In this document: positions 1 through 64,000 of the stretch, piece after piece
Position numbering within the stretch: position 1 is the stretch's first letter
How the letters are laid out: each line of letters starts with the position of its first letter
Origin: Mytilus trossulus
Lineage: Eukaryota
Direction: 5' to 3'
Assembly: GCF_036588685.1 (NCBI RefSeq)
Contig: NC_086375.1
Location: forward strand, 69,130,001 to 69,194,000
Length of the DNA stretch: 64,000 bases
Notes under the pieces: generated by a model
Told to the model about the DNA's origin: nothing
Databases searched by the model: none
Seen by the model: the letters and a program-made list of their open reading frames with translations, nothing else
Made by a program: the position numbers and the translations under genes

Positions 1-45
1 CTTTTAGATATTTGGATGATATTTTGGCTCTCAATAATGCCGACA
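1..45 (+). pseudogene. Penelope-like RT fragment
   Basis: Translates FRYLDDILALNNAD. Confidence 0.55.
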
Positions 46-103
46 AACTTTGAAAGGTCACAAATAGGGGTACAATTTAAAAGTGGCGTTAAACATAAAT
101 CAT

Positions 104-563
104 GGTCCGAGACCACTATTATTTCGTAGTGCATTTCTTTTAGAACATAAATGAAAATGAAAAAAATCCCTTAATGAAACTTTTACAGTGTGTAGTACTT
201 CTTTTGGGACAAATTATATCAAAATTATAGAAAACGTCATCGGCTCTAACTCAAAATATGGACAATTTTATGTTTAGGGCGTCTTAAAATCTTTTGACAG
301 CTTCCGAAGTGCTAATTTTAAACCTTTTTCAGCTGGACCAAATCACTTCTTTCCTTTAAAATTCTGGACCCAAATTTTTTTACAGTGTAATTTCACCCCC
401 TACTTGCAATTTGAGGCATTAAACATGGAGAAATAAATTTGGAAGGGGTATAAAAATTAATGACAAGTAACCCACTGTCAACACTAAGGACTACATTTGT
501 GAACAACGAAAATCAAGGGACGACAATGCGAAAATCAAGGGACGACAATGGTGGTCTCGGACC
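104..563. mobile_element. MITE with 17-bp TIR and 4-bp TSD
   Basis: GGTCCGAGACCACTATT / AATGGTGGTCTCGGACC (16/17), TCAT on both flanks. Confidence 0.8.
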
Positions 564-1850
564 TCATCGTTCAATTTATCAGATTGATCTATACCATTTG
601 GTTTTCAAAATAATATTTTCTTTCATTTATCTGCTATTTTGTACATATAAAGATGAAACATAAAAACATATAATACTGATACCTATTTAGACAAAATACA
701 GGACATTCTGTTCAAAATGTTTTACTATTTAGATCATTTGTCACACTATTCGGGTGTCGGACAATTGAGTATCCGACTAAATAAAAAGCTGGTGTATTTT
801 TTGAAATTGATTAAAACATTGTATACTCTTATTTATAATACAGTAGGGCACATTCCATAAAATTTACAAATGCTCATTGATCACAATCAAAGAAAAGGAG
901 TAACGACACAGTTGTTGAAAATGTAAAGCTACCAGTCTTGTATTACAACTCCAGTTTCCTGTGCATGTCAAAACATGGAGGGAAACATAATAGTTTTTTT
1001 CTGATTTTTTTCTGAACTCAATTTTTACTGTTTGATTATAGGTTTATGCTGAATTGAAACATATATATGGACTTTAAAAAATATTGCATCTTTTGGGGGA
1101 TATCAATCCAGGAAAGTGGAAGGATATCATGTTTACTGCAAGTGGTGCGGCCTAGTAAAACAGCAAACAGAACGTATAAAAAAAATACTTCGACTTCAGC
1201 ATTTTGTAACTTTTTATTTTCGTGGCATGATGCATTTTTTTTTCTCTCTCGATTAAATTACAATTTCACATTAGTACATACATGATATGAACATGAATTT
1301 TTTTTTCTATGTAGCATTTTTTATTTTTTCAAAGATCAGCTGTTGTGCATGTAAGCTTATAGAGCAGTCAATTACAAGACTGCAACCCAAAGGCAAACAT
1401 ATTTATAACTATTTCTTCAATTTGAAACAATAAAACGTATTTTTAAAGTTGTCTGAATTAAATATTATTAAGATATGCATCTGTTGTTTTTTATTCAAAT
1501 TTGACATTTTGAAAAAATGGTAAATAGTTCAGTCTTTGGTCCTATTCGGAACATTCCGTGTTATCTTCACCAAATCCGACTGAAAATCATGGCCAATGCT
1601 TTTTAAGATAAAAATTAAATAAAATAAACACATAACAAAGTTGATTAAAATTTTAACTCATTTTTTTTTTTAATTTAGACTCATTTATCTTTGATCAAAG
1701 AATCTCATTGAGATGAAAGCTAACGGGGGGAAAAACATCAAAATAAGACTTATAGAAAGGCTTTTTAAACTAGGACTAGCCTTACTTCAATTCTTGCTTC
1801 GACATTTGTCTATTTTAACTGACTTATTAAAATTAGTATTATTTGTAATT

Positions 1851-2000
1851 GGTTGTCAAAGGTACCAGGATTATAATTTAGAACGCCAGACGCGCGTTTC
1901 GTCTACATCATCAGTGACGCTCATATCAAAATATTTATAAAGCCAAACAAGTAAAAAGTTGAAGAGCATTGAGGATCCAAAATTCCAAACCGTTGTGCCA
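1851..2000 (-). mobile_element. Hammerhead-repeat copy with stem II deletion
   Basis: CTGATGA and GAAACGCGCGTC retained; 6 nt of stem II lost relative to the 27779 copy. Confidence 0.75.
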
Positions 2001-2598
2001 AAAAAAGGTGACAGTACCCAATTTATTTGGACACAAAAACATTTTTCTTAATGCAAGATTATGCTATTTTGTTAATTAAGTATATGAAATATGTATTTTA
2101 ATAAATTCTTCAATTCTACATTCAATGTTTTATTGTAAGACATCATTTTAACTTTTATTAGAAAAAATTTCATCAGAAGATTCCTAAAATATTGAAAAAA
2201 GTAACAAAAAAATTGAGTTAATAATTTCTGAAAGCTCCTTTCTATCTTAAAGACTTAACTTAATCTAATGACTCAATAATCGCTTCAACAATAATTGTTT
2301 AGAAAAAAAATATAAAAATAGATTTAAATCGAGAAGCCCTTTAATGCGGAGAATGGCCTATTAATATATTGACATAAGACACTATATTCTAACATTGATT
2401 CCATATGCACTATATACATAATATGGTTCCATGTGTTTACAACAGTTCTAAAAATATTGGAATGGGTTCGCTGAAAATTTTTGAAGTATTGATTAGTGAC
2501 TAATATTTTACTGATATAAAACAGTGCTATTCAGCCATCGAGATGAATAATTTGCGATTTGATAGATCAGAATACATTTGTCGAATACCATCCACAAA

Positions 2599-3274
2599 AT
2601 GACTATGAAAGATGAAAAAGATTTCGTCGTACTTTTGGAACTTAATAACTCAAGGGTTAAAACAACATCAGAGAAATATGTTTGGGCCGTGTTACTTCTG
2701 GCTGTTGTAATTATTTTATTGGTTTTATCTGTAGGAGGCGTGGTAATATATAAAATTCTACAGGCTGGTTCTGAAAACATCGTTTTAACGAAAGAATTCA
2801 ATATTTCGGTAAGCTAAAACTTTTATACCCGTCCTAAAACATTGATTTCAACCTTCAAATTCGTTTCACTGTGTAGTTGCTTATGATCTTTCTACGTTGT
2901 CACATGAAACAGTAAAACAAATTCAAAGAAAAACATATTTAGTCTGCTCCATGTTCGGGTTGTTGTCGCTTTGACACGTTTCCCATTTCCTTTCTTAATG
3001 TTATAGCAAATCATTATAATTAGAAAGAGGCAAAATAATGACAAAAATAATAATTAAAAAAACGGAGCCCGTCTATCCACAAACCACCTTACATGTACAA
3101 AGAAACATATAATGAATGACAGGAACCTAACAAAATTCATCCAGATTACTCCGTTGCAATTTCTTCCTAGTTTTGTGATTTTACTTTTATATAACAATAT
3201 CGCGATGTTGGTTATTGGTACTCAATTCAATAGTAGATTTCACATTTATATTTCTTTTTTAGAGCATAAACTAA
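2599..3274 (+). CDS. Putative small type II membrane protein 1 (about 73 aa; exons 2599-2808 and 3263-3274)
   Basis: MTMKDEKDFVVLL...EKYVWAVLLLAVVIILLVLSVGGVVIY...FNIS|GTAAG, phase 0; acceptor tttcttttttAG then SIN*. Confidence 0.5.
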
Positions 3275-4309
3275 TGTATCGTTATATGTTGTTACTTGGA
3301 AGAAATGGAAATGTGTAATAATCGTTATATCGAAGGAAAAAAGCTGGTTTATACTGCAGAAAACGAATACCAGTATGAAACAATGACTAAACGTGTGTGT
3401 ATAATTCAGGGAGTGGTGATCGCAGTGCATGATGTTGAGCTGTCCATTATGAAGACTTATTCAAATGTTTTGAACAGTTATATAATTATCGATAAAAAGT
3501 TATAATGTGTTATGCCAGTTATTGATTGTTTTATTGTATTACATATATTCTATTAATTCAATTGTCGTTTAAACTTATTAAAATATTCAGTTGCTCTATC
3601 AAAAAAGTTTTTATAATAATCTAATTATATCATCATAACAGACATGTTTATTACTTGTTTTTTAAATATTTGATTATGTGTTAATTACTGAACATTTAAT
3701 TACTGGATTACGTTTCCGATATAATATTGTTTGTTTATCTCAATTATCCAGTTCAAGGTATACATAGTATAAATACTGATTAATTTACATAGATCGCTTC
3801 CCGTCATGGTTTTTGTCAAGACATAATCATATCATCAGGATAAACGTACCAAATTAATATGAATTTTATATATAATACATATCAAATGTCATCTGTGTAT
3901 TGCACGTTTATAGTTTGTTATTCAATACATTTTCTGTTTACTATTTTGCATAATGTTTCATATATCTTTAAAAATTCAACTTAAGGAGAGAAAAAAGTAT
4001 GACTGTCCTTTGTCACAAAACACACTAAGCATGTATTGCAACATAGTATTACCTGTACCTTTAATTAATTTCAATATAGATTGGTTTAACAACGATAAAT
4101 TTCAAACACTATCTAACTACCTGTGATTAAAATATTTATTTATAGAAAAACGACAGTGAAAATTTTCTTTCTTTTGTAAATAGTTGATAGGTTTCTATTG
4201 ATATATATTATGACACTGTCAGATATAGATTAGATTGTATTCATTCATTTTCAGTAATATATAAGTTGAAAAAAAAGAATGAGAGATATAATAAAGGCAA
4301 CCGTAGTAA

Positions 4310-4731
4310 TAAGGGAAAACGGTAGTATTACATTTTCCTAGCATAAGGTTGGCCTTTTGTGTACCCGACAGGGCGTAGGAAGTCAACTTAAGACCGCTGT
4401 GATTGGATGTACGGGTACAATATATTTTTTATTTATCTATTAATAACTGCAGTGTGAATATTTACAATATTAATTTTAGAACCTATTGAAATATTTCTAG
4501 AAAATTATTCGAAAAGGCTTCCAAAATTTCATAAATTTGGTGTAAAATGACGGTGTGCATGGATAATATAAACCAGCTGCGTTGGAAATTGGTCATGATA
4601 CTATTTGGCTTATATTTCTAAAATAGAATAATAAAGTACTAACCCCACACATAACTGTTTTATCAAGGTTTTAAATTTAGAAAATGTTTGTATCGTCACC
4701 TATGGCATAATAAATAGTATCGTTTTCCCTA
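4310..4731. mobile_element. MITE inserted in a PLE-associated repeat
   Basis: Imperfect TIR AGGGAAAACGGTAGTATT / AATAGTATCGTTTTCCCT; splits the repeat seen uninterrupted near 39868 (aaaggcaacagtagtatac...ctgttc). Confidence 0.65.
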
Positions 4732-5969
4732 GTAAACCGCTGTTCAAAATTCATAAATCGACAGAGAAAAAACAAATCCGGGTTACAAACTAAATCTAAG
4801 GAAAACGTATCAAATATAAAAGAACTACGACAACACCGAAACGTAACACACACAGAAACGAACTATGATGTAACAACGGCCATTTTCCTGACTTGGTAAA
4901 GGGCATATTATTAAAAAAGGTGGGTTGAACCTAGTTTTGTGTCATGCCAAACATCCCGCTTTGATGACAGTGTTAATTATAACATTAAAATGACAACATT
5001 ACACGACAGGGTTACAATAAATAAACAGATAAATGGGGGGAAATATAGGACAGAAAACAAACGAATAATAGCCACCAAAAGGTAACAGGTTAAAATATAT
5101 ATTTTTATACGCCAGACGCGAGCTACGTCCACACAAAACTATGCTTAGTTGTTATAAGTTTGAAAGCCATAACAACTACAAAGTTGAAGATCGCCATGGA
5201 CCAAAAGTTCAAAAAAGTTGTGAGGCAAGGGTTATCCGCCTGGGACAAAAACATCAATATTATCAAGAATTATACATAGTTTTGCAAACACTGAATTTCA
5301 AAAATGACAATATCATAGATATAAATGATTAAACTTAAGTGGTGACTAGCTATCGAATAAAGACGAATACATTACAAAATCCCAGCCCTGTTCGCCATAG
5401 TCAATGCAACGCCCTACGTGACGTCACATTAAAATTTCTAGAACGTGTTCCGAAAATTAAGAAAGAATTGGGATGAAATTCAAGACTAGATTTGAATGAC
5501 TTATCTAACTTATATTAATAACAGTGAAAATTATAATACTAATTAATATTTAAATGTAGTAGTAATTAGATAATTAATTGTATTATTTGGCTTTGTGGGT
5601 GTTTCTTCTGATCAAACTGCAAACCAAATATATAGTGTAAATTTCGTTGATCCAAAATTAAATCTACCAAATGAACTTGATGAGTAATTATCACCAACAC
5701 AACACAAAAAAAACAACAGGAAAAAAATACGATATACAACTACAAACGTGAAGACATTTGACAAAATCCTATGACAAAACAAACACAACATCAAAACCCA
5801 ACAAATTGATTTGGGATGGAAAAGTACCGTGCCACGTCTTAAAGCAATACGAATTAACACTCAGCCAAATATTCATAATCGGGAATAAGTCACGTTCGGT
5901 AATAAAAAGATCAGACGACGTTATGACAAACCACAATCTAACACGTGGTAAAAATGTCCATAGTTAGTT

Positions 5970-6950
5970 TGGAAAAAGGTACATCATATGGATCAACCAA
6001 TTCGTGATGGTGTCCGTAAATTTTACGGAGTGTCATTTTTAATCTGTCCTCCTTATAACTTTTGTTCTGCGATAGGAGCACACTCCTTTATATGAAGTCC
6101 GTATAGTGTGAACATGCACGAGAATAACGTATCAATTGAGATATGTAAACACCTTACGAAGGGGCAGAGGGTATGTTACTGCTTTGAAATGGGAAATTGA
6201 TAATTGGGAAGTTGAAATCGTCCCGTTTATCATATATTTTCGTGTGAAGTCGTCCATCTGTGTCAATATTGACAAAAAGATCAAGGTATGAAGCAGTCCT
6301 TCTAGTATGAGTAGTATCCTTAATTTCAAATTCGCTGGAATATATGAGATGAAAGTATTAGCTGAAATATGAGTTATTCAGTAATAGAACATCATCAATA
6401 TATCGGAAAGTGTAATTAAAGAATTTCGCAAGGTGCTTTTTCTGTTTGTCTTTTAAAAGGATTTGAATGAATTCTGCTTCATACGAGTACAAAAACAAAT
6501 CGGCTAGTAGGGGTCAACAAATAGTATCCATTGGAATACCAATTGTCTGTTAAAATAGGAATCCTCCAAACTCAACAAATATATTGTCGATCAAAAAGTC
6601 CCGCATTTTGATAATATCCTCTTCAGTATATTTTCTTGTAGATTCAGTGTGATTCCTCACAAAACATAAATTATTGTAACCCAAAACAAGAAATTTGTAT
6701 CTACGATTCCCATTTTTATAGAAACAGACCTGTTTAATGAGATGGTGGAGTCGATCTTTCAACTGAGCATGAAGAATAGTAGTGTAAAGGGTCGAAAAAT
6801 CCAAATTCTTTACGTTACTGCAAAATTGCAAAGATTGTGATCGAAGATTAAGCAATAGATATTCGGAATATTTAGTAATTTTTTTACTTTATTTAAACAT
6901 TCGGATACAAGACGAAGCCTCCCGTACAGCCAACAGTCAAATAACTTCAG
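5970..6950 (-). pseudogene. Penelope-like element reverse transcriptase remnant
   Basis: DFSTLYT, FLIDNIFVEFGG, GIPM...PLLADLFLYSYE, FRYIDDVLLLNN (about 6376-6410); stops and frameshifts; 3' repeats with a degenerate hammerhead follow on the same strand (4730-5340). Confidence 0.85.
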
Positions 6951-7350
6951 AAGGGTGCTCCTGCCGAATGGGTGTGTTTCAACGGTATATTATTTTTATA
7001 TCTGACTCAACCCTTTTGGATTTTTCAACATTCATGTGATTTCTTTCTACCATTGTTCACAATTATACATACACGCATTATTTAGAATTTGGATGTGTAC
7101 CAGCATACAATTACAAATAACAAAAAGTAAAGAATGATGGTCTTTGTCTGAACAAAACAAAATAACAACATTACCGAACTCCGAGGAAAACTCAAATCGA
7201 TAACTTATTCAAACAACAAAATGAAAGAGTTCAAACACATCAAAAGAAAGGATAAGAACCTGCATATTCCTTAAATGATACAGGCGTTTTGAAAGTATAG
7301 TTGGTTCCTATAGAGATGCGGACAATCTGCCGAAAAATTCTACCTCCAAA

Positions 7351-8047
7351 CAGGGGTCGAAATTAAGCTTTTTAGTGTACTGGCCAGCCGGACCAGTGGA
7401 CTTTAAATCACCTGGTCCGTCTCAAAATTTACTGTTCCTGCAAAAATGACATTAATTTGATAACCACTAAAAGATATGACAGATGTTTAGTTTTATTTTC
7501 CTCAGCTGCTTTTCATTTCTTTATTCCAGTAGATTTTTGTGCTGTTGTGTTTGTTTATGAGCAAGTACAAAATCATACTTAAAATTTGAAGATCCCGTTA
7601 CAAAAATACATTTCTCATCTAGGTCTGTCACTGCAAATTGTTCACATGTTTTACAATGCATTACCTTACGATCGACTTTACAATTTAACCATTCGAGATC
7701 TTTTTCCAAGGATATTTTATATTTACGTTTCTTTTTGTCAGTTTGAAAAATCTTTCTTTTGAATGTCGCTTAATTAATTAATTTGTTTTGCCCGGTGTTT
7801 TAACTCCATCAAAAAAAAATGTGTAGTGCGCTCACCTGAGATATTAATTAAATATTTTTAAAATAGAACCCCCAGTACCCTAAAAAATAATTTCTCAGGT
7901 TTATTTTTTTGTAAACAAACCGAGATAAAGATGCAAACAATGTTTTTGACGAAAAGTTTCTACTGGTCCGTTGGACCACCAGCTAACAAAATCTACTGGT
8001 GCGACACAGATTCTACTGGTCGCGGACCACCGGACCAGCGCCAATTT
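7351..8047 (-). mobile_element. Internally deleted hAT-type DNA transposon with TTF-type zinc-finger remnant
   Basis: CAGGGGTCGAAATT end; subterminal ACTGGTCC/GGACCA repeats; ORF 7521-7709 (WL...CKTC...F.TGSSNF......H.....H); other end truncated. Confidence 0.7.
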
Positions 8048-8260
8048 AATAATAATCAGTGAGGCTCAAATCAAAATATTTATACAGCCAAACAAGTACA
8101 AAGTTGAAGAGCATTGAGGATAAAAAATTCCAGATAGTTTTGTTAACAGGAAATTTATAAAATTTACCACTTTATTGATATTCATGTCAACACAGAAGCG
8201 TTGTCTACCCTCGGGGACGAATTGTCCACCAGCAGTGGCATCGACCCAGTGGTGTAAATA

Positions 8261-9596
8261 TTTTTTTTGTAATTATTTTATTTTTCGAGATGAAACATGT
8301 GAAATTACATAATACAGTATTAGACACAAATTATAAAGAGTTAATTAATACTTGTAAGATCGATTAAATCATAATGATATAATAAGATATACATCTTACA
8401 ATTGATTGTTAATTAAACGCAGCTTCTAACAGTTGCCACTACTGATCCATTTTTAATTTTTGTGTAGGGGTTAAGAAACAGACAGAGCATTTTTCTATTT
8501 TAGTCCAATACTTTAAATATTCTATCCCACCTTATTGTGTGGGAAATACACTCGTACATCTACATTTGTATATATAGTATTTGAGGAACAACAAGATATT
8601 ATTAACTGTTTTTACTGTTGACAAAATCCTCAGAAACACCTAAAATGACCTCTTTTGCACTAAAAGGCAAGAAGAAATCAGAATTTCTAATCCAATCTAT
8701 AATGGTTGACCAGAAGTTTGGTGTTACATTAATGTGAAAAATATTTTCTCTAACTTCTTAACAAAATGTATATAGTTCAGTTTATTTAATTTACATTTAT
8801 ATAAAAAGGAATTACATGGTAAAATCATAAGAACAAACTTTTAAATTGAAAATTTTGTAAAAACGAATTTTTGGTTATAATAAAGGCGTGGAATAAAAAG
8901 CATTCAAATCGTCAATCTGTAAATTTAAATCTATTTTCCATTTGTTACGGGAAGAATGTGATAATACTTAATTATCTGTCAGAAATAAATTATAGAAAAA
9001 TTTACAAGATTTTGGTTCTTTTTTAACCTTATCTACTTATTTATTTTCAATATTATCAAGTTTAGAACTACCTTCTATACTACTTTTCCATCTATTTGGA
9101 ATAGCACTTAAAATACCATAAAACTCTACAAAATTAGTACTGATATTATACTTTTTCTCAAATTCTTCATATGAGAATAATGGAATTTTATCTGACACCA
9201 GATCATTGATAAAAAAATATGCAATTTTCAATATATTAACCCTTCAAAATCATCTTGCCATCTATTTTGATGTTTGGATTTAGCCATATGGACTGGGCCA
9301 GAATATCGGTATTGTTTTCAACTTTCAACTTATTTTTCAATTTTGAAAAATTTACTTATCATGTCGAATGGGATTGACTTTTTTGCTAAATAAAGCAATC
9401 CTTCCTTACTTAAATGTTAATTTGTCCCCCCCCCCCCCATTTTTTTTTATATAACTAAGCAGCAAAACATTCCAATGAGAGTAATTTTGGGGGTCTAGTA
9501 ATTTATACGGCCAAGACATTTTTACGCTATAACAGAAATAGTAAATATTAGGCATCTTAAGACCGCCATCACAGTGTTCGGACATAACCACTGTTG
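8261..9596 (-). mobile_element. 5'-truncated L1/Tx1-like LINE
   Basis: GGLKMPNIYYF...SW post-RT motif and degenerate C-terminal region; short A tail (T8 at 8261-8268); 10-bp TSD GGTGTAAATA (8251-8260, 9597-9606). Confidence 0.8.
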
Positions 9597-9859
9597 GGTG
9601 TAAATAGTTATCAAAGGTAACAGGATAATAATTTGGTACGCCAGACGCGCGTTTGGTCTACATACATTTTGTAAGACTAATTAGTGACGCTCAAATCAAA
9701 ATATTTATAAAGCCAAACAAGTACAAAGTGGAAGACCAATGAAGATCCAAAATTCCAAATAGTTGTGCCAAATACGGATAAGGTAATCATAAATGAGTTA
9801 TGAAATATAACCAATGCAAGCTGGTACCATCGGAACATTCCCATCCAAAATAGGAAAAT

Positions 9860-10330
9860 TAACGGTAGGGGAGATATTCGTTCCTTATTTGCAAATTATA
9901 ATTTAGAATTTCCCCTTTTAGACTGAAATAACTTACACTTATAGGAAAAAAACAGTTGTTACCGTTTATGATATTATTTAAAACACGTAAAACTTTTGGC
10001 AGTATATTCATAAAACATTCTTGATTATTGAACGTACAAATATCATTAAGATAAGGATAAGTATAGTTGAATTTATCAATTAAATTTATCAATTAAATGC
10101 AATTTATACAGGTTTAACTAAGTTTTGTTCATAAAAATACAAGAAAAAAAATTATCTTAAAGGGTTGTAATTCGTGCCCATAGAAATACCTTCAACATGT
10201 CAATGCACATTATTTCCAAAATATAGATAATATGCTATTAAGGCTATCTACTAAACGCTTCAATCATCTCATCATACCTCTAGTTAGTTCATTGATAGAT
10301 TACACGCCAGCTTCAATAGGCAATACGGTC
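9860..10330 (-). pseudogene. Degenerate Penelope-like RT remnant
   Basis: FNYTYPYLNDICTFNN resembles the FRYIDD region; GISMGTN-like motif near 10175-10190. Confidence 0.6.
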
Positions 10331-11382
10331 TTAAATTTTCGATTTTTCGACGACAAGAGTAGGAGAATACTGTTTGCAAATAAACGATTTTAAAAGAAAT
10401 AAATGTACCACGATGCTGTTAGTAATGATTATATCATGTGAGCTTTCGGCTGAAGTACGTTATACGCATTATACGTAGTAAAAGCTGTGGTTTGTTTAAA
10501 TGTACGCATTGAGAAGTCATGATTATTGGCTTATTTATCTGATGACTGGCATAAATAACTTATTATATACAGTTATTGTTTTGTAAAGAATATCAATAGA
10601 ATTAAAATACTGTTTAGATTTAAATTGTTATCTGTTAAATATGTAAATTATCATGAATGTATTGATTTCGGCCTTAAAATACAATACAATTAATGGATGT
10701 CATTTTTTTAATCTTAATGGATCAAAAGTAGGTATGTTATTTTACATTTACTTATTTTTTTGTCTATGTAATTCAACCATTGGAGATATATATTTCCTGC
10801 AAAGGAAACAGTGAGAGAATTGCCCTGTACAGGGAAACATTATTCTCAACCTTTTACTGGGTTTTGAAGACATTTTTTAGCTATATAAGTTCTAATTGTG
10901 TCTGTCTTGTCCTCTTCGGTATAAAGATTGAAATAAGTATGATGTGATACTGTATCGCTTTACACAACACGATACGTATATGTATCCGGTTGATATCTTT
11001 ATTTGTGGTGTTAAATCGGTCCATTTTTTTCACGAGTGTAGATCATGTTTTTTTCAAGTCATGTTCATTCATATCGATTTACTTCCATTTTCACACATAT
11101 TTATTGATTATCCTTGAGTATGACAACGAGATTGATTTTCTCGCTTGATCCGGTACGATGACCAATGCTTTTCTGTTAATCGCTATTTTACTAACGATGA
11201 CGTTGTTATCTTCATTGACAACGCGAATGTGCACCTTTTGTTTCTAGCGATAGTTTTTCATATCATCCTACTGTGCTGAGAACGGAAATTTTCAGTCAGT
11301 AAGATCAAAGGAAAATTTCGTAAAATAGCGAAAAAATAGTTTCATGACTGTTCATAGATAACAGGATTGAAATTTTGCATTA

Positions 11383-12215
11383 GCGCTAGACGCTCATTTT
11401 GTCTTCAAAGACTCATCGGTGGCGCGCTAATCGAAAGAGTCAAAAATGACAAATACAGTACGAAGTTAAAGAGCAAAGGACTAATACACAAAACAATACA
11501 CAAAGTAATGCCAATTACATCTACGTTAATCTATTCGTGAGGTGAAAAAGACTTATATATTGTTAAATCACAAAATACTTAACTCCGATCAAAATTAAAA
11601 ACGGAAAGTCCCTTATCAAATGAAAAAAGCCTAAAACACATCAAACGAATGGGTTTCAACTGTCATATTCTTGAATTCGCACAGGCATTTCCTTATGTAG
11701 ACAATGGTGGATTAAATCTGGTTTTATAGCAAGCTTAAACTGTCATTTGTATTGCAGCCGCATCAAATTCCATTATTTTGACAACGATGCGTTAACAAAA
11801 CAGGCAGACGTGATAGGTAAAAATAATAATAAAAAAATAAAGGTACGACAGTCAACATTGTGTTATAATTGTTTTCACTAAAAAAAGAAAACAAATATGT
11901 AACAAATGAGCAGAAAATGCGTATAAAGACAGCACATTAGCAAAAATGATAGACAAGAATACAAAAAATCACCATTATAACACAATGGCAGGAAGTATAT
12001 AAGTATATCAAATGGGTAGCTCCAAAAAACAGAATAAACAGTTAAATTATAATTCATAGAAACAAATAAAAGAATATTATAATACGTTATAAAGACAATA
12101 AACCATGTCAATACCCAATAATCTATACTTCAGAACAATCGCATATTATTTGTGATGTTGATACGGAATATTAAGCAACAAGGTCGTGATACCTTCAGAT
12201 GATTTTTTTTCAAAA
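11383..12215 (-). mobile_element. PLE 3' remnant: degenerate RT end, abundant interspersed repeat, mutated hammerhead
   Basis: Repeat shared with 7160-7290, 23690-23890, 33865-34250, 37680-38310, 39430-39630, 40060-40210 and 40875-41080; hammerhead core reads CCGATGA/AAAA at 11383-11425. Confidence 0.65.
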
Positions 12216-12544
12216 AAAGGACGAGATCTTATTTGACATTGCCCTAGATCATCAACTTTTCTACATTGCCTGAATGATAAAACATATCACAATCGATACA
12301 TAATAAAATTAAAGATAGGTTTTCTGTTTCGCACATTATGTGTATTTATGTATCATTCTAACATGTCTGAGCTCTTATAAAGAGTGTTTACATCACGATA
12401 TTTGAATAAAAATGAATGACGCCCTTTAATGAAATGTACTCATTTACTTTTTTACAACAACTCAACTAGTGAAATCTTAAATGTTACAAGAGGAAATATT
12501 TTATCATTACTATAATGATGGGACATCTTACAATTTTGCAGGTG

Positions 12545-12632
12545 ATGAGTAACCTTCCAAAGAAAATAACAATTATGGCAGAACAGAGAGGTGTTCCATA
12601 CGATAGAGGATGGGCTTGGATGATTGTAGTTG
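12545..12632 (+). CDS. MCT coding exon 1 (MSNLPKK...DRGWAWMIVV)
   Basis: Acceptor ttttgcAG ending 12541 (implies an upstream 5'UTR exon); donor G|GTAAAG. Confidence 0.88.
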
Positions 12633-15600
12633 GTAAAGAAAAAGATACTTATAAACATTTTAAAGGATTCACTGCTTTTTCATACACAGATGTATATTAG
12701 TTCAACAAAAGATACAACCAATATCCTGTACTATTAAATAATTACATTAGATGTTTCATCATAATACGTTATTTTGTTTGGCTATTTGCAATCTTGTGTT
12801 ATTCCTTAGAACTTCATTACACAATAAATTTATCATTCATGATGACACGAGGTCCCATAATAAAGTGCTCAGACAAATTAAATAAAAACTTATTGAATGC
12901 TTCTTTTTGTAACTTCATATGGTTGTAAAATTGTTGGCCGTGCTTACATTTTTAGAATGAAGCGCTTCTACCCTTCCTACGAAATTTACTGCGGTCATCG
13001 CTTTTACACCCCAATGAAAATACAAAAAGAAGCATTCAATTCTTAAGTCATCAACATTAGGGGTGTAAGGAGAAAAAACTTCTTAAAAAAGAATTTCCAT
13101 ACATGCATTATTTCCAACGGAATAGCCTTAATCAGTGGTTGTTGTTGGTTTATGTCTGTCATATTTGTTTTTCATAAATTTATTAAAGAAATAAGGCTAT
13201 TAGTTTTTTCGTTGAATTATTTCCGCTTTTCAATCCGGCTTCTATTATCAATAAAAACTGACCACCACGACATATCACTAGTAGCGTTAAATGCAAATGA
13301 ATCAATCAATAAAAGAAGATTATTGCAATGAACTTCCTTTAAGTCTGCAATGCTGAAAAGACTGAATTTTCATTATTGAAGATGTGCATAGCCTTAGGCG
13401 ACACGGTCGTTTTAGGTCCTCTTTGTTTATTTGGTTAATTTTTGTCACTTACAACCACATATAAGATTTTATTTAAGATAGATATGACCAAAACTGACAA
13501 AATTGATTTATATTTGCCAATAAAATGTAGACTTTACTTCTTTTTTAAACACATTTTATAGCTAGTGCAAAATTCTCTTATTCCACAAAGGATATGAAGA
13601 AGAAGCAGAAACACAAAATCATGTGAACTGAAAAAACTAGATGATATATTTTAGGGCAATTACAATACGACATGTGCCATATGTATAGCAGGATATGCTT
13701 ACATTTCCAGAACACATGAGATCATCCTTAGTTTTAGGTGGGGTACGTTTTGATCAGTCCAATTTTTTACGTTCTGTTTTGTGTACTGTTGTTTTTCTGA
13801 TAGTCTGTTTTGCTTTTTAGCCATGACGTTGTCAGGGTTTTTTTTACTTATGAGTTTGAAAGTCCGGTTGGTATTTTTTGCCTCTCCTGAAATGATTTTT
13901 TTTTATTAAATCAATATATTGTTACAGTATGTTTCACTATTTCAAATTTATTGTTTTAATTTGTATTTTTGTGCTTTTTTATTTTAGGTTATTTTTTCAG
14001 TAGCTTTATCATGTTGGGTGTGGCTAAATCATATGGTTTATTGATGAAGCCACTTATGGATGAGTTTGATGTTGATATCACAATTGCCTCACTTGGAAAT
14101 GCAGTTATGGCTGGAATTTATACATTGGCTGGTATGCTAAAATATATTGACAAAGTGTTGCCAAATTTCATAAGTGTGCTTGTTTCTAGGCCGATCATAT
14201 CTGTATCTTTTGAGTACTTAATAATAATCTACACAACACTGTAGTGTAAAGTAATTTTGAAAATAGAAAATAGAAACAAAATAGAAAAGCTTGTGTTACG
14301 GCCAGAAATCGCCTTTAAATTGTAGCCAACAAAAGACACAAATCAATAGTAAAATTTAACAATATTTATTATACAAAAGTTTACAAGAAGTATTTTACAA
14401 ATATAACTGTTAACTTAACTGTCAAAATATGAGTCCACTCTTTTATCTGTATCCGGAAATCTTTTGGAATCTAATCTGAATATTATGTTCACTACTAAGG
14501 TCACAATCTAGTATGATGTTGTTTGTAGAATAAAAGTGTCAATCCAAATGCTGTGAATACTAATGTCTATCAATGTCTATGTCCAAGTTTAATTATGAGA
14601 GTTTAACTTTAGTGTCTATATATATAGTGTTGTCATGGAAAATTCTGGAATACTCTATAATGGAACATTGTGGAAAATCCTGGAAAGTTACAACGGAAGT
14701 TTCTGGAATAACGTAGAAGTTTAAATTACGCATCTTTTATAAGGATCATTCTAGAAAGTTCCAATCATTCTGTGATTGTTCCAGTGATTCCTAAACTGCA
14801 CAGTTATATAATTATTTGGTAAACAACTATCAGGCCATACAACACAAATTAGGCCAACATAAATAAATACAATAATTACAATATCATAACACCTCCCCCC
14901 TTAAAAGAAGTTTTAGTGTAATAAAAACTTATAATAAATAATATGAACAAAAAAAACATAGTATATACAAAGTGATTTAATAAGCTCTAGATAAAGCATC
15001 TGCTATTACATTATCTTTACCCTTAATATGTTTTACAATTACATCATATTCCTGTAACAATAAACTCCACCTAGTCAACCTCTGATTCTTGTTTCTCATT
15101 TTATGCATGAAGGTGAGAGGATTATGATCAGTATAAACAAGAATAGGATGCACAGTTGGATTCAAATATACATCAAAATGTTGAAGTGCTGACAACATTG
15201 CAAAACACTCTTTTTTCAATAGTTGAATAATTTTTCTGATGTTTATCTAATTTCTTAAAAAAATATGATATAGGTTTTTCAACATGATCATTTGTCTCTT
15301 GATATAAAACAGCTCCTATTCCTACATCGCTTGCATCAACGGCAAGTTTAAATTGTTTTTCAAAGTCTGGAGTAATCAGAACTGGACTATTAATTAAAAG
15401 TGATTTGCTATTTTCAAAAGCGTTTTGACAATTTTCACTCCAGATAAATTTAAAGTCTTTTCGTAAAAGATGAGTCAATGGTTGAACAACAGTAGCAAAA
15501 TTTGAACAAAATTTCCTGTAAAATCCAATCATGCCTAAATATCTCATAAGTTGTTTTCTATTTGTAGGAGGAGGAAATTTGGAAATAGCTCCCACTTTAG

Positions 15601-18600
15601 CCATTATAGGTTTTACTTGACCTTGGCCAACTGTATGCCCTAAATAATCAACAGTGGCCTGAGAAAATTCACTTTTACCAAGATTAACAGTCAAATTTGA
15701 TTTTGACAATCTATCAAAAGTATCATACAAATGTGTTAAATGCTGTTCCCAGCTATCACTACATACAATTAGATCATCAATATAAGCATAACAACAGTCT
15801 AAATCTTTTATAACATTATTGATCATTCTTTGAAATGTAGCTGGAGCACTTTTCATGCCAAACGGCATTACAGTATATTGAAATAAGCCATCTGGTGTAA
15901 CAAAAGCTGATATTTCACGAGCTCTCTGTGTCAATGGAACTTGCCAATAACCTTTCAATAAATCAAATTTACTCACAAATTTTGCTTGACCAATATTGTC
16001 AATACAATCGTCTATCCTTGGAATCGGATATGAATCAGATTTTGAGACTGAATTTACTTTTCTGAAATCAGTCACGAAACGAAAGGTTTTATCTGGTTTT
16101 GGCACAAGGAGACAAGGAGAGCTCCATTCACTGTTACTCGGCTCAATAATATCATTGTCAAGCATATATTTAATTTCTTTTCTCATAACTTCAAGTTTGA
16201 GTGGATTGAGCCAGTAAGGATGTTGCTTAATTGGAGAAGCATCTCCTACATCAACATCATGACAAACAGAAGTGGTTTTGTTTGGCACATCTGGAAAAAG
16301 ATTTTTAAAAGAAAATACCAAAGTTTTTATTTCTTCTCTACGATCAAAAGACAGATGTGCAACTTTTGAGTCTAAATTTGACAAAATTTCTGAATTTTTC
16401 AATCTAACTGTCTCTTCCATAGATTTAGAACTAAAAGGTTGTTCAATTACATCTGGTTTGTCATGATTGTTCTCAAATTGAACCATGCCTAAAGTGGCAA
16501 CTGGTTTACTATCACATACATTAGTACGCTCAAAATATGGTTTTAACATATTAATATGACACACTCTATTTTGTTTGCGCCGACCTGGAGTTTTTACAAT
16601 ATAATTCAAATCATTAATTTTACTCTCTATTGTATAAGGACTACAATATTTAGCCTGTAAAGGATGTCCAGGGACAGGCAGAAATACAAGTACCTTATCA
16701 CCAGGCTCCAAAACTCTGTCCCTGGCATCTTTATCATACCATATTTTCATCTTGTTCTGTACATTTTTTAAGTTTTTCTGAGCAATTTGACAAGCAGTAT
16801 ACAATTTTTCTTTAAATCTAGATACATAGTCTAAAAGATTCAAGTCAGTATGTTCAGTAAGCCACTTTTCCTTAATCAATTTTAACGGTCCCCTTACAGT
16901 ATGACCAAATACCAACTCAAAGGGACTAAATCCAAGGGATTCTTTAACAGCCTCTCGAACCGCAAAAAGTAGAAAGTGAACTCCATCATCCCAGTCTCTG
17001 TCAAATTGAAGACAAAAAGTTCTAATCATGTTCTTCAATGTTTGATGAAAACGTTCTAAGGCACCTTGAGATTCTGGATGATAAGCACTTGATCTGTACT
17101 GAGCAATCCCTAACTGGTATACGACTTGCTGAAATAAACCTGACATGAAATTTGAGCCCTGGTCGGACTGTATAGACTTAGGAAGTCCTACTAATGTGAA
17201 AAATTTGATCAAAGCTTTGACGATAGTAGGTGTCTTGATATTTCTGAGCGGAATAGCTTCAGGAAAGCGGGTAGATGTACACATGATTGTCAATAAATAT
17301 GCATTTCCAGTCTTGGTCTTTGGTAAAGGTCCAACGCAGTCAATTAGAACTCTGCTGAATGGTTCGTCGAAGGCTGGAATAGGCAGAAGTGGTGCTGGTG
17401 GTATTTTCTGGTTAGGCTTACCAACAACCTGGCATATATGGCATGATTTGCAGTATTCTGCGACATCATTTCTAAGTCTTGGCCAATAGAAATGCTGCAA
17501 GATTTTTAGGCAAGTCTTCCTTATACCTAAGTGTCCAGCCAAGGGGGTGTCATGGGCAAGACCAATAATTTCTTGCCTATAAACTTTAGGCACCACCACT
17601 TGGTACACCACTCTCCATTCCTCCTCTGGGGTAGCATCAGGAGGCCTCCACTTCCTCATTAAAATGCCGTCCTGATGGTAATAGCATTCGGCCACTTTGT
17701 CTGCTTCCTCCTGTGGTTGAGCTCTCAGGCTGAGCTGAAGAACCTCAGGGTCTTTATGTTGTTCTTCGAGTAAATTCTTTCGGTCTAATGAATGGCTGTT
17801 TACATCTGACCATGGCATAATAACATTTTTGTTAACACTAGGTGGTTTTATAAGGGCCTTTTCTGAGTTACTAGGATCTTCAATATCAGCTATAAAAGTG
17901 TCAGAAAGGTCCATGTAATCAAACTTGTCTTCTTGCAAATTCTCATTTTGTTGTTTTCTAGCCATCGCCCTAGTAACAACACACGCTGGATACAATTCAG
18001 CATCATCTTCAGGTGATTTAACATCCACCACTGGTTCACTGGTAACAATTGGTTCAGCAACCACTTTGTTCCTAGCTAGATCATTTCCTAGCAATAAGGT
18101 AACACCCTCGACAGGGAGATTAGGACGAACACCTACAACAACTGGTCCAGTTATTAAATCTGACTTCAGATAAATACGATGGAGAGGAACATCTATACAA
18201 CCCAACTCTACACCTTGTAACAAAGCGGAGACACCAACAGAAGTCTTCTCGGACAAAGGCAACACACCTTCTAACAATAAAGACTGAGAAGCTCCAGTGT
18301 CCCGTAAAATCTTAATAGGCTGAAGAGTGGTATCATCAACAATAGAAACAAACCCATCAGACATAAAGGGTTTGTATTCCTCCATGTAATCACAAAAACT
18401 GGACTTAAAAGCCTGACGCGCAGGGCATTCCAATGTACTGGTAATATAAGGTGCCGTACAAGCATTGGTCTTGGGCTTATTATCTCGTTCATTCTTCTTC
18501 TGGAGTCTAAAACAATCAGCCATCAGGTGACCAATCTTCTTACAATAAGCACAAGTCAGTGACTTCTTTTCAAAAGTATCAAATTTTGGACTAGACATAT

Positions 18601-21600
18601 TATAACTGGACTGACTCTTATTCTGTGGAACAGGCTTACTATCAGTACGCTCAGTGCTTTGATTTTTGTAATTTCCACTGGAAGTATTAACATTTTGACC
18701 CTTGAAACTTCTTTTATGTGAAAGAGTATAATTATCTGAAATAACAGCTGCATCATGTATTGACTCAACAGTTTTGTCGTCTAAATGTGTTTTTAAGTCT
18801 AAATGAACACATTGTTTGAACTCTTCTAATAACATCAATTGTCTTAGGTTATCAAAAATTTTATCTGTTTTCTTTGACGTAAGCCATTTATCAAATAGAT
18901 CTTCTTTTTCCCGAGCAAATTCCACATATGTTTGTGAATCAAACTTTTTATAAGATCTAAATTTCTGTCTATATGCTTCTGGTACTAGTTCATAAGCTTT
19001 CAAAACTTCCTGTTTTACCATATCATAATCAGAACTTTTTTCTGATGGAAGTGCGGAATAAATTTCAGCGGCCTTACCCTCAAAAACACTTTGCAGCATC
19101 GTAGTCCAATATGGCTTCGGCCATTTCAAATTATTTGCAATTTTCTCAAACTGTGGAAAATATTTATCAACTGTTTTTTCACAAAATTTCGGAACCAAAC
19201 GTATATTTTTAGCTGCATCAAAATAATCTGATTTCGAGTTAACTTTAGTGTTGCTTTCTTCTTTGACCATTTCAATTTTCAGTTTTTCCATCTCTAACCT
19301 TTCCTTCATTTCAAGTTCTTTTAATTTAAATTCATCTTCTTTTTCTTTTTTATCCATTTCCAATCTTTCCTTCATTTCAAGTTCTTTTATTTTTTCCGTC
19401 TCCTTCATTTCCAGTTCTTTTAATTTAAGTTTATGTTCTAATTCAAGCTGTTTTAATTTAAAGGCGTCAACATTTTCGACCTTAAGATCAAGAGCCTCTT
19501 CACCTAATTTTTCTGATTCAACTAATTTGTCTATAACCAAATTTTTTATAATTTGTTTTCTCATAGATACTTTAAAAACTAATTTCAGATGTTTAGCAAG
19601 CAACACTAATTCCTCTTTCTTTAAATTATCAAAACTCTCCAGGTCTGGCGTTTTCAAAAATTTACCGGCATCAAATGCCATTTTGTAGAATTTTGTTGGC
19701 TAGTTATAATAAAAATATTAAACAAATTTTGATTAAGATATTTTTAAGATCTCCCGGACGAGCCCCCAATTTCTGTTACGGCCAGAAATCGCCTTTAAAT
19801 TGTAGCCAACAAAAGACACAAATCAATAGTAAAATTTAACAATATTTATTATACAAAAGTTTACAAGAAGTATTTTACAAATATAACTGTTAACTAAACT
19901 GTCAAAATATGAGTCCACTCTTTTATCTGTATCCGGAAATCTTTTGGAATCCAATCTGAATATTATGTTCACTACTAAGGTCACAATCTAGTATGATGTT
20001 GTTTGTAGAATAAAAGTGTCAATCCAAATGCTGTGAATACTAATGTCTATCAATGTCTATGTCCAAGTTTAATTATGAGAGTTTAACTTTAGTGTCTATA
20101 TATATAGTGTTGTCATGGAAAATTCTGGAACACTCTATAATGGAACATTGTGGAAAATCCTGGAAAGTTACAACGGAAGTTTCTGGAATAACGTAGAAGT
20201 TTAAATTACGCATCTTTTATAAGGATCATTCTAGAAAGTTCCAATCATTCTGTGATTGTTCCAGTGATTCCTAAACTGCACAGTTATATAATTATTTGGT
20301 AAACAACTATCAGGCCATACAACACAAATTAGGCCAACATAAATAAATACAATAATTACAATATCATAACACTTGATGTATCTAAGTCTTTTAATTGAAC
20401 CATATAATTAATTTTCCTGTCATAAGGTACATATCTTGTATATAATGGTATACTTATGTTTTTTTTATTTGAATCTCCTTGTTAGTGAAATTATTAAAAA
20501 ACGTAGAAGTCTCAGGCTACCTGGGATTCATGTAACTTGGTTAAAAATAAAATAAAACTACCAGTACAAATTAAAATTTGATCTTTCATGCTATAAAATG
20601 GTATTCACTTTGGAATCCATTACTCATCAATTTTCTGTTTTATTAATGCTATAGTAGGAATATAATTTATGAAAATAGCGCACACAGTTCAACTTGTTTT
20701 TTTTTTACAAAGGCCTTGTTAATTAAGAAAAAAAATGTGTACAAGTGTTTGTTTATAAACTCCAGATAGAAAAATCTGTATTTAAGATGATAATGATAAT
20801 AGTATAAAAATGTTTGTTTAATTATATGGCAATTTAAACCTTTCGGAACCCATTGTATGAAAAAAAAATATTCAACGTTTGGTTGCAGTTTATCTCAGAT
20901 GATGATTGGAATAATTTAAGGGTCATAACCTTAATCGGCTCACTGGATGATTTAAACTATGCTAACAGGTGTAAATGAACTTTTCGGAACGTGGAAGGCA
21001 ATCAAAGAGGGTTTTGGTTTATTTTTCTTATCATAAGAGAAACAGATTTTTACATAGGTACACGTGGATTATCGGATTTATCCAATCTCGATACTTAAAC
21101 TATAAATCATAACGTTATCGACGAGACTCGGATTTTAAAATAGAGAATTTAACTATCTCAATTGGATAAATCTGATAATCCTCTGGTTTCAATATCACTG
21201 GGGTAAAGCTGATGACCGTTACTGCATTCACGGTCATCTCACATATGTCATATGAAAAATTAGGTCAGTATTTGTTTTGTCTGTTTCGGTGTTTTTATAT
21301 CATTTTCTTTACGAGCATACATTGTTACAATGGAAATTCATAAAAGATTTACACTAAAATCGCAAATATCTACCGAGAAATATGTATGAAACTGGAAATT
21401 GTATTTGAAAAAATCGCTAAGATGACCGTAAATTATAATCGAGATGACCGTGACAGGATCATCGAATCATAACAAGGGTGACCGTAATTGGTTAAAAGAT
21501 TACCGCAATTTGTAAAGGATGACCGTAACTTTTAAAGGATGTCTGTCTATTCTAAGAAATATCCATAATTGTATTCATAGCTTTTTGTTGAGTTTGTCTC

Positions 21601-24600
21601 AATAGGGGCTCGATTAGCGGATATAAATATATTTAATCAATTTCTTTTAACTATTTGCCGTATTTTGAGTTTATGACAATAATAGAATGTGCCAATGTAT
21701 TCTTTGTAAAGAAAATGATATAGAAACACTTAAACAGAAAATACAAATTATGACTTGATTGTTCATCCGACATCTTGGGATGAGCGTGAATGCAGTAACG
21801 GTCATCAGCTTTACCCCAGCGAATATAATAATATATATGTACATTATATAGTTTCGTTATGTAACAAAACAAACAAGTTCATCAACTGGTTATTATTATT
21901 ACTTCACAAAACAAACAAAACAAAACAAAATATATCTGCAACGCATGAATAAAACATAAGAATCAATAAATGCATTGTCATAAATTAAATTAAAAAGGAA
22001 AATAATGAACAATGGTCATGTTTATTTCTGTAGAGAGAAATCATGTAAAATAAAGCTACAATGTCAGAATGCTAGACAAAAATTATATTTTTCAGCACCA
22101 GTGTTTGTAGCTCTTGGTCAACACTTTACAGAGAGATCTGTTGTAATGTTTGGAGCTGTCTTTGCATGTATCTTCATCTCCTTGTGCTATCTTAAGATTG
22201 GTATTTGGTATTTAATTTGGATGTACGGTATAGGCACAGGTAAGATTAAGGTGGTACCCAACACTTTCACCAAAATTGATTCGGCTCGTTTAATTTTCAT
22301 ACAATTTTTTATCAAAGTATTTACTTTGACCTTTAACAAAAATATAAAATTTTCTAAAATTTTGAACCAACCGTTTAAACAGAAAAATTACACTGGTTAT
22401 ATAGCAGTTTGACAAACACCAATTTTGATCAGTGAGAAGCTTTATATTCCTTTTACAACACAACCTATTTAAAACGTTAAGCTGGCTTTACAGAGTTGTC
22501 TCCCTGTAATGTTAGGTACCACCTTAAATCTAATTTTAAAATCCGATCTATAACAAAAAAATACAATTGTTCGGTTTTGACTTCTCCAGTCTCATGTAAG
22601 TATCACCGTTTGCTATAACAATACAATTACACGCATTGCCACAGATTGAAGAAATGGAAATGATCTCTTATTTTTAACAGTCCACGAAGTTATGTAAGAA
22701 TTTGTTTTAAAAATTCTAAAAAAAAATATTATGACAAATTTGGTACTTGTTTTTCACAAAAAATCATTGACAAACTTTAGGTTGTTTTTATTAGTAGTAC
22801 AACAATGTGTGAGCAAAGCAAACAGATATTATTGGCAAAACTTAGGCTACAGTGGTCAACAAAAATGTTGTTGTCCCTGGAGATAAAGCCCATAACATCA
22901 TCTTTTATGTATGTAAATTTTAACTGCTTGATAAAGGAATTAGATATTAAAAAGAGGAAATTCTAAATTATCATACGACTGTTCTACTTCTTCGGAATTT
23001 CAATCAAAGATGAAGAACTGTATCTTCCTTCACTGTATTAGATACCTAAATAAAATCAGTTTCAATAAAAACAACTTTATATAACTGTTTCTTCTATGTG
23101 ATCCACGGAACATTTTTTCGATAATTAACAACATTGTATTAGCAGTCAAAGCCGGGCTACACATTTATTGTGAAACTACCTGCTTCATGGACATCGCGAA
23201 TTAGATTTGAATACATATAAATAAGACATGTTACAGTACACACAATATAAGTCCCTTTCCTTTTGCAATAGTGTTAAAACACTTGACTTTTCTACACTTA
23301 TTACGAGCATTCCCCATTTTAAACTAAAATAATAGTTGGTTCTACTTTGTTAATGAGTGGCTTCAATCGATACTAAAATATATATCTAACCAGGTATAAA
23401 CTACGAAATTTTCTACATAAGAAATATGACACCTGTTATAAGGATTTTTGATGTGTTTAACCTTAGATTTTACCATTTCATTACGGACTTAAATTTTCCT
23501 CGGTGTTCGTTTTTTTAAATTTTATTTTGTATTGAACTGTAATAAAAATTACTCCATATCAAAAAAACATTCCCTAAAACTGACATTATCAAGATGTCTG
23601 ATTACTTGATTGACAACTTGTTTTTATGTGATTATGGACTTTCCGAATTGATTATCCTCTGAGTTCAGTATTTTTGAGATTTTGAAATTCATAATCACAT
23701 GGCAAAATCAAAAGACAGAACACATAAAAAAAGAAAGGACAACAACTGTCATATTCCTGACTTGGTACAGGCATATTCAAATGAAGATAATGGTGGATTA
23801 AACCTGGTTTTAAAGCGCTAAACCTCTCACTTTGTACGACAGTCTCATCAAATTCTGTTATATTTTCAATGAAGCGTGAACTACACAATGATGGGAACTG
23901 TCAATTTCTATGAAGCAACCTTTTAGCTACATCTTCATACGAATAATATATGTATTTATCTCATTACTGATATGATATCAATTACTAGCATTTACTGTCA
24001 TGATTTCCTTGACCGAGGGTTGCTGCTTTAATAAAAAAACTTTTAAAGCAAGAATTGCAGGTCATGAATCATTCATTCAAAAATTTAACAGACGCCATTA
24101 TGTGTTGGTAGACCGTTATAACTATTTTTTCACAGATTTTGACGGAATTGTAATAATTGCCGTATCTTCATTTCCGTCCTGTTTTCCACGCAATATACTT
24201 GTCACCATGTTTATACTTACAAGAACAAAACAGATGCCACATGTTAACCGTATCGGCTCACCTTCCAGAACACCTTAGAATACCCAGGGTTTTTGGTGGG
24301 GATCATGTTTTCGTGTCTTTAGTTTTCTATGTTTTGTTTTGTGTAGTGGTTTTTTTTCTTCGCCTTTCTTTTTATTATATCAACCTACTGACTAATCAGT
24401 GGGATTTCCAGTGACACTAGAACAATAGAAATGTCACTCTTCTTATGAAAGAGATAGAAAAGGTCTAAAAACAGGAGAGACAATTTACGCATAAAACCCG
24501 ATATGCATAGGGATGAATATCTCTTAAAACACAAAACCATTATATAACTTTTATACAACCACTATAAATAAAGTATATGTTAAAGCTAAATTTGTTAATA

Positions 24601-27600
24601 TATGATTTTTTAATTGCCAAACATACTGTTAATTGAAAAACCTATTGTTCAACATAGGGGTGAGTAAAAAACTGCCAGATTTGACTGCATATTTTTTTTT
24701 TTTTTTGAAAAAAATATATGTCAAACCTTAATAATGTAGCTTTCTGGGTATCCAATTTTTAACGTGTTCCGAAATGTAGTTTCGTCACAAGAATTTTTCA
24801 AAGTTGTGTCATTTTGTCTATATGAATGTCGGTAAATTCGTATAATCGAGCACACCGCCAAGTATATCGTTGGGACAACTCGATATAATGTAATCAATAT
24901 ACGTGAAAGATTACCTAATGTGAAGTTTATCAAAATCATCATAACATAATTGATCAACACATTATGTTTGAACAACATGAGTCCTACAATATAAGATTTT
25001 AATGGTGCATATTATTTACATTCAACGTTTTTATTGGATTTTTTTTTACTACAATGTAACCTCGAGGTTCAACGTTGATAGTAAAAAAAATCCCAGAAAT
25101 TTTTTGAATGATATTGTAAATGATATGAACCTTCGAATTCTTATAATATCGGAATCGAAAATATGTGATCCGAATTAACCATGCACGTGTGTTACAGAAG
25201 ATTATGAACTTTTATGATGTAAGGGGTTTTCTTTAACAATATTATGATCCCAAATTTAATGAATTTTGTTGGCAATACTTTAATATAAACACTACATATA
25301 GCAAAGTATATATTAAATCTCAATGTATTATTATTAGGAAAAATGTTTGACTCAGTAAAAAAAAATCTTCCCTCTTGAAAATATCAGACCACAATTAACA
25401 GAGAACCAATTTTTTTTTACTTTACAATGAAATTGAAAAAGTAGTTAGTTGCATGTCAAATCATCTTTTGGCTGTCGACAACAAATAAATAAAATCTAAA
25501 TTTCGTAGCATTTTACCTCCCCCCCCCCCTTTTTTTTTAAAGAATTTGTTCAAGGTATGGTGGTTTTACCCCTTTTAAAATTTCAGTATGTCATGTTGTA
25601 TATATCTTTTATAAATTAGATGAATTTCTAGCAAGTTTCTACGATATTCTTTATCATTTGACAAAATACTATGCATCTGAATTAAATTGTTTACTATTTG
25701 AAAAAGCGCGCCTTCTTTTACTTTAATTTACTTCCCTTTATTTCACATAGCAATAAATATAAAAAAAACTGCCAGATTTGACTGCATATCAATTTTTTTT
25801 CCAAAAAAAAATATATGTCAAGCAGCATATTTAACTTTACAATTGGGAGAAAATCAAGATGTTCCAACTATAGGTTAGTATTACAAAAAAAAATGAAAGG
25901 ATGGCATGATTACAGGTTTGAACCCTGACGACACTTAAAATCGAAAATTCACTTATTTACCTATCATATGAAGATACGATATGTGATAAACTTAACAATT
26001 AATAATTTACCTGGTGCATTATCATATTCACAATACGTTTACACGTCTTAGTTCGTCTGTGTTAGCTCATTTCAAGCTCGTGGTACCTCTAGTCAGAAGA
26101 GCGCTCTGTTTACAGGGGAGCTAATATTTTGTCACCGGTTCACGCACTGTAATAACCATACTTGTATTTATATTAACAGTTAGTTGTATTTTTTATAATT
26201 TACATGTTTTAGGGATTGGAAATTCCTGTTTATATGGAAATGGTGTAGTTATGATTGGCAGCTATTTCAAGAAAATACGTACACGAGCTAATGGTATTGC
26301 CTTGTCAGGTGCTAGTGTTGGAACGTTTGTTATTCCTCCTCTAATGGAGTTCTTGTTACAGACATATGGACTTCCAGGAACGTACCTTATCCTAGGAGGT
26401 TTGTACTTGACTGTAGCTGTTTGTGGTGCCCTTTACCGTCCACTGATATTTTATACAAATGGCGGAAAAAAGGAGGGAAGCGACGAAAAGCATAAACTAA
26501 TAGAGAAAGATCTAAATGATTATTTTACTAGCACTGGTTCATTAGTTATTGAATCAACCAAAGGTTTGGAGCAAGTTGTACAGTCGGTAAACTCTAATAA
26601 ACAGCATGATAGTATCACGATCAAAATCTTTGGAAAACCTATAGTAATTCCAAAAATATTTCATTTTTCAGTGCTGAAAATGCCGGAGGTTATGTTTTAT
26701 ACCATTTTCTCATTTCTAGTATTTTTTGGATATTTTAATTTTATCATACTAATGCCAATAGATGCTGCCAGTAGAGGATTTGCAAGCTATGAAAAAGCCT
26801 GGCTCGTTTCTTGTGCTGGTATAGGCGATCTCATTGGGAGAGTAGTTGTGGGAATCGTAGGAGATCTTAGAATAATAGAACGATATAAAATAATTGGCGC
26901 CACCTGTATATTTTGTGGTATAAATATATTAATATTCAACTTTGCCACTGTATTTTGGTGGTGTGCTATCCATACAACGCTGTATGGATTTTTTGGGGGT
27001 GCATACGTTGCCCTGAACTCAATAGTACTGATTGATATGGTTGGACTAGAGATTATGCCCAAAGCAATAGGAGTAATTCTACTTATACAAGGACTTGGTG
27101 CAGCTATTGGACAACCTGTTGAAGGTAATATAATAGCCTGGTTTTTTTTATATGGGACTAGTCAAATAACAAGGACAGTGTGCTGTTTACTGAAAGGAAT
27201 AATGGGGATAAAAAGTAAATTCACAAAAATACAAAACTCCGAGAATGATTCACCTGAGGGGCTTCATAAAATCAAAACAAGTAAGAAGTAAAGTAGTTAC
27301 AGTTTTGAATATTTAGCCACAGATAAGTGGAATGCAGTTGTTAAATAACTTCCATAAACGAAAAAAAACCGCTTTAAAGATTTTTGTCTATGTTCTTTTT
27401 TGGACACAAGAGGAAATGGGAAAGATATATGAAACCTATCTGGTATGGGGTTATGCTATTGTTTATTGTAATGCCCTTTAATGCATTACAATTCTCCAAG
27501 TACAAATGATTTGGTATTAGTTGTATTTAATGTAAGGTATTACACTAACAAAATGTGTGTAATTTATCCATTACATAGAATTAAATAGCATTAAATCTCT

Positions 27601-28600
27601 TCTGATAGTGCTATATATTGCCCTAAATTTCAGGGATAATAAGAACCGACTGTTTTTGGTCTTTCCTTTAAGCAAATGGGAAAATAAAAAACCAATCAAT
27701 GTCTAGTAAAATTATTTACAAAATGTGTAAGTTTGCACTGATATATAGTTATCAAAGGTACCAGGATTATAATTTAGTACGCCAGACGCGCGTTTCGTCT
27801 ACATAAGACTCATCAGTGACGCTCATATCGAAATAGTTATAAACCAAACAAATACAAAGTTGAAGAGCATTGAGGATCCAAAATTCCAAAAAGTTGTGCC
27901 AATTACGGCTAAGGTAATCTATGTCTGGGATAAGAAAATCCTTAGTTTTTTGAAAATTCAAAGTTTAGTAAACAGGAAATTTATAAAAAAAAAAATGACC
28001 ACATAATTGATATTCATGTCAACACCGAATATATAACACTTAGTAAAAAATTTCTAACGGACGATTTCAACTTCACCACTTGGGGATTGAGTTGGAATTC
28101 TTGATTTATTAGCTTTCTTGTTTGCAGCCACGCTCTATCAAGGAAAGCAAAATAGAAAATACAAGTTGATATTTATAATATATTTTTAAGAATTAAAAAT
28201 AAATGTCTTTTGGATAATTTGGTGAAGTTTGAGAAAAAAAAAGTTCGCCTCTTCACTGTAACCAGGTTGTTATGAATAATGCCTATTGTGTTGAGTACAT
28301 AGCATGGATCATATTCAACATATATGTGTCCTTATGGTGAAAATGTTTGAATTGTAACAACCCTGGGAAATTTTTATACTCATTTTATGCACTAGATCAG
28401 TACTTTTATTTATGTGTAACGTTTATCTATCTATTTCAGGGGCCATCAAAGAAGCTACGGGGTCATTTTCCCTTTTAAATTATATAAATTCTTCATTAAT
28501 GATTATTGGAGGTTGTATGATGTTCCTGTATCCTTTAGTAAAAAATGCAAGTAAATTAAAAGATAAAAGTGATGCAGGACAAGAAGAAGAAGAAACTTGA
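12545..28600 (+). CDS. Monocarboxylate transporter (SLC16/MCT family, MFS), complete 5-exon CDS, 482 aa
   Basis: Exons 12545-12632, 13988-14131, 22096-22239, 26213-27124, 28440-28600; all GT-AG, all phase 1, total 1449 nt in frame. SLC16 motifs: DRGWAWMIVV (TM1), YFKKIRTRANG (loop 4/5), CGALYRP, GDLIGR (TM8). Paralogue not assignable by eye. Confidence 0.93.
12893..13045. repeat. Inverted repeat (fold-back) in MCT intron 1
   Basis: ATTGAATGCTTCTTTTTGTA ... TACAAAAAGAAGCATTCAAT. Confidence 0.65.
13988..14131 (+). CDS. MCT coding exon 2 (GYFFSSFIMLGVAKSYG...IYTLA)
   Basis: ttttAG acceptor, G|GTATG donor, 144 nt. Confidence 0.9.
14294..14891 (-). repeat. 3' LTR
   Basis: Direct repeat of 19774-20371; preceded on the minus strand by the PPT. 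Confidence 0.97.
14892..14902 (-). promoter_or_regulatory. Polypurine tract
   Basis: Minus strand AAGGGGGGAGG abutting the 3' LTR. Confidence 0.9.
14977..19681 (-). CDS. Gag-Pol polyprotein (SCAN-like capsid, CCHC knuckle, aspartic protease, integrase, RT, RNase H) with one frameshift near 15211-15216
   Basis: CAYCKKIGHLMADC; LRDTGAS; integrase HHCC and D(LIDCVGP) D(SDQG) E(LERFH); RT YIDD; RNase H DAS; RNase H C-terminus continues in ORF 14977-15219 (TDHNPL...ADALSR). Confidence 0.95.
19752..19768 (-). promoter_or_regulatory. Primer binding site, tRNA-Pro
   Basis: Minus strand TGGGGGCTCGTCCGGGA, 5 nt inside the 5' LTR; complementary to the tRNA-Pro 3' end (UCCCGGACGAGCCCCCA). Confidence 0.92.
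19774..20371 (-). repeat. 5' LTR
   Basis: Direct repeat of 14294-14891; 3 substitutions seen by eye. Confidence 0.97.
21196..21821. mobile_element. Non-autonomous Transib-like element
   Basis: About 43-bp TIR starting CACTGGGGTAAAGCTGATGACCG; 5-bp TSD AATAT; internal GATGACCGT repeats. Confidence 0.8.
22096..22239 (+). CDS. MCT coding exon 3 (APVFVALGQHFTERSVV...YGIGT)
   Basis: tttttcAG acceptor, CAG|GTAAG donor, 144 nt. Confidence 0.9.
22250..22523. mobile_element. Kolobok-like MITE
   Basis: TTAA TSD; TIR GGTGGTACC(C/T)AACA. Confidence 0.82.
23930..24370 (+). mobile_element. Penelope-like RT C-terminal remnant plus 3' repeat
   Basis: KFNRRHYVLVDRY-like end; followed by a repeat also at 13660-13890, 47805-48015 and 57185-57430. 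Confidence 0.6.
26213..27124 (+). CDS. MCT coding exon 4 (GIGNSCLY...GQPVE)
   Basis: ttttAG acceptor, G|GTAAT donor, 912 nt; contains most of ORF 26251-27291. Confidence 0.92.
27748..28030 (-). mobile_element. Hammerhead-containing interspersed repeat (non-LTR retrozyme / PLE terminal repeat) in MCT intron 4
   Basis: Same family seen at about 1851-2000, 5075-5340, 8050-8260, 9597-9790, 11383-11560 and 61950-62050. Confidence 0.8.
27779..27822 (-). ncRNA. Type I hammerhead ribozyme with intact core, in a Penelope-associated/retrozyme-like repeat
   Basis: Minus strand GCGTCA CTGATGA GTCT-tatgt-AGAC GAAA C-GCGC-GTC^TGGCGT: complete core, 4-bp stem II, short stem III with palindromic loop, stem I with G-U pairs. 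Confidence 0.88.
28440..28600 (+). CDS. MCT last coding exon (GAIKEATGSF...EEEET*)
   Basis: tttcAG acceptor; GxxxxxTGS motif before TM12; TGA stop. Confidence 0.9.
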
Positions 28601-31600
28601 TTAAAGGGAAGCAAATCATCAAAATGCAACAAAAATTCCAGGTGGAAAAAATTTCGAAGTTATATATATTCCAAATATATACAGTTAATATTTTGTTCAT
28701 CTCCTTTTTATCATCAAAACTTATTTTGCAATAATTTTTCAATGACATTTCCAGATATCATGTCATTCTGTTTTATTATATACATTGGTTTGAGCATATT
28801 TAGTTTATTAGTTATGTTTATCAATTTAAATAAGTCATAACATCAATATATTAAACAAATTTTTTAAAACTATTTCGGGTATTTTCTGTTTTGTTTCATT
28901 TTTATCAAACATTCCCTAATAGATTAAACATCCTCAATTTTTAAAAATTACATATATGATGTTAACTGAATGAATATTTTTCAATTTTTGAGATGATTTA
29001 ATGTTTGAATATTGTGCAAAAATATGTTAATACAATACTTTTCGTGTATATGGCTATTACTTATGACATATGCACGTTGGTTTTCACGTTTAAATTGTTT
29101 TACACTAGTAATTTTTTTTTTCGTTTATATCTTGCTGTTCGGTGTGAGCAAATGCTTCGCTTTGAAGACTGTACTTTGACCTATAACGGTTTACTTTTAT
29201 AAATTATGACTTGGACGAAGAAATGTCTCATACCACATCTTTGTCTATTTCCTATTTTGTTGATGTCTTGAATATTTAACTTCATTTTCAATGTTGAAAT
29301 GCATAAATGTGCCAGTTTGTTAGTTATACAGGATGTTATATCTTATTATAGAATGTTTATATATATATAATCTTTTTTGTTTGAGTTAAAAATTGCAGTG
29401 TTTGTGCTATAAGAATGTACTACTCTGACGAGTCACAAATTTCTAGAATTATTATTTTTTTTTGGTAACCTGATTACTGTGTTTATATGACTGTACAAAA
29501 TCATATGGTGGAGAACTTCTGTTTTTTGCTACGGCTTTATAAAACTACCCAATTCTGATGAGTTTACCTTCTTTTTTTTTTAAAGTTTTTAGACTATTAT
29601 GGAGAATAGTGGACCAATCTATTTAAATTCTTTAAAAAAAAGATTATATGCAGGTGTAATATAAGAAAGTTTTATAAAATTGGGTTGCATTTACTGTCAA
29701 TTTTGTCTACTAGGATTTTTTCTCTTATTTGGGGAAAAAAACCCTTCTTTTTTAACGTTTTGTAGTTAATGATTTGAGTATTATATATCTAAGAATTTAT
29801 CAAAGAAGAAAAGAAAAAATTGTTACCGGAAGTGCATGTCTCTGGTCAAATCCTTTCTTATACCTTCATACCCCTTTTCTCTACGTATGTTAACTAATTA
29901 GACTGACTTGTTGGGTAATACAGTCGGACAAGATCGTCAATTTTTAATACACAATTGGAAATTCTATTACTTATAACTATTTATTGTTTATACACGTTTA
30001 GGGTTAGGGTAATAGGGTTACAATTATTTCAATAAGTTAAGATTGATAATAATACAATTGGAATTCATTGATATTCTCCATATGTATCTTATGTTTTTGG
30101 AAATAATCCCAGAACGAGATCTCAAGGAGTCTTCAACGTCAGCAGAATACATACTAAACAGGTTTCGTTTTAACAAGTTCTTTTGGAAATCAATAAGGTT
30201 AATTTAATGTATTTCCAAATCATTTGCATTTTTATAGTCCAGGGTCTTACTTTTGCCTGATAGAAAGTACCTAAATTTTCCATATTTGACAGTGTGTAAT
30301 ATAAAAATTATTGTAATTATATTGATAAATTTAGAATTGTTCTTTTATCTTAGGAACGATGAGTTTGTTTTTATCAGAAGTAACATAAAGAATACATACG
30401 TTTTGGACTGTTTTGATCTTGATATGTTCTTGATTGTAATATTGTTGATTTATTGTAATTTTGTATTTTATTCTTATACTTGTATTTAATTTGAGATTGA
30501 AATATAATATTGGAAATCCGGTTTATGAGAATAATACGTTGAAATATGTGTCAAGCTATGAATATATCTTAAATGTATATGAATGAACCAGATTTGATGT
30601 AGTATCAATTTTTTTTATGTGTAAATGCTTTTTTATCAAACTTCAATAAATCATCGTTTTCAAGAGACAATCCAAGATAATCAATATAGTAGGCAAATTT
30701 TATTTACCAAGCATCAATCTAACACATACATTCCTGTATGTTTCCCCAAAAGCACAAAAAGAGTTATGTCTATCTACTAATCCATGGGTATGGTTTTGTA
30801 GTGCCAACTTCAAAATAAATGTTTGTAGAGACACTGTCAAGTAATATACCTGAATGAAAAGGTCGTTATCATGTTTGTTTATGGTTAATCAATTCGGCCA
30901 AATGGATACACTTTTCATTAAATTTCCAAATGAACGGGTAAATGAAACTGGAAGAAATCTTAACAGTAAACTAATGACATAAACAGTGGTTATACTAACT
31001 TCAAAGGCACCACATCTATAGAATGACCACTTCACATTTTAAAGATAGATATGCTGTTCAAAGTGCCTATGATAATTGCAGAACACAATCAACTTGCGAT
31101 GCAAAAAACATCTACAAAATGAAAACACAAAAATGTATCCATTTGATGTATTGTGAGTCGTTGTCTTATTGACGTAAAGTCCTCAGCATTATAATAAGAA
31201 AAGACAAGACGATTTAATACAACTTAGGCACACGTATGCTGCTACAAGAGATAACAATTATACGTTATCTAGAATAATTTCAGGAATTTTATACCATAAC
31301 CTAAATGATAACTTTTAGCCCATTTATTTCTTGAAACAATTAAGTAAACTTGCAATAATCTGATCAATTAAATAATATACATCGTAAGAAAAATGCTTAC
31401 TGAGGAATTTTATATAACAATTAAACGAAAACATTCGAAACGTATTTTAATTCTGATTGATATATGATTTCTGGAAGGCGCTCTTGGTAGAAATAATTTT
31501 TGTTTGTTTGTTTAAACTTAAGAAAGCAACAACATATTAACAAGAAACCGATAAGGAGAGAAAAGGTTTAGTATTCGAAACTCGGTACTACTCAGCGATA

Positions 31601-32565
31601 TTCAAGTACTCGCTAGTAGTTCAATTGCTGAAATTAAAGTTTTCTCAATTATCTTGAAACCCGATATGGATACAGAAAATCTCAAACGGCAGAATGCTTA
31701 GAAGTTTGGGATAGTCTTACTGTCCATATCATCAAAACTGCCAGAATACTTTTTATTGGAATAATTGTCCTTTATTAACGGATTTAACCATTGTTTCCGT
31801 TTTTGTCTTTATTCTTCAAAAATATCATAGTTACAAAGAAGCTTTAAATATCAAAGATGATCAGAAAGAAATGGTTTTTTTTTTGGGGGGGGGGGTTTTG
31901 TTGGGTTTTTTTAAATGACACAGGGCTCAAATTGGCATTTGACTCCTTGTTGCAGTTGCTTCTTAAAGATATCTTTTTATGACAACAAGTTTTGTTATGT
32001 TTGGAAACTTGTTTGTCAACAAACAAATGACATTCCTTTAATGATCAATTGAGCTTCTCTTTCTGCCGACTTGATACTTTTCAAATAGTCAATTTGTAGT
32101 TGATAACATCTGTGAGTACATGGCGGAGGATACCAATGGGATGTTTACACTCATATGTCGAATGTATACTGACAACGCTATGGAAATAAACAAAGAGCAA
32201 ACAACAGTATACAAAACACATCATAGACTATTGCTCTTTAACTAAGGCTGTTATTCTGCTATGCAAATATAGCATTGGAAAGTTTTTGCTGTAATGCCTT
32301 TATCGTTTCGTGTTTATTTAATAAACTGATGATATATTTGACTTCGTTAACCTACTGTCTCAAGTGTCATCCATGCTAAAATATGTATATATTTTGGTGA
32401 TAATATTTTTCAGGTAACTGTATTTATTTAATTTATGTACAATGTATAACTGTTCTAACTTTATCAGATTGATATAATACTGATGACTAAAGTGTATAGA
32501 TAAATTTTACTATGGATGTATACCTATAAACGTTGAGAAATGATAACACATTTCAAATTTTGAAA

Positions 32566-33490
32566 ATGAGGCGAAGATTGTCAACCAGTTTTTCTGTTGA
32601 TGACAGTGAACCTATTCTAAATGATCATATAGTTGAAAGTGATGACGATCTCGTATTATTGTCAAAATCGACTAAAGATACTGACAACGAAGAACAAATT
32701 GATTCAGTGGAAGTTCACCCTGATGTTGCATTAACCATTGAACCTACAAGTGTGCAAAGTTTCGTTTCCAAGGAATTGTTCAGAAAAAAATCATTTTGGA
32801 TTATAATTGCATCAAGTGTTGGAATACTCATAATTTTCTCATTGCTTATACATAAAATATTAACTAGTATTCAAGATACAGAGATTGGTTTAAAGGTAAT
32901 TATAATTAAGAAACAATATCTCCATGGCGTTACGATATGCAACTGAAAGTTGTTTTCTAATTGAACATCATCGAAACTTGACTATAGTTTACATAAGCGG
33001 TCCACGTTGGTTTGTCTGCGAATGTCGTTTCTTTGTTATGGACTGAAGAGATTGTTAATCAAAGTAATGAAATGGTATATTTTAACGATATATGTATGTT
33101 TAACAACCTTCGAATATTATATATGTTTATCATTACAAAAATAGTTTGAAACATTTTGATATAGGGAGACAATAATTGAAGAAAAAATAGAAATAGATCT
33201 ACTACTTTAAGCAAATACGTCAAAAGGTTTCTACCTTAAGCATAAATCTTATGAGCACATCTTATTTTGTAGGAAATCGGAATGTGAGTGATTTGATCAT
33301 AAATTTTATATCTAACTACTGATTAATGGCACTGTGCACTAAATGTCACCCAAATAACACCAAATGTATTTATAACATATTTGGTGTAATCAAACATTGT
33401 TTTACGTTCATATTCTAGTAAACTATGACTTGCATTCATTTATTATTTCAGTCAAACGCAACTGAAACCAATTTATCCTTGAAGCTATAA
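32566..33490 (+). CDS. Putative small type II membrane protein 2 (about 122 aa; exons 32566-32895 and 33452-33490)
   Basis: Acidic tail (DDSEPIL, DDDLVLL), RKK before TM FWIIIASSVGILIIFSLLI, AAG|GTAAT phase 0, exon 2 SNATETNLSLKL*. Confidence 0.62.
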
Positions 33491-36074
33491 GGTATGAAAC
33501 GTGTTTTTTTCTTTTCTTTGAAGATATCGAGTACTAGTATGTCTTATAACATTAAAAACCTTCTACTGTATATTGCACAATATACATTTTTATCAAACGA
33601 CAAAATAACGTCACCAATGTTACTACACATAAAGTGGATATACCTGTTTATAGAACTTCCTAATGAAATGAAATGAAATGAAAAGAAAATGCTTGAAATA
33701 ATTTTGTCTATTTATTCACAAATCTAATATAATGTATTGCTAATTCATATGTCTTTTAAAGCTTTGGTTAATACTGAATATTAAGTGTCGATCTTTACTT
33801 AACTTTTTTAATTAGCAGATAATTTGCGTGAATGATTGAGGAGTTAATATTGCAAAACTTAAATACAAAAAAAAAAACAAGAACTCCGAAGCAATTTGAA
33901 ATTGGAAAGTTTCTTCTCAAATGGCAAAATCAAAAGCTCAAACAAATCAAACGCATTGAACAAAAGTGTCATCTTCCGGATTTGGTACAGACATTTCTTT
34001 ATGTAAAGACAGAATATTTAACCTGGTTATATAGCTGGTTAATCCTCTCACGTGAATGACACTTGCATAAAATTCCATTATATTGATAACGATGTGTGGG
34101 CAAAATAATTCGACATAACAGGTAAAAATGTCGAAATAGGAAATAAATCGAAAAAGGAATACTGCAGTCAACATTGTGTTATAATCCTAATCACTATAAA
34201 AACAAGCAAATATGCCGGAAACATAGTTAATAAGAAAGCATGTAGACAAATTTCCAATATACTGTATATGTTCAGATGTTTAATTTCGATGCACGACATA
34301 CTTATTTGACTTCTAGCTCGATAATATCCTATTTATTAGACAATCCCCCAAACAAAACGTGTGAATACATAACATTTTATCATTTATGTCATACATTTTA
34401 GTTGAAAGAAAGATAACTCTGATGTTTCTGGGGTTTATTATCAAAAAAGAGTGGGCTTAAAAGTGGTGGGACAAAGTTCTAAATTGCAATTATTTACAAC
34501 GTGTATCTACGGTTTTTTTTTATTTAAATATAGTTTTACATGCACATTGCCCTCGTCGCTCATAATATTACTGTACATAATTCACCTTTTTATATACAAA
34601 TTGTACTATATGTTATGGGCGACAAAGGCAGTGTGCTTGTTAAACTATATTTATGTATCCACGTCGTAGCATAATGTATTTCAATTTCTTTTCTTGGGTG
34701 TTTTAATCTATTTACGTTGGTCTTAATTAAGGCAACCGTATCTAATGAATTGAGACTGCGAGCACATGCTGCTAGTCAGTTAATATGCCTAGATGTATCG
34801 TATCGGTGACTTGTGTAGCTTCTATTTCAGTTTGTTGTGATCATAAAACTGTCGGAGCAGTTCTTGTAAGGGTACACACTTGGGAAGACCTCTTGTTTCG
34901 GTAATATCCGAACGACTATAAGAATGACTTTGATTATTTTGCTCAGTGGCAGATCCAGAAATTTTCGCAAGAGGAGGCAAACTGAATACCTAAGAGGGGG
35001 CCGCTCCTGTTGGTAGTACGGTGGTTGGCGTGTGTCTTTATTTCGATATCATTTTTTAATTCATTCAATATTCGATTCAATAAGAGTATACGTAAATTTC
35101 TATTATCGTTTCAGTGACCCAGCACACGTCAAAGCAAGAAACAGAAGTGTAAATTAATATCTCTGTATTCATCTTTATGAGAAATCAAATCTTCAAAGTA
35201 TAATAGTAAATTTATCTTCAATTCATTGAACTTCAAGTCGCGGAATGGGCGATATTGCGGTCATTATTTTTGCAGCAGCCTTCTAGGGAACAGATGATAG
35301 GGAACTGAACTTCGCTGATAAAAAACAAAGGCATCAAAGAAATTACATTTTATCACTTGCAGAATAATGCACATGTATTAAAAATCTAAAATCAATCATT
35401 TTTCCTTATTATTTCTTTTATCTGACTGATGTGAATAACACTTTTTTATGGAACGTTTGAAAATTGTGAAAATGTCAAATTGCACTTTTTAAATCAAGTT
35501 CATGAGAAAGATGATTTTTTAAGAAAAGTTCTTATGATTTAGTTCGTTTCAATTTTATCAGAGTAAAGATTGAAAAGTCAGAAAATTTCTTATTTATTCC
35601 GAACTCTGTATCGCAAAAAGCTTATATGATATAAAAACTTAGGAAATTTTTAAAATCAGTTGACTGGTCTTGCTGATCTGATGTTAATATCATATGTCAA
35701 TATCATAATCATGAAATCAAACTGTTTTCAAATTCATTTCAAAGTTTGGTTTGAGTCAATGTCATTGATTGTGTTAATCGTAAGTATATACAGTTACCTT
35801 TACCCCTATAACCTCAATATCTGTAGTTAAAACTCGGTTAATGTATCTTCCCTTCTGTACCTCATAACATATTTGTCACCTGAGTAATGTGTATTACCTG
35901 TAGTAATTGTAACCCCTCCAAGCATATACATGAATATTTTGTAAACACCTGAATGAATATCATACAGAATTGTAAAATATTTTAGGCGGACATTCTGAAA
36001 TACATTGATATTTTTCACTGAGACATATTTACTGTTTTACGTTTATACAAAAGACGAGCGGAATAATAATTACG

Positions 36075-36251
36075 ATGGAATCTAAGCATAATACACTGCA
36101 GAGAGGGATCAATAATATAAGAAAGACAGCGAAAGAACAAGCACAGTGTTTTTCTAAGATGTCGTCCCGTAAGAAGAAGACATTGGTAGCTGTTGTAGCA
36201 ATTGTTGGATCATGTATAATAATACCGTCTTTAATTGACAGCTTCAGATGA
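36075..36251 (+). CDS. Putative small membrane protein 3 (58 aa; possibly frameshifted relative to a second exon at 36817-36855)
   Basis: MESKHNTLQRG...RKKKTLVAVVAIVGSCIIIPSLIDSFR*; GTAAGT donor at 36263; below the ORF-track length cut-off. Confidence 0.4.
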   Translation: MESKHNTLQRGINNIRKTAKEQAQCFSKMSSRKKKTLVAVVAIVGSCIIIPSLIDSFR

Positions 36252-38589
36252 TCATACTAACAGTAAGTATAAGAAATAAAATAATTAACATAATTAATCA
36301 TTATGACGTACAGTATTACATCATTTTGCTCTGTATATCTTTATATTGAAGATGTGGGGTAAAAGTCAATGAGAAGTCAACATAATAGCACAATAATATT
36401 AGAATTGAAAGCATCTTTATATACTGTGCCACATTCTGTTTCAACAAAAGTAACAATCCAACATTTTAAACTTTTAATCTATAATAAAATGCATGTTATC
36501 AAAGAATGTTCAACAACACATCCATTCAGGAAAGTCGCTTTAATCTATAAAAAAAACTTATTTATTCTCTCAACAAAGTAATCTGCTAAAAGAGAAATCA
36601 AGCCTCTTTTCATTGTAAATTAAGTGTACAATATGAGCTTTTAAGGAATAACGATTTAAAACCATTGAACGCTCTATAAATTTATGGAATCTAAAATGTT
36701 AAATGTAATTCAATTATGCACATATATAGTTTTTATTTTCTTGATTTGTCCTCTATCAAATTTTAACTTGTGCACTTTCAATTTTCAAATGGTGATCATA
36801 TTTTATCTTTCTTTAGTATGGTTCCAAAGCAACAAATGCAGCAGTTGATCTATAAAAGTCTGATGTCCAGTGCTGAAAAATGTGACAAGATTAGTAAATC
36901 ACTCATACAGTAGAGACAGGTTTATCACATCAGCTCATCAATTAATCACTCACGGTGAGAGAGAGAGAGTATATCGCCAATTAAGCAAAGCGAAGAGTTT
37001 AAGCCAACAGTGTAGACATGTAATGAAAAAGCATACATCAATAAACACGTTGGCCATACATCTTACATCTCTATATATACACAGGGTCCATCAATAAGTA
37101 CATACTTTAATGACACTAACAGGAAAAGAGAGAGAGAGTAAGAAAGGGAGAGAAAGATAGAGAGAGGGATGCATTCGAACAGATATTATGGAAAAATAAT
37201 CCTAAGCATCAAGAAAGGCATATTTAGCAGGGAAAATAAATAAACAAGACAGAGGCGTGTTTGGATGGAACTATTCATTTAAAATCACATGTACATTTAA
37301 AAAATATATTCAAAGACATGTTACAATTATCAACGCCATTTGTGTGGATATAAACATAGTTTCCTTTGAACACATTATTAGTCAGCAAAAAGGATAAACA
37401 TTAATGCAATTGTATAACCAATATTAATATATAACTAAAATGTCATTTACAATGAATAAAGAAATATCTCACATAAATATTTGTTTGTTTCACACACTGC
37501 ATTTTCAGATGTTTGAAAAAAACAAGCAATTGCATTAACCTATTTCTCACGAGCTCACTCTCTACGTTTTTCTTCTAATCACGAATCACATATAAAACCC
37601 ATGTTAAAGGTCAATTCACAGCAAAACTAATACTCATAAAAAGATGAATATCAATAGGCTACACTATAATTACAAAATATGAATCAAAAAGTAAAAATTC
37701 AAAACAGAAAGACCCTTATCAAAAGGCAAAATCAAAAGCTCAAACACACCAAACCAATGGAAAACAATTGTCATATTACTCCCTTGGTAAGACATTTTCT
37801 TAAGAGTAGTTGATTAAACCTAGTTGTATATCTAGCTAAACATCTCACTTGTATGACAGTCGCATAAAATCAAAAACAAAAACTAGGAAAGTGTTTGATT
37901 ATAATAACTTTTGTGGACTTCTTCTTTTAGAGTTTGCCTTGGAGTTCGGTATTTTTGTTATACTTTTCCCAATACAGGAATTTGAACAGGCATTTCCTTG
38001 TTTAGAAAATAGTGAAATAAACCTAGTTTTACAGCTATCTAAACCTCCCACTTGTATGAGTCGCAAAAAAAATCCATTTTATTGAATAAAAATCATATAT
38101 AATAGGTAAAATGTCAAAATCGGGGGTACAGTAGTCAACAATGTGTTATCACATCAGTCACTATAAAAACAAACAAACATGTTAACCAAGAAAAACAAAA
38201 TGGCATATATACAAAGCACATAAGCAAAACTGAAAGACAATAATGTAAAAATTTACCATAGCATGATTACACAATGACCGGATGTATACAGACCGAGCCA
38301 CTACAAAGGAACCTTACCAAATAAAGGTGACTAACAGTAGCATATCGCTGTTCAAACACATCAACTTTACAAGGGAAACAACGGAATAACAATGCACAGA
38401 AGTGTAACAAAAACCATACAATAAGGCAACATAAAACAAACTATTGGATTACAACTGCCATATTCCCGACTTGGTACAGGAAAAATAGAATAACCAGTTA
38501 AGATAATAATTTTTGAACAAAACACATTTACACGTAATTAAGATGATAAGAATATATACTACAAGACCATCATGTAAAGTTGATACAGA

Positions 38590-38960
38590 ATATCAATCAA
38601 CCAGATCTTGGTATCGACCAAAGAACTTTTTAATAGAAAGGACGAGAGGATTACTGTGGTTCGTCAACTTGTTGCCAATACACTGTTGGCGTTTTATAAA
38701 GTCTGAGTACCAGCTGTAATCTCTTGAGTACTGAATGAGTTGGGATATGTATATCCCATAATGTATAGTTCTGTAGGGTATATTGATTGAACCCAATAGG
38801 AAAAGTGTTAACTGCTAATTCATAATCATTAATATATTTGAATGTGAAATTGAATGATATGGCTTCTTTGATCTTTTGTTTGACAGATGTTTGAAGGAAA
38901 TCCGACTCATATAAAAATAAGAAAAGTTCGACAAGGGGACATCACTCCAATGTTTGCAAC
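38590..38960 (-). pseudogene. Penelope-like RT C-terminal remnant
   Basis: YGIYISQLIQYSR...KKFFGRYQDLVD. Confidence 0.75.
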
Positions 38961-41713
38961 AGCTGAGATGGTTCATTAGGGAGGTTAGGCTTGCAATAAA
39001 ACCCACTGGTTCAACCCTTCATGTTTTCTAAAAATGTCCACAACCAAGTCAGGAATATGGCAGTTGTTATCAAACAGTTCGTTTTTATGTACATGTTGGC
39101 GTATGTTTCTGTTGCCTTTAAGTGTTCCTGTTGTTCCTATGTTTTCGCATATAGTTGATGTGTTTCCATTTATCGATTAATGACTTTTTATGTCGGTATA
39201 CTACTGATGCCTTTTCATCAGTACAAACCTACGATGTTAAAACATCAGTTTAAAAACTACTGCCACTTTAATTCATCATATTTTAATAGTTCCTTGGGGC
39301 AGTGACGATGAACCTTATATGGGGGGAAATAGAACAAAAATACCGAGCTCTAAGACAACCTTTAGAAGGAAATGTCCACAAAAATTGACATAATTAAACA
39401 CTTTCCTGGTTTTTATTTTTGATTTTATGCGACTAATATACAAGTGAGAGGTTTAGCTAGCTATAAAACCAGGTTGAGTCCATCATTTTCTACTTAAGAA
39501 AATGTCTGAACCAAGTCAGGAATATGACAGTTGCTGTTCAATCGTTTGACGTGTTTGTGTTTTTGATTTTGTAAATTTAGGGAGTTTACGTTTTGATTTT
39601 TACTCGGAGTTCAGTATTTTTGTGATTTTAATTTTTTTTCAATCAAAGGAAAACAGTTCCAATACTTGGTAATTTTTATTCAGAGTGTGTAATTTGAAGC
39701 TGAGGAAAAGAAACCCCATGTTATACATGGGAATCCGTATGGCAGCTCGCGTTATTTCTAAAAGGTATATTAAATCTCGTGCCTCTTGTATGGAGAGTGC
39801 CATTGCTCCACATACATTTAGATCTCTTTGGTCGTTCTACGGGTGGCATTTTGTCAGCTTATTAAATAAAGGCAACAGTAGTATACTTCTGTTCGAAATT
39901 CATAAATCGATTAAGAAAAAAAAAACAAATCCGGGTTACAAACCAAAACTGAGGGAAACGCATCAAATATAAGAGGAGAATTTCATGTACGACTCAACAG
40001 AAACACAACATTAAAATTTAACATGTGGTGTTTTCCCCTGAGATGTCACCACAGATATTATCTATATTAGCCAGCTATAAAACATGGTTCCACCATTTTC
40101 AAAATAAGGGAATGCCTGAACCTAGCCTTTGATGTATTTGAGCTTTTGATTTTGCCATTTTATAATGAACTTTTCCGTTTTGAATTTCTCTTGGAGTTCT
40201 GTATTTTTGTTAATCCAATTTTAAATGGATTTTGATTGTTATATCAGTCAATTATCATATAACTAATGGTATAGTCTCCTCCAACTTAGTTTTTGTTTGC
40301 ATGGCTTCTTTTGTGACTAAAAAAATGAGCATATTGTGCTCCTGGCGCATCTAAATTATTGTAATTTTGTAACCGGAGAAATATTTATTACCATTTATAA
40401 TTTAAATTTATACTGTAGCGTGAAGTGGGCATTTGTTTCTTAAATGGAGTATTTACACTTTGCTCTTAGGACGGGTTCTTGTCTCTTTGACACAGTCCGT
40501 TTTTCCATTCTCCATTCTATGCATACTAGTCTAATGGTAAAATAACTATGTGTTAGTAGTGAGCGATAGTGTGAGTTCGAACTAGTAGTCTTTTTTCAGT
40601 AACTGTGTTCTTGTATAATATATATGAATTTTTTTCTTTTTAAACAGGATAGTCAGTGTTTATTCCAATATCAATAGTCAGGTGGTGATGGAAGTGGTAA
40701 TGTAAAATTATGACTACTTATAATGATAAATAAAAGAAAGGTTGGATGCAGTTTTTCATAAGTTCTATTCTATATAGCATGGCTTGCACTAAACTGAACA
40801 CTCTTGTTTGACATTGGTGAAAGAAAGCTTTCTTTTTACAATAAAGAGAACAATTTTAAAGATTGCCTTTCCAACCTGAGAGGTTTAGCTAGCTATAAAT
40901 TCATGTTTAATATTCAGCATTTTCTGCATAAGCAAATGCCTGTTTCGAGTCAGGAATATGACAGTGTTATTTTTCTATTAGCTTGAAATGGTTTGTTTTT
41001 TTAGGTTTTGATTTTGCCATTTTATAAAGGACTTACCGTTTCGTAGTAATCTTGGAGTTATGTATTTTTGTTATTTTTTCTTGGATTCTGATTGTTCATT
41101 CATAAATATAGGAAGACGTGTTATGAGTGCCAAGAGACAACTCTCTATCCAAGTGACAATTTACAAATGTGTAAAGGCAAACCATGCATGGCACTATGTT
41201 TTACCACATGGTGCTTCACTGTTTAGTTTTTGAATAATTGGACTCATATTTTCACAAGTTTTTGGTTTGTATCTGTCCCTGAGATGTCGGCACAGATATT
41301 TCTACTGAAGAAGAAACCCTGCTTCATTGTCTCAGGTGTTCATCTAATCCTCTCAAAAGGCTATAGCATGCAATATATACATCAATAGACGCAGAATGAG
41401 GGATAGTTGATTTTTGATCATGATTTTAAAGAACGATAAAATTTAAGAATATTAAAAGTCAGTCAATCTGATGCGGTGAAGAATAAATTATAGATTTCAT
41501 AATTTGATATAATGTGATATGTTTTTAAAAAATAGTATAATATTTGAACTTTAAATTGAATATTATAGTGAAAAATAGATTTATATTGATTTTAGAAATA
41601 AAATATGGATATGATTTTATTTATTGTATTTCCGCATTTAAAGGGGAGATAATTTATTTTTGTATCTCTCTGCAAGACACACAATTTTGTTTATCTTATT
41701 TATGATCCTATAT

Positions 41714-43008
41714 GGGCGTTTTTCAATAAAAAAGCGTTCCTTTCAGACCTAAAAAAAGTAGAAAATCAACTTGTCTAAATTTAATTTCAAGAGTTATTTT
41801 GAACACCTCTATAATAGACCTGTTTGTAAACAAAAAGTGCAATCTTAAATATTCTTTAAAATGATATTATTTTCATAATTTGTGTACTGTTTGAAATGTT
41901 TCCTATAGGCATTCCAGTTTGTTTACTTTAAATACTAGGAAAATATCATTTTTTCTGAATTAGAAAACCATTTTTATCGATAAAGATTAGACAGTACTTC
42001 ATAAATGAAGGTTCAATTAACTCATGTTACGTAGTGGACATTTTGATGCGTTTCGTAGTGGACTAAACCGTTTCGTAGTGGACAAAAAGTTTGTAGTTGA
42101 CATCAACCCTATCATATGTTAATAAAAACATAATAAAAATTACATGAAACTAACCCTTGTTATTTGTTTTGCACGAATATAATTGAAAACAGATTAAAAA
42201 AAGACTGCATGGTAGTGGTAGTGTCCACTACGAAACTTTTTTCTCTCGTAATTGTTTCGTTGGGGACCGTTTCGTAATTCGTATTCCCCCCCCCCCCCCC
42301 TCCGAAATCCCTATATTGCAATAGTAACAAGACTGATTGTATTCATCAAAGCATTTATCAAGCTGTACACTGATAGTTTTTCTTAATTTTAAAATTTTAA
42401 AACCAGATACGGAAGGAGATTTTACCCGTTTCGTAGTGGACATAATCAAAAATACAGCATCACTCTGGTCCATTTGATGTGCTCAATTTTTATTACCAAC
42501 AATTAAATTGCCGTTATAAAAGCATCACTTCTTTTGTAAGACCCTAATGTTTATATCTCTTGCAAACACAAATTACATTGAATTTATAAAACTGTTTATT
42601 GGCAAAATTTAATGACTTCGTTTCGTAGTGGACATTTTGTGAGGGACACACCTTCTGAAATTAAAAAACCTTTATTGAAAGCTGTTTATTAAAATATGTT
42701 GGCTCTGAACATACTTTTGAATTTTTAAAGAACTTATGTAAAGTAAAAAAAACTTTATTTCTTCATATTTTTACGATATTTTAGAGTATGAATGTTGAAC
42801 AGGCGGTCTAGGGATATGCAATATTGGTTGTTTTGGACCATTCAGGAGTCAATATCTTATCAATCCCTCTAAAAAAACTGTTTCTTTGCTTAAGAATGTT
42901 AAATCTAATTCAATGTACTGACTGCACAAAAAATTACTTGCAAAGATTAAACACATTTTTTTTTAAAGTGGCTGGGACAAGAAAATACGTTTTTATTGAA
43001 AAACGCCC
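41714..43008. mobile_element. Non-autonomous DNA transposon (Sola1-like candidate)
   Basis: TIR GGGCGTTTTTCAATAAAAA, ATAT flanks, internal CGTTTCGTAGTGGAC repeats. Confidence 0.75.
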
Positions 43009-44440
43009 ATATAGTGACGTGCATCTGCTGAAATTTCAGCTAATAAAAGTTAATTTAAATCAAACAATGATAGTAGGTTATTAATACTAAAACAAATATT
43101 AACAACAAGTTGGTAAATAAACTATTTAAAATCTTTTTGTGGTAGGGGTTGATACTATCAATGAGGGTCTGGATGTTTCAACCTCATTACTAACTAGGTT
43201 GTCATTAATCTGCCTTCAACCCCTAGGGTATAAATGTGCATTTCATAATAAATAAATAAATTAATGCGTATTCTGCGAATTGTTCCTTATAAAATAGACC
43301 TAACAGTTCGACGGCACACATGGGGCAGATTGTTCGTTCAAAATGTTATATAGCGGAGGGACGTTGAGGATTACAAAATTATAGATATTATTGCCGAGCA
43401 GAGCAAGGTGAACATATGGAACGCTTAAATGACTATTTTAAGAATCATATATATTTTTTTTATTGAAGGAAGGTTGGAGAGCACACTTTGAGTTTCAAAG
43501 TTAAGGTATGGCAACTCTACCCTACCCCTGTGTACACATGGTACACGCCGCTACGTGTAGTATCGGGCCACCGTTTATCCTAATGTTTATAATCCATTTT
43601 GATTATTAAAACACCAAAGACGGCCTAATATTTTCCATTTTTTCGTACAAATTTGAATATCTGGAATAATCAGGAACTAGATCAATTGCATTACTGTATA
43701 TCATATATGTTTGGTTTGTAATATAAGGTACAAGTATGGAGCAGCTAAATATCATTCATAGGTCGGTTTTATTACAGGCAGTAACTAAACGAAAATTTTA
43801 GTTCTCAATAACTACTTAACTGAATTCCCAACATGGCCATGTGCATTTTTATAGTTATTATTTTCGTAAGATGTTGTCTTAAGTTAAATTTACATATGTC
43901 AAGTTGCCTTTAGGAGAATTTGGTGTTGATCGCAGATCATTGATAGTCTTGTTAAGTTTAATCTCAACTTATCTAAACTAGAGGCGAATTAGATACATAT
44001 AAGTTTTGCAGATTTACATGTATCCAGATTACACCTAGAGATACCCTATATATGATAAAACTTTTATAATTTATAACTATACAATTATACTGAGGAATTG
44101 TCCAGTGTAATCTCCCAAATCGAAATAATAAAACAGTTTATATAACAAACCAAAATTAACTTGAAAAGATTTGACAAATACTTGTTTAAATCGGCCACAA
44201 AAACAATTAGCAAATACCTCGAAATTTAACAATAGAAAATGCAGACTAGTTTACTGAATTAAACTGATGCAAGAATATTAGGTAAAATTGAAGAAGATTA
44301 ATACATACAATATTATAAGATTATCTTAATCTTCCAAACTTAACTTTGACACATTCACCATTTCCTTTCTCAATTTTATAAACCTTTCACAATAAAAAAT
44401 AAAAATAATAAAGTTCCTAACTGAATCATCACAAATACAC

Positions 44441-45540
44441 ACAAGAGTGCACACACTGAAATGTCTCGCCTTCTTTATTAATCATTGATATTATGTTGAT
44501 AGTCCTAAATATAAAGCTTTATTAAAACTGTCACATAAACTTAACATGAACCAAGATAACTAAACATATACCAATGAACCATGAAAATGAGGTCAAGGTC
44601 AGATGAACCATGCCAGGCAGACATGAACATCTAACAATTCTTCCATACATCAAATACAGTTGACCTATTGCTTATAGTTTAAGAAAAACAAACCAAAACA
44701 TAAAAAGTCAACACTGAGCAATGGATTGTGAAAATTAGGTCAAGGTCAAATAAAGACTGCGCTACTGACATATAGATCATAAAATATTTCCATACACCAA
44801 ATATAGTTGATTAATGGCATATAGTATCAGAGAAAAACACCAAATCTGAAAAACTTTACTTTGACCACTGAACCATGAAAATGAGGTCAAGGTCAGATGG
44901 CATCTGCCCACTAGACATGCACACCTTTCAATCATTCCATACAACAATTATAGCAGACCTATTGCATAAAGTATGAGAAAAACAGACCAAAACACAAAAA
45001 TCTAACTGTAACCACTGAACCATGAAAATGAGGTCAAGGTCAGATGACACCTGCCAGTTGGACATGTACAGCTTACAGCCCTTCCATACACCGAATATAC
45101 TAGACCTACTGCTTATAGTATCTCAGATATGGACTTGACCACCAAAACTTAACCTTGTTCACTGATCCATGAAATGAGGTCGAGGTCAAGTGAAAACTGT
45201 CTGACGGGCATGAGGACCTTGCAAGGAAGGCACATACCAAATATAGTTATCCTATTACTTATAATAAGAGAGAATTTAACATTACAAAAAAGTTGAACTT
45301 TTTTTTCAATCAATCACTGAACTATGAAAATGAGGTCAAGGACATTGGACATGTGACTGACGGAAACTTCGTAACATGGGGCCTCTATATACAAAGTATG
45401 AAGTATTCAGGTCTTCTACCTTATAAAATATAAAGCTTTAAAGAAGTTAGCTAACGCCACCGCCGCCGTAGCCGCCGCCGTAGCCGGATCACTATCCCTA
45501 AGTCGAGCTTTCTGCAACAAAAGTTGCAGGCTCGACAAAA
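44441..45540. mobile_element. Helentron-associated (HINE-like) element with central ~147-bp tandem array
   Basis: GGTC(A/G)AGG anchors at 44591, 44738, 44885, 45032, 45178, 45334; GCC microsatellite about 45456-45485; terminal hairpin GTCGAGC..CTGCAAC AAAA GTTGCAG GCTCGAC then AAAA. Confidence 0.8.
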
Positions 45541-46205
45541 ACCAGTGATTTTACTAAATTCTGTCCAAAAAAGTTTCAAAATCATATTTTTTCCATTTTT
45601 ACACTGTGAGACATGAATCAACACTGACAAAGATGATCATATTTGTTTATGAGATTTTGAATATTAATTATTTGCCAAATAGAGCTCATCAGCTGCATTC
45701 TTACGTATCACTCACGGTGATTTGAGGAAGAATGAGCATTGATTACAACATGTACAACGATTCTGCACCGTGGTTCATTTCATACAATTTATTCTTTATT
45801 TTTCAACGTCGAATCAATACCAAGACAATGAAATAATTGAAGACCAGATGTGATTTTATTTATGTAAATTATATACATTAACATATGTCGCTATCTCTAT
45901 ATATAGGTTATATTCATGTCCAATGGTTGGTATGATTAAAATTTTAAATAAGAATGGATTTGCATTGAATTGAATAGGACTCGTACACTAGTGTTATTAG
46001 ATATAGGAGCCGTTTAAGTACCGGTATATTTATATTCAAAACTTTGTAAAGGTTTGATCCAAATCAAGCTACCGACTACCTTTTACTTTTCTGGCCTCTT
46101 TAAATGCTAGAAAAATTTAATCGGTGTCAAAAATTGGAATTATTTATTGTCCATGTTGTAAAGCGTCTGTTTACATTGACCAGGAAATAGACCTATAAAC
46201 GTAAA

Positions 46206-46517
46206 ATGTCTGGTAGCGAATGTTTAGCCACCCAAGAGGAGTGCTTAGATGAACCTGAAGCAGACGACCGGACGTTAATGATTCCATTTGAGAATGACCA
46301 AGTGTTACAAGAGCAAAGCCACGCAAATTTGGAGCGTGACGACCACGAAACAATATTAAATTATGTATTCAAGGATAAAAGCAAATGGAAAGTTCTAAAA
46401 TGCGGCGCACAAAAGACGAGGCTACTATTACTTGTAACTTTAATATGTGTTTTTTGTGTATTGCTGATATTATCTGTGATGGCTTTGATTAAAGTGAAGT
46501 CCGCATTGTCGAGCTAA
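46206..46517 (+). CDS. Putative small tail-anchored/type II membrane protein 4 (103 aa)
   Basis: Acidic N-terminus (DDRTLM, ENDQVL, DHETIL), KTR before TM LLLLVTLICVFCVLLILSVMALI. Confidence 0.6.
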   Translation: MSGSECLATQEECLDEPEADDRTLMIPFENDQVLQEQSHANLERDDHETILNYVFKDKSKWKVLKCGAQKTRLLLLVTLICVFCVLLILSVMALIKVKSALSS

Positions 46518-48322
46518 AGGATTATGTAAAGCTAGTACGTTAGGTACGTATGATTGGCGAGTTACAAATGTATGTACCATACTACATTTAACAATTGTAC
46601 ACTAGAACATACAGTTGTGATAATTAACTGGTTTAAAGTGTCAAGAAATCCATTGAAATTCTATCAAATGTATAAAAAAAAAAAAAAAACAACAACAACA
46701 ACAAAGGATTGGAATTTGCTTTAAGCAAGCAGATTGGTCAATGTTTCCAACGTTTTAAACTAAATATCCACTAAGATGGTTTTTTTTTCTCTCTGATATA
46801 GTTCAGATTCACTGCAATGATATTCTCCTGTGAACGTTGAACTACTGAATTATTTATGAACTGAACTTCACATTTTTTTATTCTCATTCTTGACTACCTT
46901 CAAATATACATGTATGTAAAATATGTAAAGATCTATTTTAAAGCGACAGGATCAATATTAAAACATCTAAATGACACTATTGATAGACAAATATACTTTG
47001 GAGTATACATCTGAAATTGAATACATATCTTTCAAACATAGGTATATCTACATATATACTTTATTCTGATAAACCGATGACCATCATGTAGATACAAAGG
47101 TACACAGTAGAGCATAGACATTTTACAATAATATTAAAGTACATGTTGAGGAAATATATAATAGTACAAGGTTCGTATGTTGAGGAAATAAACAATACAA
47201 CAGAGATACATAAATATGTGTACATGTTTATAAAAATGTGCAGTGTATATTAAATAGAAGACCTTAAACAGGAGGAACGAGGGAGAATCCACTTATTCGT
47301 TTATAACTCTAAAAGGCTTACACAAACGTCTAAGCTTAAATTGTTTAGATGTATACATAATTTTCATGAACATTTTTAGTGAGATTTTGTCCTTTTCTTT
47401 CTGTTGAAAAAAAGTTGCATTTGAGGAGGCAATGTCTTTCAAAAGCAAATTGTATATTTTCGACCCAGATATCTTTCGAGTCGATTAAAAAGGGGGGGAA
47501 ACGTTTAAGTTTTATTTCATTTTATTTTTGAACTGACTGGAAAGAGTACACAACCTTTTAAAATGCATGGATTTTTGTACTATTTAGGATAATATTTCAA
47601 GGCATTTGGGCCTTCTATTATGTAAACAACTAGAATTTTAAGCCTATTTGAAAGAAATGGCATACGTCTCTACAAGCTTAACTTTCAGCAGCAATTTTTG
47701 TAGGGGTCTCATCTAACAATCAAATGTATTTATAAAATTAAAAACATGATAATGAAATATTTGGCATAAATAATCAATATCTGATAATTGTTGATACAAA
47801 AAATGGGGCTAAAGATACCAGAAAGACATTCAAGTTCACAGATTGAAACAAACCGACAAACCATTCCTTAAAAAAAAACAGATAAATAAAAGTACACAAG
47901 AAACAACATATATAAAAACTAAAACAACACGAACCCCATCAAAATCTTGGGGTGGTGTCGGGTGGTACGGAAGGGTAGGTAGATCCTGCTACACATGTGG
48001 TACCCGTCGTGTTGTACAAATGACTTTTTCTACTCAGAATGATTTTACAGCTTGTTACAAAATACAAAATGCTGTACATAAATCCGAGTAAAAATGTTGT
48101 TAAGTATCAAAGACTACCAAAGAATTACCATTCATGCCAAATATTTCATTCACATGTTTTTAAAATTGAGTTGCTTTTTCGTTGACATACATCACGCATC
48201 GTATTTTATTCATTCCATACAAACGTTGAAAAATAAAACTGATGTGTAAAAACAAAATAAAATGAGTGCACAATTCCATTTTCATCCTCTCAGAGAATAT
48301 CATGAATATTGTACATATGCTA

Positions 48323-48417
48323 CACAGGCACTTGTCTCAGATTTTCCCCTTATATATACATTGATATAATATCGGTTATATAAATGTATATAGGGGGATC
48401 TGAGACAAGTACCTGTG
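48323..48417. repeat. 95-bp fold-back element (mini-MITE)
   Basis: CACAGGCACTTGTCTCAGAT ... ATCTGAGACAAGTACCTGTG; flanks ATATGCTA / GTATGCTA. Confidence 0.7.
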
Positions 48418-48743
48418 GTATGCTATGCACAGTTCGTCATAGTCTTATTTTAGCTCTTAATTTGAATGAAAGTTGAATACAAATACATTATTTATGAAGT
48501 AGCTACACAATACAAACATGACAAGATCGATAGAGATATAAACTGTTGACGGGTATCGAAAAACCTATAAAGTGTGCATTGTACTATCATGTGCACTTTG
48601 AATAGAATAAATAACCATGAAAAACGTTGTGCGATTTAAACTTGAATTATATACACAGTCAAATCCGACTCACTATCATGATTGATTGTGTATCTAAAAG
48701 TGAATTTTAAAAATATGCAAACATATAAAAGTGAATATATAAC

Positions 48744-49588
48744 ATGACAGAACGTGTTCAATATAGAAGTGTATCACAAGAGGATACTGGTGTATCACAA
48801 GAAGATACAGATGACGAACTTCTAGGGGACCATAAAGTGACGAACGGAAGTACAGTAACAATATTAGGGGGTGATGAGACAGGGACTGTATCAGGAAGTA
48901 ATGTTCGTTTGACTGAAGCTAGTTCTTCATATAGTAATCACAAGAGAATCCAGGAATGTATTTGTAAACCAAAGAACAGGAAAATTGCAATAGGAATTCT
49001 GATATGTACATTCGTTATTATTGTTCTCATTTTATTGGGTGTTGGATTAAGTAATATAAATCTTAAGCATTCTGTTCATGATCCGGATAAGCATTCAAAG
49101 GTTTGTTTTTTTATTCTTTATTTGATAATCAAAGTAAATGTCTGAACTCGCAGTGATAGCCTGCTATCAGTACATATCACCATTATGTCACAAAGGACAT
49201 AAGCAGCGATAGCCTGCTATCAGTACATATTACTTATTAACATGTCACCAAGGACTTACTAGTCAGTGTAAAATCTAAAAGAACAAGTAAAGTACACTTT
49301 AAAAGCCATGCAAGCAGTATACATGTCTAAGGCGGGTCTAATTAAGGCCTGAAATATCAAGTTTAAATTAAAGTTACAGTGACCAAACAAGACAATGACT
49401 AACAAGTACTATTTGTTACAGAGTATCTTAATATAATTATATCAATGTGCCTAGCAACTTCAAACTATAGAACTTTGCTTATTCAGGAAGATCAAGTATA
49501 ACAAAGTGTAATATGTTTACCTTTGTTTATTACTGCAATATAATGTCATTATTTTCTCTTTCAGACTAAAGTTTCTAGCAATGGTTGA
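48744..49588 (+). CDS. Putative small type II membrane protein 5 (about 126 aa; exons 48744-49100 and 49565-49588)
   Basis: YRSV, DTDDELL, KPKNRK before TM IAIGILICTFVIIVLILLGVGL, AAG|GTTTGT phase 0, acceptor ttttctctttcAG then TKVSSNG*. Confidence 0.65.
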
Positions 49589-51997
49589 TGAAGTTTCAGT
49601 AGTATATTTTGAAAAGAAACAGTACTTTACACAAACTGAAGACAGCAATCCAGATGATTTGTTGGGAAATATTGTTGATGTGTATGGAAAGAAATATTTC
49701 AAAACATAAACATATACTTCGCCTTGTACCAGAGACAATGACCAGATGTACTTTTCTCATTGAAGAAATCCAGAGTTGAATTAAGGAACATTGTATTATA
49801 GTGAATAAAATATCTTATCTTCACAAAGTTTTATCCAATATATACATTCAAAATTTAAAATTACTGCACACAATAGGACTATCAACTTATTTGTTTTAGT
49901 ATATAGACCAAACAAAAACAACTCCAACTGGATTTTTTCAAATTGACTCAAATTACAGTGCCACAATAAAATCAAATACAAAACTATGATCAGATTACTC
50001 ATTGATTATTTATATTTACTTTCCCTAAAATGGCTTACTTTCTCCAATATTTTGTCATTTTTAAAATAGTGGCCTGAACTAATGAACTATAAAAATAGAT
50101 GTTCATTGATCCTTGTTGCCTGTCCGATCAACTGTTATATCCTGGAATTGTTAACAACAACTACATATAATTTTTATCATTTTAACCAATTCACTTTCTT
50201 GTGGAAACTGAAAAAGATGGCCTGTCTCATTTTTTTATTTTGCAAAGATTATTGTTAGTTTGTTGTTCAACATTGATTTGCAAATATTTTTATACCTTTA
50301 GACCACATTCAGTTCAAAGATGATGCCATACTTCAGTACAGTCTTAAGTATATTGAGTGTTGGCTGTTTAATATCCAGATGGTATAGTCTTGGATGTACT
50401 GTGGATTTATTATTACTCTTGGAACACCAATTTTATATTTTTCATTGGTGAATGTTAAACATGAATTCTATTTAGCTGAGTACACATTTTCTATTTTAAT
50501 TTCTTGCTATATGCAAACTTAGCAACACCACAAAACTAAGTATCCATGAAAACATATTTTTCCTAAATCCAAGGAAATTGGTATTTATAGTCCACAATAA
50601 TTTCCTGTTTTAAATATGGATGGAAGAAGATATAAAATAAGGTCAAAGGAATAGATACACAATGACACAAAAAAGCAAAGGACTTTCAAGGTTGACATAA
50701 GGTCTTCAGCAATAGACAAAATGCTTTTTATTCTACAAGATAAAAAATTAACACACGGGTTTACTTCTTCTTTTATTTGGAATGTCAAGTTTTCCTGATA
50801 GTTTTCAGTAAAGTTAACAAAAGATTGAGACATTATACACACTGTTGGTACCAAAATGTTTTATCCTCATATCATCAAAATTTATACATACAAATAATTA
50901 TTCAGTTCACATTTGTTTAATGCTACTACAATGTATAGAAAAGCCTGCAATTATAAATATAGATGATTACTTGTGTCCCATTATCATTCATATTCAAGCA
51001 GTTTAGTTGTTTCATACAATGTATATGGCAGAATTTCATTTATAACACCCACTGATTTATTTTGTCTAATACATTTACTCTTTAGATTTCATTCTGTAAA
51101 GTCAATGAAAGAAAAAAAAGATGCATTAAGTTCTCAAAATGGTTCCAAAAGGGTGCATCTTCTGAGTAGAATTTTTTTTTTGAAAATTGTAAACAATTAT
51201 ATATTTTAAATAGTAATAAAAAAACAAAATACATCAGTATTATAATAAGAGCAGTACTTCAATACAATTTAACGATTCCTTACCCGATATCTAACCATGA
51301 GTTGGTTAAAAGTAGATACTGTGGCAGGAAATCTTTAACAAAACTTCAAAAACATCAATAATCTCAAATACTTAAAACCTTAAATAAACATACATTTTGG
51401 TAGAATGTCAACATACAATTCTGCTTTGTTATGTTTTATGATATCTTACAATTCAGTTATTCTCTAATTTAAAGACCCTGATATTGACACTTTTCTATCC
51501 TTTTTTGATACTGTTTAGAGATGTATTTTTTTGATAATTTTTTGCTATTTTTTTTTAATTTAAAGTTATTACATAATGATACTAGATGACAGATTATAAT
51601 TATAGTTCTTTCATTTTTTTTCAAGAAATTTAGGATTTCATATATAAATTGTGTGGAGATGAAATCATTGGTGATAAATAAATATAAATAACATAAAAAA
51701 ATAAATCATTAACTATATTTCAACAAGAGTATACATACACATCTATAAAAAAATATCCAAAACCACTTTACTTTTAAAGTATAATAAATAATAACTAATT
51801 TACTACAAACTTAACTAATCACAGAAGAATTCATATTATGCTGTATTTGAAATGGTCAACATGGCAACTGTATTAATATCTGTTGGTGAACTTGAAAAAC
51901 TATGAGAAGAGGTTTTATACAATGTCCTGCATTTTTGTAGATGGCGGTCAGTATAATGCTCCTATAAATCGATACTCTGGCTTTGAGCCAAAAAGAG

Positions 51998-52156
51998 CAG
52001 AGGCGGATTTAGGGGGGGGTGCTAGGGGGCCCGCCCCCCCTTTTTGGGAAAAAATTTGGTTGCTTATATAGGGAATCACTGAAGGGTGACTGGAGCAGGC
52101 CCCCTCTTAGGTCAGTCAGTGGGCCCCACTTATGAAAATTTCTGGATCTGCCACTG
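51998..52156. mobile_element. hAT-like MITE
   Basis: CAGAGGCGGATTTAG ... TGGATCTGCCACTG; partial inverted copy near 34944-35010. Confidence 0.7.
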
Positions 52157-53361
52157 AAGTGTCAAATATTGTAAGCCCTGTTTGACTAAATGCAGCCAAT
52201 TTTTAAATACTAATTCTAAAAAAACATAAAATTGTTACCAAAAATAGAAAAGTTGTCTTGTAGAGACTATAACAAATATTTTTAAGAATAAAAGTTAAAA
52301 TGTAAAAATGCAAAAGGTAACAAAGTTATTTTGTTTTTTTTATCTCTGAATCTTTTTAAAGAAATGTATAAACAAATCTTACCAACTAGTAATATGGCTA
52401 CTTTAAAGTATAAGCAATGATTCATATATAATTATAAATTATATCATTAAGGGAATAAATAAAAAATCACTGTTGGTTTTTTTTAAGCTGAACTTAATAT
52501 AATATGCATGTATACACACAATATATTGCACCTAGTCATAGACAAAAGTGTATTTGTAGATGTGTCAAACAAGAACAAATATAATCCTTCTATATTTTTG
52601 TTGTTTTCAAAATTTTAACAGTAAAAAAAAATTGAAAAAGATTTGCGTAGTTCAAGGTTGCTCATTTTAAACATACAATTGTGTTTGGCCCCTCTCATTC
52701 TGGCGTATTTTTTTGTATGAAAACTTTTGAATACATAATAGTAATGACTTGGTGGGGGAAAGAATAAATAACACTCACAGAAAATCTATTGTAAACATAA
52801 CAACATAATAAACAAACCAGTACATAAATATATATCTTTATCGCTAATTTATATCAAAGAAAAAAATATACCTTTAAATTTCAACTTAAAATTGAGTAGT
52901 ATGTAAAAAGATTTCACAGATCATCAGATTTCAAAACTAATGGCACAAAACAAACCATTAAACAATAACAATAAAGAAAGAGACAGAATAACTTTACTAG
53001 TAACAAGATTTCCAATATAGTCATTAGAATGCCAGATATATTCCTGCTTCAAACTGAGACTCAAACTTGAGGATGACACAAAAGGTAACTGTCATTCAAA
53101 CCTTATTTTTCACCATTGAATCATATATAAACATTAAAATTATGGAAGGATGCCATTTTTATATAACTTACCTGGCAACAGTTAGGACATAACTATAAAT
53201 TATAATACTTTTAAATTTTTTAGCAGTCATATTTCTATAGAATTTCTACAAATCTAAAAAAAATAAAAACTGTTTTTGACAGTATTTTGATTGACGTTGT
53301 ATGTTGAAAGATCATATGGACTTAATGATAAAAGTGTGAATTACACAAGTTCTTCCTAAAC

Positions 53362-53565
53362 TTATAACTCAGTATGTTTTGATTTATGTTCCTTTGACTT
53401 TTGACCTTGATGACTGGCAGAATCTGCAGTTGGCTTATATTTTCTATCCACTTCAGGAGGGGAGGTAACTTTGCCCTCATTTCCTTCAGGATGATCCTTA
53501 TGCCTTCTTCCTCCACCGGATTTATAAAGGCGTGTTTTATGAAGGGCCACCAATTCTTCTCTTAT
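53362..53565 (-). CDS. TXNDC16: TXNDC16 last exon (IREELVAL...KHTEL*)
   Basis: ttgcAG acceptor; KDEL-like HTEL immediately before the stop. Confidence 0.87.
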   Translation of the reverse strand: MREELVALHKTRLYKSGGGRRHKDHPEGNEGKVTSPPEVDRKYKPTADSASHQGQKSKEHKSKHTEL

Positions 53566-56500
53566 CTGCAAGAGTACATTCATATATATTAATGTTAACA
53601 AGATTTTAAATTGAGTTTTATAAGCAACATTTGCAACATAAATAATTTACTTACATAATTTTTTGAATGTTTAAGTTAATTGAAATACACATTTATTTTC
53701 ATGTCAGAATTTGTTTCTTAAATCAAAAAAGAACAGTGAAAGGTAATTCTTTAAAACATATTATTTATAAAATATAGTTATATCCAAACCCTAAGTTCTT
53801 TGTGGTGGTGAACCCTGTATGTTTAAAGGCTCTTATGTCCGAGGGGATTATCAAAATATTTCAATATTTAAATATGTGTCTAGCACTTTTTCAATAAAAA
53901 CCGATCAAATCAACCTTATAACATTTTTCAATACTAGATTCCTAAATTATGATAAAAATTTCCATTTTGATACTAACTACACATTTGTTTAAATTCAATA
54001 TTAACCACTACTGAGGCTGAACAATATTTTACAGCATGTGTCTTAGTTTAAATTTGAAATGAAAAAATAAATGAAGTGTCAGTTAGCTTACTGACAATAT
54101 GCTCAGCTCACACTACCTTATTTTCATGTTAATGGAACAAAAATCTGGGTCGAATTCCTGGCTTGGCATATATTTTTTTAAGTTCTCACATCTGATATAA
54201 TGAACATGTGTTAAGTTTAAAGTTGATGTGACCACAACTTTATTGAAAACCTTCTCAACAAAACACTTTAATATGATAAAGGCTATTGGACAAACACAGG
54301 GACACACAGACATGAAAAAGTAATATCCCCTTACTACCATATGTAAGACATTATATATTTACAATATGTTAGGTAAAAATGTTAGGCACATATATAGTTC
54401 AATATATGATGGGATTAAAATAATACTTTGACTCTACATCCACATATCTTCTTTTATGATCGTAATCTTATAATTTAATTTTGGATGTGACATGTCATTT
54501 GATTGTGTGAATTTTTTTGTTTATCAGACACTAGACATTTAGAATTAAATTATAAGGAGTTACGGTTATACTTTTTTCTGTCTATTTAAAATAACATTTT
54601 ATTATTCTGTACACTTAACAACCAGTAATGGGTCTATGATGCTCTTTCTTCAGTCAAAAACAGTACTGAATAAACAGAAAGTATAACATTACAAGATTTC
54701 TGTCTTGCAGAACAGTACTGATATATACAAGTGAAATGTACCAAAAATTGTGAGTAAATTCTTGGTAGTGTAGACAGAAAGAATACAGTATTTTTTTAAA
54801 TAGTATCAAATGTTTATTCTGATGTAAATAACATTTCATTTACTTACTTCATCCTCCTCAGAGTCCAGATTTTTAGCCTCAACCTTAGCTCTTACTTCTT
54901 CTTCATTAATTTCTCTCCCATCTTTATCAAAACCTGTAAAGTTAGGCAAATAACCGTAAGCAATCTGATTTTATTTACTATTATATTTTATTTAGCTTTC
55001 TTAACTTTACATCTAGAAACCTCATGGAAGGTTATTTTTAGAATAAATGAGGAATGTGTCCATGTTACACTGATGATGCCCCCACTTGCATATCATATAA
55101 AATTATAAAGGGACATAGTTGAAACGGTAAAAACGACACTTCTAAAATTGTACTTGATCTCCGTTTTGTGATCATAAGTTTCCTATCATTCGGTTGAGGC
55201 AAACTAAAGTTCATTATTGTAAGAGAACGGAAATGAAAAATTTAGTTATTTTCCCATTTTTAAGGGGCATAACTCTAAAAAAGATAAAGTAATACCATCA
55301 AAATTCAAACTTGATCTGTATTTTTTATAAGTATTTTGTGTTAGTTTCATAAGATTTGTTTTAGGCAAACTAAATCTAGAGAAAGGAAACAAACTTAGGG
55401 ATGTACGGAAGAATGTAAGTACATGTGGACATGGGTAAACTTTATTGTCCCCACCGCTACGATGGGGGCATAAAAATGTGTTGTGTGTATAAAAATCATA
55501 CCATATGCTCTTTGTTATTTAATTTATCTTTAATCATCCAAATGCATTGCATACATTTTAGATATTTTGTATACTACTTTCAGATATTAAGGCTCTCTTA
55601 CAATCAATCTAAAACAAAAGGTCTCACATCACTTTCATAGTTTAGTGAATCCCAACCAAGTTTATCCAAATATAAAATATCCAGTTTAGAACTCACCAAC
55701 ACCATGTTCCTCTACAATTCTTTCTCCCTGATTTCTATGCTTCTTTTTCTTCTTTCTTTCATTTTCTTTGTCTATTAATGACAGGAAATCATAACCATGC
55801 TTCTTTGGCTTCCAGTCTCCTTGTTCTAATACCTCTGTAAATATTAAAGATACTCCAAACTTCTGTTCTACTGAGCAATAACATATAACTCTTCTAATCT
55901 TATAAAGACTAAGGTTGTTTTGGTGTTGCTTTCAATTGAGAATGCCTCTCTGTAACCTACACATGTTTCTTTTAATTTTGTTTGTTACTGGTCAAGATAC
56001 TATCGGTTTTTTTTTTATTAATTTTTACCACTTACAAAGACAAATCATGCTAGAATTTGCATGACAAATTCACAATAATTTTTATCTCAATAACCAAATG
56101 TGGTATGATAACAAATGAGCAAGCTGTCCAAGAAGACAAGTAAAAAGGTGTGAACAATTACAGGGCATGAAAAACATACAGGTTAAATTGATCTGGTAAT
56201 ACAATTTTGTAACACATTTGTCGTAATTCCAAATTAAAGCTAGCAATATGCAGTTTGACTTTATACTGGTCACAATTTTTAGCTGTGTTGTAACAAAAGC
56301 AACATATTTATGGAAGTTTGACATTTCTTTAATATTTGCACATTATGATGATATTTTGAATTTATTGTATGTAAATATTCTTTTTCTATAAATTGATAAT
56401 ACAAACTAGATGGTTCAATTTTCTCGTCCATGACACTGGTCAACCATACAGAAACGCTATCTTCCACTGGATATTCATCCTTGTTATTAAATACAATTCC

Positions 56501-59500
56501 CTGGAAATAATCATCAGAAAAATCAGTAACAGGAATAAAAATTAAAACCATAGAAGGGGCCTCTAAAATGCAAATCTGTTAAAAGGTCAATAGAAGTTGT
56601 AATATCTAATATCTATACCCAATATAGGGTCTGGAGCTGAGTGACTGCATGGATCAGTAACAACATAATTAAATTTGAAAAGGATGTGTTGAAAAAATCA
56701 TAAGCTATTGCACAGATACAATTTTAGCTGCACGTCCCCTTCAGTGGGAAGTAAAATTAATTATCACGTTGTATATTGTATTGGTTGCAGTTGATTCAAC
56801 CACGATTCTGGACAAAGGAAGATAACTCAAATTATCAAAATTACTTTTAAAACAATGATATTGTTAATTTTTTGAACAGATACCCTTACCAAAGTTATGT
56901 AATTTTCCTGACAAGTATAACATCATTTTGTGCCATGAATATCAGAGTGTTTATTTCATTGATAAAGTTCTTGGAAATGTTCATGGAAAGGGTGTTTAGA
57001 ATGTTATGATCAATGCACTATATTTGGTGCATCTCAAATGCAGACAAACCTTGGAAAATAAAGATTCAAGTCAGTACCATAGGGTTTTGATTGCATTTTA
57101 AGCAATCTCTACCCAAAAACCAAAGTACTCAGATGTATAAACTTACAGGTCATCATAGAACGTTTTAATCTTTATAGTTTTTAGAGGACAATGGTATCAA
57201 AAGAAAATTCAAACTCATAAGTAGACAATAAACTGACAACAGCATGGCTAAACAAGAAAAAGACCAATATACACACAATAGTACACAAAACATAAAAAAC
57301 TTAAGACTGAGGAATACAAAACCCACCAAAACTTGGGGTGATCTCAGAGCTCCAGAAGGGTAAGTATATCCTGCTCCATATGTGGCACCTGTCCTGTTAC
57401 TTAAGTACAAATCCAGTAATAAGTCAGTAGTTCCCTTTTAGGGAAAAGGGAACCATATTGAAGTTACAACATTTGTTTGGGCTTTTCATAAATTTATTTA
57501 CCATCAAGAAATGAAAACATAGTGTTCTTTTGAAAATATTTCATCTATCAAAAACTTAGTAAATGTATCTATATCTATATGCATGTCTGGTTAACATGCA
57601 ATGATTGTATATTTTCATTCTTATTTGTACAATTTATATCATTATAAAATCATTTATAACTTACCTTTTTCAGATCTACATAACATATTTCTGGTACCCT
57701 GTTATCTTTATCATATTCATTTAAAACAGATCTACCAACAGACTTGGAATCAGCACTAGAAAAGAAAAAAAAGGTTCTTTATGTTTTTGTTTTTTATTTC
57801 ACTCAAGAGTATGGCATTGCTCATGAGTTCAATTAAATATAATCAAGCTGTGTTGTACCATGCAAAATGATTGTAGTGGTGAATTATAACAAGTGAAGTC
57901 CCAAAACCTTTCAGATACCTGAATTTAAAAAAAACAAAAAGTCAAAGTTGTTCTAAAGTAATGTTTGGGATATAGTGACCAAATTATAAGAGAGGTTTAT
58001 TGTAGTTATAAAATTGAACTGAAACAAAGCGTAAGTTCCTAATTAATTAATTTAATAACAATTTTAGTTCCTCATTTTGTCTTCCAAGCATGAAATGAAG
58101 ATCACCGAAGATTAAAATGTCAAACTAAAATATGTTTGATTAATGTTGTACTTTATAAAACAATAATGATGCTGAAATAGTATTGATATAAATTATAATA
58201 TGATGTGCTTCAGTCGCTTTCTGAACAAACCCATGCTCTAAATGGAACAAAATTTGTTTGCACATGTGTATATTGACTTCTTCAGAATAATGAATTTTAT
58301 CAAATTATCATGCACTTAATATATTTCCTTAACTTTAAAACACTTTTAAACTCTAAAATGGTGCACATGATGTTACTAATTCATTTATTATGACTGTAAT
58401 CTGTTGCATTCCGAAATTGACATATTTGACCAAGATACACAGTGCCAGCCGTTTGCTAAAGTACAACCAAAAAAGTGGGGTTCATGGAAGAGCATACACA
58501 AACACTTTTACACTAGTACTTATCGAACATAGAAATAACCTTAATTGTCCTATTCAAAATCGAAATAATTGATGCAAGCTATATTTTATTGTAGTTTTAA
58601 CATGGGTAGGCATTTTATTCATGTTATATTAGCCCTCACTATTGCTCAGGCAAATATAATCGGGATTATAATGCCTACCATGCTAAAATTACAATAAAGT
58701 ATAGCTTGCATCAATTATTTCTTAAACAAATGTATAAAAATACATATCTATTTGTATTTACATAGATAGACAAATAAAAATCTATATGATCTGGCCACAT
58801 TTAAAGAGAGGCATAGAAATATTCACTTACTTCATCCAAACAAATTGAAGCATGGGCAATTTGCTAGATAAAACTATCTCCTCCATGACTTTCTTCAGTC
58901 TAGCTGATTCCTGGTACTCATCTAGAAACAAGATTACAAATGGCTTCTGTTGTCTGTACAGCGCTGGAAACCATTCCACTGTTAACTCAGGCTACAAACA
59001 AAACAATGTATGCATATAAATAAACATGAAATTCCGTTCAATTATTGAGATATTCATCAAATCATTTTACAATGTATCATCAAATAATAAAATAAGAAAT
59101 ATCAAATAGGTCAAATTTTCAAGCATATTTTTTTTTCTAAAATGAAAAGAATTCCAAAATTTGCGCTGAAAACTGTAACAATGACCTCTTTTCAATAAAG
59201 GCAGTTCTTTGCATTTATAATATTGTTTTCCAGTAATGAAGACTTTTACTAGGCCATCAATGACTCTTTGAATATCCAATCTTTGATTAAGCATTCACTG
59301 ATTAAATTGTGTTTGGCTACACCTTTGAGAAATAAACTAAAGCATAACAATCACAGGAAACTTTGATTTTAATTTTCTCCCTTCAACAACTTCCACCAAT
59401 CAAATTTTCCTCAAAAATTCTTACCATAGATGGGATACTGGCTTTGATTATAAAATCCTTCATTTCAGTAACTTCTAATTTACCAATATATACTACATGT

Positions 59501-62500
59501 GGTTTGAGAATGTCAGACCTTCTTAGTACAACTATAGATGGAACTTTAAGTTTAAAGTCTGGTCTGAAAAAGAATAATTGTAACTTAAATCAGTAGAAAT
59601 GATTGAGTCTGTAGTTATAATATAACATTTCACTATATATTTATTTTTTTAGAGCAGTCAGTCATTGACCTTAGATATATGTACAAACATAAAAACCATA
59701 AACTATTATTCATCATGTTCATAGTCTTCAATTTAAAATGGGTGATTTCAGTGAAACATACTAATGTATATTTTTAGCATTTATTATTTGGTGTTTTTTT
59801 CCTCTCATAAATCAAATTATATATTACCTTAAACTTTACAGTTCATCAGTGCCAATACAAATTTTCAAAGTAAACAAGTAAACAGACAGAGAATGTTAAT
59901 GTTGTGATATTGTCTCTGATTTTAGTTGAAGTTCAATAAATTTTAACACACTTGGTCTAGACCAGTAACATTTCTTCATGAATTTTACTCTAAGTTCCTT
60001 ATATTTAAACTCATATTACAATAGAAGTATCAAAGTACATAAGTCAATTTACTTCGGTAAAAAATATTATGAAACAAAATATTGAAATACTGCTTTATAA
60101 GCTAGCCCTTTTTGTGAAACATACATTTTACTGGCAGCTCCATCATTGTTGTAGGCAAAAGTCATAGTATCTTCTAGCTGACTGGCTACACTTTTAAATA
60201 CTTTTAATTCTGAAAATATTAAGAGATTTGTTGTAATAATACCTATGTTTGTAGATGCCTTACCAGATAAGTACAGATATCTCACGTATGTAAACCTATG
60301 CATTTAAATTTCAACTGAAGATATATTTTGTAACTTTGTTATAAAAAGAAAGACAACTCTGATTTGTCTTGTGTAAAAAAATTATGTTCTGTCATCTCTT
60401 AGCATCAAAATGTACATTGTACGAACACACTTGGGAAAATATTTGCCAATCTGCAATTACTGGTAACTAGGTATTTCTGTTGTCTATAGTAATCATATCA
60501 TAATATAATCTGCAAAGATCATGCCCCTGTTTTAAACACAATTTACAGTGTTTTTTATTAAACAGATGTGCCATGTAATTAAAAGATTTATAAACATAGT
60601 ACTATTGTGGAACACTGCATACAACCCCAATTTTCCCCAAATGTTTTTTTTTGTTCTTTAAGCATTAAATTGCTTATTTATACCACAAACCACTATTCAT
60701 TCATGTTTAATCTTGATAAAAACATTAAGTTCACAAATCAATAAAATTTAACACCTTCTTTCTGTTACTTTTATATTAAAGAGGTATATCATTTATGCTG
60801 TTGAGTTCTAACAGTTTTGAATGCATTCTTTAATCCATGCTTAATATATATACCAATAGACCTTTTATGTTAAAATAGTCTTCTTTGTTTTTGCACCTTT
60901 TTATTTTTGTTTTGGTTGTTTCATCTTCATAATGGTATATCCATCACATTAAACATCACAAAAACATGTATATAACAAAATAGTACTAACATAAATCATA
61001 CAAAAATGTAAAAGTGTTTACCTGTATGATGTGACTTATCTAACAATGCCATGACAACAGTTTCGGTAACAACCTGTTTACTATTTGGTAATACACCATT
61101 CATCAAATCCATGATTGATGTTGAATCTACTAAATTTACTGGGTTAGACTGATTGAGCCTGTACATAAAGTAAAAGAAAATTTAAAAATTTAATACATGT
61201 ATGCTATATTTAATAATTTTAATTTTGGATTACCAATGTTGTAATTTGCCTGGAATTTGAAATTTTCATCTTTTCATAAATTGTTTGGTGTTTGAGAACT
61301 CATACTGCATATGATCCTATCAATCTTTTGTGAATTATAGTAAATAAAGTTTAAATTAACTTTGCATTACTTTAAAAGCAGCTGATCAAACTAAGAACAG
61401 CCTTTAAAATTCTCAAGTCTAGACAACTTTGAAAAAAAATCAGAATGAAAAGTAAAATAAAAAAAGTCAACTTCAACACAATTTTTTCATAACAAATAAT
61501 TCATGGCAATTCTTTTAAAAAAAACTTACAATTTGACAGTTGTAACAACAGCTTTGCTATCTAACAACCCTTTGTAATCCTTCAACATCTTTCCATTACG
61601 GTACATCCTCATGGTGGGATATATGTTAATCTTTTCATTACCACAGACATCTGTCCAATCATGACAGTTGACCCGGGTCAGAGGTCTAGCTGGGTCACTC
61701 TCTATCTCTTTAGAAGCATCAGCATAAGCATACAAGAATGCCATACTCTTGTCATCAACTGAATATAACAAACAAACAAAAATAATAAATAACAAAAGCA
61801 TATGCCTACTGTGAATTCATTTTTTTCATGGATACTTATTTTAGTGGATTGAGCTAAAAATTAAATTACTGTGGATATTTGATTCTATGGTTCTCCTAAA
61901 ATTCTACATACAAATACACTCAACATATATTCCAGGATAGATATTTTATATTTGCATGTTTCATCTTCAAAAAACTCATCAGTGACATTCACATAAAAAA
62001 GTTTTAAAAGGCCAAATAAAATATGAAGAAGAGCATTATGGACCAAAGCCTATGGAAAATGTGTACTCCCTTAAATATTTTAATTTAGTCAAGTTGATAA
62101 AGTATTCCCTCAAAGCAAATGAAAATTGGTATCCTTTGACGAATAATGATTCCACAGCATTTGTTTCTGTTGAGGTAGATTCATGGTATACCACCATCTT
62201 GCATTGTACAATCACAGTACAAAATCGGTCTAGTTATTTGCCTAAATCTGCAAATGTGGAGACAGATTTGCAATTCAATGGTTAGACTTTTTTCCATTTT
62301 AAGAAAAATTATTAATTAATCGTATGATACCAAATATTTTAACAAATATCATTTTTGTTTGTTTTACAATCATTTTTTCCAAATGTGCCATTTAAGGGGA
62401 GATAACTCTTTTAGTACAAAATTTATACTGGTCTAATAGGGAAATTTTTTATTTTTACTTGTAGCAAGAAAACAAGTTCGATGGCACCATGTTTTCTTTT

Positions 62501-63582
62501 TATTTTCTTAAAACATATTATGAAACCTTTCTTCTCACAATTTATTTCTAAATTCTATCTCATAGAACTTTTTTAATGCACACTAATGTGTATTTTCATG
62601 AACAAACTAACCAATTTTTGGCAATTTTCAACGACTCATAGCTTGAAAAATAGCAAGGTGACCCATACTTATTATTAAATTTTTGAGAAGAGCATAGTAA
62701 AAACTTCATTTTGACAAATTATAAAAAAATTCTGTCTCAAAAAATATATACTGGTGATCTACCTTAAGTTATATGTTAATTGTGGTTAATGTTTTATCAA
62801 ATCTACTATAAACATACACGCACAGAACAGGTATTTGGTTCATCTGCGCAATAAAAAATAATAATCTTAACTTGACAGTAAATTATTCTTATAACTAAGT
62901 ATTTTTTTCAATAATGAATCAATCACAATGCAGTGAAGATTATGAATAAATTGAATGAAAAAAGAATTTTAATTTAAAGGTGAAGCTTGCTAAAAAATCG
63001 AAAATGAGTAAAGGCAGATTGACCAGGCTCTTACTCTGAATAGAATTCATATAAATTGCTCTGCAGAGATCAGCTTGATACAACCACAGAGGTTGAACCC
63101 TGAACAAATGGGGCCAGTATGGACACAACATTCAAGCTTTATACAGCTCTGAATTTGGATTGTGATTAAATATTTGACACAGCATAAGTTTTCTAAAACA
63201 GGCTTAAGTTGGAGAATATACTGCACTTTTATGAAAAGAACTGAATTATTTAGCATAAAGCCTTGAAATAGACCCAGCAAAAAAAAATGTGACCTTTCTG
63301 GTGTTGGTTGATAAAGTTGATATTTTATGCCATATTGTGCCATAAGTGAACCTTTTCCTCTAAAAAAATGTTTAAGGTGGCAGCAGTTAAAGAACAGATT
63401 AAATTTACCTTTGAAAAAAAGTGAATACTTACATGGAAGATAAAACAAAACAAAGACCAGATCTTTATTTTTAATTGTGGTAGGGAAAGTTTTGTCAGTC
63501 AGAGCATCTATTAAATCCACTTGTGGAAGTTTCCTCCTTGATTGGTACACCGCCTCAGCTACAGCATCATCTTGAGTCTCAA
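53362..63582 (-). CDS. TXNDC16: Thioredoxin domain-containing protein 16 (ERp90) orthologue, last 11 coding exons; 5' part lies beyond the window
   Basis: Frame-consistent GT-AG exons 63582-63433, 61758-61530, 61158-61022, 60209-60125, 59563-59425, 58991-58831, 57755-57665, 56500-56407, 55834-55697, 54933-54848, 53565-53362. ETQDDAVAEAVYQSRRKLP, SMAFLYAY, TRVNCHDWTDVC, PELTVEWFP and WKPKKHGYDFLSLID resemble vertebrate TXNDC16 as recalled; ends HTEL*. Confidence 0.9.
54848..54933 (-). CDS. TXNDC16: TXNDC16 exon (FDKDGREINEEE...EEDE)
   Basis: ttacAG / GTAAGT. Confidence 0.82.
55045..55476. mobile_element. Second HINE-like element (two internal repeats) in a TXNDC16 intron
   Basis: Repeated aaggg.cata...aaaatt..acttgatct units; terminal CCCC...GGGGGCATAAAAA. 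Confidence 0.6.
55697..55834 (-). CDS. TXNDC16: TXNDC16 exon (VLEQGDWKP...EEHGV)
   Basis: ttacAG / GTGAGT. Confidence 0.87.
56407..56500 (-). CDS. TXNDC16: TXNDC16 exon (GIVFNNKDEY...KIEPS)
   Basis: ttccAG / GTTTGT. Confidence 0.82.
57665..57755 (-). CDS. TXNDC16: TXNDC16 exon (ADSKSVGRSVL...VDLKK)
   Basis: tttctAG / GTAAGT. Confidence 0.85.
58564..58720. repeat. Long inverted repeat (fold-back) in a TXNDC16 intron
   Basis: AATAATTGATGCAAGCTAT...ATAGCTTGCATCAATTATT arms of about 50 bp. Confidence 0.7.
58831..58991 (-). CDS. TXNDC16: TXNDC16 exon (PELTVEWFP...QFVWM)
   Basis: tttgtAG / GTAAGT. Confidence 0.87.
59425..59563 (-). CDS. TXNDC16: TXNDC16 exon (PDFKLKVPSIVV...SIPSM)
   Basis: ttttcAG / GTAAGA. 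Confidence 0.85.
60125..60209 (-). CDS. TXNDC16: TXNDC16 exon (ELKVFKSVASQL...AASK)
   Basis: tttcAG / GTATGT. Confidence 0.82.
61022..61158 (-). CDS. TXNDC16: TXNDC16 exon (LNQSNPVNLVDS...KSHHT)
   Basis: tacAG / GTAAAC; frame-consistent. Confidence 0.85.
61530..61758 (-). CDS. TXNDC16: TXNDC16 exon (DDKSMAF...TTVK)
   Basis: ttcAG / GTAAGT; thioredoxin-fold YPT cis-Pro loop. Confidence 0.88.
62396..62763. mobile_element. Possible TTAA-flanked MITE
   Basis: TTAA-GG...CC-TTAA with only a weak TIR. Confidence 0.4.
63433..63582 (-). CDS. TXNDC16: TXNDC16 exon (ETQDDAVAE...FYLP)
   Basis: ttgtAG acceptor; T|GTAAGT donor. Confidence 0.85.
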
Positions 63583-64000
63583 CTACAACAAGTATTTAAA
63601 ATATATCACCTACAGGAAAATTCAAGCAGTCTTTATTTTATTACATTTAAATTGTAATCTTACACAATCACTCAAACTATGACTCATTTTAAAATAAAGA
63701 ATGCATAACAGATCTTCTAGGTTTGATATATGTATAAAGCTTTTAAGCATTAACAAAATATCAACTTTCAAAATGTATTTTTATAGGAATTTTCTTCCAT
63801 TTATCATGTTTATGCAATCAATAATATTTTACCAAAAAAATTGACAATTTTCTGTCCTAAGTCTGACAGCTTTGACACAAGAATAAACTGTAAATTTCTT
63901 AACGTGAATGTATATCAAGAACAAAGAAAAATATTATGTTTTTTATTAGCTAAGACCATAAAACTAAAGTAAAAAGTCATTATAAAAGCATGATAATAGA

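What the first reader, a model, noticed from the sequence alone, without database searches (positions are those of the whole stretch)
2599..49588. Cluster of five orphan small type II membrane proteins with acidic-dileucine sorting signals and shared gene architecture
Seen: five + strand ORFs (2599, 32566, 36075, 46206, 48744), each with no signal peptide, a polar N-terminus, basic residues just before one ~20-aa hydrophobic helix, and a very short C-tail. Three (2599, 32566, 48744) have a phase-0 GT donor 15-17 codons after the helix and a terminal exon of 3-12 codons; the other two have a donor just after the stop. Four carry [DE]xxxL[LIM]-like or DxxLL motifs (DFVVLL; DSEPIL, DDLVLL; DDRTLM, DHETIL; DTDDELL) and 48744 also has YRSV. 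Established: these motifs bind AP-1/2/3 or GGA adaptors, and the positive-inside rule gives N-in topology. Inference: a tandemly duplicated, highly diverged family of endosomal/lysosomal or secretory-granule microproteins or cargo adaptors, flanking an MCT gene. Since MCTs need single-pass partners, a link is conceivable but speculative. I recognise no known family.
Basis: partly seen in the sequence, partly recalled or inferred. Interest (0 to 1): 0.8.

Follow-up and report, generated by a model that had tools for sequence, protein, structure and literature searches.

The report
Mussel array of tail-anchored membrane microprotein genes
This stretch of the Mytilus trossulus genome holds a real, mussel-only array of small genes for single-helix membrane proteins of unknown function; two of them use alternative first exons of one gene and share a last exon, but they are not a demonstrable sequence family.

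Summary
The five ORFs are real and far beyond chance. A topology filter finds 4 on the + strand, 0 on the - strand and 0.06 per shuffle. All five have intact ORF orthologues in other mussel data. Two are annotated: the 126-aa M. trossulus LOC134712244, and two M. galloprovincialis and one M. edulis model.

Assembled RNA-like contigs confirm the splice 49100|49565. They also show that the 46206 exon joins the same acceptor. So 46206 and 48744 are alternative first exons of one transcription unit with a shared terminal exon (49565 to about 49825, AATAAA at 49804).

The array is larger than reported. Three more members lie on the + strand within 17.6 kb upstream of the window.

Every product has its helix within about 26 residues of the C-terminus, which is tail-anchored topology. 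The N-termini are predicted disordered.

Homology is shown only between 32566 and one upstream copy. Profile comparisons of the other groups find nothing, and Pfam finds nothing.

Acidic-dileucine motifs are enriched in the five (shuffle P about 2e-4) and kept in three orthologue sets. One is lost in M. galloprovincialis, and the three new members have none.

Sorting function and any MCT link remain untested. An unchecked scan note reports a similar array elsewhere in this genome.

The parts
2599..2808 (+). Member D, coding exon: 70 codons with an N-terminal D-F-V-V-L-L motif and one helix, ending at a phase-0 donor TCG|GTAAGC. The second ATG at 2605 is the one kept in orthologues.
   Evidence: Orthologues P0016/P0019/P0020 are 61-65% identical with the ORF intact. 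Single copy in its own genome. No RNA evidence was obtained.
3263..3274 (+). Predicted 3-codon end of member D, after a strong polypyrimidine-AG acceptor. Unverified.
   Evidence: Sequence only. No junction evidence.
32566..32895 (+). Member E, coding exon 1: 110 codons ending at a phase-0 donor AAG|GTAATT.
   Evidence: Orthologues are VDI80849.1 (88% identity) and a Logan ORF (89%). A paralogue lies 36 kb upstream.
33452..33491 (+). Member E, exon 2: 12 codons with an N-x-T sequon, then the stop at 33488-33490. A possible further donor G|GTATGA follows immediately.
   Evidence: Sequence. The M. galloprovincialis model has a homologous 12-codon end with the N-x-T sequon kept. Use of the second donor was not tested.
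36075..36251 (+). Member F: a 58-aa ORF with a basic N-terminus, the helix 4 residues from the C-terminus, and a donor ACA|GTAAGT at 36262|36263, 11 nt after the stop.
   Evidence: Orthologues include 58-aa ORFs (P0021, seen on 17 contigs; P0023) and P0018/P0022, at 59-60% identity. The juxtamembrane basic stretch, most of the helix and the tail residues P-S-L-I-D-S are invariant. No RNA evidence.
45986..46543 (+). Member G, alternative first exon 1a. The CDS is 46206-46517 (103 aa) and the stop lies 26 nt before the donor TAG|GTACGT at 46543.
   Evidence: Contigs X3 record 21 (45986-46543), X1 record 3 and X5 record 27. Joints 46541->49563 (cut +2), GT..AG, in X1 and to the same exon in X3. 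Eight Logan orthologue ORFs are 89-92% identical.
48566..49100 (+). Member H, alternative first exon 1b. The 5' end is approximate (contigs start at 48566 to 48673). The CDS runs from 48744 for 119 codons to a phase-0 donor AAG|GTTTGT.
   Evidence: X5 record 28 and X3 record 22. Joint 49098->49563 (cut +2), GT..AG, skipping 464 nt, in X1 (2 contigs) and X5 (side 150). XP_063429661.1 is 100% identical.
49565..49825 (+). Terminal exon shared by G and H. It supplies the last 7 codons plus the stop (49565-49588) for H and only 3' UTR for G. AATAAA lies at 49804-49809. The 3' end is approximate.
   Evidence: X1 record 7 covers 49565-49785. Joints from both first exons reach it. Sequence.

Best explanation
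The finding is part of an array of at least eight mussel-restricted genes. All lie on the + strand within about 67 kb of M. trossulus chromosome piece C3, around an MFS/MCT-like gene. Each encodes a small (58-220 aa) tail-anchored single-pass membrane protein.

**Protein layout.** The N-terminal domain is disordered and in most members acidic (F's is basic). Basic residues precede one very hydrophobic helix. Only 4-26 residues follow the helix.

**Gene layout.** Nearly the whole ORF sits in one exon. An intron follows at a phase-0 site 15-20 codons after the helix, or just after the stop.

**Members G (46206) and H (48744).** These are shown to be alternative first exons of one transcription unit (LOC134712244). 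Both splice to one terminal exon. That exon gives H its last 7 residues and gives G only a 3' UTR.

**Inferred mechanism.** The helix is too close to the C-terminus to leave the ribosome before termination. The proteins would therefore be inserted post-translationally (a GET/TRC40-type route) into the ER membrane, N-terminus in the cytosol. There the fast-evolving disordered domain would display short linear motifs, including acidic dileucine-like ones in some members. Their most likely role is as small trafficking or regulatory adaptors of the secretory/endocytic system.

**What is shown and what is inferred.**
- Shown: the ORFs, the clustering, the orthologues, two splice patterns and the shared exon.
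- Inferred: translation, orientation, insertion route and motif function.

**Confidence by part.** About 0.8 that these are real protein-coding tail-anchored microprotein genes, about 0.9 for the shared exon of G and H, and about 0.25 for the adaptor or sorting role. The overall figure is a compromise.
For: - The ORFs and their topology features.
- Enrichment and strand bias: 4 against 0.06 in shuffles, and 0 on the - strand or in 138 kb of flanks.
- Extra members A, B and C upstream, with the same AAG|GT phase-0 donor in B and C.
- E and C are paralogues with a conserved juxtamembrane block.
- All five have intact orthologue ORFs, including RefSeq models in M. trossulus and M. edulis and GenBank models in M. 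galloprovincialis. All indels seen are in frame.
- GT..AG joints 49100|49565 and 46543|49565 occur in contigs from three studies. There is no depth in the introns.
- AATAAA lies in the shared exon.
- AlphaFold2 models: residues 1-44 (G) and 1-74 (H) have low confidence, and only the helix is confident.
- No Pfam family reaches its cut-off.
- The D[FC]VVLL, DDRTLM, DHETIL and DDELL motifs are invariant in the orthologues seen.
- Motif enrichment by shuffling: P(at least 4 of 5) = 2e-4.
Against: - There is no protein-level evidence of translation.
- The runs are only guessed to be RNA, although intron-skipping contigs argue that they are.
- Only one 6 kb stretch could be laid, so D, E and F have no RNA evidence here.
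- Amino-acid divergence between congeners is high: 9-22% for E, G and H against M. edulis/galloprovincialis-type sequences, and about 40% for D and F against the representatives found.
- Most listed nucleotide differences in H are nonsynonymous, so constraint on sequence is weak. dN/dS could not be computed.
- Orthologue ORFs come from protein databases, which favours intact frames.
- Motif support is uneven. One motif of E is lost in M. galloprovincialis. F has none. A, B and C have none by eye.
- Common ancestry of the members is not demonstrable.
Confidence: 0.6

Rival explanations
1. The five are one tandemly duplicated, highly diverged homologous family whose [DE]xxxL[LIM]/DxxLL/YxxO motifs bind AP-1/2/3 or GGA adaptors. 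That would make them endosomal, lysosomal or granule cargo adaptors, possibly partners of the neighbouring MCT.
For: - Same strand, tight cluster and a shared exon layout.
- E and C prove that duplication occurs here.
- Motifs are enriched against shuffles and invariant in the orthologues of D, G and H.
- An exact 12-mer lies just upstream of the ATG of both E and G, with a 2-mismatch copy before H.
- Long helices of 22-24 residues in D, G and H fit post-Golgi membranes (own knowledge of helix-length trends).
Against: - No detectable similarity between groups by BLASTP, Smith-Waterman z-scores, hhalign or blastn. A profile of the E family finds only E and C in the genome.
- DDLVLL and DSEPIL are not kept in M. 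galloprovincialis.
- F and the new members A, B and C lack canonical motifs.
- MCT link: no Ig domain and no acidic residue in any helix. Nothing resembles basigin or embigin, and SLC3A2_N was not matched by Pfam. The Atlas lead at 0.81 is at chance level.
Confidence: 0.25
2. The transcripts are non-coding or translationally irrelevant, as young proto-genes would be. The ORFs persist only because the species compared are close and because AT-rich exons readily give hydrophobic ORFs.
For: - Fast amino-acid divergence, and mostly nonsynonymous differences listed for H.
- GC3 is as low as in the surrounding DNA for D, E and H.
- No homologue outside mussel-like data and no domain.
Against: - Shuffles give 0.06 such ORFs against 4-6 observed, all on one strand.
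- E and C keep open frames and a conserved juxtamembrane block at 34% identity.
- D and F keep intact ORFs at about 60% identity, with helix and flanks most conserved.
- All indels seen are multiples of three, with the ascertainment caveat noted above.
- Stops lie less than 50 nt before the last junction, as expected for translated mRNAs that avoid nonsense-mediated decay (sequence).
Confidence: 0.12
3. Each ORF is merely the first exon of a longer type II membrane protein gene whose ectodomain exons lie further downstream.
For: Donors follow each ORF. For D, E and F the downstream partner exon is not verified in M. trossulus.
Against: - G and H splice to a short exon that carries AATAAA. Contigs stop there (X1 record 7 at 49785, X3 record 23 at 49734, X5 record 28 at 49712), about 20-90 nt before AATAAA at 49804-49809, and none extends past it.
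- RefSeq and GenBank models of the H and E orthologues are 120-127 aa.
- G and F end at a stop before the donor.
Confidence: 0.03

Closest known systems
Uncharacterised mussel proteins XP_063429661.1 (M. trossulus LOC134712244), XP_071163939.1 (M. edulis), VDI80852.1 and VDI80849.1 (M. galloprovincialis)
   Same: XP_063429661.1 is the H product itself (100% identity, 126 aa). XP_071163939.1 and VDI80852.1 are H orthologues, and VDI80849.1 is the E orthologue.
   Different: All are unnamed predictions. None describes the array, the tail-anchored topology or the shared terminal exon. The exact 103-aa G sequence and the 58-aa F sequence were not in the collection searched. D and E could be looked up only as their intron read-through ORFs, which were also absent; their spliced products were not searched.
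Tail-anchored membrane proteins as a class (for example cytochrome b5, SNAREs, phospholamban/sarcolipin-type micropeptides)
   Same: No signal peptide, a cytosolic N-terminal domain, and a single helix within about 30 residues of the C-terminus. This implies post-translational insertion. The small size resembles the micropeptide regulators.
   Different: There is no sequence relation to any of them (Pfam blank). The N-terminal domains are disordered and, in most members, acidic rather than folded or SNARE-like. The insertion route and the organelle are untested.
Loci with alternative first exons joined to common downstream exons (GNAS/NESP55, CDKN2A, clustered protocadherins, UGT1A)
   Same: Two different first exons, each holding a different ORF, splice to the same acceptor. 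As with NESP55 (own knowledge), the whole G ORF lies in its first exon, and the shared exon is 3' UTR for it.
   Different: Only two first exons are shown. The constant part encodes 7 residues or none, so it adds no shared protein domain. Separate promoters are inferred, not shown.
Type II cargo with acidic dileucine signals (for example invariant chain CD74; the I-L variant known from VMAT2; own knowledge)
   Same: An N-in single-pass protein with [DE]xxxL[LIM]- or DxxLL-like strings in the cytosolic domain, more than 20 residues from the membrane.
   Different: There is no ectodomain. The motifs are only partly conserved and are absent from several members. No binding or localisation data exist.
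MCT ancillary proteins basigin/embigin
   Same: Single-pass membrane proteins, and here they are genomic neighbours of an MFS/MCT-like gene.
   Different: Basigin and embigin are type I Ig-superfamily proteins with a charged residue in the helix (own knowledge). These proteins have opposite topology, no Ig domain and no charged residue in the helix.

Membership tests
Tail-anchored (TA) membrane proteins (topological class) | A single hydrophobic helix, with no more than about 30-40 residues between its end and the C-terminus | tested here: met
   The C-side of the best 19-residue window is 4 aa (F) and 12 aa (G). To the donor it is 15-20 aa, plus 3-12 terminal-exon codons, for D, E and H. By eye, the residues after the full helix number about 22, 26, 4, 8 and 24.
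Tail-anchored (TA) membrane proteins (topological class) | No N-terminal signal peptide, and an N-terminal domain that is cytosolic | tested here: inconclusive
   The N-termini are polar, with mean hydropathy -0.3 to -1.5. Each has 3-6 Lys/Arg in the 15 residues before the helix against 1-3 after it (by eye). No dedicated signal-peptide or topology predictor was available, and there is no experiment.
Tail-anchored (TA) membrane proteins (topological class) | Post-translational insertion by GET/TRC40, EMC or SND | not testable with these tools
   Needs in vitro insertion or knock-down assays.
Cargo with acidic dileucine / DxxLL sorting signals | A [DE]xxxL[LIM] or DxxLL string in the cytosolic domain | tested here: met
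   Present in D, E, G and H. The chance of at least one per protein is 0.06-0.23, and P(at least 4 of 5) = 2e-4 by shuffling. Absent from F and, by eye, from the extra members A, B and C.
Cargo with acidic dileucine / DxxLL sorting signals | The motif is conserved in orthologues | tested here: inconclusive
   Kept in D (D-C-V-V-L-L), in G (both motifs invariant in 9 sequences) and in H (4 sequences). Lost or weakened in E in M. galloprovincialis.
Cargo with acidic dileucine / DxxLL sorting signals | Binding to AP-1/2/3 or GGA, and motif-dependent localisation | not testable with these tools
   Needs pull-downs and LL>AA mutants.
Variable-first-exon locus (GNAS / protocadherin / UGT1A type) | Two or more first exons spliced to one common downstream exon | tested here: met
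   Joints 46543|49565 (X1, X3) and 49100|49565 (X1, X5), both GT..AG. Shown for G and H only.
Variable-first-exon locus (GNAS / protocadherin / UGT1A type) | Each first exon has its own promoter, and more members use the constant exon | not tested
   The single read-laying run covered 45200-51199 only. The donors after D, E exon 2, F, B and C could not be followed.
One homologous protein family comprising all five ORFs | Detectable sequence or profile similarity between members | tested here: not met
   BLASTP and Smith-Waterman similarity is confined to the helix, with z no higher than 3.6. hhalign probabilities are 0.5-4%. The E-family profile finds only E and C in the genome. There is no DNA similarity. 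Only E/C are paralogous (34% identity).
MCT ancillary proteins (basigin/embigin) or SLC3A2 N-terminal region | Ig domains and type I topology with a charged residue in the helix, or a match to PF16028 | tested here: not met
   No Pfam match at E up to 1. No Asp or Glu in any helix (sequences). The Atlas look-alike scores 0.81, which is chance level.

The most novel reading that the evidence does not exclude
The whole + strand array (A to H) is a variable-first-exon system. Many promoter-plus-exon units would each encode a different tail-anchored microprotein with its own cytosolic motif platform. They would be spliced to a few shared terminal exons that supply little more than the 3' UTR and poly(A) site. 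One locus would then yield a fast-evolving repertoire of unrelated-looking membrane adaptors. Only the G/H pair is shown to work this way. The matching phase-0 AAG|GT donors of B, C, E and H, and the post-stop donors of E exon 2 and F, are compatible with it.
Probability: 0.15. Interest if true: 0.65.

Novelty: new variant of a known kind. Interest (0 to 1): 0.4.

Why it matters
Bivalve genomes are full of unnamed, lineage-restricted genes, and small membrane proteins are routinely missed or mis-modelled.

This locus gives a concrete, testable case. It holds eight same-strand genes for tail-anchored microproteins that diverge beyond recognition yet keep their topology and exon layout. Two unrelated-looking proteins are made from one gene by first-exon choice.

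It could serve as a model for three questions:
- how microprotein genes are born and diversify (duplication of promoter plus first exon, with a shared 3' exon);
- how annotation pipelines should treat them — no annotated protein matching the 103-aa isoform was found;
- whether short sorting motifs in disordered tails are maintained by selection.

No function is known, so the present value is descriptive.

Tried and rejected
**Similarity among the five**
- Pairwise and profile homology found nothing beyond helix composition.
- blastn of all exons against 204 kb around the locus found no duplicated DNA.

**Family and look-alike searches**
- Pfam on all members gave only sub-threshold helix-driven matches.
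- The ESM Atlas had a best score of 0.82 for P0003, which is chance level. The SLC3A2_N lead is not backed by Pfam. The Atlas could not take the 46206 protein.
- The whole-library HMMER search used a deliberately mixed two-sequence profile of 2599 and 36075. It found their orthologues but no distant relatives. Two long repetitive hits, P0015 and P0017, were ignored.
- Three literature searches found nothing on these proteins.

**Steps that were blocked or left out**
No orthologous DNA could be fetched, so dN/dS was not computed. The partial difference list is too incomplete for it.
I stopped that step. Statements on A-C motifs are by eye only.
Exons were searched separately.

**Rejected readings**
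- First exons of longer receptor genes.
- Chance ORFs.
- MCT ancillary subunits.


Full report
**Source and context**

The window is Mytilus trossulus, G000:C3:69130001-69194000. It is AT-rich, with about 30% G+C. The features that frame the finding are:
- An MFS/MCT-like gene on the + strand. Its exons lie at about 12.5, 14.0, 22.0 and 26.3-27.3 kb. PF07690 matches at E = 4.7e-22.
- A 1502-aa retrotransposon ORF on the - strand, inside an intron of that gene.
- A thioredoxin-domain gene on the - strand at 56-64 kb.

**The observation**

All five ORFs exist as described. Each has these properties (basic residues counted by eye):
- one strongly hydrophobic 19-residue window (Kyte-Doolittle 2.56-3.29);
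- a polar N-terminus of 31-80 residues (only mildly polar in D, mean hydropathy -0.31);
- 3-6 basic residues just before the helix;
- a short C-side.

- Phase-0 donors at 2808, 32895 and 49100.
- Acceptors at 3263, 33452 and 49565, giving 3, 12 and 7 codons.
- Donors 11 nt after the stop of 36075 and 26 nt after the stop of 46206.

**Is it more than chance?**

I applied a simple classifier: an ATG ORF of at least 58 aa, one strong helix, a polar N-terminus of at least 25 aa and a C-side of at most 35 aa.
- It finds 4 ORFs on the + strand of the window and none on the - strand. Block shuffles give a mean of 0.06.
- I then fetched 100 kb upstream and 40 kb downstream. Over these 204 kb and both strands, every hit lies on the + strand between -17.6 kb and +49.1 kb.

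This search uncovered three further members outside the window:

| Member | Position on C3 | Features |
|---|---|---|
| A | 69112434-69113093 | 220 aa; helix 13 residues from the end |
| B | 69124399-69124761 | Starts M-R-R-R like E; donor AAG\|GTTAGT in phase 0 |
| C | 69126186-69126557 | Donor AAG\|GTATGA in phase 0 |

The array therefore has at least eight members.

**Are they genes?**

All five have intact orthologue ORFs.

| Member | Orthologues found |
|---|---|
| H | Identical to exon 1 of XP_063429661.1, "uncharacterized protein LOC134712244" of M. trossulus (126 aa = 119 + the 7 codons at 49565). Orthologues XP_071163939.1 (M. edulis, 127 aa) and VDI80852.1 (M. galloprovincialis, 120 aa). 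|
| E | VDI80849.1 (122 aa, 88% identity). Its last 12 residues correspond to the predicted exon at 33452, with the N-x-T sequon kept. |
| G | Eight Logan-derived 103/104-aa ORFs, 89-92% identical. |
| D | 87-aa ORFs, 61-65% identical. |
| F | 58-aa ORFs, 59-60% identical. The basic juxtamembrane stretch, most of the helix and the tail residues P-S-L-I-D-S are invariant. |

D and F were found with a two-sequence profile in the whole-library HMMER search. VDI80849.1 and VDI80852.1 lie on the same 205,670-nt contig.

All indels seen between orthologues are in frame. Protein databases favour intact frames, so this counts for little on its own.

The strongest sign of protein-level constraint is the E/C pair. 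These are two open frames in the same genome, found by six-frame search. They are 34% identical, and a block just after the helix is conserved.

**RNA evidence**

I laid four runs from four studies on 45200-51199. The runs are Logan contigs that are only guessed to be RNA. They behave as RNA: depth sits on the exons, is zero in 46600-47599 and 49200-49399, and contigs skip introns at GT..AG.

There are two results.
1. The X5 contig is 558 nt, with 150 nt beyond the joint.
2. The G exon (45986-46543) is joined from the donor at 46543 to the same acceptor, 49565. This is seen in X1 at depths of 54 and 71, higher than for the H junction. It is also seen in X3, where a diverged copy of the first 19 letters of the exon lies between the two sides. 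A second X1 joint, placed 3-5 nt upstream, has non-canonical ends. I take it to be an alignment or allele variant.

The shared exon runs from 49565 to at least 49785 and carries AATAAA at 49804-49809.

G and H are therefore alternative first exons of one transcription unit. The shared exon encodes the last 7 residues of H. For G it is pure 3' UTR, and the G stop lies 26 nt before the junction. That is within the distance that avoids nonsense-mediated decay (established rule, own knowledge). The exact 103-aa G product was not in the protein collection, so this isoform appears not to be annotated as a protein.

**Structure and family**

- AlphaFold2 models show no folded domain. In G, residues 1-44 are below pLDDT 50, and helices span 45-55 and 58-102. 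In H, residues 1-74 are low, and a helix spans 79-111.
- Pfam gives nothing above its cut-offs for any member, including A and B.
- The Atlas look-alikes of H score 0.82 or less, which is chance level.
- Similarity among the five is confined to the helix.
- hhalign between the E, G and H orthologue alignments, and of B against the E profile, gives probabilities of 0.5-4%. Only the first 13 residues of B resemble E.
- The E profile finds only E and C in the genome.
- There is no DNA similarity between members.

"Family" is thus supported by position, strand, topology and exon layout. Sequence supports it only for E/C.

One small extra hint: the 12-mer ACCTATAAACGT occurs exactly twice in the window, 44 nt and 15 nt before the ATG of E and G. 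A 2-mismatch copy lies 23 nt before the ATG of H. I estimate the chance of such a shared 12-mer at a few per cent, and the estimate is post hoc.

**Topology**

In every member the helix ends 4-26 residues before the C-terminus. By the usual definition (own knowledge) these are tail-anchored proteins. The helix cannot emerge from the ribosome before termination, so insertion should be post-translational. The very hydrophobic, long helices (22-24 residues in D, G and H) would fit the ER-to-post-Golgi route. That is inference only.

**Motifs**

- Composition-preserving shuffles of the five N-termini give 0.06-0.23 per protein for at least one canonical acidic-dileucine or DxxLL string. The probability of at least four of five is 2e-4.
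- The motifs of D, G and H are invariant in the orthologues seen.
- In E, DDLVLL is DDLIVW in both orthologues, and DSEPIL is DSEPIV in one.
- F has none.
- By eye, A, B and C have none.
- YRSV in H is not unusual: the shuffle probability is 0.31.

The sorting-signal idea remains a reasonable hypothesis for some members. It is not a property of the array.

**The MCT link**

Nothing supports it beyond adjacency. There is no Ig domain, no charged residue in any helix and no Pfam match.

**Evolutionary rate**

Amino-acid divergence from M. edulis/galloprovincialis-type sequences is 9% (G), 11-12% (E) and 13-22% (H). Most listed nucleotide differences in H change the residue. Sequence constraint is weak outside the helix and a few motifs.

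**Verdict**

What is there is a mussel-restricted array of genes for tail-anchored microproteins. It includes one locus that makes two unrelated-looking proteins by first-exon choice. Function is unknown. The best guess is small cytosol-facing motif platforms in the secretory/endocytic membrane system.

An unchecked note of this scan (s1-826626) reports a similar array of tiny single-pass proteins elsewhere in this genome. I did not test it.

Spliced (joined) models were not searched.

Noticed in passing
G000:C3:69112434-69113093, 69124399-69124761 and 69126186-69126557 (L022:2434-3093, L023:4399-4761, L009:1501-1872): Three more + strand ORFs with the same topology lie 3.8-17.6 kb upstream of the window (220, 121 and 124 codons). 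Two end at phase-0 AAG|GT donors. One is a clear paralogue of the 32566 ORF.
   Followed up: partly
window 32522-32533, 46191-46202, 48721-48732: The 12-mer ACCTATAAACGT occurs exactly twice in the window, 44 nt and 15 nt before the start codons of the 32566 and 46206 ORFs. A 2-mismatch copy lies 23 nt before the 48744 start. It lies inside the transcribed 5' UTR of 46206. It may be a remnant of common origin or a shared cis element.
   Followed up: partly
window 49581-49709: The shared terminal exon holds a 42-codon ATG ORF in another frame, overlapping the end of the 48744 CDS. It has no hydrophobic stretch. It may be chance.
   Followed up: no
window 15173-19681 (- strand): An uninterrupted 1502-aa gag-pol ORF of an LTR-type retrotransposon lies inside an intron of the MFS/MCT-like gene. 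By eye, the integrase motifs lie before the reverse-transcriptase YxDD motif. A further 80-aa ORF (14977-15219) continues it in another frame. I only observed this.
   Followed up: no
window 45200-45600, 47800-48000, 50400-51199: Contig depth in all four runs is very high (hundreds to about 21,000), with 5-15% differences and many loose ends. These are expressed repeat families, not part of the genes. The 50.8-51.2 kb block could instead be the 3' end of the - strand thioredoxin-domain gene.
   Followed up: no
window 27779-27822: Another note of this scan (s1-827226) reports a hammerhead ribozyme antisense in an MCT intron. I did not examine it.
   Followed up: no
M. galloprovincialis accessions VDI80849.1 to VDI80852.1 (same 205,670-nt contig): The orthologues of the 32566 and 48744 ORFs are three accession numbers apart. 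The two models between them may be the orthologues of 36075 and 46206. This could not be checked.
   Followed up: no
window 32540-32548: A two-codon upstream ORF (ATG ATA TAA) lies 26 nt before the start codon of the 32566 ORF.
   Followed up: no
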